Shown: positions 1 through 64,000 of the stretch, piece by piece
How positions within the stretch are numbered: the first letter of the stretch is position 1
Layout of the letters: the number at the start of each line of letters is the position of its first letter
From: Schmidtea polychroa
Lineage: Eukaryota
NCBI GenBank assembly: GCA_044892525.1
Contig: CM097885.1
Coordinates: 33,420,001-33,484,000 of the forward strand
Direction of reading: 5' to 3'
DNA length: 64,000 bases
Translations under genes and position numbers: made by a program
The notes under the pieces: generated by a model
Told to the model about the DNA's origin: nothing
The model's database searches: none
The model's input: only the letters and a program-made list of their open reading frames with translations

Positions 1-1060
1 TACAAATAAAATTTTTTCAATACAAAAATCCGACTACCACTAAAAAAGCATGGAATTTTCACACTATAGCGAGGGGGTCTCGATGGTCCTGGGATTTTCA
101 ATACAAATAAAATTTTTTCAATACAAAAATCCGACTACCACTAAAAAAGCCAAGGATTTATCAGACTATAGTGAGGGGGTCTCGATGGTCCTGAGAACTT
201 CAATACAAAAAGGTGGTCTACACTAAAAAAACGTGGTAAATTTTTTCAATTAAAGTAAATAATGGTTCTAAAAAATTAAATTACAGTAAATAATGGTCCA
301 AATTTTTCAATTAAAGTAAATAATGGTTCTAAAAAATTAAATAACAGTAAATTATGGTCAAAATTTTTCAATTACAGTAAATTATGGTCCTAAAAATTGA
401 ATTACAGTAAATTATGGTTCTATAAATCGAATTAAAGTAAATTATGGGTCTAAAAATTGAATTAAAGTAAATTATAGTCTAAAATTTAAAATTAAAGTAA
501 ATTATGGTCTAAAATTTCAATTAAGTAAATTAAGGTCTAAAATTTTCAATTAAATTAAATTAAGTCTAAAATTTTCAATTAAGTAAATTATGGTATATAT
601 TTTTAAACTTAAGTAAATTAAAGATAAATAAGCAAATTAAGGTCTAAAATTTCGATTAAGTAAATTAAGGTCTAAAATTTTCAATTAAAGTAAATTAAGG
701 TCCAAATTTTGAATTAAAGTTAATTAAGGGTCAAAATTTAAAATTAAAGTAAATTAAGGTTCTAAAAAATTAAATTAAAGTTAATTAAGGTCCAAATTTT
801 TAAATTACGTAATCAATGGTCAAATATTTTAAATAAGTAAATTAAATTAATAATTTTTAAATAAGTAATGTAATAAGCAAATTAAAGTAAGATTTTAAAT
901 TTATTAACAAAATAATAGAAGGTGTTTGAGAATTGAAATTTTTAAATGAAAATTTTTATGAAATAATTTTTCAATGAAAATTTTAAATGAAAACTTTTAT
1001 GAAATATTTTTCAATGACAATTTTAGAAAAAAAAATTTTTGAAATAATTTTAGATGGAAA
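1..1060. repeat. Left inverted arm of the pPolB element, built of tandem sub-repeats
   Basis: Outer units contain GGGTCTC..TGGTCCTGGGATTTTCAATACAAA. They are followed by many ~30-bp units of the form AATTAAAGTAAATTATGGTC-AAAATTT (~245-830) and then A/T-run units. Boundaries are approximate. Confidence 0.8.
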
Positions 1061-2283
1061 TTATGTAAATTAAGGGATACAATTTTAAATTAAAGTAATC
1101 AATGGTCTATATTTTAAACTTCTATATTCGGTAAACAAGGACTAAATTAAGTAAATAAAGGGTTAAATTAAAGAAAATTATGATTATAATTATAATTAGA
1201 TTTAAAGAATAATTACCTTTTCATTTAACACTACAGTGTTAATTCTTACCATTTTAGAATAATATTTTTTATCAAAGTTCTTATCTTGATTTATTTAATT
1301 TTAATTCAATTAATTTGAAAGATTATTTAGATACATTTTGGTGTTTAAGGTATTCATTAGTAATTATTTTTTAGAGTTGATGGATTTTGTGAATTTTTAT
1401 CATTTTCGTGAATTTCATGTGGATTGAATGAATATTAAAAAATTTTAAGTTAGTTCTAAGATAAATTTAATTAATTTCTTGATAATTGGATGCATTTTAA
1501 TTGATTAGTTTTTTAATTTTAAATAAAAATAATTTTTAATGACAGTCAGGTTAATAATCACGTGATAGGATATGACTTTGTAATAATATTTTTTTTCATA
1601 TATTTTCTAAGAATTTCATGTTGACTGATTAAAAGTTTTAATGGTGATAAATTTAATTGATAAATTTAATTAATTTCTTGATAATTTGTTAAATTTTAAA
1701 TAAAAATTAATTTTTTTTTAATGACTGTTAGGTTAATAATTAAGTAATTGGTTTAATTTTAGATGACTTTGTAATGCATTTGACTAAATAATTTTTTCAA
1801 AAATTTTCTAAGAATATTTACACATTGATGAACTTTTTTAAAAAAAAAACATCAGCTAAGAAATCAGTTAACCTTATCAAGAACTTTAAATTTACTTGAT
1901 AATTTACAGAAATAATATACAAAATTTAATTTACAGAAATAATTTACAAAATAATATACAGAAATTTATGATTAAGTTTGCTTTTATGAACAATCAATAT
2001 ATATCATCTCTAGTTAGGTATTTGATAGGTGAAATATTTGTAGTAAATAATAAGTTTATTATGTCTTTGTTACATAACTCGACTTTAGCGTCAAAATGTG
2101 TTTTTAAAATAAATTTTAATTTTAAAATACCGCAATGTAATATATTTTTCCCTACCCTTCCTTGATTTTGATTGGTTAGAATTTGTTTCTATAAACAATA
2201 ATAATCTATAAACAATAATCAATTATTAGTCACATTTAACAAATAGTTAACCTTTAAATATGAATTCTTTAATAGAAAACGTT

Positions 2284-5200
2284 ATGAATGTTCGAGAAAA
2301 AATTCAGGAATTTGGTAAATTTTAATTTATTTATTAATTAATTTATTAATTAATTTAGACATTATTAATGAAGACAATTTAAAATCGAAGATTAAAGGAA
2401 ATTTGAAAAGAAAAAGTAAACATAATTTTTAATTTATTGATTTAATTAATTAATAATTTAGGTAATACGAATAAAGAGAAAAATTATGTCAATGTGTCAA
2501 TAAATCGAAATGAAAATTTACAATGTAAGTATTGATTACTTTTTATAATTTAAAGAAAAAATAATATAATTTTTATTTAAGTAAATGTTAATATTTTTAA
2601 TTGAGTAAATTTTTATTCTTTAGTAAATAAAATTTGTAAAATAATAATAATTTGCAAATTTTTGCGTAAACATTTATTAAAATATTTCATTTAAATTATA
2701 TTTTTTTTTATTAAATTTTTATTTTATAGGTATACTTTATCCAAATTATTGTTCATCGAAAGAACATGATAATAATTGCCATTCTATAATGGAGAATTAT
2801 TACACGAAAAAATATTATAATAAAACTTATTTTATATGTCCCGTATGTAAGACTAGTGACCCTGTAACATATAACGTTTTTTATAATAAACATAAAAATC
2901 ACTTAGATAGGTTTAATTTTAAAAAAGATATTGTTTTTAAAAGACCCTCGACTATAGAAAAAAATAATACAAATAAAAAAATTAAATTAGATACTTCTTC
3001 TTTTGAATCCCAGGCTGGATTGTCTTTTGTTGAATCCCAGGACAGATTGCCTTTTGTTGAATCCCAGGTCGGATTGCCTTTTTTGAATCCAATGATGGAT
3101 TGGTTGTTGAATCCCAGGTCGGATTGCCTTTTTTGAATCCAATGATGGATTGGTTGTTGAATCCCAGGTCGGATTGCCTTTTGTTGAATCCCAGGTCGGA
3201 TTGGTTGTTGAATCCAATGATGGATTATTCACTTCCTTTGATTCTTGGGATGGATTAAATATAATACAAATAGGGGGTAATGTTCCCATAATACAAAAAG
3301 ATCTAAGGGGTACCCATCAAATATTAAGTTTAAATACTAGCGACTTAAATATAAAGGAAATAATATTTCCTGAACAATTAATTATAAAATTACGAGATAT
3401 TATTAACGAATTAGGCTCCGTCAAAATTCAATTCGGAATAACAATCGAATTTGAAAAAGACGGGGAAATAAAGGTTAATAATATCTCCAATTACGCAAAA
3501 CCTTTAACTGCATCATTTTTTGATGAAGGTATTAGGGAACTAAATGAGAAAATAACTAATATTACAGAGTTAGGAAGTAGTTGGATTATAAAAAATATAA
3601 CAGAAATCCACTTCACTATAACAAAAATAAGTAGGTTAAGTAGATTAAGTGGTAGGAGTTTCATTGAAACACCTACTTATCTAAAAAATAAATATTGTTT
3701 AATTAATATAAAAACACCGATGATTCATGTTTTTTATATAGCATTTTAGCTATTTTAAAATATGATGATGTTATTACACAATATAGAAATAGGACATCCA
3801 GTTATAATTCGACTTAGTATATAACCCGTTAGAATTACCCATGAAATTAAAAGACATTAGGAAATTTGAATCTAAAAATCCTGGCTTAATAATTAACGTT
3901 TTTTCTTATGATAATAGCAAACAATTAACAGATAATTACGTTTTAAAACATCCACATTTAGACATTATACATCGTTCCAAAGTTTTAAATGGAACTGTAA
4001 TTAATTTACTACTATTAAATAAAGGAAACAATTTCCATTACGTTGCTATAAGTAATTTAAATAGGTTACTGAATTGTGGTATCAACACTACTTGTCCTAC
4101 ACGCATAAAATCATTATGGTGCCATCGGTGTTTGAATGGGTTTAGGTATAAACACGCACTGGAAAAACATGAAATATTATGTAAACATAATCAATTAGGA
4201 ACAACTCTTTACACTTTCCCTCAAAATAAATTATTGCAGTTTACTGACTGGTCGAAAACAGTAACTCCTCCTTTTGTAGTTTATGCCGATTTTGAGGCTA
4301 TTTTACCTTCTGATAATCTTCATTTCTAACGACACATGCCAATATCTGCTGGTCTTTTACTTGTAAATAACTTTGACGGATCTAAATCTTATCAACAGTT
4401 CATATGTTTAGATTGCGTCGAGAGTTTTCTAAGTGCTATAGAGGATATAGCATTAAATAAGGTTCTTCCTTTTTATTATAAAATGAGTAGGAAACCTATG
4501 ATTAAATTAACGAAAATTGAACAACGTCAATTTGTTAGTGCATCTGTTTGTTATCTTTGTATGAAATCTATAGTCGATCCTGTTAGAGATCACGATCATT
4601 TTACGGGGAAATACTTGGGTGCAGCTTGTAGCACATGTAACATAAATAGGAAAATAAATAAAATTTTGCCTATCGTATTTCACAACTTGAAGGGATACGA
4701 TATGCATCATATACTTAAATACGGATTAAATAAATTTAAAAATTGGACTTTAGGTTGCATCCCAATAACGACTGAAAAATTTATTTCTTTGATTGCTCAT
4801 TTAGGCAAAATTAGCTTAAGATTCATTGATTCTTATCAATTTGTCAATGATTCTTTAGCTAAAGCAGTCAAAACTTTGAATTCTTTGCCTTTTACTAATT
4901 CTGCTTTTTCTGGCACTATAGTTTCTGAAAAAGGAATCTTCCCTTATAATTTCGCTACATCTTTAGATATTCTCCAAACTACTTATGAATTATCACCAAT
5001 TTGGGAGGGTGTCAATGAGCTTGAGTATGAAAAAGCTCAGGAGATTTGGGTAGAAACTAATTGCGTAACTTTATTAGATTATATGATGATCTACCTAAAA
5101 CTTGATTGTTTTCTTTTGGCTGATTTCTTTCATAAGTTTCGGTTGAAATCTATTGCTCACAATAGATTGGAACCATTGAATTATTTCGGAATTCCAGGTA

Positions 5201-6714
5201 TGTCTTGGTCTTCTGCATTAATGTCTTTAAATGAACCAATTGAGCTCATAACTGAAAACGAAATGTTTAGCTTTTATGAGGGTGGAATAAGAGACGGTCT
5301 TACTTTTGTGAATAAGCATTACGTAAAAACCGATGAGAACACCGAGTTACTATATATAGATATTAATAATCTTTATGGTTGGGCTTTAAGTCAATCATTA
5401 CCTTGTGGCGAATTTAGTTGGGTTCTTGATGGATTTGATTTAATAATGGATGAATGTAGGAATTTAAATCTTGAATCTTTGTCTTATGGATACACTCTTG
5501 AAGTTGATCTTGTAATTCCTTCTGAGCTTCATAATAAGTTGGATGATTTCCCTGTAGCTGCTGAAAAAATGAAACCTGCTGGGTCTAAGGTTGAAAAATT
5601 ATTATTAACTCATCTTCCAAAATCTAATTATGAGATTCATTGGAGATTATTAAAATTATATTTGGAACTTGGTGTTAAAGTAACACGTGTAAATAGGGGT
5701 GTAAGATTTAAGCAATCTCCAATTTTTAAAAAATATATAGATACAAATACAGAATTAAGGTCAAAAAGCATAAATAACTTAGATAAAATTTATTATAAAT
5801 TGTTAAATAACAGTTTATACGGCAAAACAGTTGAAAATTTAAAGAGAAGAATGAATCTTCGTCTTTGTACAACTGCCGGTAAATTGGTTAAATATTCTTC
5901 AAAACCGACTTTTAAAAAATCTATTAAAATAGATGATAATTTAATCGCAGCACTATTGAATTCAGATTCTATATGTTTAGATAGACCAAGTTACATTGGT
6001 CAATCTGTACTTGATCTATCTAAACTTAGAATGTATGAATTGCAATATAAGGATCTGGAATCATTTCGCAATGAGTTTAATTGTAAAATTAATATCGTTG
6101 CAGGTGATACAGATTCTTTTTTCCTCGAAGTCATTAACTGTAAACTTGAGGTTCTTTTACCTGCAATGATTCGAGATAATTTATTAGATACTTCCAATTA
6201 CAATAGTTGTCATTCCTTATATAGTAAGAACCTTGATTCTGTCATTGGAAAGTTCAAAGACGAGAATAAAGGTCTTAAATATAAGGAATGGGTTTTTCTT
6301 AGACCTAAATGTTATAGCTTGTTGGGTGATGAAGAAACAAAAAAGGCTAAAGGTGTAACATTGAAAGGTAGTGACATAAAACATCAGTCATACCTGGATT
6401 GTTATAACACTAACCAGATTTTTTCGGTTCCTCAGACTAAAATAACAAGCAAAAATCATCAAATTTTTACAATTAAAAACACAAAAATAGCACTTACTAA
6501 CAAAGATGACAAAAGGGTTTGGGTGGGGAAAAATACTAGTCTTGCATATGGGCATGTAAGATTAAGTGAATTAAATATTGGAGAAATTGTTGGAGAAGAA
6601 TTTGATGAAAATGTTGGAGAAGATGAGGAAGAATTTAATGAAGAAGATTTTGGAGATTATGTTGGAGAAGATGATATCGATATCGATGACGTTATTTTGT
6701 CTGATGAGGACTAA
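2284..6714 (+). pseudogene. polB: Protein-primed family B DNA polymerase (Polinton/adintovirus-type pPolB), disrupted by frameshifts and a stop
   Basis: ORFs 2789-3136, 3150-3749, 3841-4329 and 4336-6714 join into one protein. Motifs: ExoI YADFE, ExoII FHNLKGYD, RFIDS, KGIFPY, ExoIII YLKLD, motif A YIDINNLYG, motif B KLLNNSLYGK, motif C GDTDS. Lesions: frameshifts at ~3083, ~3133, ~3712 and ~3806, and an in-frame TAA at 4327-4329. The start at 2284 depends on predicted splicing. Confidence 0.93.
2998..3225 (+). repeat. Coding minisatellite (24/27-bp units; VESQVGLPF / VESNDGLV) in the pPolB N-terminal region
   Basis: Repeated GTTGAATCCCAGGTCGGATTG and GAATCCAATGATGGATTG units; 3071-3120 and 3121-3170 are identical 50-mers. 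Confidence 0.92.
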
Positions 6715-6722
6715 TTTTATTA

Positions 6723-6728
6723 AATAAA
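6723..6728 (+). terminator. Putative polyadenylation signal of the pPolB gene
   Basis: AATAAA begins 9 nt after the stop codon and is followed by GT-rich sequence (TTGTTATTTGTTTGG). Confidence 0.5.
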
Positions 6729-6844
6729 AGTTTATATCTATACATTTGTTATTTGTTTGGTAAAGTTTTATATTTGTTATGTGTCTAGTTCATTTTTATG
6801 TGTTTAGTTAATTTTTTATGTGTTGTAGTGTATTTGGTTGATAT

Positions 6845-6857
6845 ATTATTATTATTA

Positions 6858-6949
<92 letters not shown>

Positions 6950-6950
6950 T
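6845..6950. repeat. (TAT)n microsatellite
   Basis: Direct inspection; it explains the spurious poly-Y and poly-I ORFs. Confidence 0.97.
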
Positions 6951-8154
6951 CATAAAAATTTTCATTAAAAATTATCTTAAAAATTATTCTATTAAAATTT
7001 CCATTAAAAATTATCATTGAAAAATATTTCATAAAAATTTCCATTAAAAATTACCATTGAAAAATATTTCATTAAAATTTCTATTAAAAATTACTTAAAA
7101 ATTATTCCATAAAAATTTCCATTAAAAATTACCATTGAAAAATATTTCATTAAAATTTCTATTAAAAATTACTTAAAAAATTGTTTCATAAAAATTTCCA
7201 TTAAAAATTACCATTGAAAAATATTTCATTAAAATTTCTATTAAAAATTACTTAAAAAATTATTTCATAAAAATTTTCATTAAAAAATTTCAATTCTCAA
7301 ACACCTACTATTATTTTGTAATTAAATTTAAAAATCTTACTTTAATTTACTTATTTAACTTTAATTTTTTACCATTGATTACTTAATTTTAAAATTTGGA
7401 CCTTAATTAACATAATTAATTTAATTTTTTAGAACCTTAATTTAGTTATTTGGACCATTATTTACTTTAATTTAATTTTTTAGGACCATAATTTACTTTA
7501 TTTTAACTTCTTTAGAACCATTATTTACTTAATTTAAAAATTTGAACCTTAATTTACTTAGTTGAGCCCTTAATTAACTTTAATTTTAAATTTTGAACCA
7601 TTATTTACTTTAATTTAAAAATTTGAACCTTAATTTAGTTATTTGTGCCCATTCATTACTTTAATTCAAAAATCTTAGCCCATAATTTACTTATTTAGAC
7701 CATAATTTACTTTATTTCAAAAAAAATCTAAACCTTTATTTACTTAAATTTCATTTTTTAGACCCATCATTTACTTTATTTTTAAATTTTAGACTCATAA
7801 TTTGCTTTATTTTAAAAATTTACTATGCGTTTTTAATGTAAACCACCTTTTTCTATTGAAATTCTCATGACCAAGAAGATCCCCTCACTATAGTCTGAAA
7901 AATCCATGCTTTTTTATTGAAGACTACCTTTTTCTATTGAAATTCTCAGGACCAAGGAGACCCACCCAAATAATATTTATCCTTGGCTTGTTTATTGAAA
8001 AAAAAAATTTGTATTTAAAATCCCAGAAAACATTGGACATTACGGCAACAATTATGTAATCAAAAAATGTCTACGGGAAAAGTTATGCAATCAAAAGTTT
8101 GCAACATTTTTACCCCCCCCCCCTATTGTTGCCGTAAGCTCCTAACTACCTACT
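6950..8154. repeat. Right inverted arm of the pPolB element
   Basis: Reverse-complement versions of the left-arm sub-repeats (e.g. GACCATAATTTACTTTAATT, GGACCAAGGAGACCC), an ~80-bp tandem unit at ~7020-7290, and the terminal CTAACTACCTACT. Confidence 0.82.
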
Positions 8155-8257
8155 TTTAGCTAAAATATTTTAACATTAACAAAGTGTTATTTTACACATA
8201 TGACAATTGGACCAGAAAATTTTGTCCATTAATTTGAGGATTAATAATATATATATT

Positions 8258-8420
8258 AAAAAGAGAGTTTGAAGACTATAAATCAGTAATATATCGATGT
8301 TTGTTGATCCTCACGAATTTTCGGCACTGCCTTATTCAAGTGAAAAAAGCAGTGCCGAAAATTCGTGAGTATCAACAAACATCGATATATTACTGATTTA
8401 TAATCTTCAAACTCTTTTTT
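8258..8420. repeat. ~160-bp near-perfect palindrome (foldback/MITE-like)
   Basis: AGAGTTTGAAGACTATAAATCAGTAATATATCGATGTTTGTTGAT.CTCACGAATTTTCGGCACTGC is mirrored by GCAGTGCCGAAAATTCGTGAG.ATCAACAAACATCGATATATTACTGATTTATAATCTTCAAACTCT. Confidence 0.9.
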
Positions 8421-8478
8421 GAATTTAATGGATAAAATAATCAATGGTGAAATTGGAAGAAATCAAAGTTCTTATAAT

Positions 8479-8630
<152 letters not shown>

Positions 8631-9227
8631 ATAAAATGAAAATTAATTATAATTATAACATTTCCCAAAGTAGATAGATAAATTTCTAATTGATATGAAA
8701 ATTATTGTCTTTGTATCAAATTTCAACTTCAACTGGTTTTAGCAAAATAATTTTTTAAGTTATTTATTTATTTATTATTTCAACTATTTAATTTTTCATA
8801 AATTTAAATCGAATATTTAGTTAAATTCGATAATTTTAATTTGAATTTGTTTGTAATAAAATTTATGATATTCACCATTGATAGAAAATTGTTAATTTTT
8901 TGATCGAAATATAAAATTTATAAAAATTAATTTATCAGTAAAACTTTTTATTATTTGTTAATATTTTATCTGTTTTCTATTTTCGATGATATTTTAAATA
9001 AATATTAAAAATAAAAATAAAATTTATTTATTTAATTTTATAGAAAAAATAATTTTATTGATAAAATTGTTTGTTATTGGGTGCTGAGCCTGCCCATAAT
9101 TTTCCCGACTTGTGAGTCTGAACCTCTCTTTCGGGATACTTATAAACATTAAATTTATTTAGATTTTGACAAATGATAAGTTTTCTTTCCTTATTTAACC
9201 CACATTTTTCGGAACTGTGGTACAGTT

Positions 9228-9406
9228 TATAGGTAGTTAGTAGCCACCCCCTCCCCACAGCACGACAATCCATTGCATCCCCACCCTTAGAAAAAAGTTT
9301 TTTAATTGCTGCCTAAGGCTACATTATATTTGTAGAAATTCACACTATTGAACTAATTGAATTTTTTGTACTCAAAATCCAGCGCAGGGGCTACAAACTA
9401 CCTATT
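9228..9406. mobile_element. 179-bp miniature element with Polinton-like termini and a 6-bp TSD
   Basis: Left end TATAGGTAGTTAGTAGCC, right end GGCTACAAACTACCTATT; flanked by the direct repeat ACAGTT (9222-9227 and 9407-9412). Confidence 0.78.
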
Positions 9407-9591
9407 ACAGTTAAAGTCGCAAAAATTTGAAAACCCCTCTACGTTATAAATCGATTTTATTTTTACTTTTATAATTAAATATTTACAAAATCTTATGAAA
9501 AGAAATCTTGATATTGAAATTAAAATATGCAAAGAACTGCTTGAAATTATAAATTTTGTCACTAATTTATTTATTAAATTTCAATATGCAG

Positions 9592-10237
9592 GTAAACCTA
9601 TTCAGTGTTGGGTACCCCAACAGTTCACAAAGTCATGGGAAGAATATGCAGAAAACCTTTGCTGGATACAAAGCACTTATAAACTTCTTGACAATGAAGA
9701 TATACCAGAAGATGATTTTGAAATTCATTCTCTAAAATATATAAGTTATTATCAGTGGGTGGCTATTGTTATGGGAGGCCAAGCCATAATGAGTTATCTT
9801 CCTCATTTGATTTGGAGATTATGGTCTAAACGGTTGCCTATTCTTCTAAAGACTGCCCGTGAAGCCTCTATTCCAGATCGGGAAATGAGAACTAAAGCTA
9901 TTCAGTGCATTGTAACAAAGTTAGAAGAAGGCACTGAAGCTCAAATCAGGTATCGACGAGGTGAACCAGGAATATTTACCAGATATGTTTTCTTTTGTTT
10001 CAATCCATCAACTAGATTGACAATTCTATTTCTTTTTGTCAGAACATTATTTATTTTAAATAATATTGGACAGATTTATCTAATGAAAAACTTTATCAAA
10101 ACTAACAACACTTGGTTTGGAATTAAAGTAATTTCCGATCTTTTAAAAGGTTATGAATGGAAAGATTATGGGAACTTTCCTCGAATTACATATTGTACGA
10201 TAAATGTCAGAAAGTTTGGACAAATTAAACAAGCGAG
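9592..10237 (+). CDS. inx: Innexin (gap-junction/hemichannel protein), internal coding exon
   Basis: Translates as GKPIQCWVPQQF..WEEYAENLCW, the innexin signature YYQW, a Pro in TM2 (YLPHLIWR) and FPRITYC. Acceptor ...TGCAG at 9591 (phase 1), donor AG|GTAAAT at 10238 (phase 2). The paralogue number cannot be assigned. Confidence 0.93.
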
Positions 10238-13200
10238 GTAAATACTTTTACTACAAGAACATAATGATAAAAAGTAATTAAAATTATAAACTGTATTTTT
10301 ATTAGTTTTTATATTTTTTAATGTTTAATGTAATATATGCACTTTTTATATACTAATATGTAAGGATTCTCTTCATACTCAAAGCTTATATCCCAAAGTA
10401 CCATTTTACTAATCAAAAATTTCAAAAATTTAAATTTAAAATTTAAAATTAAAAAAATTAAAAAGTTATAATCATATTTCTAAAAAATGGGTATTTTGAA
10501 TCAAAAATCTTAAAATCCACACCATAACCCTTTACTCAAATTAATTTAATTCTCAACCCTTTCATTAATTTTTCATATTTAAAAACTTTAAATGGTAAAC
10601 AGCCGCTGGAAAGACTTAAAATGACCAGTCGTCACAAAATAAAGTAAAATGATTGGAAAAACTAAAAATGGTCATAAATTGTTTGTAGTCACATAAAAGT
10701 ATTAAAGTGTTCATCATGCAGTATAAAATGACAAGAGTGGTCGGGAGTATTAAAAAGGGGTTATCTCTCAAATAAAATAGAAAAATTGAAAAAATGATAA
10801 AAAGGACAAATTAATTTTTATTTTCTGAAATTTATTTTACAATATTTCAGTAATATCAGTTTGAGTTGGTTTGCTTTCTGCTTTTACGAGCTGAATATCC
10901 TCTCGAACAAAAAAAATGTTATCATTAAAATCAACTTGCTTGAGTTGCCAAAGAAACAAATAAAAAGATTTACAAAAACAAATAATTTATACAATGTTTT
11001 CTTTTTCATTTAAATTGTTCTGATTTCAAATTAACAACTTCTTTTCTGTTACAAGGCGCGGATTCTATATAATTTATCTAAATAATTTTATTATATAGTT
11101 GATGCGAGTTCCCAAGGCATCCACTTCTTAAACGACAGAAAAGTTTACTTTTAGTAAGCTTATTCGGAGTGATTCATCTGTCGCTATGATATGATTTAGT
11201 GGTCGGCAAACATTTTTAAGCCGAGACACAATTTATTTTTTCACAATTTAAAGAGGTATCAAAAACATTTATTTAAATTCATTTTTAAAAGGTTAAAAAA
11301 ATATGAAATGACAGAAAACATAAGACTAAAATCGTATTACTCTTTATGTAAGGTTGAAAATCAAAGCGATGTATGTAGCTAAATAGTGGAGAGGCGAACC
11401 CTGAACCCCTGATCAATGTCAATTAACCTTGCACGTTTAATCGATTCAATGCTTGATAGTATAGTTGACTGTACAAACTCTTACATAGAAAATGAAACAT
11501 CTAATCAAACAAAATCTCAAAAAATGATATGATAACATTCATTGGAGCATGTTAGTTTATTGGACTATTTAAAGGTAAAAACATGGTTATCGGTAGATTT
11601 TGATTTTTAAAGTATGGTAAAACTATAATTTCAAAATTGATCTGAATTAATCACTTGTGTTGGTAATTAATTAATATATGTTCATGGCGAACCAGTCAAA
11701 AGCAATCCCTAACGAGTTCGCATGTTATTTTAACTTGTATGAGTAAGTCATGAACTACAATATATAACTTTTTGATGGAATAGCCAGCTTAGCAAAGTTC
11801 GCACGACATCCTATTCACGTCATTCTAATGTATTTTATTAAAATAAATTACATTCTGTCAATAATTGCTATTAATTTAATTATTCCAAAAATAAAGGAAC
11901 CGAAAGGATTGTATGTATATGCCATCCATTTGGATTAAACCAAATATTTAAGTCATTTGTTTGATTTAAAAATCCTTTTACTTTTATTAATTTTCTTTAA
12001 AATTTAATATAAATATTAAAAAAAAATTTAAGTTATAATTTCAGGAAAAATATACTCAAAATATATTCAATTCAAATATTGAATAATAATTAATAATTAT
12101 GTTGTATTAATGAAATATTTTTTATTATGAAATATAAATCAATTTTGGAAATATTTTATAAAATCCTTTTAAATCATTTATTAAAGATAACATTTTAACA
12201 AATAAAAGTAAAATTTCTATTAATAATTCTGACAATTAAAAAAACTTGTTCTATTTAATTTAATTTTAATTTGTTTAATTCTTATACATGAATTAAAACA
12301 TGAATTAATCGCAAATAACTACATTGAATTTCAATGAATTTTTTTTTTGATTGACAAATTAATAATTAAATTAAAATTTATTGAATCATTTTTTTAATTT
12401 TAAAATGTCAAGAGATTTTGCTTAAAATGCAATATATTATAAAACTCTTTAAAACAAAAAAATAAAATTGATAAAATTACTGATATTGTGTCCATTATTT
12501 GCATTCGAAAGTTCACGACATTTGGTTAAACATAATTTATTATTTTTATCATTTAAATAAGAAAATATGAAAATATTTTTCGTTTTCAAAGATTTTATTA
12601 AATTTCTTTGATTGCTGTATATATGTTTCATTTTTCAGTAATATCATGTAGCTGTCAATTTCATGGAACATTTGTAATTTTTTTAATTATTTCAATGATA
12701 AAACGCCCAGTAGTAAAGAAAATGATTCCTGATCGCCATTCAATAATTTACATTCTATCTGTTGACATTTTATTATAACGCATAGTTTTACATTTAGCAG
12801 GCGTAAATGTTGTAAATAATATTGAAGCAGACATTTCTAGTTGCAATGCAAGCCCAAAATGAATACTTTCTTCACTCTTTTGAACATTTTATTTACTTTG
12901 AACAACCTTTGTTAGGTAATATTTTTAAATAATTTTCATAAATTACTATAACATATACTAAAATGTACTAAAATGTATAATAAAATGTATTACTAAAATT
13001 ATATCCTCTGCTTTTAGTGATCAATAAAAATGAATTTTGATTGTAATAAAATTACGAATCTTGTTGAATAATTAATTAATTAACATTTTGTTTAATTAAA
13101 TTAGATATAGGACAATGGCTACAATTAATATTTCGAGAATTAATTAAAATCAAAAGAACCCGATTTTAGTAACTGCTTTTATAATTCTGTCTAATAAACT

Positions 13201-13259
13201 CCTATTTCAAAAATGGTTTAATTTACTTTAAATAATTTACTTTAATCTAAATGTATATA

Positions 13260-13608
13260 TCGTATTTTTCGAACCATAAGGCGCACTTAAAATCCTTTCT
13301 TTTTCTCAAAAATCGTCAGTGCGCCTAATGTATGGTTGTGCTTTCTGGCCTTTTGACCTATAACCGATTTTACACATAAATCCGAAAAATAAAAGTTTCT
13401 ATAATCTTAAAAAAAATCGATAAAATTATAGTATAGGAACACACAAACTTATCTGTGTGTAAAAATTTAATGTTCTGAAAGTTAAAAGTTTTTATATAGG
13501 AATTGAGAAAGTGACAGAAAAATAATTTAATGTGTGCACCTTATGTGTGAAAATAAAACCGTTAGCATCTGATCAATGATATTGCGCCTTATGGTCCGAA
13601 AAATAGGG
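13260..13608. mobile_element. Tc1/mariner-pogo-type MITE
   Basis: TIRs (T)CGTATTTTTCGAACCATAAGGCGCA and TGCGCCTTATGGTCCGAAAAATAGGG, flanked by TA on both sides; no ORF. Confidence 0.8.
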
Positions 13609-14054
13609 TATTTCAATAATTGCTGATACACAGCAGGAGTACTTTACCTTACATATTTCATTCTTACATATTTCATTACATAAAAGTGAATTTATTGTTC
13701 ACACTTCACACCTAAATTCAAAATAAATACCAGTCAAAACACAGTTAACGAATATTATTTTATTTTAGTGATTATTATTTAGTAGTGATTTTTATTTTAG
13801 TAAAGCATTTTCTTTTCTTATATGTTTGTTTAAATTTATTCAATAATAAAAAAAGGAAATATTTTGAAAATTTTAATTTTAATTTTTTTTAAATATACTT
13901 ACAATAAAATAAATAATGTTTTCTTTAAATTTTAATAAAATTATTCTTTCTTTGACGCATACTTCATTTTATAGGCACACCTCATTTGTTAAAAAAGCCC
14001 TGTTATGTAAGTAAGTTAAATATTTGGTAAAAGATTTCAGTTTATTGAATTTTC

Positions 14055-14112
14055 ATTGTATTTATTAAAAAAACTTGACTGGTTCATAGTCAAGTTTTTC
14101 AATAAATACAAT
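14055..14112. repeat. Short palindrome (remnant of a foldback repeat)
   Basis: ATTGTATTTATT-AAAAAACTTGACT ggttcat AGTCAAGTTTTT-AATAAATACAAT; a related half-copy lies near 32168-32195. Confidence 0.7.
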
Positions 14113-16942
14113 TTCAATTGAAAAGAAATCAGTGGTGAAAATTGAAAAAAGTTCTTATGATATTATTGAATTTTTGCTTTTATGAAATGTTTTCGATGTG
14201 TGTTTTGTGGTTTTAAATTTATGAGAGACAAATCCACCAATTTTAAATAATTCAATTAGATCATAAAATTGATCTTGAACGTCAAGAAAACCTGTTACTG
14301 AACATTTAACTAATTGGACATTTTTTTTCATCACATAACCAATTTAGTTTCGATATTAGTATTGTGACAAAGTGACTCTTTCCAATATAATGACAAATTT
14401 TTATTTAAAAGTTAAAACTTTTTATTTCATTTCTTTTTAAATTGAAATAATGAATTCATAAAAATCTTATAATCAAATTTTCTAAATTAAAAATTATTTT
14501 CTCCAAAAATCCTATCAAAATAAAAAAAAATATTTAAGCAAATTATATTAAAAGAAATATAATTCACACAAATATCTATTTTACATATATTACCCTTTTC
14601 ATCACTCAAAGTCTTGAAATATTAACTTACCCCAAGACACGTGAAATTCACTTATATTTGAATTTTCGGTAAATGCTCCCTTTCTATGTTCCAACATTTT
14701 AATGACTTTTGTTTTATTGCTTCGATTTAAGATGGCATTAACGAGTTCATTAGCTAGAAATCATCTATTATTTGGTGTTAATTTTAATTAATGTTCTGTA
14801 GATCAGTCACCGATGAAATGTTTTATTAATCCATAAACACGCACAAATTGTGAAGCCAAATTCTTTTTAAATGGTCCGCAAATTTCAGATTTTTTAGTTA
14901 GTTGTCCGCGAAGAAACATGTTTAAGAACCGCTGCTATAGATGATGGCTTGTTTTCGACAAAAAATAATTGAGTAGATTACTTTATATTTGACTTTCATA
15001 ATTGAAGGTAATAATTGGAAACATTCATTTTTACATATTCTTTTAATCTTTTAAATGTTCATCAATTAAAATTAATTTATACATGCGATATGTTGACTTT
15101 GTTTTATTTATATGAACTGAAAAAAAATAATTGTAATAATTTATGTTTATTGCATTCAATGTTTTTGTTGCAAATTGTGCATTGATATTTTTATGTAGAT
15201 TTTGTGATATTTTATAACCGGTCATTTTTATTAATACAAATGGAAAAATATATTTTAACAAATTTAAGTTTTGCTTTATTCTAAAAGGATATTTACACAT
15301 GACAAACATAATATATGAAATATGGAGCATATGTTATTTTATTGTATAAATTAGACTTGAAAATTATTGTTATTTTTTAGATGGTAAAATTATATTCCAT
15401 CATTAATTTTATTAGAAGGACAACAATTCATTTTGTATTAGGAGAGTTATTATTATTTTCTTACTCCTGAAATCCCAATTGGGAATTATTTACTATAACT
15501 AAATTCCCTATATTAAAGAAATAGGTATTTTCTTTCAATGTTTATTTCAAATGAGCCGGCACATTCTTTTCATTTGTTATTTAGGCGATAGAGAATAAAA
15601 TTTAAGAATTTCTTTATTTTTTGTGGTACTCATTTTCTAATTAATGTCAAGTATATTTTGGATCAAATCGAACTTTTAGTAAAATTGTCTAATTTTAAAA
15701 TACAGAATGTGTATTTTTTGCAACTGACTTATTCTTGCTCAAAATTTGAGTCTTGACATTATTTGCTTTAGGAATAAATTTGAAATAAATACACTTCCTG
15801 TTTTACTTTTTTCCTAAAATTTATTGAAAAAACAAATAATAAATTTAACAATTATCATTAAAATCATTAATTCTTTTGGTCCCCTTTGATATGTTTTATT
15901 TTGATATTTCATTTATTTCTTTTTTTAATTAAAATAAATTATTATTAAAAGGAATTGAATTAAAATATAAAACAAAAATTAGAAATTAAAAATCTATATT
16001 TAGACAAAAATGATAGGTTTATAAATTAATAAAGATAGAGTTAACAATTTCTGGTGCACAGGAAAGTAATATTTGATGTTTTCCAAATTATATATTTAAT
16101 AAAATGAAAATATTTTCGACTATAAAAATAATCCTTATCAATAGTTTTTTCATTTTATTAAATATACATTTTGCAACAAAAGGTTTGTATTATCATTTAC
16201 TTGTTTAACATTTATTTAATCCTGCTAGAGAATCATCACTTGTTAATAAATTAAATATTAAAATTACCAATTATCAGTTTAAAAATTATTATTTTATATC
16301 AAATAAATTTATTTAATAAATAGTCTTATTTAATTCATTTCTAATTCAGCAAATAAATAATTACAATTAAACTAAATAAATTTTCTCTATTTTAATTTTG
16401 CTTTTTTATGATAACCAAATTATTTTATGTTGACTCGTTTAACAATTAATATTCCTTAAAATGTCAATTATACTTTCAGTTTTAGCAAATGTAATCTCAT
16501 TATATTTTGTATAATTGAAGAAATTTTATTTTCCTAGGTTTTATAATTAGATATTTTAACAAATTAAAATTGCTTTTATTTTCAAAAAATTTAAAACGAT
16601 AATAATTTTTCAACTTTATTCTACAACAAGGCAAGAAGTCGTTTTGTTACTTCTAAATTAGAGATTTCCTGTCATATTTCAATGAGAAACGCTCCATGAT
16701 ATATGTGAACAGCTTTCTAAGTTTACAATTGAGTTGCAGATGTTTTACTATCACTGTTAAATGATTTTCTAAATCATATTAATATTTATTAAAGATATAA
16801 TTTGTTTGCATTGTTTTGCAAAAATAAAGTTTGGTATCTCTAAATTGCAATTTTTTATAACTTGTGGAGATTTAATTTATATTAGGTTGATGTGTAATTA
16901 AGTTCTGTTTAAACAATATAATAATAATAATAATAATTTTAA

Positions 16943-17095
16943 ACAATAAAGTGATAATTTAAGCCTTTTGCTGCGAATAATGTATTTAATGAAAAATTTT
17001 CGACTAAAAGTAGATTGACAAGGACTATCTTATAGTCAAAGATTTTTTCATTTTATACATTATTCGCAGAAAAAGGCTTAAATTATCATTTTATT

Positions 17096-17097
<2 letters not shown>
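16943..17097. mobile_element. Palindromic MITE-like repeat (family with several copies in the window)
   Basis: ACAATAAAGTGATAATTTAAGCCTTTTGCTGCGAATAATGTAT is mirrored at the other end. Related copies lie at 20673-20797, ~18820-18930, ~16065-16155 and ~35295-35380. Confidence 0.8.
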
Positions 17098-17176
<79 letters not shown>

Positions 17177-17192
17177 TTAATAATAATAATAA
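17098..17192. repeat. (AAT)n microsatellite
   Basis: Direct inspection. Confidence 0.95.
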
Positions 17193-20100
17193 TGTAATTT
17201 TAATTTGTTTAGATATTTAAATTTAATAATCATCGAAATTATTATTTCTTCATAATTTTGATTTATAATATATTAGTTTATTTTCGACATCACTATTCTA
17301 CAATTTCTGATTATTTGGGTCGAATAACGAGTAGAATATTTTATATATTATTTCTTTATTTTCTTTTTTTTGATGTCCTTAAAATGACAATGTTTCGTTG
17401 ATTTCAATGTTACTTTTAATACTAATTTATCATATTCACAATTATGTCAATCAAAGTATTTACGTTCAATTTATTATTTATCTTTTTTGCGTTTAATATT
17501 TACAGCATTTTATGACTTAATAAAAATAAAGATATGTTATCAGTTGATATAAATTAATTTTTAGTTTTTGCATATAAAATGGAATTATTTTGTATAGTAA
17601 ATGAGAAAATAATATAAATAATATTATTATTTTATTTTTATTTAAATAACTAAATTTCTATTACTTTGCAATCCCTTGAAAAGACTGTTAAAATTATATA
17701 AAATTAAATTGATAATAATAAAAATAATCATAATAATAATAATACTATGAAGGGTGAAGGATTTTATTGATAACATTATTTTATTTGTTTTTATCATTAT
17801 AACAACATTAAAATCAAATATTAATGATTTTTTAAAGATTTGGAAAAAATTGGAATAAATTGTTTTATTTTTTTATTTATCATTTTGTTATTTATTATAA
17901 AAATTAAAATTTTGTCAAAATAGTCAATTTTATTTAAAATATGGTCCATAAATTTTATTTTTATTTAATTTAAAATTATTTGTAACTATGTTACAAAAAT
18001 AGAACATAAAAAATTAAGAAAAAAAGGTTTTATTTTTCCATTTGCAGACGACAAAACAATTATAAATGTTACAATTATTTTTAATAATTTATTATAATAC
18101 ACGTAGTACTAAAATAATTGATAATAATCTTTCACGTCAAGTTAAGAAGAAATTATTTGTTTTCATCAATTGAAGTGGTTATATTGGGCGCTTTAGTTGT
18201 TAGCGGTACATCAAAAACTTTAAAACTTATTTAGATTAAATTATAAATAAATGTTGACTTCCAAAACAAAAACTAAATAGATAAATTTATTAAATATATA
18301 TTCATATTTATATTGAATAGTTTTCTATACCGCTAACAGTTTGTATGAAATTTGTTTAAATTCATATTATTTTTCTCATTTTTTTTCCTTTATTATTTTC
18401 GGTCCGATAATTGGAAAATTGGGCTCCACTGTTATTTTTTTAAATTCATGTTTATTATTAAATCATCAGCTGTTTCGTGAAAAAAAATCATTCTGGGAAC
18501 TTGAACATTTATTTTTAATCTAATAAACTTTTATCATTTAAGTCAATCTTTACTGAAGACTTAGAACCTTTTGGGACAAAATGCCTCACGGATACATATT
18601 ATATTATCACAATTGAATATAAGTATCAAATCTGTTAAATTAATTTTTTAAAATTTTTTTAAAATTTTTTTTAAATTTTTTTTAAAATTTTTTTTCTGTA
18701 ATCATACATCATCACATTCATTTATTAGTTTATAGTTATTTTTTGACAATTGATAAAATATGTTGAATATTAAAATGAAAATATGAAGTGGTGATTTCTT
18801 GGTAGCAGGATTAATTAAATGTTAAGCCTTTTACTGCAAAGTCTGAATTCTTGATAACATTATACTCGAAAGATTTTTCATTTTTTAAATATAAACTTTG
18901 CAGCAAGAGATTTATAGTATCATTTACTTGTTTAACGTTTAAATAAAAATATTTTTTAAAATTCATGTGAAATATGAAAAAAAATCGATTGTTAGTCTAA
19001 CATGAAATTCTGCATTTTCATAGATAACGCCTTATAAGTTCTCACTGAATGGAAAATCTATAATTTATTTTAAGTTTAAACCAAAAATTGTGCTTTTCTT
19101 TTGATTTAGCCTTTTGTTTAATTGCTTTAAACTAATCAGGTTATAATTTATTGTTAAAGAGAAGATATTTTGAAACTAAAATTTATCTAATATATTGGGT
19201 TAAATTTAAGAAAATCAAATTTTCAAAGTGGTTATTGTTGAATTATATAATGGTTCATTTGAGTTTAATTGGACTAATGAATGATAGTGTATATAATAAA
19301 TTGTTTACAACAATAAAAAAGTTAAAAATGCAAAAAAACAAAAATAAATGTTTCTCAGAGGAAAACTATAAACGGGTTGCTATTGATATAAAAAATACGA
19401 ATTTGATAATATAAATTGATAAGAGGTCCCTAAGTGAAGTTATTTATAAAACTTACAAATCAATTAAGCGAATGAGTTCCAAAATGAAAGGAAAGCTTGA
19501 AGGTCATCTTGGTTGCGTATAAAAATACAATTAATTTTATTCAAAATATTTACATAAAATATTTGATTTAATTTTTTTTAAATAAATAAAATATTTTGTT
19601 ATTCAATCTAAATATATTAAAGTCGTTTTATTTACGTATATTTAATTTCAAAGAAATGATAAATATTTAATGTCAAGGAGAAAATTGTGACGCGGAAATT
19701 TCGAAAATAGACATCGATTGAAATTTTATAATTCAATCTTTTTCATTTCCTTATAATTGATAAATTCAAATAAATTTTCAATTTGTCAAACATTTTATTG
19801 GGTGTGGCACTAGAATATATATATATATATACAGAGGAAATGGTATAAAACACATAAATAATGAAATGTAGCAAAATTTAAAAATATATAAAGTGCAAAA
19901 TTAGTAAAAAATGAAAAGGTAAATCATCCATAAGGTGTCTTTGGTAATGTTATTTAAAAAATACAAATTATTTAACTAATTATATAAAATGCATTTGTCA
20001 CGATTGATAGAAATCTATCAAGTTCTCTTAAAATTCTTTTATGTTTGAAGAAATATTCCGTCGGTTTGATGGCCAAGGTTGACAGTATTAAGGAATATTG

Positions 20101-20450
20101 CTAGTGAGACTATTTGCTAGATCAGATTCGTATTAGTTAAAGTGAGGCGGTTTTCTATTGGGTAATCTGCTTTATAAAAAAGAGATTAAGAATTGTATTA
20201 TCATTATGAATTTATACATGTGATTATTGTGTTGACAAATAAATTTATTATCCTGGGTATTTTCACATTTAAATATAAAGTACACATCTAGTTACAAAAC
20301 ATGTATTAAATATTATTAAAATCTTTTCAAAATAACCAAGTAATAGCGATTTTTTATTTTTGTTTTTTAAATTTTTATTAAACTGTGGATCCATAGTTCC
20401 AATAAATTATCATATAATGTAAATTTGTAGAAATTCTTAATCAAGTCTCG

Positions 20451-20625
20451 AATATAAATTAATACAAATTAATGCAAATTAATACAAATTAATACAAATT
20501 AATACAAATTAATACAAATTAATACAAATTAATACAAATTAATACAAATTAATACAAATTAATACAAATTAATACAAATTAATATAAATTAATATAAATT
20601 AATACAAATTAATATAAATTAATAT
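20451..20625. repeat. 10-bp minisatellite (AATACAAATT)n
   Basis: About 17 tandem units of AATAYAAATT. Confidence 0.95.
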
Positions 20626-20672
20626 ACCATTAATATACAATTATATTAATACTATTTTTAATTATATTTATT

Positions 20673-20797
20673 ACAATAAAGTGATAATTTAAGCCTTCTG
20701 CTGCGAATAATGTATTTAATAAAAATATTTTCAGCTATAAGATGATTGTCCTTGTCAATCTCCAGGAGATTGACAAGGACTATCTTATAGTCGAAAA
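20673..20797. mobile_element. Truncated copy of the palindromic MITE family that retains the hairpin centre
   Basis: Same left arm as 16943; centre GTCCTTGTCAATCTCC-A-GGAGATTGACAAGGAC. Confidence 0.75.
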
Positions 20798-22785
20798 TAA
20801 TAAATGCTGATACCAAGAAATCATCACTTTTTACTATTATATTTATTATAATATTAAATTATTATTTCTAAGGAAAAAATAGAAACATTTCATATAACAA
20901 TAACTCATGGTTTAAATAATTAATTATTGTTTCATTGAAAATATTTTGAATGTGAATATCATTAAAAATTCAAAAAAAAATAATTCATTTATCTCAAATT
21001 TAATTTTCTTTGTTATAAATCAACGTAAATTGGAAATAAATATTCATTTTTAATTTTTCATCTAATATTATGATAATTATAATAATAATAAGAATAATTG
21101 TAATAATAAATGAGGACAATAGAATTTAATTAATAAATAAACAGATAAAAATATCGAGAGTCATAAGAGGAATTATAAAATTGAAAACAATAATTTTTTA
21201 GAAATATGAGCTAGAAAGTGTAAAAGAAATTATAAAAAATAAAATAATAAATTAACGGAAAGTATAATGGAATAGAAAGTAGGTTGAAAACAATACAAAA
21301 GACGAATATCGTGGCCTCTCAAGTTAATTTTGATGAAGATGAAAACTGTGATAAATCCAAAATATTTATTTCCCAAATTAAATATTCAAATTTCTATAGA
21401 ATTTGTATAATTATGAAGTGGAAAATAAGAATAGACTCTTAGAGACAATTTAAAATCATAGTAGCACTTAAAAGAGAAACAAGTGACAACAAAAATGAAT
21501 ATAATAATTATATAATTATTAACAATATGAAAAGTCGGGAAAAGAAGGTTAATTATAAAGTCAAAAAAGTCAATTATATATAAGTTTCACTTAAATTCAT
21601 CTCTCTAGTGATAAATATTTCCACATTTAGTCTTAATAACATCAAATTTTAAACCAATATTGTAATAATTGTGCATTGAGTATTATACAAAATGTCCATA
21701 AAGTTCATGTTTAAAATTAAAAATACTTGATGGCATTTCTGAAAATAAGCTCGAAAATATTTTCTTTTAGTACTAATAATACATGGTGGACATGTTGAAA
21801 ATTAATAAAAACAATAAAATATTTAAGTATTTCTTCTTTATTTTGCTTTTTACAGATTCTTTATATTGCATATGGTTAGTAAGTAGTTATTGGGGTGCTG
21901 CAGAAATTTTTTTGGTCAACGGTTACGGAACTGCTGCAGTGTGCCACACTTATTTTTTCTGGGATTTTCAAAACAAAAAGGTCCTATAGAAAAAATGCCA
22001 TGATATTTCTGACTATAGTGAAAGGGTCTCCTTGATCCTTGGATTTTCAATGCAAAAAAGGAGTCTTCAATAAGAAAGCATGGTAATTTATGGTCTTAGG
22101 ATATTTTCAATACAAAAAATAGGTCTTTAATAAAAAGCCATAATATTTCTGACTATAGTGAAGGGGTCTCGATTGATTCAAGGATTTTCAATACAAAATT
22201 CAAATTTCGATAAAAAAGCATGGGAATTCAAGGTCGCAGGATATTTTCTATACAAAATCCGACTATCACTAAAAAAACATGGATATTTCTAAATATTATT
22301 AAGGTGGGTCTCCTTGGTCCTGGAATTTCCAATACAAAATTCAATCTTCGATAAAAAGGCATGGTAAATTAATGAAAAATAGGTAAGTCAACATTTTTAA
22401 ATTAAATTATATTATGGTCTAAATTTGAAATTAAAGTAAATTATGGTCTCAAATAAGTAAATTAAGGTCAAAATTAAGTAAAGTAAATTAAGGTACAAAT
22501 TTTTAAATTAAAGTAAATTAAGGCAAATTTTATTAAGATAAATGGATAAATTAAGGTTAAATTTTTAAATTAAGTAATGAACGGTCTAAAATTTTAAATA
22601 AGTAAATTAAAGTTAAAAATTTTAATATTTTAATATTTTAAAATTAAAGTAAATTAATGTAATAAGTAAATTTCAGTAAGATTTTTAAATTTATTAACAA
22701 AAAGTTAAAAAAAAACCACTAGCTTTTGAGAAATAAAAGTTTTTATGAAATAATTTTTAAAGATAAATTTAAATGTTAATTTCAA

Positions 22786-22804
22786 TCATAATAATAATAA
22801 TAGC

Positions 22805-22890
<86 letters not shown>

Positions 22891-22925
22891 TAATAATAGT
22901 AATAATAATAGTAATATTAATAATA
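22786..22925. repeat. (AAT)n microsatellite inside the Polinton-like derivative
   Basis: Direct inspection. Confidence 0.93.
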
Positions 22926-23619
22926 ATTCTACAACCAGCTACAGTGATTTTCGAAATTTATTTTCCACTAATTATTATTACTTATTTGTTTATAAAATAT
23001 TTTTATTAAAGTGATAATATTTATGAAATAATTTTAAATAAATGCAATTAATATATATCCATTTTATTAATAACACTCCTCAGTATATTATCATTTACCT
23101 CCCGTAGTATCATTAATGAATAATTCTACCACTTATTTTCGCCATTTTGAATTTATTAATTAATTTATCATAGAGTAATGAATAATTTCCTCACTTTAAT
23201 GAAGATTCTTACCACCTGAGAATATTATTGTTAATTTGTATCTCTGTTTAAAGAATAATTATCATTCGATTTTACGCTGCTTAACATTTTAGAATAATAT
23301 TTTTATCAAAATTTGTGATAATTTGAATGATTCAATGATAAATTTGATGGAGTTAATTCGTTTTATTATATATACTCTAAGTTTAACCGACAGGGTGTTT
23401 TGTCCCCCTATGGCTACTGGTCGTAAGGATACTTGTCGTAAAGGTACTGGTATTCGGTTTTAATGATTTTATTTGAATGATTATTTGGGTATATTTGGTA
23501 TTTAAGGCATTCATTGATAATTTTTAGAGTTGATGGTTTTAGGATATATTTAATCTTGCATTTTTGTGTATTTCATGTTGATTGGAAGAATATTTAAAAA
23601 TTTTAGGTTTTAATGGCGA

Positions 23620-24818
23620 TGTTGTGTTATTGAGTTGGTGGTAAATTTAAATGTTACTCTAACTCGAAGCATGTCTTTACCTGATGCATAATAACACTTG
23701 ACAACAGAAATCTTTATTGATAATCACAAATAAACTTTCACTTTACACTGACAATCAATTCAACACTCTGCTTGGTGACTATACAATGCTTATTACAACA
23801 CTCGGTGAGGAATAGCACTTGCGTATAACACCAGATTAAAAGATCACAAATTACTGATTGGTTTATCAACTGGGACTTTAAGAAGGTTGTTTTCTTTGAC
23901 CTTCTTCACAATTTTTTAAAATAATCAAGTAACTTCCTTTCATTTAATTTTTCAACTAATTCTTTTATTCAAATTTTCTCCAACAATTGTTCTTCACAAT
24001 TATTTTCTTTAAAATTCTTTTTCACGATCGTTTCTCCAATTACGTTTCTTTCGACGTTGTCTAAATTTTCCCAATAATTTTATCTCTCAAATTATCTCTC
24101 AAAACCCACTCACAAATTGTCTCAATATTTGTTCCCACTTTTCCAAATTTTGTTCTCCTTTCGTGTCCACCAGTTTAACAGCGACATGTTCTGTTTACCA
24201 TTTTCTTTTTCCTCTACGCCAGCCTTATCTCTGACAGATATTTGACGATTGGATCTATTTTTTTAATGAAATGTATTTTGTATTTTAAATCCAGTATTAT
24301 TATGTCACTTTTATTCCCCATTATCAATTGTGGAAAGGCACATTTAATCCATTTTTGAATTATTATCTGAGTGCTCCAAAGTCTTTCAATTTTAATTATC
24401 ATTATTCCGTCAGACACCGTAATTAAATTTTTCTTTCCTTTTGTTACCATAAGAGGCACCACTTTTCACCATTTCATTTAATTGCAAATAAGATATTTTT
24501 CCATTTTCCTTTTTTGTTAAGTCGCCTTCTCCCGACATTTTCGCTATCTTTGACAAGCTGTCAAGATACGGATTTTTCCCTTATTTTGTTTTTCTGGAAT
24601 TTGAAATTCCACATTCATTTGTACCTCTTAATTAACAATGACCTTTGTTTTAATTTCTTGTTTGTTTCCTTTTATTTGATTTATCTTTCTCATTTTTAAT
24701 TTCTTTTTACTTTCGATTTCTTTTTTGAGTTCCCATAGACCGTCCCACTTGTCATGACGATCTTCCCCAAGTAATTTATTTATTTATTATGTTATTTTTC
24801 ATTTAGGTATCCTCAACC
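23620..24818. mobile_element. Solo-LTR-like insertion (TGTTG...CAACC) with 4-bp TSD GCGA
   Basis: GCGA at 23616-23619 and 24819-24822. It interrupts sequence that is continuous in the pPolB element (~1635-1680), and its 3' ~300 bp match 26925-27221. Confidence 0.68.
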
Positions 24819-26369
24819 GCGATTTTAATTGAATTTCTTGATAATTTGTTATATTTTTATTGGCTTGTTTTTTAATTTAATAATTAAATAAAAATTATTT
24901 TTAATGACAGGTTATTAATTTGAGTTTTTACAATAATCAAGTGATTGGATAAATTTTGATGATGATGACTTTGTAATGATATTGAATTTGACTAAATAAT
25001 TTTTTCAATAATTTTCTAAGAATATTTCCATTTACACATTGATGAACTTTTTAATATTAAAAATCATAAGCTAAGAAACCAGTTAACTTTATCAAGGACA
25101 GATAAAATATATTTGAAATCTACTTGAAAATTATTGTAGGATTTACTGAAATTTGTAATTTAGTTTGAAAGATATATCGGGTGATAATTGACTTAAAAGA
25201 GTTGGACAACAACTAAAGATAATTGATCTTTATTGGAGGAAATTTATCGTGTGATTTAAATTAAAAATTAAATCGGTTGAATATCGGTAAAATATAACCA
25301 TTTGAAGAAATATATTTTATTGGATGGATAAATTTAATATTTCAATGGAATCTAGTTGGTTAAATTGTACTGTAAAATTTATTTTAAATTTAGCGCAGGG
25401 AGCCACTAACTACCTATTGTGGTTTTTTACTTATGAGTATTGTAATTATATCATTTATTCTGTCTTACAAATAAATGTTAAATAAATGGTTTAAAAACCA
25501 AAAAAGCTTCATTGTTATTAAGTGTAAACATTGTTGATGTCAATATACGAAAAAGAATCAGAAAAATGAAAATTAAATTTTATTTTATTTTGTAATTGTC
25601 ATCATTGATATTTCTCAATTTCATTTTACTTTATTTTGTTTTAAAACTATCAACCAATATTTTGTTTTAATTTTCGAAATTCTTCACCTCTGTCTTTTTC
25701 ATTTGATATTAGTCAACATTTGTATTTGGTTGTGGTTTAATGGAAGCCCAAGTCGAACATGTACAATTGAAAATATGCGAATTCGTTTAAAATCTAAATA
25801 AAATTAACTCCTTGTTATAGTATCGAATTTTTAATTATTTTAATCTTTCCAAATAATACTAATTAGGAGTAAGTAAACCCCAAAGTTGGTGAATATAATT
25901 ATGAAAAATTAATTTCACATTCACGAAATTGGTTTATCGAGACAAATTTAATGATTCATTGAACATTTTTGCCGTAAATGACGTCTCAACATTTTGTAGA
26001 TTCTTTTATTTCAGTCAAGAATATAAAATCTTATTTCATTTTATTATATGATTAATATATTATTATGTGACACAAGATTATATCTGATAATTAACATATA
26101 ATATTGTTTTAATCTGTAAAATTATTTCATTCATTTAACCTTTTTGGCAGAAAATTTGGAAAAACTGTCAGTTATATGGTGCTGATTTTGAATAGTTTCA
26201 ATCAAATTATTTTCATTTTAATTAATAAATATTTTATAATAATTATTTTTTACTTTAAAAACAGTCCGGAATTTCAAATTGTTCTAAATTATCACGATAA
26301 ACTAAATTATCTTTTACCATTAAACAAAGATTTTACCTTTTTCATAAATATTTTAATAATTAAATATAT

Positions 26370-27221
26370 TGTTGAGTTTATTGGATTTTTTATGACTTAT
26401 AAATTCAACAATTACGTCTCTGATTCCAAGCGTGTTTTATCAATTCACAAATTTACAATATCGAACAAGATAACCTTTATTAATAATCACAACAGATTGT
26501 AAAAGTGGCAATTACAGCCAATCAACTTTAATATAAACAATTATACAGAGCTTATTACGTCACTACGTGAAGAATAGCTCTCCGTGTAAAATTCACCAAC
26601 AACAATAATAATCACTAATCGTCGATCGATTTAATCACAGCTATACGTTACTCGATTGCTCTATTGCTTGATCACAATTATTAACTCCTTTTTCACCGTT
26701 ATATTAGGTTTACAAAAATTATTGTTACCCTCCTAATCAAATATCTCTTATTAAATACTTTAAGTTTTAATTCAAATTCGAGTTAACTACCTTTCCCTAC
26801 CCTCTCTCTTCTATGTCTTTCCCTTATATAGTTCGTTACATTAGTGGTACTTGAGAAAGCTTTGTTTCCCCATTTATCTCCTTCCCGCATTTTCACTGTC
26901 CCAGCCTAATCAATGACTGATGTCGAGATATGCCTTGTTTTTTCTTGAAATTTTGATATCTGTGAGAAGTTGTCAAGATATACATTTTCTCATGTTTTGT
27001 TTTTGGAATTTGAGATTCCTTTCCCCTTTTTAATTAATGATGGCCTTTGTTTTAATTTCTTTGTTTGCTTTTTTTGTTTGATTTATCTTTCTCATTTCCC
27101 ATTTCTTTTTTACTTCCATTTTCTTCTCTGAGTTCCTCTAGATTGTCCCGTTTTTCATGACGATTTTCCCAGGTAACTTTCTTTATTTTTCATATTATTT
27201 ATTATTCTGGTATTCTCAACA
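26370..27221. mobile_element. Solo-LTR-like insertion (TGTTG...CAACA) with 4-bp TSD ATAT
   Basis: ATAT at 26366-26369 and 27222-27225; TG...CA ends; shares its 3' part with 24520-24818. Confidence 0.66.
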
Positions 27222-27989
27222 ATATAATATATTATTATTGTTTTATGAATGAATGAAACCAAAAAAACTTAAATAAGAATTAAAGCGAGAATAATTAATA
27301 AGATATATAAATTTATAATTTGATAAATTATTCCAATTAAACTTTCAATTAATTGATTAATAATGAATTAAATTCATTTTATTGATTAAAAATAGATTTA
27401 TTCTTTCTAAAACAAATTATTGAACAGTGAATAACGTGCAATCAATTTCTCTGGAAACGCGATGATTTTTCGCAAATTTTATTTTGATAGATTTTTGATG
27501 GAAAAAGTTTGAAATGTTTTAAAATTACTTCGAAACTTGTAAATTTAAAAAAAGTGCTTTTGTCTCTGTCAATTATTTACTTTTCAGTTGTTTATTTAGA
27601 TTGTTTACTGATTTCATTCTTCAAATTAATCAGGGGAAGAGTTTTGATTATTTGTTAATTCCTCTTTTGCCTATTCCAATGAGTCTTAGACACGCAATTA
27701 GACTAAATTTCCATTAATAATATCTAAATATGTAAATTCAACATTTTATTTTTATGCAATTTAACACATTCAAATCATTACGGAAAAAACCTCCGTTTAT
27801 CGGAAACAATAAATTCAAATATTTAAATAAATATATTTTTAAAGGATTTTTAATTTTTTTTATAAAAGCTCTCATTATTTATGTTAGTGTAATATTAAAA
27901 TAACAAATTTATTGGAAATGTTTTATTAGTTTTTTTAATGTTTTATTTAAACACATGATTTTTTTTAATTTGGCAATTTATAAAATACT

Positions 27990-28187
<198 letters not shown>

Positions 28188-28674
28188 GTTTAGGCTTTAT
28201 ATAAACATTTTTGACAAAATTGGCTTTTATTATAAGATTTATTAATAAATATATACATTAACATATTTATTAATTTACATAAACATAAAGAATTTAAAAT
28301 AAGAGTCAGTTTGTCTTTTTCTGCTTATTCTTTATTTTCAACGACATCATTTTCTTTGTCATTTTACTTTGCAATAACATTAAATACCAATTCTCTCATT
28401 CGTTCATCTTTACATATTGAAGTCTCGTTAAATCTCTGGCCAGGGAATAAATATTGAGAAATTAAAGTGTTCATAATTGTACCAAGAATAATTCTATCTC
28501 ATGATCTTCTTATTCAACCCATTACTTCACCCACCTTTGATATTACGAGATTCCCACTCGCATTTCGTTCTTGTTTAAACTCAATAAAATTTCTAATTTC
28601 TTCTCTCAAATTGACATTAAATCGCTAATTAATTGCGGTTTCAAAGATTTGAATATAATCAGTTGTGCCATAAG

Positions 28675-28890
28675 AAATGACGATTGGATCTATTTTTTGT
28701 AATGGAATGTATTTTGTATTTTAAATCCAGTATTATTCTGTCACTTTTATTCCCCATTATCAATTCTGGAAAGGCACATTTAATCCATTTTTGAATTATC
28801 ATCTGATTGCTCCACCTGATTGCACCGTAATTAACATTTTCTTTCCTTAAGAGGCATCACTTTTCACCATTTCATTTAATTGCAAATAAA
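28675..28890. repeat. Dispersed copy of part of the LTR-like repeat
   Basis: Closely matches 24240-24495 (GACGATTGGATCTATTTT...GGAAAGGCACATTTAATCCATTTTTGAATTAT). A more diverged relative of the 3' part lies at ~29460-29830. Confidence 0.8.
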
Positions 28891-29151
28891 TAACTTTTAA
28901 ATAATTTTTAGAATACTACAGAGGGACAGGCTTTTTATATAAGGATACCTTATATTTAACCATAGTCGGAAAAAAATGTTACTAGAAGCCCCAGGCTTTT
29001 AAAAACTCAGAATACATAGTATTTTTTATTAGATTGTGTATTAAATAAATAAATTTATGTATTAATTAAATTATATCTAAAATATTATTTATACAATTTA
29101 GAAAGTTTTCCTTAGTTTTCTATAAAAGTTACTTTCGCAATGTTTATATCT

Positions 29152-29256
<105 letters not shown>

Positions 29257-32200
29257 GAACTTTTTTGTCCAATTTCACCACTGATTTCTATTCCATTGTA
29301 TTTATTAAAAAAATTCTCAACAATTTATTTAAAATCACCTTGTAAATTTAAATCTTCTACTTTAGCAAATTATTTTTGCAAATTTCTCTCGTTGTAAGTA
29401 TTTATCGTCTTTTCAAGTTTGTGTACAGTTTTCACACCTTGCCATCTAATGGCACTCATTGATACTGTATTCCTTTTTTCACTTGTTTTTTTGGACACTT
29501 CGTAATTTCTGACAGCAGTCGAGATATATGTTTTTTGACAATCCCATCTCTCAGATTTTCCATGACCTTTCTTTTCCTTATCTTGAATAGGCCATCGAGA
29601 TACCAAGATAATTTAAATTCTGTTTTTGCTTTTTTTTGTTTCATTTGCACTTGTACTTCTTAATTAATAATGACCTTTTTTTATTTAATTATCTGTTTAT
29701 ATTCATTTTCTTCTGTTCCCGTCCAAATTTTCAATATCTCTCTTACACTCATATTCCACTGAGTTCCAGAACAATACCCATTCATTTATGATCATTTCCT
29801 CAATCATTTTACGCATTTATTAACTGTTTGTTTTTATTATTTAGATATCGTTATTGTTATTTAATCTCATTACAAACTCTAAAGTTCCTTTTGTATTAAT
29901 TGTAATTGAAATATAAATGGAAATAATTAATAAAAGTTTCCGCATTGTTGACCCTGCCAAATATTAGCAAAATATATTTTTTTCAAATATTTGCTTCACT
30001 TATTCTTTGACTTGAACAATTTAAACCAATCAATTATTTTCTGTAATTCCTCTTTTACACTGCTCTCCCAGAGTGATGCTGAGAACTCCATTATTAAAAT
30101 GTGTTCTAATGCGCCTATTGATTAGCTCTTGCATTATCATTTACTTTCAGACAAATGTTAAAATATAAATTTTATTTTTGAAAGAATTTTTATTAAAAGG
30201 AAAAAATTGTTGCAAATTTTACTACATTGAAACCGTATTTTAAAATATAAGCAATGCATTTTTATCTATTTTATTTTTAGAGTTAGACGAAAACAAAAGT
30301 TCATTTTGTAGTTTGATTGTGAAAGAATTTGATAAAAAATAATGCATTAATAATAAAATTTCATCAATAATTATAATAATATTTAGAAAGTAAATGATAA
30401 CATAAACATTTTTCTGCAAAGTAAAAATTGAATAAATTGAAGGAATTGTCGATTATGCAAATAATCTATGTCAATTTCTTGAGCTGGATTTAAATGTTTA
30501 AATTTTCAAATGCTTTTTGAATTTCTTATTAAAATTAGTTTTCTTCCTTTTCATTGGTTGAAAAAATAAAATAAATCATAATAAAACTTTCAAGAAATTT
30601 AAATTCGAAATTAAATTAATTATAAAATATAATGTCAATTGAAAAGGAATCAGAGGGGAAAATTGAAAAAAGTTCTTATAATTCAAAATAAAAAAAAATA
30701 AAAATTTTTAATTTTTGAAGTTTTTATAAAAATTTTTATTTTTTGAAAAAATAATATTTTTTATAAAGATTTTAATAACTTTCTATATGTAATTCCAAGA
30801 TTTTAAACATAATTATATTTTTATTTTTATTCTTAAAGGTTTGGTCACTTTTAATAATATCTTTGAATATAAATAAAAGAACATCAGCTTCTGAAACATA
30901 TTGCATAATTATATTTTAAAACTGGTATTTTAATTATAATAATAATTATAAAATCATGGTTTTTTGGTGATTAATTAAATGTTAACCAAATAAATAAGAT
31001 AAAATTTTGCTGTAAAATATGTGCTGAGAATATTTTTAAGAGATTAAAATGGGTAAAAAGATTTTTTACTTCATATATATATTATTTTTCATTATAAATT
31101 AATATTCTTTCGACAAAAAGCGAGAATATTAATTTATAATTAAAATTAAAAGAATTTATGATAAAATAATTATCTAACCAGGTCATTATGACTTTAATAT
31201 ATGGCCAGTGATACTGGAAGGTTGTAACAGCTATAATGATGTCAAATGTGTATGGACATGGAGGAATGATTTGTATCACTAGCAATACTTAAAATACATT
31301 AAAACTCCCTTATGAAGTACACCCACTAAAAGGTACAAAAAAATGAAAATGAGCCACATTTGTATCTTGAAGAAGTTTATTGACTCGTTATACAAGGTAC
31401 GTCGCTTTAAACTACACAATTTTATTTATATAATTTTCAAAATATTAATTAACTCAATAGAAAGAATATCAATTTACTTATTTTAAGTATACTTTCCTTA
31501 TATTTTTTATAATCTTTGTATTTAATTGTTATATCTCTTTTCATGACTGAAACAATTTATTTGCTAGATTTTTAAAATTCACGACATTTATTCTTTTTTA
31601 TACTTTTTATACATTTTATACTTTTTTTATTTTTCAACAAGTTTCTTAGACACCCGAAGAAGAATTGTTTGCAAATAGGGTGTAATTTATATGGATGTTT
31701 TACTGTAAAATAATAATATTATTACATAAGCTTTATGACACAGATTATTCTAGAAGATCAAGCAAAGATAAATTTATATTTATCAACTGAATAAAATATT
31801 AATATTTTCTAATGCTATACACAAAGATATTTTGAACATCAATTTGCCAACAAAACATGAGTGTAAGACGCGTATGAGATATTTTAAGTTCTTTGACATG
31901 TAATGATCGAGTTGCAAAATGTTTAAATGTCAAATGCACTCAATATTTCAAAAATTGCTATCTTAACTATCATTGTTTGAATATTCAAAGATATTAAGGC
32001 AGAAGAATATGACAATAAAGAAAACAAAACGATAGCTAAAGCAATAAAAACAAAATAAGATCAAAGTTCATTTTATTTCCATAAGACAAAAGTTTGAAAA
32101 GCTACAAATATTAAACATGTAATTTAATAGTAAAATATTAAATTTAGGCATGTTATTGTATTATATTATTGTATTTATTAAAAGGCTTGACTATGATGTT

Positions 32201-32800
32201 TTTTTATATATTTACTAATTCATTGTCAAGCAAATACTTCTATATTGTAGATCTTAAAAATTGGCAATGTTATAAATGAAAAAGATGTAATTTTAAAACA
32301 TTTGATAAATCTCTAAATATACAAGTAACATTCTAATAATTGTGTGAAGGAAAAATATTCATCGTTAAGCCACATTATCACAGGGAATGGCATTGATGCA
32401 TAAATCATCTCTTTGAGGATTTTTCATAATTTATTTTGTGAATTTCTTTAAATGTAAATGCATTTAATCGAGCATAATTGAACTTCTGACGTAGAAATAA
32501 ATACTAAATTTTAGATTTCATTTAGGCAAGATTGTCTTTCCAATATCAAATTTTCTAATAATAGTCTAGTTTTACTTTTTTCATATGAGTTGACTGAATT
32601 ATATCAAAAAGTCTTCAATTTTGACTAATTCACTAATTCAAAAATATTTTTCATGATTCTATTTATTTGCATAACATTGAAATTTTCAATAAAAATTATT
32701 TATTTATATATATTTAGATACGGAATATTGTCATTATAATAATTAATGTCAGAAATATTTTAGTTAAAATTATTTATTATTAATATTATTATTATTACTA

Positions 32801-34990
32801 TGGGCTCCGCCCCTGTTCGCTTTGCTTCACCAACCCCGTTAGAACGTTGGAAATAATAGCGGGAAAATGATAATCATATCACGTTTGAAGAAGGGAACGA
32901 AGCGGAGGCGTTATGTAAGCATAGTACAACTATGTTATTAGAGTTTTTTAAGTTAAACATGATTGATGAATTTAGTCGAACACTTATATATGATAAACTT
33001 CCCACACACTATTGGTGGGTTGAAACATCACCTAGGGTGTGGAAGAAAAGAGAACGGGCCGTAAAAACAATAAGTCGATTGCCTGCTGTATCCCCAAAAA
33101 ATATTGAAAAATTTCATTTGAAGCTTTTACTTAGAGTACAACGGGGTATTACATCTTTCGCTGGACTTAGGACCGTTGATTGTATTGAATATGCCACAAA
33201 TAAAGAGGCAGCGATCGCGCTCAACCTGGTAAAGACTAATGAAGAATTCCCTCCAATGATGGAAGAAGCTTGTCATTTTTTTTGTATATATGCTAATTGA
33301 AGTTGAGGGTATTGATGGAAATATTCAATGGGAAAAATTCAAGAATTATCTATCAGAACATCAGACCGGTAATGAAGATATCAAAAATAACACCGCATTA
33401 CGTCTTTTGGAGATCATATTGATTAAGGAAGGTGTTACACAAGAAACATATGGTCTTCCTACTTCCTGAGTAATCATCTTATACCACAAGAGACAATAGA
33501 TGTAAAGAAATGTGAAATGTATATAAAGAAATGTACGCTCAATTTAATTATGAACATCGAGTTTCATTCGATTCCATCACTCTACAGATAGAATCCGGCT
33601 TGTGTGGTTGTTTCTTTGTGGAAAGGTCCCGCTTGGACCGGGAAAACATTTCTTTATATTGCCATAATTCAATATGCACAATCCAAAAATAAGAAAGTTT
33701 CTTCTATAGCATGGACAGGTATAGCAGCAATACTCATTCCGCTCGGTCGTACTGCACACAAGACCTTTGGGTTATCATTAGGTGATATTCAATCAGGCCA
33801 TGGTCTTAGTTGGAAGACCGCTATTAAACAACAAATATTAGAAACAGTTGTATTCATATGGGATGAAGCATCAATGATACATTCAACAACTTTGTCTGAC
33901 ATTGACAAGTCATTGAAGGATTTATGCCGATCTACTCAACCATTTGGAGGGAAATCGTTTTTATTGGGTGGTGATTTCCGTCAAGTTTTACCAGTTGTTA
34001 AGCGTGATGGAAAAGCAACCATCTTAGAATCTACCATTAGGGCCAATGAATTATGGTCAAACTTCGGTCAATTTAAACTTTCTCAAAAGTAGGGGGAATT
34101 GTGATGCTAATCCGAAATCTTATTATTACAGATGGATTATGTAATGGTACAAGATTAATTATACGTAAGATAGGGATTAGAATTTTACATTGTGAAATTT
34201 TAACTGGTGATCACAAAGGCGAAATAGCGTCTATTCCACGAATAACACTGAACTCTGCAGATGATAGATCATGTCCATTTATACTTCATAGAACGTAATT
34301 TCCGGTTAGACTTGCATTCGCAATGACTATTAACAAAAGCCAGGGGCAGAGTTTTGAACAAGTCGGATTATATCTTACACCAGCTCACCCTATTTTTGAA
34401 CATGGCCAACTATATGTGGCCTTATCTAGGTGTAGATCAAGAAAGGGAATATTAATTTAAGTATACAAAGAAGTTTTGAGTTAAAATAAATAAAATAATT
34501 TTATATTAGTTTGGCTGTTTCTTTTCTTTGTAATTGGGCAAGTCGTGGTAGATATTTAACAGGTTTACGTCTAATCCATACGTGAACATCTATAACCAGC
34601 ATTTTTGGGCCACAATACAGACACTGATTATCTTGGCCACTCAAACTAAGCATGTAAGGGTAGATATTTAATGGGTTTACGTTAAATCTGAACGTACAGC
34701 ATTTAAATCCAACTTTTTTGAAGTTCATTACCCCACAATACATGCACAGATAGTCCATGTCGTCCATATCAAGGTAATATATCAAGGTTGTCTTTTTCAG
34801 TTGTCTTTTTTTAATTTTTTATGATGTATTTATTCTTTTATACTTATCGTTCTATATTACTTTGAAATGGTTTATGTTATTATCTTTTATCATAGTTATG
34901 TAAACATATTAATAAACTGAATTTTATTCTTGTCCAACAATACCCTGGATATTAACTTTAACATTAACCCCACGTTCTAACGGGGTTATG
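32801..34990 (+). mobile_element. Internally deleted Helitron/Helentron-like element
   Basis: Rep-Hel linker and PIF1 helicase fragments bracketed by the 16-bp inverted repeat AACCCCGTTAGAACGT (32832-32847) / ACGTTCTAACGGGGTT (34972-34987), with an AACCCC..GGGGTT hairpin at the right end. Confidence 0.8.
32860..34460 (+). pseudogene. Helitron Rep/Hel PIF1-family helicase remnant
   Basis: Motifs E.FHLKLLL...G.TSF..LRTV, GPAWTGKT (Walker A), [40 protein letters not shown] and [10 protein letters not shown]. Several stops and frameshifts, plus an internal deletion at ~34088. Confidence 0.92.
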
Positions 34991-35167
34991 AGAAATTAAA
35001 AGGAATAAAAACAAATTAAAAAAAATAAAAAATAAAAATAAAATAAAAAAAGAATAATAAAATAAAACAAAATAAAAAAAATTTTATAAATAAAATAAAA
35101 AATAAATAATAATAATAAAATAAATAAAATAAAAATAATAAAATAAAATAAAATAAAAAAAAGTAAA

Positions 35168-35263
<96 letters not shown>
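35168..35263. repeat. (ATT)n microsatellite preceded by an A-rich tract
   Basis: Direct inspection. Confidence 0.95.
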
Positions 35264-35266
<3 letters not shown>

Positions 35267-35479
35267 GCAGCATTAATTAAATGTTAAACACGTAAATGAT
35301 AATATAGGCCTTTTGTTGAAAAGTTTATTGTGAATAAAATGAAGTAATTTTCGATTATAAAAATAATCCTTACCAATTTCTTAGAATAAATCTTGACTAT
35401 CCTTATTTTAGGGAAATCAAGTAAAAGTTAAAACTTCGAAGACTGCACTTTTTTCTTGAAAAATTGTAAAATTATGTAA

Positions 35480-35590
35480 AAACGGAAGGACAGGAGATTT
35501 ACATTTCCCGGGTCATAGTTAAATGGGAAACGGGAGACAAAAGCCGATTCCGGATGACTCCCGGCAAAAACGGGAGAGTTGTAAAGCCTA
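35480..35590. mobile_element. Possible end of a hAT-type non-autonomous element
   Basis: GC-rich patch with repeated CGGGAG/CCCGG motifs ending GTTGTAAAGCCTA. No matching second end or TSD was found. Confidence 0.35.
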
Positions 35591-38240
35591 AATAGAACAA
35601 AAAATCAAATAACAAATAAGTTTTATTTAATGATCATTAACTATTACAAGCCCAAAATAAAATATTTGTCTTAATTATTTTGTAAATCAACATACACCAA
35701 ATATAATTGGTAAAAAGGAGAGACAATGTTAATTATGGAGAATGAGATATTCATGGCTTTCTCTTGTATTGAAGCTTAAAATCCGTTGAAAAAAATTGAA
35801 CCGAATAAAATAAAATAATTTCAGAGCTCAGAATTATTTTTGATCAAAAGTATGTGTAATTATTTTTTTTTAAAAGACATTAAAAATTAAAAGTAATGGA
35901 AATACTATGTCTTCTTTTATACAGATTTTATTAGTATTTAACAGAACGTTCAAAAACCTTTTATTTCACGATAAATTCAGAATTTATTTTAAATTATTTA
36001 ATATTAGTTTTATTTTTGTTTTAAACGGGTTCTTATTACCTCACTGAAAATATATTCTACATTATAAATTCAAATTTAAATACATATTCTCGTTCTAAAA
36101 GAAAATTAGAATGAAAAATATAAAAATTATTGCTAATTTAATATATTCTTCCTAACCAAGAGGTCTTTGACAAAAATAATTTTAAAACGTCAAAAAATGC
36201 TTAATTTTTCGTTTTCCACAAAAGTTAATTTGTTTTTGATTGTCCCTCTGCATTTATAAATTTCTACTGATTTTTATTGACCATTTCAATAAATTAAAAC
36301 AAATATCATTTAATAAAAGAAATTGCCTTTACACTAGATTTTTATATTTAACCCAAAAAATATATTTAAGTTAACCAAACAATACCGTTTATTAGAATGA
36401 TAAATATAATTTTTTTATTGAAAAATTTTATTGATAAAGTAATAATAATATTATTAATATTTTTTAATTAAAATTTTTCTCATTTCATTAGTGAAAATGA
36501 AAACGGCTTTCTAATTAATTCTGGACAATCAGACAAATGAAAATGTTGTGTAAATTAATAATTGCTAAATTCACGTAATTTCCTTATCGTTTGTTAAAAG
36601 AAAAACTTATTCAAAAGGAAAAGTTAACTGAAATAAAAATAATTTATTCATGCAAATATATTTCAGTGGACAATCGAAAATTGCGAGGATAAAATATAGA
36701 AATATCTTTTAATTTCTATTAATATGCAATTAATTATATTTTCAAAAGTGATATACTGACTAATAACTTAATTAGCATAAATGAAATATTTTTTAGTTAA
36801 TTTATTTTAAAAATTATTTAAGTTTATTTTATTTTATTAATATTCATTTTTAAATATTCTAAAATTTTCTCCCCGAAAATTAAAACAATTTTATTTGACG
36901 ACAACGAAGACATGTCAATTATTTTATTAAATGTACTTTTCTTTTCTTTGTTTTAAATGTTTTAAATTTTTTTAGTTAGCAAATATTTTGCATTATATTG
37001 GAAAGTTAATGTTTTAAAAAAAGTCATTTGTTTGGTAAACAAAATTATCTTTTCTTTTTCTGAATGTAGCTTGGAGAGAAAGAGTGGTGACAAATTTTTG
37101 TTTTTATTTAATATAATTTTGGAATTTTTTTTTACTTTTATAGTTAATTAAGTCAAATTTGTTTTAGCTGTCTCTCTGTTTTTTTATTATTAAATGGCAA
37201 TTTGTCAACATAATTTTAGGGATAATATTCCTAACAAATTAATGTGAACGACTTTTTATGGTAGCCAAAACTTGATTGAATTTATTTTATAAATATTTAT
37301 GTAATATTAAATAAATTACTTTTAATCTAAGACTGACTTCGCAAGAAATGAATTTCAATATTTTTAAATATCTTCAAAGCTATTTAAAAACCATTTTCAA
37401 AACTGATTTTTAAAATTTTTTTAATTTTCAGTCTTCTAGAATCCAAAACCTGAATTATTGATCAACATAAAATAAAAATATTTGAGCAATAGTTATAAAA
37501 CCGAAATGAAGATAAATTTATAATTTCATACATAAAATGATGTTAAACAAACTTTTCAAATATTCCATTTAATTAAGTTATTTTTGTCAACATTAATTTT
37601 ATGTCCAACTCCGACGATTTTCTATTGTATTCTTTGTCAATTAAAATATGGTTATGTACTTTTTATTTGTTTAATAATAATATTTGCAAAATAATTGATA
37701 GATTTACTTTCTCTGTAAATAGCCGTTGTTAAATAGTTAAATTTAAATAGTTATTGTTGCCATTAAAACAAGCAATTTTCGAAACATCTAAATTATTGTC
37801 TTTTGTTTATCTGCAGACTAAGCATATTTAACAAGGACTTTCCTCGCAAAATGTATTACAGGATTAGGAATTTTAATAATAATCTTGAAACAATTTTTTT
37901 TAAGTTGTTTATTTATTTTAACGAAAAGAAACTTAAAAATTAGAAATTTTAAAATGATTTATATATTCAATCCACGTTTACAAAAAATATATTCCTATTA
38001 TTTACTTTGCATTTAATATTAGTAAGATCTATTGCGTATATATTTAAAAATAAAACTTTTTTATTCAACCAAAACAATATATTTTTTAATAGATTATTGT
38101 TTAAATGTAATGATTTCGCATATGTAGAATAATGACAGAATAAGGATCAGATTTAAAATATTCATATAATTTATAATTTTTGTTATTTAATTTATAATTT
38201 TATACAATATTTTATACAATATATAATTTTTTTATATATA

Positions 38241-38368
<128 letters not shown>

Positions 38369-40154
38369 CACAAAATATTTAACAAATAAAAATAAAAATG
38401 TATCTAATCTTTTATTTCACCTTTATTTTATAGTATTTGAATATATTGTAAATATTAATAATACTAATAAAAATATAAATAATTGTAAATGTTCAGGCTT
38501 TTAATAAATTGAATTGATTTAATGTCTAAATAAATAAATAAATGAATAATTAATAATGAATAGGCATTGGGGATCTTGTGATTACAACTGCTTAGCTTGT
38601 ATATGGTTGATGATTATTATTGATGATTATTTCTAAATTATAAAAAAGCTGAAAGGATAAATGTGTGATATTCTGAGAAACAAGAACATTTTTTTTACTA
38701 AAATCAACAAAGTTTTAAATTTTATTATGAAATACTCAGCAACGCAAAACACTTATTGGCATCTTTCGTAAAAAATCTGTTGAAACAATAGTTTTTACAT
38801 AAATCTTTAATAAACTGTAAATTCTTAAAATAAAATACTTTAACTTCATTGCACCAATAATGTATATTTATTAAACATGTTAGGATTTTTACACATTAGC
38901 TGCCACACACAATTTCATATTTTTACCTGCAAACCACATTTTGTCCAGGAGTTGTTTTTGTAAAATTAATATTTACTTTTTCTGATAGTATATTATTTTC
39001 ATATATAACATTTGTTTGTCAAACCATTCTAAAAACCCAAACTAGTTAGTATATATCTTCAACTAGCAGTCTAATACATGACAACAAAAATAATGATCGT
39101 TTTATGAGTTAACTCTTTGTTGGCGTATTAAATGAAACATCATATCCGAGTTATTTCGTAGTTGATAGTGAACGTGTTAAAAATTATTTCTGATTTATAT
39201 ATGATTGTATAAATCCTATTTCAATTTTTGATTAATAAAAAATTAGAAAAATAATTATTTAAATGTTAATTGTGTTTTTTAAAATACTATTTTATTTAGT
39301 TTTTTTAAAAATACTATTTTATTTAGTTTTTTGATAATTTTAATAATTAATTATTGCTATTCAAAATATTTCACAATAAAAAATATTATTTTGTTTTATC
39401 AATTATTTATTTTTAAAAACTTTAAATTCATTCAGAGAATAACTAAAAAATTTATGGTTTATTTTCAATTATTCAAACTATTTGGTATAAATAGTTTGTA
39501 TCATTTTAAACAAAATTCAAAGAATTATATAGCAATAGTCACTAAATACCAACAAATATATAATGAAAAGTAAAGAAAATAACCAATATAACTTTCGTAA
39601 AGTCGAAAAATCGAATTTAAATGCAAATTAAATACTCTAATAGAAGAATAAACTCTATTTTTCGATTTTGAAATGAATTAAATAATAAATATTAATAATT
39701 ATGTTCGCAAGTTACATTGTTGACATTTTTGAATCTTTTAAGAACAAAAGCTAGGGATGTCGTTTCTTCATAGCAAAAAGATAAGAGTGCATTATAAATT
39801 TGCCGAAATGTAAAACTAAATTTTGGTTATAGACTTTTATGTGTTATAAAATAATGATTATCTGTAGACTTTTCTGTGCAAAATTATTTTCATCTGAAAT
39901 TTTCACATCTAGATCAAATATCGATAGTAATATAAGCTTTGATATTTGCAAATATATTTTCAGTTACTTTTTCGTTATAACGAATTTATTGGAAAACTAA
40001 AAATAAAAAGCGATTTTAATTCGTTTAATTAAAAACAAGTGTTACAGTTATTAAGTACAGTTTTTTTTTGATCTTTTGCCATAAAAAATAGAAAAAAACA
40101 TTTACAAATAAAAAACATTGTTTACATTACTTGAGTAATAATTGTAAGCATTTG

Positions 40155-40385
40155 ATATTGTGAGGTGTTTTCATCTGAGAATTAAATATTTCAATGATTT
40201 ATTAAAATAATTTTAGATGATAAATAATTGACTATTTAAAATAATTCTTAAATTTTTAAATTAAAAAAGCTTTTTAATAATAAATCATTTTTAAATAAAT
40301 ATATTTTAAATATCGAAATTTTAGTAAATGGTTTTTGAAATATTTTATTCAACGCTGAAAATTAGTTTGGAAATTATACAATATT
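40155..40385. repeat. Dispersed repeat with an inverted copy at ~54855-55142
   Basis: GTGAGGTGTTTTCA..TCAATGATTTATTAA and TATTTTATTCAACGCTGAAAATT occur as reverse complements near 55090-55135 and 54875-54900. Confidence 0.7.
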
Positions 40386-42297
40386 TCATTAAATAAATAC
40401 TTAGAATTATGTCGTTAACTTTTGAACACCTCACAGATTTAAATAATAAAGAGAAAATATTTAATTATCAAACAATTCTTTTAATCTAATCCAAAGTGCT
40501 AATTTTCTCATAAACCTTTTATGGTGATAAAAATACAATAAATTAAAAGCCAAGAGTTAGTTTTTGAATTAAAAGATTTAGGTTAATATTTAATTTTAAA
40601 AGTTTTATTACAATTTTAACAACATGCATTGCAATAAACTAAATTTTAAGAGACGTCAGTTAGAAAACATTAGCATTATAATCAGGCAAATTGTACGTCC
40701 CAATTTATGCAACAATTAATCAACAATGATTCTTTTCAATGCAAATCTGAAAATATTTTTAATTTTAAAAATCTTGTCTACTGCTTTTATGTTTAATTTA
40801 TATTTTGTAACTTATTTTGTTTTCTTTAGTAAAACATTATCATAATAAAAAGTTAGATTTGCAGTGAAATTAATTGTTTTTTATTATTTGTTGCAATTCA
40901 AATTTTAATTAAAATAAATTATATTAATGAATAGAATGTAAAATTATTATTTTAACAGTATTTCCGGATTCCTGATATCCAGTATCGTCTGATTTCTTGA
41001 ATGATATGCTAGAAATATGTAAATTTTAATTCATTTTCAGCCTTGAAAATGTTGAAGATTATTTTAAATTTGAAAGTTAAATATTATCCAGTAAAAATAT
41101 ACATAATTAATTGAATTGTATACGGATATTATGCCAATTACTACTAAAAGGTAATTATTTAGAGTTGGATTGAATAAGTTGTAAATAAATCTTTTAATTT
41201 GAATCATTAGAAAACATAAAAATAATCTTCGAAAAAATCTTATAATATTATAAAAAACTATTATGAATTTATAATGAAAATATATTCTAAATATTAAGCA
41301 AAATAAAAATGATGATTAAGTAACAATTGGTGTGAAAAAAAGCACACTGAGGTGCATTTTTTATAGTAAATATTTTTTTACAAATATTGTGCCCAATAGT
41401 GCTTTCATAAACTCATTGTTAACTTCTTTGAAAGTTTGCAAGTCTGTTGTTGAATCTTTCACTGCTTTTGCTGTTATGTTATATAATAAATTCAGTCACT
41501 GGCGTCTAAAGCCGTAATCAAAGTTTAATATTTAAATTACACAAATTTTAAATAATAACACAATTTTAGAAAAAAAATTTTTAAAATTATTTTCAACGAT
41601 ATTTAAGTAAAATAAATTTTTGAAAAATGAAATTAATCTTCTTATCAAGGTCTGATGTTATAAATGTAAGTAAATCATTTTTCAGCATCGTGATCCGTTT
41701 AGAAATTGAATAATTTTGCAAATTAATCCATAGGCTGAAGGATTACATTTTTTAATTATTTTATTCTGATCGTTGTTGAAATATTTTTTTATATTTATTA
41801 TAATAATTACAAGTTTTTCAATAAAATTAATATTAAAATTCAATCGATTGTTTCTAAATGTTTCAGCGTAATTGGGTTTAAATGCACAACTTAAATTACA
41901 ACTTGTTATTGAAAAATTCGAAAGTTTTTAACCCTTTGAAGGTTATTAACCTAATAAAAATCTTCGGGGTTCTGACTAAAATTTACCTCTAAATGACCTC
42001 TAAATTACCTTTTGAATGAACTATTGTTCAAAAAGATCCATTGGTGGGAACTCAGAAAATTGAAACCTTCAAATTTTTCAAACCTTATAATATATATATC
42101 AAACAAAAGATATACTCTGAGTTTATCAGACAAGATAATTTGGATATTGCTCACAAGGGTCACACTCAACATGTCGTAAGTTATTTTCAAAGTTTAATTA
42201 TTATTATTTTTTTACTGGGGGTCCCTATAATGAACAAGTACCAATATTTATTTTGTCAAATGAAAATAAATGAAATATTAGAATAAAATACAGAGCA

Positions 42298-44980
42298 ATG
42301 ATGACCAAATATCATAAAGCAGATTGTTTATTGGATACAGGAGCACGAATTAATGTGATGGCTAAATCAGTAACTGATCGATTAGAAAATATCGAGATAA
42401 TAAAAACAAGTGAATCGCTAAGATGTGCAAACAACAGTAGATTAGAAACTATGGGTAAAATAAACATCTATGTTAAAAGGGGCGATAGTGAAATAAATGT
42501 AACATTCATTATAATAAGGAATATCATACAAGAAATTATCGGAGGAGTAGAACTACAAAGGTTATTTGGTATAGAATTGAAATGTATACGAGAAGAAAAT
42601 GGAAAACGTAGTGATTTCATTTGCGAAATAGAAGCTAGATTATGGCGGATTATAACAGATGAAGAAAGATTACGTCATGCCATCTATGTTTTAAAGGTTA
42701 CCAGAAATAAGAGACTGTTAGAAATATTTCAAGCAACCAAGAACGTTTTCATGGCAGATAAATGGGATATTGGGTGTACCAATCTGATTAAACATAAGAT
42801 CATCACGAAAGGAGAGCCAATAATGATTAAACCGAGACGTCAACCAATAAATTTGGAAGACAAGATTGAAGAAGCTATAAAAAATCTAGAAAACAACAGA
42901 ATAATTAAGAAGTTTATTTCACCGTGGAACACAACTTTAGTTTGTGTATGGAAGAAAGAGAAAAAAGACATCAGGTTTTGTCTAGACTTTAGACAATTAA
43001 ACAAGATAACAGAAAGACAAGCATTTCCAATGCCAAATATTTTAGCTCGATCGACTTGGGAAATGCTTATTACCAAGTGAAGCTATATAAGGAATCTCAA
43101 GAGAAAACACCATTCTCAACAAAAGAAGGACAGTTCTGTTTGAACATGATGCCGTTCGGTATAGCAGCGGCACCAGAAACATTTCAAGAATTAATGCCGA
43201 AAGTATTGAAAGATTTGTTGAAAGATGGAAGGATGATATATTTAGACGACATACTAATATTGACAAAGACAGAAGAAGAACACTATAACGTATTTAGAAG
43301 AGTTCTAGCGAAGATCTTAACAGCAGGACTAAGATTGAACTCCGATAAATGTCAAATATTTAGGAAAGTGAAGTTAATAACGAGGCATACAAACTAATCA
43401 TACTAAGATAGAAGCAATACAATCATTTCAAAAGCCAAAATGTGTAAAGAATCTGAGGAGCTTTTTTGATATCTGTAACTATTATCAACGGTTCATAAAA
43501 GACTATACAAAGAAAGCAAGAGCACTAGAAAGCATATGCGGAAAAAACAATGAGAAAATAAGATGGACAGAGATGTGTGAAAAGGCTTTCGGGGAAATAA
43601 AAGAAGCATTGGTAACCGCCACAGCATTGGTATTTCCAGACTTCAGAAAAGAATTTATATTAGACACAGACGCAAGCTTCGATAATATTGGAGCAGTTCT
43701 TTCGCAAAAGAATGAAAAAAGGACATGAACATGTCATTGCATATGGTTCACATGTGATGAGCAGCCACGAAAAAGGATAATGCATTACCAGGAAAGAATT
43801 ATTGGCAATATGTACTATTTTTGTAAACATTTCAACCATTACTTATATGGGAAAAGATTTTCACTGAGAACGGACCATAAAGCGATTACGTTCATGGTAA
43901 CAACGAAAAAACCAATAACTGCTCAATTCCAGAATGGATCAACTATTTAAGCAGTCTGAATATTAAAATGGAATACAGGAAAGGAAAAAGCCATACAAAC
44001 GTGGATATGCTATCCAGGAAAACATGCAGAATATGTGTACAGTGTATGATGGAACACGATGATCCAAAAACCGGCAAAATTAAAACTAGAATATTAACAG
44101 TAACAACAGAAGGCGGATATAACAAGTGGCGAAATGACAACGTGGAGGTCCAAGAAATAAAGAATAAGTTAAAAATAAAGATTGTAAATTCTTAATGGTA
44201 CACGGTACTAACTAAGCAAGGTACAATATGGATACCATCAGATAATAGACAGAATATGATAAAAGAAGTGCACGTATTGCTGTGCTATGCAGGTACACAG
44301 AAAGTAATTGAGGATTGAGAACTCCGAAAGATGTCAGAAAATGAAAACGATAACAACCAAGACAAAGGAGGAAACTCAAACAGTAAAGAGTACTGAACCA
44401 TTCGAGAAGATATATATGGACATATGTGGGCCATTGAAAGAAATGTTCAATAAAAAGAAATATATTTGCGGAATCATTGACCATTATAGTAAATACATCT
44501 CATTAACGGCCATAAACAAGCAAGACGAAAAATGAATTAGTGAGACTTTATTAAATAGATGGATATTAAAGTTTGGAGCTTCAACAGAACTTCATGTAGA
44601 TTGTGGGAAGAACTTTGAAGCAAGAAGTATTAAATAACTAGCAAAGGCAGTAATCGTCTCAAGCCCATATCACCACAGCACGAATGGTATAATTGAAAGA
44701 CAGTTCAGAACAATCAGAGAGTATATTAACGCATCATCGAATGAAGGAGGAAGAAAAATCTGGGCTGATTTAGTACCAGAAATAGAATATACTTTAAATA
44801 CAACAGTTCAAAAAACAACGGGAGTAAGTCCAGCAGAGATTATATTTGGAAAGAAAATCAACATAATGAAATGGTACACGAATAAAGAAATAAATAGAGA
44901 GGATATGGAAAAGAGAATAGAGGATAAAACACTAAAGCCAAACGGAAGCAAAACAATGAGAAACTTTGAAATGGAAGATA
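42298..44980 (+). pseudogene. Ty3/Gypsy LTR-retrotransposon pol remnant (protease-RT-RNase H-integrase)
   Basis: LLDTGA (protease); SPWN, RFCLDFRQLN, MPFG and YLDD (RT); LDTDAS and LRTDHK (RNase H); PFEKIYMDICGP, IIDHYSKY, HVDCG and NGIIERQFRTI (integrase). Many stops and frameshifts; no flanking LTR pair recognised. Confidence 0.93.
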
Positions 44981-45815
44981 TCACTACGAAGTTTTAAGTG
45001 AAGTGCTGGATAACATTGAAAAGGCGGGTCTTAGGATAAACCCTGAAAAGTGTCATATCCTTAAAGAGAAAGTCAAATATTTTAAGTCACATAATCAACA
45101 AAGATGGAATACAGACGGATCCGTCAAAGCTAGACCCGATTAAATCATTTGGATAGTCAAAATGTGTTAAGAATCTGAGAAGCTTCCTAGGAATATGCAA
45201 TTACTACAGAAGATGTATAAAGGAATACGCAAAAAAGGTAAGAGGTTTAGAAGAACTATGCGGGTTAAATAACAAAAAATTAAATGGGACTGACGGATGC
45301 AACATCGCATTTGAAAATGTGAAAAATGCTTTAATGTCTTCACCTATTCTAGGGTTTTCAGATTTCTAAAGAGAATTCATTCTGGATACTGATGCGAGTT
45401 TTGACACGATTGGGGCAGTATTATCACAGAAAGACGACAACGGGTGCAAAAAGGTTATAGCATACGGTTCTCATTTACAGGTTGTTCATTACAGGAAACA
45501 TTCAGAAAGAAAAGATATATAGACACTAAGATTGATCAATTTAGCAGATATATCTCTTTGACTGCAGTCGCTAAACAGTATGAGGAAACGGTGAAGGAAA
45601 CAATACTACAAAAATGGATTCTTAGATTTGGAGCACCAAAGGAAATTCACACAGATTGTGGAAAAGTATTTGAATCTAAGACGATGAAAGATTTTACAAA
45701 ATCAATGGGAATTACACTATGCTTTTCAAGTCCATACCACCATAATACAAATAGTGTGATAGAACGTCAATTCAGGACAATAAGAGACTATTTAAATGCA
45801 TCATTAAAAGAAAAA
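44981..45815 (+). pseudogene. Second, more deleted Gypsy pol remnant fused directly downstream
   Basis: Restarts at the end of RT (HYEVL..AGLRINPEKC), then LRSFLGICNYYR and LDTDASFDTIGAVLSQ, then jumps to the integrase core (IDQFSRY, IHTDCG, VIERQFRTI). Confidence 0.88.
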
Positions 45816-46563
45816 AATTTGCAATTTAAGTATGAATGTGGTATGTTGACGGTAAGTTGATATATTTGGTTGAAATTAAAATTTATAAAAAGAAAATGTC
45901 CCAAGAATATTTGTTTATATAAGCAGATTTAATGAAATATATTTTTGGATTTATTTAGTTTGAGTAATTTATTTGATGACAGAATAATTGAATGTTATAG
46001 CATCTAACATTTCTGATATTCAAACTCTTAATAATGAACATAATAATTTTGATTAATACAGTTTTGCTCAATGAATTGTATAATGGAACTACATGAATTG
46101 ACATTTTAGACAAAAATGAATGTACAATGTACAATTAAAGATACAGACTTTGAATCTTTAATCAGTAACTATATTATAACTTACTTTAATATTCCCGTTA
46201 AATTTCCTTTAAATTGTACGAATAAACTTTAAAGTACAAATATGATTCGAAATTCAAAATACTAATAAAAAATAATGGATAAATATGAATTTAATTGTAT
46301 TCGTAGAATTCGGTTTTTAACGAAATATTTCTATAAAATAATATATAAATAATATAAATAAATCTACTAAATTTTGTTAAGATAATGAGTTAAATGATGA
46401 TATTTTGAAGAATTTATCAATCACGTTTTTAAAAAGTTTATATTCAAAGTATCTTGAAAGCTTTCTAGAAAATCTTTGTAATTTATCTTTTGATGTATTT
46501 GAAGCCTTTTCTTAAAAATTTCTAAATTCATATTTATTTGAGCTATTTTATTAAAAATGCATG

Positions 46564-49500
46564 AGTAGGTAGTTAGTTGCCTACTACAACAATTACCCCG
46601 CGGGGGGGGGGGGGATAAAATTGTTGCAACTCGGTTTTTTGCTTTTTTTACTTAATTTTTGCAGTGGGCTACGCTTATTTTTTCTGGGATTTTCAATAGA
46701 AAAAAATATTTTCAATACAACTGCTTTTTGATACGTAATTTTTGCAATAAGCTACACTTATTTTTTCTGGGATTTTCAATATAAAAAAAATCATATAGAA
46801 AAAAAGGCAAAGATTTCTCTGATTATAATGAAGGAGTCTCCTTGGTCCTGGGATTTTAAATACAAATATCAAAAAAGCATAGAATTTTCTAAGTAAATTA
46901 AGGTGGGTCTCCTTGGTCCTTAGAATTTCAATACAAAATTCAATTATCACTAAAAAGCATTGGTGAATCAGTCAAATTATCACAAATAAAGAACTTTGAT
47001 AAAAATATTATTCTAAAGTGGTAAGCAATTGTAGGATAAAAATGAAAGGAGAATTATTTTTTCACAAAATTTGATAAAATTAACAATATTATACTCATGT
47101 GGTAAGAATCTTCATTAAAGTGAGGAAATTATTCATTACTCTATGATAAATTAATTAATAAATTCAAAAGGTTGAATTATTCAAAGTGGTAGAATTATTC
47201 ATTAATGGATTATGGGAGATAAATACTGAGAAGGGGCATAAAAATATTTTATAAAAATGATCACTTTAATAAAAATATTTAGTACAATTTTAAAAGAAAT
47301 ATTTGCGGGGGTGTGGAATATAGGTGATAATAATTAGTGGAATATCGTGGAATATAAGTGATTAATTAATGGAAAATCGAAAATCGGGGAATATAAGTGA
47401 TAATAATTAGTGATATATCAAAAATCGTGAGGGCTATAAGTGAGGAGGACAGATAATTAAAGTTATTTTTAATATATTACTATCGAATAAAAATATTTTA
47501 ATAACGCGTTATTGATAGACATTTATTCTGATAAAGTGTTTAATCCTCAAATGACTATTTTATTACATAACAAACTGTGACTATTTTATTATATAACAAG
47601 CTGTGGAAGATATTTTAAAATACTAATCTTTAAAGACAAAAATATTTCAGGGTCATTTGATACTTTTCAGATGATTTGATTGGATAATTCGCTTGGATAT
47701 AACAAATTTTGTCAATTAAATGAATTTACGGGTTTATTAGATGTTATCATTAGTGGTCTTATATCAGTCTCTTTTGGAATTTAATGATAATTTCTTTTTA
47801 GTGTAGATTGCCGAATTTGATAATTATAATGAATTTATACTGATTTTTTTGAATTTATTAAGCAATCAGTAAATCAATTTGAGTACATGTATTACTTTTA
47901 AAAAAATAATTAAAATTAATTTATTCAATCTAAATCAATTTTCTACTAGATCTTATTTTAAAATTCTTATTAATTTATTATTTTAGTTGTTAGTATCTAG
48001 TTAATGGGTATGTGGGTGGTTGAGTGTGACCAATACCCTTACAACCAGTACCCTTAGGAAGTCAAAACATCCTGTCGGATAAACTCAGACTATATATATT
48101 AAAACGAATCAACAATAACTATTTATTGAATGCAATTTTTACTTTGCAATAGTAAGTCAGTAGTAATCAATTAAAATAAGATTGTTTTGTGAATTAGAAT
48201 TAGAATTCTATAGTCTTTTATTGTAATTTAAATTATCCTCAATTCCACGTGGTGTTTTAAAGTGTTTTAAAATTATTCATTTTTTGATGAAAATCATCAT
48301 TTTTGTTAAATTTAGGCACTTAGAAAAGGTTTTTCTACTGATTTTAATTAAAAATATTTTTGAAGACTAATAAAAAATTAATTTAAAAAGCATTTGCTAA
48401 AATGAATAATATTTAGTTGATTGTAAGTAGTAAGTTGTAAGTATGTAATTGTTTGAGAGTTAGTACTAGTACCAAGTTGGTTGCTTGTTGTTGGTTGTTA
48501 TTATATGGTATCATGTTGTAAGTATTCGGTGATTATTTATTTGCACTTAGTTAAAAATATTTAGTAGCCGGTAGTTGGTAACAGATTGTAAATAATGCCT
48601 AGATAGTAATTGTTAGCTATTTGTTAGAAGTACATAGTTGTTAGTATTTGGTTGGCTTTTTAGATTTTGACAAGAATATAAGAAATAATCTACTTGTTGA
48701 ATTAAGAAGAGCTTATTATAAGCAAATACTTGATGAAATATTTTATTAAGTCTTTAATTGTTATTATTTTATCTGTAGGTATGCGGTTGTTAGTACAAGG
48801 TTGTTAGTCCTTGGTAGCTAGTTGTAAGTACTTCGTAGCAGGTATCTGGATATAAGTACTTGGTTGTTTTGAGTACTTGGTTTATGAATTATTATTACTA
48901 TTATATTATTATTATTATAATCATTATTATTATCATTATTATTTTTTTATTATTATTATCATTGAAATTTGCATTTAAAATTATCTTTTAAAAATATTTC
49001 TTACAAACATTCATTTTAATTTGACTTTAAAAATTAACTTAAAAAAATTAGATTTCTCAAAACGTTTGTGGTTATTCAATCTTTTGATAATAAATTTAAA
49101 AATTATTCCTTTAATTTACTTATTTAAAAATTATTACTTTACTTTTTCAACTTTAATGTAATGTTTTAGACCATTGATTACTTAATTAAATATTTTGGAC
49201 CTTAATTTACTTTAATTTAACCCTTTATTTACTTAATTTAACTTTTGTTTACCAATTATTACTTTAATTTACCTATTTATCCTTGTATTACTTAATTTAA
49301 CATTTTACAACATACTTTACTTAACAACCGATAACCCTTATTTACATATTTAACCAATAATTTCATGTAGTGAATGATTAATTGACAAAGATTTGCATCT
49401 AAAATTGACTCTGAAAATTATTTCATTAAAATTTTCATTTAAATTTGAATTTAAAAATTATTCCATAAAAATTTCCATTAAAAAATTGCATTTCTCAAAA

Positions 49501-50768
49501 ATATTGGTGGTTATTCAATCTTTTGATAATAAATTTAAAAATCTTACTTTTTTTTTTATTTACTTATTTTAAAAATTATTACTTTAATTTACTTATTTAA
49601 CTTTAATTTAAAAGTTTAGACCATTGATTACTTAATTTACAAATTTAAACCTTAATTTACCGTATTTTAGCGCATATAACGCGTGCGGTATCTGATTACA
49701 ATAAACAATAAAACCGATGGTAGGGTTACTGTCACATCATAAAAATATTTCCACTGGCAATGCCGCCACGTGTAAAATATAAATCATAAAGCGCGCACCC
49801 ACAGATACCGCGCATGGGGGGTGCACGGTTTGTAAAAATGCGTATAACGCGCGCGTTATATGCGGTAAAATACGGTACTTTAATTTTTAATTCTGGACCT
49901 TAATTTACCTATTTGAGCGCATTGATTACTTTAATTTAAAAATCTAGACCTTAATTTACTTTAATTTTACATTCATACCATAATTTACTTATTTGTACCC
50001 ATAATTTACTTTAATTCAAAAATCTGAGCCTATTATTTACTTTAATTTAAAAATTTGAATCATTAATTAATTTAATTCAAAAATTTAGACCATAATTTAC
50101 TTTATTTTAAATTTTTAGGCTGTAATTTACTTAGCTTTACTTAATTGAGCCTTTAATTTACTTTAATTTAATTTTTTAGAGTCTAAAATTTAGACCATTG
50201 TTTACTTAATTCAAAAATCGGAGCCCATAATTTACTTTAATTTAAAAATTTGAACCTTAATTAACTATAATTTAAAATTTTAGAGCATAATTTAATTTAT
50301 TTCAAAAATTTACCATGCTTTTTTAGTGTAGACTGGTATTTGTATTGAAAATCCCAGGACCAAGGAGACCCACCTTAAAAATATTTAGAAAAATCATTGC
50401 TTTTTTAGTGAAGACCACCTTTTTCTATTGAAATACTTAGGACCAAGAACCTCATCTTAATTTACTTAGAAAATTCCATGCTTTTTAGTGATAATTGAAT
50501 TTTGTATTGATAATCCCACGACCAAGGAGACCCACCTCAATAATACTTGGAAATATCCATGCTTTTTAAGTGTAGACCCTTTTTGTATTGAAAATCCCAG
50601 GACCAAGGAGACCCCCTCACTATACTCAGAGAAATAATGGCTTTTTTCTATAGGGCCTCTTTGTATTGAAAATTTTATTTTGTATTGAAAATCCCAGAAA
50701 AATTTAGTGTAGCTTACTGCAACAAGTACGGGGGGAGTATTGTTGCATGGATCTACTAACTACCTACT
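46564..50768 (-). mobile_element. Non-autonomous Polinton-like element, 4,205 bp, perfect 6-bp TSD
   Basis: AGTAGGTAGTTAG at 46564 and CTAACTACCTACT ending at 50768; TGCATG at 46558-46563 and 50769-50774. Same arm sub-repeats as the pPolB element. Internal segments are reverse complements of parts of 1130-1282 and 23145-23400. No coding ORF. Confidence 0.92.
49660..49875. mobile_element. Tc1/mariner-pogo-type MITE nested in the Polinton-like arm
   Basis: TIRs CCGTATTTTAGCGCATATAACGCG and CGCGTTATATGCGGTAAAATACGG with a TA duplication; removing it restores the arm unit CCTTAATTTACTTTAA. Confidence 0.88.
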
Positions 50769-50801
50769 TGCATGGTTAGCAGAACTTCTTTTATAAATCT
50801 A

Positions 50802-51127
<326 letters not shown>

Positions 51128-52939
51128 AAAAATTTTTTTAATCTATTTCTGAATTTAGTTAAATGTTAATGCTTATTTCTTTTACAGTAAAATTTATTAT
51201 CTGAAAATTTAATATTTATAAATTCCATTAAATGATGCATTCAAAGTGAAAACCCAAAATCTTTAAATATCTTTTATAATTCAATATTTTTAAATTATAT
51301 ATTTTAATATTCATTTCGTGACATTTCTTTTATTTGATACCTTAAATTATTTTTAATATTATTTTTAATTATTTTTAAAATTGTGAAATATTATGAATAA
51401 TTCTTGCATTTGATGAACAAATTAAAATATTTCAACAAAATCAACAAAAATTGAAGTTACGAATTGCATTGGTTTTTTCTTTAAAGGTGGATTTTAGGAT
51501 GTTAGTTTTTGTTGAGAATTGCCTCTTGAAATTATAAATCTTAGTAATCGTTGTGAATTGCTATGATTTTTATTGAAAGATTTTCTGTCTTAGTCTAACA
51601 TTGTTAAAGATGTATGTATAATGTAGATTTCCCAGTAGGATGCAGATGTCCTCTTAGTCTTTGGTTCCAGGTTCCAAATATGCATCTAATATATATTTCA
51701 TTGCATTCTTTGCACATGATAAAATGCTCGACTTTTCGCTAATATTCTTTGGTGTTTTGAGGTTTTTAATCATCCAAATAGTTTTTTTTAATTTATAGCG
51801 AAGGCTTGCTTCTCTGTCGAAGATTTTTTTGCTGTAACAATAGGAAGGGAAGTGGCCAAATGTTGTCTTGCACAAACAAACGAATACATTAGGAAGTCTT
51901 TTATTAATTTCAAAAAGATAGGTAACATTTAATTAATAATAATAATAAAACAACAATAAAGTCATAAATAATTAAAATAATGTTAATGGACTGCAAGGCG
52001 GATGCAACATCATGAATATTACCTAATGAGTAATTATAAGTAACTGACTGTTTTTCAGTGATCATACAAACATGTTAATTATATTTTAGTTAAAAATAGC
52101 AAAAAAACAAACAGGAAACATTATTATTATGATTTCAATATTAAAAATCATTCAGCACGTCAGACTGCATATTATCCCTTATGTAATTAGTAAACAACGA
52201 AGGTTTTTCCAAATGGAAAAATGAGTCCTTTCAACCGCTCCTTTCTAAAATATTCCTAAAAAAGTTCTGAAAATTTATGTAATTAGTGATGGCATTGAAT
52301 AATTATCCTTTGTAAATTCGTCCGTAATAATTACCTATATTATCTATGAAAGTGATGTGCAAATAATTATTTGTTTGTTTTTTTTATTTAGATTATATAT
52401 GAGTGAAAGATTAGATTGTTTATTTTAGGCTTCACTAAATATTAAAATTATTAAAATATTATATCTGAGATTACGTGTCACGAGGATTACTTTAGAGTAC
52501 TTTATATGTTTTTTCAGTATATTAATACAGTAACTTAAGTATATTCTGTTTATTGTGACTATATGAAACTAGAGTCTCTGATATATACAATATATTCTAA
52601 TAACTGATTCATTCAATATTGGAGGCTGGAAATTTGTGTTGCATACGACTAATTTTTGATTTTTTGCCAGAATGAAAATAAATGAAATATATATTATTAA
52701 ATTAATAATTTTAATAAAAATACAAATATGAATGGAATAGCAATATATTTCCAATTGAATTTTTTAATTTAAAGTTTTTCACTTAGATTTTTCTATTTTA
52801 TTTGTCAATACTAATTACTTAGTGAGGGGGCTACATATTTTAAACAAACTACAATAATAATTTTTGAATTATTAAACGATTCCCATTTTTTCATCGAAAC
52901 TTTTTTATCGAAAAAAATAATTTCTAAAATAAATACTAT

Positions 52940-52956
52940 ATTATTATTATTATTTA

Positions 52957-53025
<69 letters not shown>
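52940..53025. repeat. (TAT)n microsatellite
   Basis: Direct inspection. Confidence 0.93.
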
Positions 53026-53030
<5 letters not shown>

Positions 53031-53347
53031 GTTTATTATGTATAGTCAGAGTTATCATCTTAAAAACAATAGTCATTCATACATAAAGAATAAATGCTAA
53101 TATTTTTACTAATAAACGTATTTATATTAGAAATTATTATAAAAACATTTTTCGATAAAAACATTTTTGATAAAAAAATTTCGATGAAAAAAATTCTCTG
53201 TATAAAATTCTCTGTATAAAACAATAGAAAACATTAAAAATCATTTATCAAAAATGAAAACAAGAAATTATATTTTACTGATGATTTTATAATGATTATA
53301 TAGATAATTTTATAATATAAATATTTACAGTGTTTTATTTCTTTCAG

Positions 53348-53759
53348 TCATACATTCCAGTGTGTCCTGCCTATAAATCATTTTGTAGAGAAAATTTATG
53401 TTTTTCTTTGGTTATGGTTCACTTTATTAGCAATTTTAACAACTCTTAACACTTTACAATGGGGCCTCATTGTTTGTCTTCCTTGGAAACAGACGCAATT
53501 TATTCAAAGATACCTCAAAGCTCTTAAATTAATTTCAAACTCAGAAGGTCGAGAATGTCAAAGATTTGTATCAAGAAATCTAGGTTGTGATGGTATATTT
53601 GTACTTCAAGCTGTGAGTAAAGTTTCCAGTGATTTAATTGCTCTTGATGTCACTGCAACATTGTGGACAAACTACAGACAAGCTAAACTAAATGGTGCCG
53701 AAGATGACATAACAAGATATATGGAGACATCTATGAAAACAAATATAAATATCGTTTAA
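53348..53759 (+). CDS. inx: Innexin, terminal coding exon (absent from the ORF track)
   Basis: Manual translation gives HTFQCVLPINHFVEKIYVFLWLWF (TM4) ... FVSRNLGCDGIFVL ... LWTNY ... NIV with stop TAA at 53757-53759. AATAAA at 53865-53870. Confidence 0.93.
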
Positions 53760-56700
53760 TTCTAGAAGACAAAAAACGTTTAGCTCAAAAATATTTATAG
53801 AAATTTAATTATATTTGAATTATTTATTATGATATTTTATTAATTAGAACTTTTAGAAAATTCTAATAAATATGATTATGACATTTTTACTCAACTCCAT
53901 AATATTTCAATAATGACACATATTGACAATGGATTAATGAATATATTTTGGTTATTTTTTATAATTATTTTTATACATGGAATTCGTTTTTTCGTGTTGA
54001 TTAATTATTGAAATATTTTATTATTGTCATTATAGTGTTTTTTTTTCATTTTTTACTGTTTAAAATATTTTTTCATTAATTAGATTTACTCTCATTTTCG
54101 AAATTATGCATGCACTAAATCCCATTTTCTGAAAATAAATTCTGTCGTTTTTCGGAACTGTCAAAGGATCTTTAAAATGTAAAAACGCTCTTGAAGGAGG
54201 GAGTTTGAAAATTTGTTATGGAGCTTTACATGGAAGAGGGTGGAGTACAATTGTTTTTACGAAACGCAGAAAAAATATTTTTAAGTATTTAAAATCTATG
54301 ACAATAAACTCATAAAAAACCAAAGGATTCAATGTTTAAACTAATGAAATTTATTTGAACTTTTTATAAAATGTAAAATGTTTATTTGGGTAGAATAGTG
54401 TCCATAATGTTAAATAAATGGAAAAAAACAAAATTTCTGTGATATCGAAATCCTAAATTTAGGGATAATTTTCTTATACAGCTGACATGGTTCATAATTG
54501 AACAGAGATTTCATTCGACTACATTATAATATTTTGAAACCTTTTCTAATTCGACATCTCATGAACATTTTGCATTACTTGCATTGTTCAAAGGGGAATT
54601 GTACAAAGGTAATGTCAAAAACAAGAATACAACTTAAAATAATCCTTGGAAAGCGAGAGCATGAATATATGGTTATCGCTGAAGAATATACAAACTTGTA
54701 AATGGAGTGATGGAATTGATTTGAATTTAAGTAATGTATTAGAAGCTGTAATGTATTAGAAGTATTATAAGCTGCTAGAACATCTTCTAAATTATTTTTT
54801 TAAATCCGGTTCAAAAGTTAAGGTCATAATTCCAAATATTTATATAATGAAATATTGTATAATTTTCAAACAAATTTTCAGCGTTGAATAAAATATTTTC
54901 AAAACCATTTATTAAAATTTCGATATTTAAAATATATTTATCTAAAAATTATTCACTAATAAAACTTCTTTCAAAAAGCTATTTTAATTTTTCAATTTTT
55001 CAATTCAAAAATTTCAACTTAGAAAATCTAATTTAAAAATTATTTTAAAAGTTAATTTAATAGTCAATTATTTACAATTTAAAATTTTCTTAATAAATCA
55101 TTGAAATATTGAATTCTTAGCTGAAAACACCTCACTGTATCAATTTCTCAAAAAAGACAATAATATATTCCTATCGTAAATGTGGAAAGCATTTTCAGTG
55201 TTCATGAGAAAAGGAAATATTATGTGATATAAAATAGAAATATTGAAAAATAATGAAAATATAAATAAATACTGAATTTCTATTTATTACTATTGGGCAC
55301 TATATTTTTAATATGTTGACAAATTTATTAAAGTTTATATGAAAGTTATACAGGTGGAGAGAAGGTATAGATTTTGTTAAGGTCTGTTACCGGAGAAAAG
55401 GGGTCAAAAATATTATTTTTGTGTTAAAAAATTTACAAAAGTTCTCCAAGTAGTTTTATGTAAAATTAGAATTCAACATAAAAGTTTGATTGATGAAATT
55501 AAGGAATTATAATATCCAGCTTAAACGGGAGTCTACTTCCGCTTATTCATTAAAAGAAGTCAAACAATTCTATTTTTTTCCTTTGCAATGGAGTAAGCAA
55601 AAAGGTAGAATTACCCTTCACTCTTAAAGTGTGTTGACTCTTTTGCGGTTACTGAGAACAGAAGTATAAATTTAGATTAGAAAATTAATCCAAGTTAAGT
55701 TTATAAAGATTTAGCAACAAAAACCAACTTTTCATGCGGTCAGACTAATGAAAAATCGAATATTTCATGATAAAAAATGTATATAATTTATAGAGTTAGA
55801 CAAAGTTATTAATAACAAAATAAATTAAAATCTAAAAAAAGAAAAGACTACAAAAAATTGTAGATGGTTCGATATTCGACTCAGATTTCTAGAAGTAATA
55901 AGATTTGTATAATAGATATATGACGCTCTCATTATATGTTCATGAAATAATATTTCAAAGAAACTCGTTTTTGTAATTTTACTAACACTTATTTTGAGAA
56001 TTTTATAAACAATAAATTATAAATAATAAATTAATTAATTAAAATAATTGGGAGAACAAGAAGAAAATGAAAAGGGGCATTGCTATTGATTAGAAAAAAA
56101 GCGAAAGGTGAATAAGAAATTTGGAGAAACAAACGAGAATCAATTAAACGGTTTATTAATTAAATAGTTAACTAAAAAATAAATTGAGAAATTAATGTTA
56201 AATAATTAGAGTAAATCAGCACATTTGGAAAAATAAAATAATAAAACAATAAAATTTCTTTTCAAAAGACTTTATAATTGCAGGTCTTTGAAATCCCGAG
56301 TGCCGCAGAAAGAAGTAAGCAATTTGCATCTTAGAGCATCAGTAGTATCTCAAATTTATACTTCAGGAAGTTTACATAGAACAATAAAACGTACTGTGAA
56401 AAACACAGACAAGAGAAATTACAAAAACACATGTTGAAAATTTCATTGACAGAAAAGAATTTGAAGAATATTGTTGTAAATATGCAAGAAATCAGAAATA
56501 AGGTTTGTATAAAATTTACAAGCGGACGACCTAAAACCCTAGTGCAGGTGATATTAATTAATTAAATTATTTATTTATTTATTTATGTAATTATTATTTA
56601 TTTATTTAATTAATTTATTTATTTAATTTATTTATTTATTTATAATACATCTCGTTGTTCATTATTTAATCTTAAACTCATTTATTTTCCTAATGATGAA

Positions 56701-57291
56701 ATATTTTTAGAATATATCAAAAACAAATGTTTTTTTCATTGATAAAATTGTCATAAAATAACTAAATATTTTTAATTTGAAATTAATTTTAATTTTAATG
56801 AACTCAATTTCTAGTGATTTTGTAATTCGACTCTATTCTTTTCTGTAAAATATTTTTTTGCTTCTCATTTAAAAAAATGCAATTTGATTTTTGTTATAGA
56901 AAAATCAAAATTAATTATGAGATCTTGCAACTTCTGTCAATTTTTATAGAATGAAATATGTTCAATGTTTGATCTACTGTCAAAATCAATTAGGAAATTA
57001 TTAAGATATTTCATCAAATATATCAGATATTAAAATCTTTAGTTTTCAAATTAATTAATTAGTTATAATGTATATTTGTGATGTTTCAAAAAGAAAGATT
57101 ATTTTAAAATAACTTGATAAAATAATTTTTATAGATAATATCTGCCATTTTGTTTTTGTTGGTTGACATATCTCATTAAAATCATGATATTATCTTTGTT
57201 ATCGGAAGAAAGATATCCAAAAATCCAAAAATATTCTTTTCATTAATAATAAATATATATTAAAACCTAATTTCATATATAATATTAATAG

Positions 57292-57505
<214 letters not shown>

Positions 57506-58429
57506 TATATTTTGTAATTAATTATTGAATAAACAATTTGTTTATTCTTAATTCAAATATCCTATTTGAATAACATAATTATCCATTGGTGATTCTTCAA
57601 TCAACTTTCTCAATTTGTCATTATTCTTGATTATATCCCAAAGCTAATAGGAATAAATATTTAATTTTTAATTAATCATGAAGAACTTTTCTAAATTTTA
57701 ACCATTTATTTGAATCATTGGATGATTTTTAAGAAATAATTTGGAAAAATAATTTATCCAAATTACTATAAAATAAATTTTTATATTATAATATTCTGAT
57801 TTGAATTTAAAAAATTAAATTTATAAAAATAAATTAAACTAAATTAAATTACTTTAATATTGTAATAAGTAATTTTTGTCAACAAAATTTATGAATTGTT
57901 ATTACCTCCAATTTTAGATTTTATTTCTTCAATTTCTTTTGGAAGTTCCAGTTTTGAGCAAGTAAAAAAAATTGTTTGGCCTCTGTGACAATTTCAATCA
58001 GATAAAATTTGGAAATTGGCAATTTGAAATAGGTAACGTGAATATGATTATATTACACTTTGATAACATTTTTTGAAGAAAATTTTTAAACAATACAATT
58101 TATTGAATGTATACCTCGATATAAGTAAAAATACATTTAATTCAAGTCCATTAATAAATTATATTAAGTGGAACGCTAATTGACAAAGGAGACAACAAAA
58201 CATTAAACACATTAAAAATTTTTATTCTATTTTTTTCTTCTTTTAAATAACCAAACTACAGACAATATATTTCTTTATATTGTTTTGTACCTAATTATAG
58301 TACAATAAATGTAGGAAAATAAGTCGTATCGGATGAGTGAAGCACTCAAATTCCTTCAGATCTTACCTTTTTACTAAATTTATAAATGAGAAATGAATTG
58401 AAAACAATGTATTTTAGGCCAGACTTATA

Positions 58430-60310
58430 TTTTGTTGGTTAAATATGTAAGTCAAAGAAGGATATTGATCTACTTACGGTAAAAAGTATGCTAAGTGCAA
58501 GTACGATTGAGTATGTTGATAAAAATAAAAAACAGAATATTAAGGATTTTTTGGTGCTGAAGAACTTAGCTAAGAAAGATATTAATGTTTGTAAATTTGA
58601 TAAAGGAAATGGATTTGTAATTTTAGACCATGATGTTTATGTGAATAAATTAAATTAAGTACTCTCAGGTTCTCAATTTTCAAAATTCGATAAGTTTCGA
58701 AAAAAAGGGAGATTGCCACCTCTAAAGAATGAAATGATTTTGAATGCTATGTTGTGTGATTTGGTTAAGAATAATCATATTGATGAAGAGGTAGCAAAAT
58801 TAATTCATGCAAAAGGTTCACAGCCAGCTAAATTATACGGACTTCCAAAAGTGCATAAAGACGGAGTTCCCATGAGACCTGTTTTATCTATGGTCGGAAC
58901 AGCTCAGTATAAAATAGCGAAGTATTTGGATGGATTATTAAAACCCTTAATAAATCTGAGTTTGAATGTAAGGACAGTTTTGAATTTGCATCATATATAG
59001 AACAATTGAAAAAAAATAATGTTAATGAGTATATGGTTTCGTTTGATGCATATTTTATTTACTAATGTCATGTTGAAAGAAACAATCGATTTATGTTGTG
59101 AATTATGGAATGAAAATATTAATTCTCATAATATGTGTGATGGAAATGCATTTAGGAAGCTTTTAGAGTTTGCAACTTCCAAAGTTAATTTTCTTTTTAA
59201 TAATGAATGGTATGAACAAATTGATGGAGGGGCTATGTGTTCGCCCTTAGCACCAACAATGGCGTCAATATTTTTGACATGTTTGGAAAAGAAAATTGCT
59301 TCTTTTCAATATGAAAAACCAATTGTGTATAAAAGGTATGTTAATGATATTTTTCTAATATTTAAAAATAAGGAACATGTGAAACCTTTTTTGCATTACA
59401 TGAATGGATTGCATAAGAACATTAAATTCACATGTGAAACTGAGAAGGATTCATCCATAGCATTTCTTGGCTTGTTAATTAAACGCAAAGATGAACAATA
59501 TGAGACAGAAATTTACAGAAAACGAACAGATACCGGCCTCTATACTACCCCAGAGAGTTTTTGTGAATTTAAATATAAAAGAAATATGGTGAAATGATTA
59601 GATTTCAAAAAGAGTATTATCGATCATGGCGCTTATCTTCCACTTTTAAAAATTCAGTAAAAAGTGTAGATAAATTAGTTGAATTACTGGTGAAGAATGG
59701 CTACTCAAAACGGTTTTTATTGTTAATGTTGAAAGAGACTGTTGATAAATGTATGAATAATGCTAAGGATCGTAGTATGAATGAATGTAAATTGACTGAT
59801 ATGTCGAATGATGTAGTGAATATGAATATTGATACTAACAGACAAGATGAGACAAAATATACGATGGTATTGCCTTATTCTGAAGGATATAAAGATTTCA
59901 AAAGAAAGATTGGTAAACAGTTGTGTACATTGAATTATTGAATTGTTTCAAAATCGTGCAAAGTACGTAGTATGTTTGTTAGTAAATCTCAAACGCCGGT
60001 TGGATTGTGTTCGGATCTCGTTTATCCATTCACCTGTAATGGGTGTAATGCCACATACATTGGAGAGACTTCCCGTCATCTCTGTACTCGAGTTCAAGAA
60101 CATTGACGACCGAAGGGAGTGTCCAATATTAAGGATCACAATAAAGTATATATGAGAGAATTAGGAATGTCTGATTTTAAAATATTATCAAAAAAATTTG
60201 ATAATTGTTTTGAGCGTGTGATATGTGAAGCATTATTGATAAGAACTTTTAATCCTAAAATCAATGTGCAGAATGCAGTGAATACTTGTGTGTTGAATGT
60301 TTTTAATTAA
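58430..60310 (+). pseudogene. Penelope-like retroelement RT + GIY-YIG endonuclease, disrupted
   Basis: DKGNG, LYGLPKVHK..PMRPVLS, LFTNV, G.AM.SPLAP, RYVND (degenerate YVDD), IKFT.E, IYRK.T.TG and C-terminal VYPFTC..C...YIGET.R.L..R..EH. Several frameshifts and stops; 5' boundary approximate. Confidence 0.92.
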
Positions 60311-60810
60311 GTTTTTGTACGTTGATGTATATTAATAATAGTTATGTTAAATAATTAAAAAAACAATTAAAATAATATTTTTAATACTTTTAAAAGTTTA
60401 AATATAATTGATTATTTAAAATTTTTTTTAAAAAGAATGATTATTGTAAGATGATATAATAATTTCCAACGAATTACTTACATAACCAGGTCACTAGACC
60501 TTGATATCTATTGAATGATGCGGGAATGCTTGTATAACTAAATTAAGTAAGTATGTTTGTCTTCTGTGTCAACAGTATCACTTAAACTAATAATTCTCCC
60601 TTTTGTAGATTACGCAATTTAATGTACTATAAATAGTATAACGATTGTGTGTTCCGTTTAGATTTTTAAAGTGAATAAAGATTTCTGTGAAACTATGTCT
60701 TCTTCTAACAATTATTAAAAATTTTTATATATAATTTAAAATTTATATATTTTATAATTTGTTTATATATTATCAATATAGTATATATATTCATCCGTCG
60801 TGAATGTAGG

Positions 60811-60850
60811 TAACCTGATGATGATAGTGATGCTATCGAAATATATAGTG
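60811..60850 (+). ncRNA. Minimal type I hammerhead ribozyme motif of the Penelope-like element
   Basis: CTGATGA (60815-60821), stem II GATAG/CTATC, GAAA (60838-60841), then a short palindromic TATATA. It lies ~500 bp downstream of the PLE ORF. Stem I looks degenerate. Confidence 0.65.
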
Positions 60851-61116
60851 AAAAAGATGTACGAATGGCGATTTTTTTTAATAAAATCTTTACCGAGTAT
60901 ATTTGAGTAAATAATTAAAAATTTATTTCAATAATTTCACAATCACGATTTGTTAAACAAATATTTTCGAGTCATAAAAAATAATTCTGATATCGACAAT
61001 TTTTAGTAGACATTTCTCTTTTAAATTTCTTTTATATAAACATATAAAATAACTTTTTTAATTTAAAAATAATTTCGATTCTTAATTTTTATGTTAGTTA
61101 ATTTTATTCTTTATGC

Positions 61117-61412
61117 TAGTGCTTCTCATCATGTTATGCTCTATCTCCCCAACAATAGAGTTTAAAAGTCAAATTGCCAGTTTGTGAATTGATTAACAAA
61201 TTATTTTACAAGTCATTACTTAAAAATTTAAATTTTTCTTATAGATCTTGATTAGAACTATATCTTCATTGTTAAGAAATTGTTTCTATCATAATATACA
61301 TAAAATATGACTTTTATACTTAAGAAAAATTATGATTTATCAAATTTTAAAAATTCATTAATTTCGAAATTGCCTCCAACTGGTGCCCTAGGGCCCCAGA
61401 TGAGAAGCACTG
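61117..61412. mobile_element. hAT-type MITE with 8-bp TSD
   Basis: TIRs TAGTGCTTCTCATC and GATGAGAAGCACTG; flanks CTTTATGC (61109-61116) and CTTTATAC (61413-61420). Confidence 0.78.
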
Positions 61413-64000
61413 CTTTATACAATCTTTTTTTCAATACATGTAATGTTTTTCATGTTCTTTGCCTGACTTACAGAAATGTTGCTGATAACTTCAAGTTTAA
61501 AATAAAATAATTTTAGCTGCAATAAAATATAATTTAACTTATTTTCTGGTTTTCTTTAGCTTTTAGTATTATGTTATGTCCAGACTCCAAAAAGGTCGTA
61601 AAAGCTTAATAACGCGATATTCACTTAAAAGGTTTCAGCGGAAAATTTGAATAGTAATGAAAATTCAGATTTCTGGGAAAAAATAAAAATAAAAGTGAAT
61701 TTTTTCAAACAATAAATTTAAATTTATGAAATTTAAATCTTATAGAATTAAAGTTTTATGACTTTTTTTACTTACCTAAATTTTTTTTGTAGGGTTACCC
61801 CACAAAATTTGATTTTTTTAAGTATTAGATTTGGTTTCAAATATTTATTTTTTCGTTTATCATTAATTGTAATTTGTAAAGCCTTTTATTTAATATGATT
61901 ATATTATATTTTTCTCTAATGTTTTATGTTTTATTGTGAAAATCGGGGGTGACTTAGCGTTTTCAAAATCTCTGAAAACAAATAAATTTATTCTACACAA
62001 CCAATATTGTTTTATGTTGTATAATATCTATTATCTTGTTTACTTCTGACATTTTCCTTGACAAGTTCTTATTCACCAACATTGAAAGGACTATGAATTA
62101 TATTTTCTTGATGATTTTTATTGACTATAAACTATAAACTAATTTGATATTATATAGTATTTCATTTTTTCTCGATTCTTTACAACTAGTTTCTAGACTA
62201 ATAGTAAAATGCTCTTTGCACAGTTTTTTTCCATTAACTACTTTAGCTGGAATGATTTTTAATCCAGATTTTCTAATTCAAAGAAAAACTTATTTATTCT
62301 TTTTCTGTGGTCCTCGGTTGATTTTGAAAAAAATCAGAATATCGTTGTAATAGACTAATGCTTCATTCTACATCGTATCTAAAATTAACAGTGTCATAAC
62401 TTTTTAGAGCATTGATTGTGCAATAAATATGCTAAAAGCCATCTAATTAAAGCAAAATTGATTGTGTCTTGTAGAAAATGCTGTTTTTAATTTACATTTC
62501 TAGTCCAGATTGTTGAATAGTTATTTATCGTTTGCCTGAATATTACTGCTAGTCTGAATCACATATCTTGACCAAATAATACTAACTCAATTCAAACAAC
62601 TTTTCTTAATATCACAGTTCACAAATTATTATACAAATGCAATTCTCACAAAACTCACCTCTCAGGTAAGATATTTGCTTTTATTTATATTTATTTACAC
62701 TAAATATTTATTTTTATTATATTTGTAACATTTATCTTTAAAAAATATAAAAACAGAATTGCCTCCTGTTTTAGGATATTCTGTAATTCCTAAATACATC
62801 AAAGTTCAGCAAATATAAAGCCTCGCATTTTTCCAAATACGATTTTACCTGTACTGGTCATATTATTCAAGTTTAGTTTTTATCAATACCTATATTTACT
62901 AACATTATAATAATTTATGTATATTTAAAAATTATATCAATTTATTTATATTTAAATTATTATTTAATTATTTTACAAAAGACAAAAAAAGTTTGTTCTG
63001 TAATATACAAAAAGTGTTAGAACCTAAAATTCCCGATAAATTGTAAAATCAATTTAATCATTCATGAATATCTTCGTCACACATATTCGTAGAGAATCAT
63101 TGCAAGTGCCAACTTCAAAATTTATTATAGTAAAAAATGTATTATATGAAGTTTTAATTTATGAATTATTCAAAACTTCACACTGGTATCAAAAGAAAAA
63201 TATAAATATACCGAGGTAAAATGATTAATTACTATTTTAATAAGTTGAAAATATTTCAATATGTATAATAATACTAATTTAATAATTTATATTTATCACT
63301 TTTTTAATGTTTTTGATTACACTTTTATTTAATTAACCACATTATTTCATTTTTACCAATTTATCCATACTATTCCCCTATTTAAACCAATAACTCATGA
63401 AACACATAGTCAACCCTCCACAGATATTTACATTAAAATACAAAGTGATAATTCGTTTTTTCAGTCAATTAATGTGACACTGTCTTTAAATAACGTCGAA
63501 GTATTAACTTCAAATTGTCAACGAGCGCTTTTCTAGACAAAGGCGGGATCTCATATACATTAACCAAAATTTTATTTTCTAATAAACGTGATATCCAAAG
63601 TGCAAAAGAATAAATGATTATGCCATTACTACCAAAAGAAATTTTACAAATATTAGGTAATATGAATCTTTTATGCATCCGAATCCGCACCATAGGACAA
63701 ATTGAAAACGTTTATGACTGATTTTTAAAGACAGAAGACGAATTATACAATTCTTACTTCCATGCCCGATCACTAGGCAAACTGTTCTTATGTCAATTTA
63801 TAACTAAAACAATGCTTCTCAAACTTTTTTGTGTCGCGGACCGGTAATTTTTTCCTAATCCAAAAACATAAATTTTAATTAGTAATATTTATTAAAAAAG
63901 TAACAAATAAACAATATAAAAAAATTATTAACGAATAAACTAATGTGAACGATGTGCTTTTTGTGCTATTGTAAATATTTTAACGCTAAAATATAAAATA

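Follow-up and report, generated by a model that had tools for sequence, protein, structure and literature searches.

Four integrase-less Polinton elements in an innexin gene of Schmidtea polychroa and their giant palindromic relatives

Polinton replication is taken to be protein-primed and strand-displacing, the replication class to which adenovirus also belongs, and short non-autonomous Polintons exist in Repbase. Among adenoviruses, the delta-Ad.IR or snap-back genomes reportedly carry a short internal inverted-repeat cassette at their centre, between two copies of one end. Animal Polintons or Mavericks (adintovirus-like) are defined, in the available portions of the published accounts, by a length of 13–25 kb, terminal inverted repeats (TIRs) and a target-site duplication (TSD) of 5–8 bp, and by a gene set comprising pPolB, integrase, protease, ATPase, and capsid proteins of both the major and the minor kind (bioRxiv 10.1101/2023.08.22.554363, PMC6431247). 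Loci with pPolB and TIRs that lack an integrase are described in C. elegans, palindromes being unmentioned in the accessible part of that report (10.1101/2024.01.15.575659). The available text on the anole reports no non-autonomous copies (PMC3014272), the accessible sections of a protist study give terminal palindromes of 52 nt only (10.64898/2026.07.28.741278), and planarian Polintons are, according to an article available in part, piRNA targets (PMC8532177). The accessible sections of three further papers (PMC3185507, PMC13027316, PMC12721341) hold nothing on whole-element palindromic Polintons, and we found no account of such elements in the portions of the full-text literature available, supplements and Repbase/Dfam aside. 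For adenovirus vectors, the sections available state that genomes shorter than 75% or longer than 105% of the wild type undergo rearrangement towards wild-type size, and that a vector of 15 kb is packaged in the form of direct and inverted dimers (PMC4189039).

We analysed a stretch of 64,000 nucleotides of Schmidtea polychroa (CM097885.1, C1:33420001–33484000; the window) and searched the genome of 781 Mb, which is AT-rich. The window holds four Polinton-ended elements, E1–E4, each with a 6-bp TSD. They lie where the initial annotation had placed four Polinton-type ends, and E1 extends 280 bp further upstream, to a left end at C1:33419721, for a full length of 8,434 bp (1–8154 in the window, + strand). 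It has a C-type left end and, by end search, a G-type right terminus (8120–8154, − strand) of the sort usual for the polymerase palindromes described below, and its TSD is TTTAGC/TTTAGC (right copy 8155–8160, + strand; left copy upstream of the window). E2 (9228–9406) was delimited by its ends and by similarity search and is bounded by ACAGTT at 9222–9227 and 9407–9412, E3 (21878–25418) by ATGGTT at 21872–21877 and GTGGTT at 25419–25424, and E4 (46564–50768) by TGCATG at 46558–46563 and 50769–50774, all on the + strand. The duplication proposed for each complete element is therefore exact for E2 and E4 and agrees at 5/6 positions for E3, and E1 adds a fourth; with the base composition of the window, the probability of agreement by chance is 0.001 at 6/6 positions and 0.014 at 5/6 or more. 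Subterminal repeats and internal non-coding sequence are common to E1, E3 and E4 (~65–85% alike), as had been noticed from the window. The termini are of Polinton type, but the AG...CT form attributed to them fails in part, as those of E2 and E3 are degenerate and AG...CT is absent from one or both ends.

Genome-wide, the exact terminal 13-mer occurs 1,582 times on the + and 1,581 times on the − strand, against 13 and 14 for a reversed control, which bears out the very high copy number suggested earlier. C-type ends number 1218/1241 and G-type ends 357/342. We paired the first 100 places of each end pattern among the matches listed, using exact matches only, a sample in which young copies are favoured and old short copies undercounted. 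From 59 neighbouring +/− end pairs within 60 kb, 7 above 25 kb were dropped; among the remaining 52, 41 span 12–18 kb, 10 are shorter and 1 is longer. Fifty pairs outside the window were inspected, a further one being excluded because its left end proved internal, and the TSD was exact in 43, near in 3 and lacking in 4. Paired ends with 6-bp TSDs, predicted from the window, are thus common across the genome.

The same ends bound complete Polintons. Seven complete copies read to both ends measure 16.7–17.9 kb, carry exact TSDs and ends as in the window elements, and combine pPolB (PF03175) with a retroviral-type integrase (rve). Their TIRs are imperfect and ~1.6–2.1 kb long, and with AG...CT ends and a 6-bp TSD they have the features expected of a Polinton; by the published definition, in the portions available, they are ordinary Polintons (bioRxiv 10.1101/2023.08.22.554363, PMC6431247, PMC8502044). 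Further Pfam matches are Pox_A32 (an A32-like ATPase) and Peptidase_C5 (an adenain-like protease). The gene order runs TIR, small ORF, TBP-like, ATPase, pX-like, integrase, two minor-capsid-like ORFs, core-like ORF, major capsid, protease, an optional RING ORF, pPolB and TIR, and one sampled element carried capsid-like and pX-like ORFs together with those for ATPase, integrase and protease. The capsid gene is present in at least 102 copies, all 102 scored matches (of 4,889 candidates) being at 100% rounded identity. A sequence search of the PDB with the capsid protein gave no match, but a fold search did: the best matches of its predicted structure (pLDDT 92.5) are double-jelly-roll capsids (E 4e-15), and the matches include PBCV-1, an iridovirus and mavirus. 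Two paralogous ORFs of 338–344 aa stand at the expected minor capsid position and have no Pfam match; by this position they are candidate minor capsid (single jelly-roll) proteins.

These findings place the window elements, which lack an integrase, among the Polintons as the initial annotation had done: they share the ends of complete copies, and E1 holds a pPolB gene, although a broken one (2834–6714, + strand; PF03175, E 1.7e-27). The alternative raised at that stage, a cut-and-paste DDE transposon that had captured polB, is ruled out by the complete Polintons within the same ends. Because the usual Polinton is present and young, mobilization of integrase-less copies in trans, as first supposed, is the plain reading, and the complete 17-kb copies, which share the ends and occur in many near-identical copies, likely supply integrase to the window elements. 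By the same token, the picture of a MITE-like family instead of the usual 15–20-kb Polinton has to be given up.

Most derivatives of this family that were inspected are giant palindromes. When 20 C-type pairs of 12–18 kb in the first 26 Mb of C1 were classified, 17 proved to be gene-less palindromes, 2 complete elements and 1 a partial capsid module, so that in this S. polychroa C-type sample, in contrast to usual Polintons, gene-less derivatives outnumber complete copies 17 to 2. Ten gene-less palindromes were read to both ends, with an exact TSD in 9 and one offset by three bases in the other. Their longest ORF is 172 aa; a comparison with 13 family proteins gave no match and four of their ORFs no convincing Pfam match, a search whose scope was unspliced genes of more than very short length. 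The G-type pairs are palindromes with two diverging pPolB genes, or the same frame minus pPolB. From 18 groups anchored on the capsid gene and read outwards, most continue into pPolB, and 2 full and 1 partial capsid palindromes were found; of the two capsid/integrase-module palindromes, one (16.5 kb) was followed as far as its two termini, where the TSD is exact. The layout of a snap-back or inverted dimer, with one end mirrored about a short centre and the termini intact, is thus that of relatives outside the window. Derivative arms of 4–8 kb make up nearly the whole element and may double the polymerase or the capsid module, compared with TIRs of 100–1500 bp in the available parts of published descriptions. 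The helpers are a known kind of Polinton; the whole-element palindromic derivatives are a new variant as far as the literature searched shows. A rough extrapolation from the C-type and G-type end counts puts giant palindromes at some hundreds to about a thousand genome-wide, which matters for repeat annotation and assembly and makes them possible sources of hairpin RNA.

The initial annotation had instead favoured a MITE/helper system of stripped-down members, with short, internally deleted copies as the amplifying units. E2 resembles such a unit, with 179 bp, both ends and an exact TSD; it alone is built like a MITE, having a TIR and a TSD, no coding sequence and a length of less than about 1 kb, E1, E3 and E4 measuring 3.5–8.4 kb, and the relatives of its end type include elements of ~1.0 and 1.5 kb. 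In addition, the short right end of E3 is present at one other locus and short TSD-flanked family members exist (2.3, 5.8, 7.9, 8.0, 8.2, 8.7 and 9.4 kb), so that some of the short members may have jumped at that length. The many homogeneous short copies of a MITE family are not seen, however: among the matches listed, 1 of the 59 end pairs within 60 kb is shorter than 2 kb, and near-identical copies of E2, E3 and E4 are absent among the candidates scored (13 and 40 each, which are lower bounds), where E2 has 12 other matches, 68–82% alike over parts. Moreover, the minis with many matches are passengers at palindrome centres and not free insertions. We therefore regard short amplifying units as unlikely. 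Like non-autonomous Polintons and MITE-like derivatives, the members of this family lack integrase and keep the ends and TSDs of the autonomous helper, and the window elements have helper-type ends, TSDs and no intact integrase. In contrast to both, what amplifies here is close to full length and palindromic, and the window's short copies are unique and diverged. A pattern made from the right ends of E2 and E3 matched those two places alone, and its AG form none; the pattern being partly circular, no local jump is deduced from it.

The polymerase palindromes pivot on a nested mini-Polinton whose flanking sequence is inverted, not direct. The X-centre mini is 0.6–1.3 kb long with AGTAGAGTAG ends (114/116 matches); the N-centre mini is 0.2–0.3 kb long with the ends of the window Polinton family (58/67 matches). 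One flank is common to 30/30 and 29/30 of the matches listed, and the flanks are mostly mirror images where both ends are in view. Since the flanks recur, each centre must have arisen once and spread with its palindrome, and for the matches listed, nearly all of which have one common flank, the minis are ruled out as free MITEs. We read 10 kb at each of 40 further centre loci chosen along C1–C3. At X-centre loci (C1 and C2), 18 of 20 had two diverging pPolB genes in inverted arms; of the 20 N-centre loci, 7 had two pPolB genes, 8 were palindromic but showed no pPolB within the 10 kb and 5 were partial. Capsid and integrase genes were absent from all 40 as read. In the gene-less class, a homologous centre of ~1 kb was present in 11 of 21 stretches tested. 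These pivots set the palindromes apart from delta-Ad.IR genomes, in that a nested mini-Polinton occupies the centre and the products sit at hundreds of chromosomal sites.

We considered that palindromes might form in the chromosome after insertion, through break-induced fold-back or inter-arm gene conversion unrelated to replication of the element. Among 14 gene-less palindromes, 4 have mismatched inner arms and 10 have inner arms that agree at 99.5% or more, and 7 of those 10 have no other sampled copy closer than 93%; within an element the arms are thus more alike than copies between loci, a pattern that ongoing chromosomal conversion could also yield. Yet the same centre and flanks are found at dozens of unlinked loci with different TSDs, the host flanks are not mirrored in the TSD-bearing cases, and the arms of some copies are just 80–93% alike, which makes a post-insertion origin quite unlikely. 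That the palindromes are artefacts of long-read assembly is highly improbable. Several have arms 99.8–100% alike, and one polymerase palindrome (L044/L045), whose flanks are inverted over at least 90 bp, may be a product of misassembly or of a local duplication; against this, the palindromes have distinct host flanks with exact TSDs, many have arms 80–97% alike with substitutions present, and the shared unique centres (0.2–1.8 kb) differ between loci. Short-read contigs, drawn from 4 runs in 2 studies, contain arm and centre sequence in pieces shorter than the structure, whose geometry they leave unseen; RNA runs were absent from the datasets listed as holding these sequences, which has no bearing on expression.

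In a pPolB tree of 42 natural copies, 10 of the 12 elements with two arms have both arms clustered together, and the X-centre copies, whose frames are open over the region tested, make up a tight clade (dS 0.006). Against complete copies their dN/dS is 0.12; over all comparisons dN/dS is 0.10–0.19, with small counts within clades. Two N-centre palindromes have a pPolB that falls among those of complete copies; this speaks for recombination with helpers, and polymerase-only elements are therefore not one closed lineage. This purifying selection would suit a bipartite Polinton, in which polymerase and capsid/integrase palindromes complement one another like genome segments, and for each half there are TSD-flanked palindromes whose frames are open (L035/L036; L096/L097, 16.5 kb). 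Complete elements are common among the 18 capsid-anchored groups, however, so complementation is possible without being required; once complete copies had been found, we dropped a split genome as the sole explanation, and we hold it to be very unlikely.

Against this background, the window is an unusual sample, the decayed tail of a Polinton family. The pPolB frame of E1 is broken near 3076–3159, 3671–3713 and 3808, with one in-frame stop at 4327–4329. From base 243 to its end (243–8154 of the window), E1 matches one arm of an N-centre palindrome (L107/L108) at 88%, a full C-type left TIR replacing the centre. E1 is hence a single-polymerase, monomer form; it may resemble the ancestral unit or, equally well, may have arisen by recombination between a palindrome arm and a C-type end. 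By arm mapping, E4 corresponds to a gene-less palindrome reduced to a short left end, the inner portion of one arm and, with deletions, the greater part of the second, 67–85% alike to the palindrome arms. E3 consists of left subterminal repeats, inner-arm pieces and a right terminus of ~28 bp, its TIR repeats and inner-arm pieces aligning with the gene-less palindrome. As judged from these alignments, E3 and E4 are decayed remnants of the gene-less palindrome type. E2 is an old relic of an older subfamily. Independent integration of each copy, as first claimed, stands in so far as the TSDs record that an ancestor integrated at each site, whatever its length at the time.

Taken together, E1–E4 are probably defective members of an active Polinton family, with integrase likely provided in trans, and three of them are lone arms or remnants of palindromes, a structure that likely arises by fold-back during protein-primed, strand-displacing replication. 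Strand displacement would free single strands, and a short inner inverted repeat would allow a strand, whether displaced or still growing, to fold back and use its own arm as template, yielding one end twice. Such a palindrome would keep two good origins and two integrase substrates and could replicate as a lineage, its arms kept alike by the copying of one from the other, before the helper integrase inserts it into a chromosome; later decay would account for most short forms, E3 and E4 among them. This mechanism is deduced from genomic sequence.

The least certain part of this proposal is that a capsid packaging limit would keep the length near 17 kb. Lengths within 75–105% of 17 kb are found for 17/20 gene-less and 15/21 G-end elements, none of these above 17.7 kb, in a sample that favours young copies and in which only about four lineages, not the copies, are independent; for this reason a binomial test of the length clustering was given no weight. 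The convergence of these four lineages on the helper length suggests, by analogy with adenovirus vectors, a limit on packaging. If speed of copying were all that mattered, short forms should be favoured, so the kept length argues for size selection. The analogy has its bounds, as helper-dependent adenovirus vectors are, in the sections available, engineered and non-integrating with packaging shown, whereas the S. polychroa forms are natural and TSD-integrated and their packaging is a deduction. We propose tentatively, and with somewhat less than even confidence, that several natural defective interfering lineages of mirror-image dimers (gene-less, polymerase-only and capsid-only) have converged on the helper length through a size-selective capsid at every jump. 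If true, the genome would be a fossil record of Polintons travelling in particle form even inside a single host. How Polintons replicate and form particles has so far been deduced almost wholly from gene content; gene-less elements of 13–18 kb and half-genomes doubled to equal length agree with the predictions of a packaging limit and of strand-displacement fold-back, and both ideas become testable in an animal with a young, abundant Polinton family.

All four elements are intronic in one innexin gene, whose closest named relatives are flatworm innexins. Exon 1 lies ~5.8 kb upstream of the window (L031:4059–4211), exon 2 (PF00876) at 9582–10238 and the last exon at 53346–53759, after an intron of ~43 kb, the latter two on the + strand; intron 1 holds E1 and E2, and intron 2 holds the other two elements. 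Within E3 there is also a solo-LTR-like insertion of ~1.2 kb (23620–24817, + strand; TGTTG...CAAC), whose dispersed relatives end TGTTG...CAACA.

In the complete Polintons, the integrase is split over two ORFs (L084:2610-3770; L numbers denote other stretches of this genome), and the short GT-AG stretch that lies between them in every copy among those listed is likely an intron. These elements also carry a short TBP-like gene (L084:880-1392, minus strand; PF00352, E 5e-16), arranged head-to-head with the ATPase gene, and two minor-capsid-like paralogues in tandem (L084:3770-5810). Some complete copies possess an extra gene, a RING-finger ORF of 382 aa situated between the protease and the polymerase (L092:7923-9068, minus strand).

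The two minor-capsid-like paralogues are fused in both capsid-module palindromes (L094-L097), although the centres of these palindromes differ. The capsid module is likewise retained in L039 (C1:8291964-8300115), a TSD-flanked deletion copy of 8.2 kb whose protease reads into the final codons of pPolB. Among the polymerase palindromes, one has a pPolB interrupted by a ~5-kb insertion (L040:8100-10000 and L041:1-3200) containing a parvovirus NS1-like ORF (PF01057, E 1e-12). Two others lie side by side in L042-L045 (C1:9092710-9134844); the flanks of the second are mirrored and identical to the right flank of the first, which suggests either that a larger stretch was inverted locally or that the assembly is at fault here.

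Diverged Polinton genes with 40-84% identity adjoin the main family (L124:1-2400 and L122:33-860). They suggest that the genome holds a second Polinton family, from which the AGTAGAGTAG-ended mini-Polinton at the palindrome centre may derive.

Within the window, E2 and E3 have in common a rare right-end variant (9382-9406 and 25393-25418, respectively), which an exact-pattern search matched at no other place; the two elements may be locally related. The window also holds remnants of other mobile elements. Broken reverse-transcriptase-like ORFs at 58659-59941, one tested piece of which had no Pfam match, are presumably Penelope-like. Broken Gypsy-like pol remnants at 42274-45860 include a weak aspartyl-protease match, together with what we take, from motifs, to be reverse transcriptase and integrase. 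A Helitron-like fragment with a piece of PIF1 helicase (32860-34092; PF05970, E 7e-39) occupies an innexin intron.

What the first reader, a model, noticed from the sequence alone, without database searches (positions are those of the whole stretch)
1..8160. Polymerase-only Polinton: possible segment of a multipartite or helper-dependent element
Seen: between two ~1-kb inverted arms lies one apparently full-length pPolB gene with a 5' non-coding region, stop codon and AATAAA, and no trace of integrase, packaging ATPase, adenain protease or jelly-roll capsid ORFs. By comparison with the right arm, the left terminus should be only about one to a few hundred bp upstream of base 1, leaving no room for other genes. 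The gene ends cleanly before the right arm, with no broken neighbouring ORF. Inference: this is either a tidy deletion derivative or one module of a split system in which PolB, integrase and capsid genes ride on separate units sharing termini. It could also be a linear-plasmid-like replicon that borrows an integrase. This copy is itself disrupted.
Basis: partly seen in the sequence, partly recalled or inferred. Interest (0 to 1): 0.82.

Follow-up and report, generated by a model that had tools for sequence, protein, structure and literature searches.

The report
Mirror-image polymerase-only Polinton satellites
This stretch is a broken, half-size copy from a many-copy family of virus-like jumping elements that mostly exist as 13-16 kb mirror-image pairs of one DNA-polymerase gene and likely borrow their integrase from a complete relative in the same animal genome, which would give a new handle on how such elements copy themselves and whether they travel in virus particles.

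Summary
Observation confirmed: an 8,434-bp unit (left end 280 bp upstream of the window) with a TTTAGC target-site duplication and one broken pPolB gene. It is not a segment of a split virus: gene-complete Polintons with the same ends (16.3-17.9 kb) live in the same genome. Nor is the 8-kb form a recurring unit. The amplified form is a 13-16 kb palindrome with two divergent polB genes (54 of the first 100 polB sites are in 27 such pairs). The two arms differ by 0-0.27% while copies differ by 2-3%, and lineage changes sit on both arms (561 sites, against 22 on one). The polB of these helper-dependent copies is under purifying selection (shared N/S 28/80; neutral about 3:1). Palindrome centres are nested pairs of Polinton ends. 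Likely mechanism: fold-back during protein-primed strand displacement. Young copies measure 78-96% of helper length, which hints at capsid size selection (untested). The scan earlier noted the gene-less palindromes, the leader exons and the TBP gene on other DNA of this genome. Ten literature searches showed no such family; Repbase was not searchable.

The parts
1..240 (+). Inner part of the left terminal segment (about 100-bp repeats); the terminus and the left TTTAGC lie 280 bp upstream of base 1
   Evidence: nearest relatives are ends of gene-less units or of a helper-derived copy
241..1270 (+). Left arm of about 30-bp satellite-like repeats; matches the inner arm of the polB palindromes at 82-88% (95% over part of it in one copy) and the right arm at about 70%
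1385..2179 (+). Non-coding stretch shared (75-82%) with the gene-less palindromic family, absent from the helper
2284..2314 (+). Leader exon 1 of polB (ATG, 31 nt, phase 1)
   Evidence: same length, ATG and GT in 27 of 27 copies; the intron after it was retained in the one informative contig
2359..2415 (+). Leader exon 2 (57 nt)
   Evidence: 26 of 27 copies; intron 2416-2461 GT..AG skipped in one contig of run X10, whose RNA status is only a guess
2462..2524 (+). Leader exon 3 (63 nt)
   Evidence: 26 of 27 copies
2730..6714 (+). [quoted passage not shown]
   Evidence: acceptor AG in 25 of 27 copies
6723..6728 (+). AATAAA just after the stop codon
   Evidence: sequence; function not tested
6944..8154 (+). 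Right arm and terminus (...CTAACTACCTACT), 90-95% like the outer ends of the polB palindromes
8155..8160 (+). Right copy of the 6-bp target-site duplication TTTAGC

Best explanation
The window holds a decayed, half-size, chimeric copy of a polymerase-only Polinton family whose common form is a 13-16 kb palindrome with two outward-facing polB genes, likely integrated by the integrase of a complete Polinton with the same ends and likely copied by fold-back of a displaced strand. Shown: the anatomy, the shared ends and 6-bp duplications, the complete relative, near-identity and joint change of the two arms, purifying selection on polB, and nested terminus pairs at the palindrome centres. Inferred mechanism: (1) a short nested element gave an internal inverted repeat; in protein-primed strand displacement the displaced strand folded there and was extended on itself, which duplicated the polB half and dropped the other half (at least two origins, as there are two centre types); (2) in each later round the displaced strand would snap back into a half-length hairpin whose free end looks like a normal origin, so that one arm templates the other; (3) copies that still make pPolB amplify better, so polB stays under selection; (4) the helper supplies integrase; co-replicating genomes recombine, giving chimeras; (5) after insertion, palindromes lose one arm or the centre, giving 8-11 kb relics. 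The window's unit joins a left end of the gene-less family to the right half of a polB palindrome through shared 30-bp repeats, either before insertion or by a later deletion in a longer hybrid.
For: Divergent pairs: 54 of the first 100 polB sites on C1 form 27 pairs 5.7-10.9 kb apart; 0 convergent, 1 tandem. Whole copies with matched TSDs and arms 97-99.7% alike. Within-element difference 0-0.27% in 17 of 17 pairs, median to other copies 2.3-3.2%. 561 variant sites on both arms against 22 on one arm in 16 elements. Elements that share one centre carry polB of different lineages on both arms. Shared codon changes N/S 32/95 in 57 copies; 28/80 in the 26 position-sampled copies, 16/39 after dropping changes seen in 13 helper copies; private changes 70/30; neutral 2.7-4.0. 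One-arm changes look neutral (17/2) while both-arm private changes do not (19/17; Fisher p 0.008), as expected if arms are equalised during rounds of replication. Helper: A32 ATPase, rve integrase, adenain, double jelly-roll capsid fold, same ends, 16.3-17.9 kb; its polB is 4.3% from the window's in DNA. Centres: fused pair of the family's own ends with the same flank inverted on both sides (29 such pairs in the first 100 of 266 sites), or a 0.4-1.2 kb element with another family's ends. Short units are further from their nearest relative than long ones (15 units, Spearman -0.85).
Against: No extrachromosomal or hairpin DNA was seen; only assembled contigs were available. Arm identity could be inflated by assembly polishing or by gene conversion in the chromosome. 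Low N/S among shared changes could partly be imported by recombination from helper copies not sampled (13 sampled of about 169 helper-type sites). The polB leader and the region before it do not come from the sampled helper, so the parent of that part was not found. The gene-less palindromes have centres without Polinton ends, so a nested terminus pair is not required. The window copy itself is not palindromic, and how its chimeric form arose is not settled. 33 of the first 100 polB sites are neither paired nor next to an integrase; 16 of them lie in a rearranged cluster that was only sampled.
Confidence: 0.72

Rival explanations
1. Add-on to the best reading: the palindromes are kept near helper length because they are packaged in the helper's capsids; an 8-kb genome is too short and dimerises, as small helper-dependent adenovirus vectors do.
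For: Young polB palindromes are 78-96% of mean helper length (17,059 bp). Of 23 adjacent end pairs under 21 kb in the first 11.9 Mb, 14 fall in 75-105% of helper length and none is under 7 kb. The gene-less family (2,928 probe sites) keeps up to 17.5 kb with no ORF of 150 aa or more except two repeat-like frames. A 179-bp relic in the window is not an amplified family (13 candidates, others 68-82% alike). Adenovirus genomes below 75% or above 105% rearrange and 15-kb vectors are packaged as direct and inverted dimers (PMC4189039, passages).
Against: For polB units, twice a natural 8-kb monomer is 16 kb by coincidence. TSD-flanked units of 7-9.6 kb (9 of 39) and of 4.2 kb (window 46564-50768) exist; whether they inserted at that size is unknown. 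No packaging signal shared by helper and satellites beyond the terminal arms was identified. No particle data. The size sample is small and from one chromosome arm.
Confidence: 0.35
2. The palindromes are made and kept in the chromosome: host break repair at an inverted repeat builds them, and gene conversion or assembly polishing equalises the arms; polB plays no part in their spread.
For: Short inverted repeats seeding long palindromes at breaks, and arm-to-arm conversion, are known host processes (recalled). Chimeric copies without a matched TSD exist (a and m). Only one assembly was examined.
Against: The same centres recur at many loci with different TSDs, so palindromes move as such. Arms keep a few differences and different repeat counts, so the assembly resolves them. 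Both-arm changes show a deficit of amino-acid changes that neutral conversion would not give, and polB is under selection.
Confidence: 0.12
3. The 8.4-kb monomer is itself an active, linear-plasmid-like replicon and the ancestor of the palindromes.
For: It has a perfect TSD with two unlike ends, which is simplest if it inserted as it stands. Gene-less monomers of 7-8 kb with the same left-side layout exist (q, u, C4:47.0 Mb).
Against: No sister copy among 13 fetched of the 40 best left-end matches or 12 fetched unpaired polB sites; three of these 12 are TSD-flanked 8-9 kb units that keep remnants of a second arm or of the centre. The copy is broken and 1.45% from its nearest relative.
Confidence: 0.1
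4. A truly multipartite Polinton: polymerase, integrase and capsid genes ride on separate, mutually dependent units.
For: An 8.15-kb TSD-flanked unit with ATPase, integrase and capsid genes but no polB (l) and a 15.2-kb hybrid without polB (i) exist; 60 of the first 100 integrase sites have no helper-type polB probe within 21 kb.
Against: 40 of those 100 sites do sit 8-20 kb from a helper-type polB, and complete copies are common. Of 10 integrase sites fetched from the 60, most were decayed, nested or related families with a more distant polB.
Confidence: 0.05

Closest known systems
Polintons/Mavericks (polintoviruses) and their non-autonomous derivatives
   Same: pPolB, AGTAG-type ends, 6-bp TSD; the helper has integrase, ATPase, adenain and capsid genes. 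Published range 13-25 kb with 100-1500 bp TIRs (10.1101/2023.08.22.554363, passages). polB-plus-TIR remnants without integrase are reported in C. elegans (10.1101/2024.01.15.575659, passages); polB-lacking mobile copies and 2-kb TIRs that hold hexon and adenain twice are reported in butterflies (10.1101/2025.02.07.637071, passages).
   Different: Here the inverted repeat is nearly the whole element (6-8 kb per arm), carries the whole polB twice, is amplified to hundreds of sites, and keeps polB under selection without integrase or capsid genes.
Snap-back defective viral genomes
   Same: A palindrome built from one end of the parent genome, dependent on a helper (PMC13506859, passages).
   Different: Described mainly for RNA viruses and as non-coding; these are DNA, integrate in the germ line with TSDs, form long-lived lineages and encode a selected polymerase. 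Interference with the helper is untested.
Helper-dependent ('gutless') adenovirus vectors
   Same: Protein-primed linear genomes needing only ends in cis; half-size genomes turn into inverted dimers near wild-type length (PMC4189039, passages).
   Different: Laboratory constructs, not integrated; packaging is shown there and only inferred here.
Yeast and fungal linear plasmids (pGKL1, kalilo), with their hairpin and inverted-dimer deletion forms
   Same: pPolB with fused terminal protein and no capsid; cytoplasmic plasmids derive from polintons by loss of the capsid module (10.1101/2024.03.18.585575, passages). The hairpin/inverted-dimer forms are recalled (Kikuchi 1985: only its reference line was seen; text not held).
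   Different: These are nuclear, have spliceosomal introns and integrate precisely; no free form was observed.

Membership tests
Autonomous Polinton/Maverick | Protein-primed family B polymerase | tested here: met
   PF03175 E 1.7e-27; broken in the window, open in most copies
Autonomous Polinton/Maverick | Retrovirus-like integrase in the element | tested here: not met
   none in the window unit or the palindromes; present in the helper
Autonomous Polinton/Maverick | ATPase, protease, major and minor capsid genes | tested here: not met
   absent from the unit; present in the helper (the two minor-capsid-like ORFs are named by position only and had no Pfam hit)
Polinton-derived non-autonomous element | Polinton-type ends shared with an autonomous family, and a 6-bp TSD | tested here: met
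Polinton-derived non-autonomous element | Mobilisation in trans by the helper's integrase | not testable with these tools
   inferred from shared ends and TSD length
Multipartite (segmented) virus | No single unit carries the full gene set | tested here: not met
   gene-complete units with matched TSDs
Multipartite (segmented) virus | Complementary segments recur as amplified units | tested here: inconclusive
   capsid/integrase-only units seen once each; sample small
Snap-back defective genome | Near-complete palindrome duplicating one end of the parent | tested here: met
   met by the family, not by the window copy
Snap-back defective genome | No coding capacity | tested here: not met
   two open polB frames under purifying selection; met only by the gene-less sister family
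Snap-back defective genome | Encapsidation by, and interference with, the helper | not testable with these tools
   size pattern only
Linear (invertron) plasmid | Persistent free linear DNA with protein-linked 5' ends | not testable with these tools
   only contigs were available

The most novel reading that the evidence does not exclude
These are natural, heritable 'gutless' and snap-back genomes of an animal Polinton: half-size genomes that dimerised into palindromes to fit the helper's capsid, in a three-tier system (complete helper, polymerase-only dimer, gene-less dimer). Their size window would be genomic evidence that Polinton transposition within one animal passes through packaging, and their co-evolving arms a record of the fold-back replication intermediate.
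Probability: 0.35. Interest if true: 0.86.

Novelty: new variant of a known kind. Interest (0 to 1): 0.68.

Why it matters
Polintons are widespread and ancestral to several virus groups, yet their replication intermediates are inferred and, as of the 2023 preprint read here, their virions had not been observed. A family whose two 7-kb arms change together records how the DNA is copied. A polymerase kept under selection in elements that cannot integrate alone shows an intermediate between virus and capsid-less plasmid. If the size window is real, particle-protected DNA should be rich in 13-17 kb palindromes, a sharp and cheap test of packaging. Practical point: such palindromes can be mistaken for long-read fold-back artefacts or collapsed in assemblies.

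Tried and rejected
Upstream continuation into more Polinton genes: not found. Window unit as a recurring monomer: not found. Complete element with the window-type leader next to capsid genes: none among 10 integrase loci, 10 helper loci chosen by a helper-type probe (checked for helper proteins only) and four elements; one helper-derived copy has the shared non-coding stretch after its protease gene. Coding capacity of the gene-less family: a translated comparison with the helper gave only short low-complexity matches; spliced genes are not excluded. Small amplified MITE-like form: not supported. Expression: no RNA holder on record was listed; one contig of a run guessed to be RNA skips intron 2 but retains intron 1 and leaves the window's sequence after exon 3, so splicing into the main exon was not seen; where that contig continues was not found. 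Depth, RNA ends and free DNA ends could not be assessed from contigs. Pfam missed two full-length polB frames that it found in the shorter piece, a filter effect. The protease frame used was off, so its stop counts there mean nothing; the right frame was scanned. The size of one locus group (g, h) could not be resolved. Two papers were not held. No supplements were read; Repbase reports and most subscription papers are outside the library and may already name such elements. The host was not tested; a planarian flatworm is a guess from genome make-up and was used only to word two literature searches.

Full report
1. The window copy. The window is G000:C1:33,420,001-33,484,000 in a 781-Mb genome. 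The element ends at 8154 and is followed by TTTAGC. Upstream, TTTAGC is followed by AGTAGGTAGATAG 280 bp before base 1, so the unit is 8,434 bp with a 6-bp duplication. It carries one pPolB, broken at three frame changes and one stop, and nothing that matches the helper's other genes. Three leader exons of 31, 57 and 63 nt precede the main exon; lengths and splice sites are kept in 27, 26 and 26 of 27 copies, with no stops. One contig of a run guessed to be RNA removes intron 2 exactly, but retains intron 1 and does not continue into the main exon. The left and right arms are about 70% alike. The left 500 bp resemble ends of gene-less or helper elements; the rest resembles the right half of the palindromes described below.

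2. The family. Exact probes give 5,046 termini (control 0), 1,025 polB sites, of which 169 carry the helper-type allele, 325 integrase sites and 2,928 sites of a gene-less family. These are counts of exact matches, not copy numbers; inner termini are included. Of the first 100 polB sites on C1 (0-56 Mb), 54 are in 27 divergent pairs, none convergent, 13 lie 8.6-12.9 kb from an integrase on the same strand, and 33 are other singles, the window among them. Fetched pairs are giant palindromes: for example 15,926 bp with 7.4-kb arms 99.1% alike, two open frames of 1,339 aa and a GGATTT duplication. Of eight further pairs chosen by position, seven were held whole and are palindromes of about 13.3-16.3 kb with arms 96.8-99.6% alike; three had a TSD found by my strict end pattern; the eighth was held in part.

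3. The helper. Of 21 elements picked as end pairs 7-18 kb apart in the first 11.9 Mb, two are gene-complete, six are polB palindromes (two of them chimeric, without a matched TSD), nine gene-less palindromes, two gene-less units of 7-8 kb, and two carry capsid/integrase genes without polB. The complete element encodes an A32-type ATPase, an rve integrase with a 42-nt intron, two ORFs in the place of minor capsid genes, a 408-aa frame whose model (pLDDT 92) matches PBCV-1, iridovirus, Sputnik and mavirus capsid proteins, an adenain, pPolB and a small TBP-like protein. Seven of ten further copies had matched TSDs, at 16.3-17.9 kb; the mean of nine is 17,059 bp. Its polB differs from the window's by 4.3% in DNA, but the leader exons, the region before them and the first 400-600 nt of the main exon are not helper-like. 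So the polB-only family is a chimera that keeps exchanging the rest of polB with the helper.

4. Arms change together. In 60 polB copies, the two arms of an element differ by 0-0.27% in all 17 pairs, against medians of 2.3-3.2% to other copies, and partner arms group together on the tree. In 16 elements, 561 variant sites are on both arms and 22 on one. Elements with the same centre carry polB of different lineages, one close to the helper's, on both arms. The palindrome therefore arose once per centre type and both arms were rewritten afterwards.

5. polB is selected. Changes shared by two or more elements: N/S 32/95 in 57 copies from 38 elements; neutral expectation 2.7-4.0. Because half of these copies were chosen by protein likeness, I repeated the count on the 26 copies chosen by position: shared 28/80, private 70/30 plus 6 stops (Fisher p 2e-10); after dropping codons seen in 13 helper copies, 16/39. 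One-arm changes (17/2) fit neutrality; both-arm private changes (19/17) do not. Import of synonymous changes from unsampled helpers remains possible.

6. Centres. Type 1 is a 200-300 bp fused pair of the family's own ends with one flank inverted on both sides; it folds as a long hairpin (z -26, expected for an inverted repeat) and occurs as 29 pairs in the first 100 of 266 sites. Type 2 is a 0.4-1.2 kb element with ends of another family, again with inverted flanks. One copy has lost its spacer. Gene-less palindromes share a third, 0.9-kb centre without such ends. A short internal inverted repeat directing repair of a displaced adenovirus strand into a palindrome is a recalled precedent; one search did not surface it.

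7. Short units. Of 39 TSD-matched units held, nine are 7.1-9.6 kb (the sample is biased by 10-kb fetches). Those with polB other than the window's keep remnants of a second arm or the centre. Among 15 polB units, distance to the nearest relative falls with size (Spearman -0.85). None of 13 fetched relatives of the window's left end is a polB monomer: 11 are gene-less units, one is helper-derived, one showed nothing within 10 kb. The window's unit is most likely a one-off.

8. Size. Of 37 adjacent end pairs among the first 100 termini, 23 are under 21 kb; 14 of these lie within 75-105% of helper length (two are helpers) and none is under 7 kb. Older short relics exist in the window itself (0.18, 3.5 and 4.2 kb). 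The adenovirus limits and dimer formation are from PMC4189039 (passages). This is a hint, not a demonstration.

9. What is in print. Ten searches listed no paper on whole-length palindromic or two-polB Polintons; for most hits I saw the listing only. Passages were read in PMC6431247, PMC8532177, PMC4189039, PMC1864894, 10.1101/2024.03.18.585575 (66), PMC4443254, 10.1101/2024.01.15.575659 (73), PMC3014272, 10.1101/2023.08.22.554363 (83), 10.1101/2025.02.07.637071 (93) and PMC13506859; no whole text and no supplement was read. Earlier notes of this scan describe the gene-less palindromes, say that polymerase-carrying relatives are built alike, remark on the length match with the helper, and describe the leader exons and the TBP gene; I had reached these readings before looking, and they are not independent support.

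10. Verdict. The window shows a relic of a helper-dependent, polymerase-only, palindromic Polinton family: a new variant of a known kind, interest 0.68. Fold-back replication is the likely mechanism; capsid size selection is the bold reading (0.35).

Noticed in passing
L087:1988-2500 (-), helper element: The complete Polinton encodes a small TBP-like protein (PF00352, E 5e-16) with 123 relatives in public data; already noted by the scan on other windows.
   Followed up: partly
window 9228-9406: 179-bp relic with degenerate Polinton-type ends and an ACAGTT duplication; no close sisters in the genome.
   Followed up: yes
window 21878-25418 and 46564-50768: Two shortened members of the gene-less family; the second has a TGCATG duplication.
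   Followed up: partly
window 9450-10241 and 53316-53759: Innexin-like host exons (PF00876, E 8.6e-51 for the first; the second judged by eye), with several elements between them.
   Followed up: partly
window 32860-34092, 42274-45860, 58659-59941: Fragments that look like a Helitron helicase, a Gypsy-type pol and a reverse transcriptase (named by eye, not scanned).
   Followed up: no
L033-L035 and L036-L038: Two young palindromes are inserted inside other, more distant Polintons; nesting of Polintons in Polintons seems frequent.
   Followed up: no
L166-L167 (C1:0.985-1.005 Mb): Tandem array with a 4.4-4.6 kb unit made of the palindrome centre region and the polB leader, within a cluster of 16 unpaired polB sites at 0.36-1.36 Mb.
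   Followed up: partly
L074:8518 to L075 (element m): An inserted element with an 869-aa frame interrupts one polB arm; no Pfam hit for the part scanned.
   Followed up: partly
L097-L098: An 11.2-kb TSD-flanked copy built directly from the helper's own polB half with a partial second arm, a possible independent fold-back product.
   Followed up: partly
L115-L116 and L121-L122: A related Polinton family (66-83% DNA identity to the helper) with the same gene order and different ends.
   Followed up: no

Follow-up and report, generated by a model that had tools for sequence, protein, structure and literature searches.

A candidate spliced micro-exon leader at the 5' end of the protein-primed polymerase gene of a Maverick/Polinton-type element in Schmidtea polychroa

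In a stretch of 64,000 nucleotides from the genome of the planarian Schmidtea polychroa (GCA_044892525.1, contig CM097885.1, positions 33,420,001 to 33,484,000 of the forward strand; hereafter the window), the gene for a protein-primed DNA polymerase (pPolB) of a Maverick/Polinton-type element appears to open with three very short exons separated by host-type spliceosomal introns (Table 1). In the reading preferred here, to which we give a probability of about 0.78, this leader is transcribed by the host, constitutively spliced, and supplies both the translation start and the first ligand of an N-terminal Cys/His motif. Host Pol II would transcribe pPolB from the TATA-like words found 77-94 bases before the ATG, the host spliceosome would excise intron 2 and, presumably, introns 1 and 3, and the three phase-1 exons would provide the start codon and the first Cys of the predicted zinc-binding motif, along with some 50 residues of low complexity, the leader peptide otherwise being probably a tolerated, unstructured extension. 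Splicing would be an obligatory and constitutive step towards the full polymerase, because whichever leader intron is retained introduces an in-frame stop within at most six codons. Since the leader is followed by a frame of 1,300 codons that has an ATG of its own, such a gene looks intronless to ORF-based annotation.

The element carrying the gene is an 8,434-bp unit, the inverted ends of which start with AGTAG and which is bordered by the 6-bp target-site duplication TTTAGC; positions 361-1062 stand inverted against 7127-7821 with 74% identity. A protein-primed family B polymerase, AGT-type inverted ends and a 6-bp duplication all place it with Maverick/Polinton elements, and the same AGTAG-type ends and 6-bp duplication recur in sister elements; a Helitron or casposon origin was ruled out, the ends and 6-bp duplications being of the Maverick type. 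Respective to the vertebrate description of these elements, where core ORFs are intronless, it departs by a leader split by introns. The sole gene of the window element is pPolB, which matches PF03175 on 4330-6711 (E 1.7e-27). This copy is broken at three places, namely by frame changes near 3111-3136 and 3749-3808 and by an in-frame stop at 4327-4329, and is thus spread over the frames 2681-3136, 3111-3749, 3808-4329, and 4330-6714. Because no integrase, packaging ATPase, protease or capsid gene was present in 12 regions of its family (hereafter family A), the window included, when searched by tblastn with the proteins of a sister family (B), the element is filed as a non-autonomous, polymerase-only Maverick/Polinton derivative; family A may have a complete member elsewhere. 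A search with end sequences for an autonomous family A element returned four elements of 13.8-16.5 kb, all of them palindromic and polymerase-only. Apart from this element, the window of this AT-rich, 781-Mb genome contains innexin exons of a host gene (9450-10241 and 53316-53759), a PIF1 helicase fragment (33592-34092), a decayed LTR retroelement with protease, RT, RNase H, and integrase (42274-45860), as well as further decayed remnants of the element's terminal repeats (21990-22660, 46563-46890, and 49130-50730), one of which has an AGTAG end near 46564.

Table 1. Positions of the pPolB leader and of the element carrying it, numbered from the first letter of the window.
Feature	Positions	Strand	Remarks
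Left terminal inverted repeat, inner part	1..1062	.	Tandem subrepeats; left end of the element lies 280 bases before the window
Promoter-like words	2171..2212	+	ATTGG at -113, TATAAA at -94 and -77 from the ATG; putative function
Leader exon 1	2284..2314	+	31 nt, phase 1; carries the ATG
Intron 1	2315..2358	+	44 nt, GTAAAT..TAG
Leader exon 2	2359..2415	+	57 nt, phase 1-1; Lys/Asn-rich
Intron 2	2416..2461	+	46 nt, GTAAAC..TAG
Leader exon 3	2462..2524	+	63 nt, phase 1-1; final base opens the junction Cys codon
Intron 3	2525..2729	+	205 nt, GTAAGT..TAG
Optional in-frame segment	2624..2665	+	42 nt; TAG before, GTAAAC after
Main exon start	2730..2902	+	Rest of the Cys/His motif; predicted zinc binding
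Internal ATG	2789..2791	+	Within the motif, behind its fourth ligand; Met kept in families A, B, and C
Remaining pPolB	2903..6714	+	Broken; exonuclease/polymerase part matches PF03175
Right terminal inverted repeat	7127..8154	.	Ends in CCTACT
Target-site duplication	8155..8160	.	TTTAGC, 6 bp; end pair with the matching left copy

The preliminary description of this DNA had proposed the exon and intron coordinates, GT-AG ends, phase-1 junctions and a frame open into the ATG at 2789, all of which proved correct on recheck: leader exons 1-3 are each open in the frame implied by their phase, and the main exon is open from 2730 through this ATG. U2-type signs, i.e., GT..AG ends together with a T-rich acceptor, are present in all three leader introns. 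The introns are A/T-rich compared with the exons, G+C accounting for 18/268 positions in the introns, splice sites left out, vs 34/151 in the leader exons (Fisher p 5e-6). GTAA and TAG words are nonetheless plentiful in AT-rich DNA, and one may ask if the arrangement is a chance pattern or if the 46-nt skip described below reflects a deletion in the DNA of a single copy, the run in which it occurs (X1) possibly containing DNA. In dinucleotide shuffles of 2230-2729, however, two or more chained exons arose in 0/2,000 and a single exon in 109, compared with three exons in the real sequence, the criteria having been chosen after the sequence had been seen. In addition, the skip ends precisely at GT..AG, intron 2 is present in all 39 genomic copies examined, i.e., no DNA copy devoid of it was met among them, and the phase and acceptor are common to four lineages, so that chance or deletion is hardly credible.

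Four runs (X1 to X4) were guessed to be RNA, none of them being recorded as RNA, and were compared as contigs over 1900-2940. One X1 contig of 219 nt (depth 5.6), spanning 2293-2415 and 2462-2526, joins 2415 to 2462 with GT..AG ends, i.e., intron 2 is skipped exactly, while intron 1 is kept within it. The last 28 letters of this contig depart from the intron 3 sequence after 2526, and a second X1 contig begins exactly at 2730; as 2 + 28 letters make up the 30-letter overlap expected of neighbouring contigs, a join of 2524 to 2730, and with it the use of the intron 3 donor, is likely, the point of departure lying one base before that predicted for this join from the sequence of the window. Unspliced read-through of the last acceptor (2729) is found in two contigs, from X1 and X4 respectively, whereas X2 contributed just an unrelated repeat piece and X3 zero cover over 1900-2940. 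Neither the start of exon 1 nor the optional segment was covered by a contig. As such, among the three junctions for which reads had been called for, 2415/2462 was recovered in one contig, 2524/2730 is likely from contig ends, and 2314/2359 did not appear in the contig covering it, where intron 1 is retained.

The sole informative contig thus retains intron 1 with intron 2 removed, and a retained intron 1 halts the frame after three codons, which could point to a regulatory checkpoint, where retention of intron 1 (or inclusion of the optional exon) would block the polymerase in most cells and full splicing in certain cell states would license replication of the element. In the same direction, the optional segment keeps both of its sites in 38/38 family A copies, with a frame-keeping length of 42 nt, or 24 nt in a subfamily, and planarian Polintons are described, in passages of PMC8532177, as silenced by piRNA and de-silenced on differentiation. 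Against such a checkpoint, the contig retaining intron 1 could equally be a partly spliced precursor, and the number and sequence of leader exons vary by lineage. The optional segment itself has an intron-like composition (G+C 5/42 vs 9/145 in the surrounding intron, p 0.31), would place Arg instead of the conserved junction Cys if used as an exon, and has no counterpart in the lineages B, C, and C' described below; what had been put forward as an optional 42-nt exon is thus indeed an in-frame segment with flanking splice sites, but its status as an exon is unsupported. Altogether, a checkpoint appears unlikely, the splice-controlled activity suggested in the preliminary description is unsupported beyond this contig, and constitutive splicing remains the preferred reading.

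Within the genome, family A is represented by at least 150 scored matches. Its copies are young (94-98% identical), and sister copies hold open pPolB frames of 1,275-1,359 codons. The leader was compared in 38 copies from 26 elements, i.e., 30 loci and 8 further arms, palindrome arms not being independent of each other. Five of the six leader splice sites are intact in 38/38 copies and the last acceptor in 36/38; the lengths of the leader exons are invariant throughout, and length varies in intron 1 (44, 48 or 56 nt) as well as in intron 3. Conservation of the GT/AG sites and of the exon frame among copies, to which the preliminary description had pointed as a check, is therefore observed in 36-38 of 38 copies of a young family, and constitutes weak evidence alone, given the youth of the copies and a density of substitutions that is about the same in the leader exons as in introns 1-2 (30 loci). 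The last acceptor is lost in both arms of one element, yet 1,339-codon frames remain; in one decayed copy, acceptor 1 is lost and exon 3 bears an 8-nt deletion. Ahead of the leader, a 17-nt unit of the promoter region is repeated 2-4 times among copies, with 17- or 34-nt insertions at 2188 in 13/30 loci.

In the genome, 20 of 40 family A places pair up as ten divergent pairs. Many elements of the family, 11.8-16.5 kb long, form giant palindromes arranged head to head with pPolB in each arm, the arms being up to 99.7% identical and a single 6-bp duplication surrounding the whole structure (L031-L034, L035-L038, L043-L046, and L231-L238); one family B element (L090-L092) is a giant palindrome too. 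At L031:6708 onward and L032, a family A palindrome splits a member of another Maverick family, the 1,437-codon uninterrupted frame of which starts with a C2H2 finger.

The same layout of the leader was found in other lineages of this genome. Family B is 65% identical to family A in the polymerase core and 46% over the motif, and three phase-1 leader exons could be parsed in 23 of its 30 loci, one of which has a mutated acceptor; of the remainder, five were missed by the pattern and two are partial. Its exon lengths are 55-67, 57/63, and 60/66/69 nt, all of them frame-keeping steps of three, those of exon 1 counting for less as they stem from a codon repeat, and its introns are of 38-47 and 458-950 nt. 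Family C exhibits four phase-1 leader exons in 30/30 loci, 29 being in frame, and lineage C' exhibits four as well in the one locus parsed. In A, B, C, and C' alike, the last leader exon ends with T and the main exon starts with GT or GC, which creates the junction Cys; the position and phase of the intron 3 acceptor are common to these four lineages, and the same acceptor is found in a fifth fragment. The leader peptides, on the contrary, present no evident sequence likeness across lineages, being basic in A, Asn/Gly-rich in B, and acidic in C'. The leader layout predates the split of lineages that are about 65% identical in the polymerase. The long adaptation to the host advanced in the preliminary description is plausible in this respect, and its central proposal, i.e., that a virus-type pPolB has introns of the host kind along with a spliced leader at its N-terminus, is supported by one junction in probable RNA and by the same layout in three other lineages, as well as by the frame-keeping exon lengths in family B and by a junction Cys matching relatives outside this genome.

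Complete elements, about 14.7-16.3 kb long and with a target-site duplication, exist in both families B and C; they carry an ATPase (PF04665), an rve integrase with chromodomain, a protease and a double-jelly-roll capsid. These complete elements also hold a TBP-like ORF (PF00352, E 7.8e-15; L087:5897-6385, minus strand). Their protease gene seems to be split too, with a predicted first exon of 32 nt followed by a phase-2 GT-AG intron of 37-38 nt (L085, about 1755-1830; L083, about 5643-5570, minus strand); when spliced, it would give a frame of 110-113 residues, and when unspliced, a stop after 11 codons.

The residue made by the last junction opens the motif C-x6-C-x4-H-x3-C ... CPxC ... H-x2-H at the start of the main exon, and this N-terminal Cys/His motif is predicted to bind zinc. 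A profile of the first 69 residues of the main exon retrieved 50 proteins among 1.84 billion, and in an alignment of 18 rows, C, H, C, CPxC, and H-x2-H never vary. Apart from the position of the junction Cys, the motif is carried by 32 of these 50 outside relatives; 31 of the 32 also possess a Cys located 4-8 residues further upstream, which in 20 relatives falls in the first 9 residues of the protein, close behind Met. In the unspliced frame of the window, Gly occupies the position of the junction Cys. Considering both the Cys in 31/32 relatives and the Gly obtained if the transcript is unspliced, the splice 2524/2730 rebuilds a conserved residue. No Pfam family was above cut-off for the motif, a word search with its 69 residues, a weak kind of search, returned no longer protein, and an atlas search with a protein carrying the motif gave scores below 0.9 throughout. 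The motif was modelled at pLDDT 77.8 with the junction Cys absent from the model, and in a fold search with this model against 48,161 chains nothing reached Z >=5, the best match being a weak one to the SERRATE/ARS2 finger (Z 3.7, rmsd 3.3 over 50 residues). Among the proteins retrieved, P0003, P0012, P0019, P0026, P0038, P0041, and P0042 bear the motif two or three times in tandem, sometimes behind ordinary C2H2 fingers. In others, namely P0016, P0017, P0021, P0022, P0027, P0028, P0030, and P0047, the sequence stops a few residues past the motif, with Gly-Lys or Gly-Asn leading into a hydrophobic tail, which is what read-through of a phase-1 donor would give.

Should the exons be spliced but form a 5' untranslated region, with initiation at the ATG at 2789 and an open leader frame that is incidental, the invariance of the Met at 2789 in families A, B, and C, the 5/50 database proteins that begin at this position and the lack of conservation of the leader peptides would all be accounted for. 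Initiation at 2789 would nevertheless lose 4/8 conserved Cys/His residues, and it leaves aside both the junction Cys kept in four lineages and the exon length variants of family B, every one of which keeps the frame. Such an untranslated leader is very unlikely, although a leaderless product from Met 2789 is possible; a leader that is spliced and translated remains the preferred reading.

Beyond this genome, the motif is present in 9 of 80 metagenome loci. The gene is uninterrupted from a Met just ahead of the Cys into the polymerase in six of the nine, and 3-5 AT-rich GT-AG introns of 42-53 nt are predicted in the other three, inside or after the motif and with all exons open, namely five in L168 (phases 1,0,0,0,0), three in L216 and three in L165 (all phase 1), the first L216 intron, which failed the G+C filter, having been picked by hand. 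The viral_contigs set yielded 52 pattern hits and no confirmed relative. In a quick tree of 39 polymerase cores, with 32 of the 80 metagenome loci included and branch support given as SH-aLRT without bootstrap, the lineages of this genome lie on one side of a branch (93) within a long-branch clade (100), L165, L168, and L216 filling less than a third of the tree columns. Interrupted and uninterrupted genes alternate in this clade, and the introns lie at differing places. The simplest reading would be an intronless ancestor with a Met just before the Cys, followed by several intron gains in the 5' non-catalytic part; for the metagenome rows, a single gain followed by losses is possible. It is a more tentative and rather doubtful idea that the long-branch clade, equipped with an N-terminal zinc finger, would have repeatedly gained 5' host-type introns, splicing having been selected as a checkpoint or shield and having been hidden by ORF annotation. 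In other systems, introns help transcripts to escape the silencing of intronless RNA.

A split pPolB contradicts the working rule that the core genes of Mavericks are intronless, and would tie the replication enzyme of virus-like elements to nuclear transcription and to the host spliceosome. It further suggests that annotation wrongly places the N-terminus of pPolB in such elements at an internal ATG. A natural series for the study of intron gain is provided by these young families of high copy number, with their three or four variable micro-exons, together with intron-free or differently interrupted relatives, and the spliced replication genes of adenoviruses form a counterpart.

Among known systems, the elements described here resemble in the first place animal Mavericks/Polintons (adintoviruses), with which they share a PF03175-type pPolB with an endonuclease VII-like insert, inverted repeats starting with AGTAG and a 6-bp duplication, the sister families B and C also carrying the ATPase, rve integrase, protease and double-jelly-roll capsid. 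They differ in that the core polymerase is split and bears an N-terminal Cys/His motif, and in that the family of the window is polymerase-only. The ORFs of intact vertebrate Mavericks are reported as intronless in passages of PMC8097293, and in nematodes, as far as the consulted portion of 10.1101/2022.07.12.499685 goes, the core genes are intronless and introns occur just in cargo. The domain order of pPolB is given as TP-vOTU-exonuclease-palm in passages of PMC11161782, where zinc, splicing and introns are not mentioned; the excerpts of PMC8502044 likewise hold no passage on pPolB splicing. In the paper listings and passages searched, spliceosomal introns were nowhere described for the pPolB of an animal Maverick.

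A second resemblance is with the adenovirus E2B region, where a protein-priming replication gene also takes its first codons from a tiny upstream exon. The same tiny first exon of adenoviruses serves the DNA polymerase in addition to pTP. For pTP, it is annotated in HAdV-37 with 9 nt (PMC2397415, in an extract), and adenoviruses are thought to descend from Polintons (PMC11161782). While the adenovirus arrangement consists of one 3-codon exon located kilobases away, there are here three or four adjacent exons of 31-126 nt, with AT-rich introns of 38-56 nt, and one of the junctions falls within the codon of a conserved Cys. Finally, as in the introners of dinoflagellates, spliceosomal introns occur here within integrated Maverick-like elements. 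The introns of dinoflagellate Maverick/Polinton-like elements are reported, in the portion seen of 10.1101/2025.03.18.643946, to be mobile repeats acquired mostly after integration; the introns described here, in contrast, are inherited in young, multiplying families and are confined to the 5' non-catalytic region.
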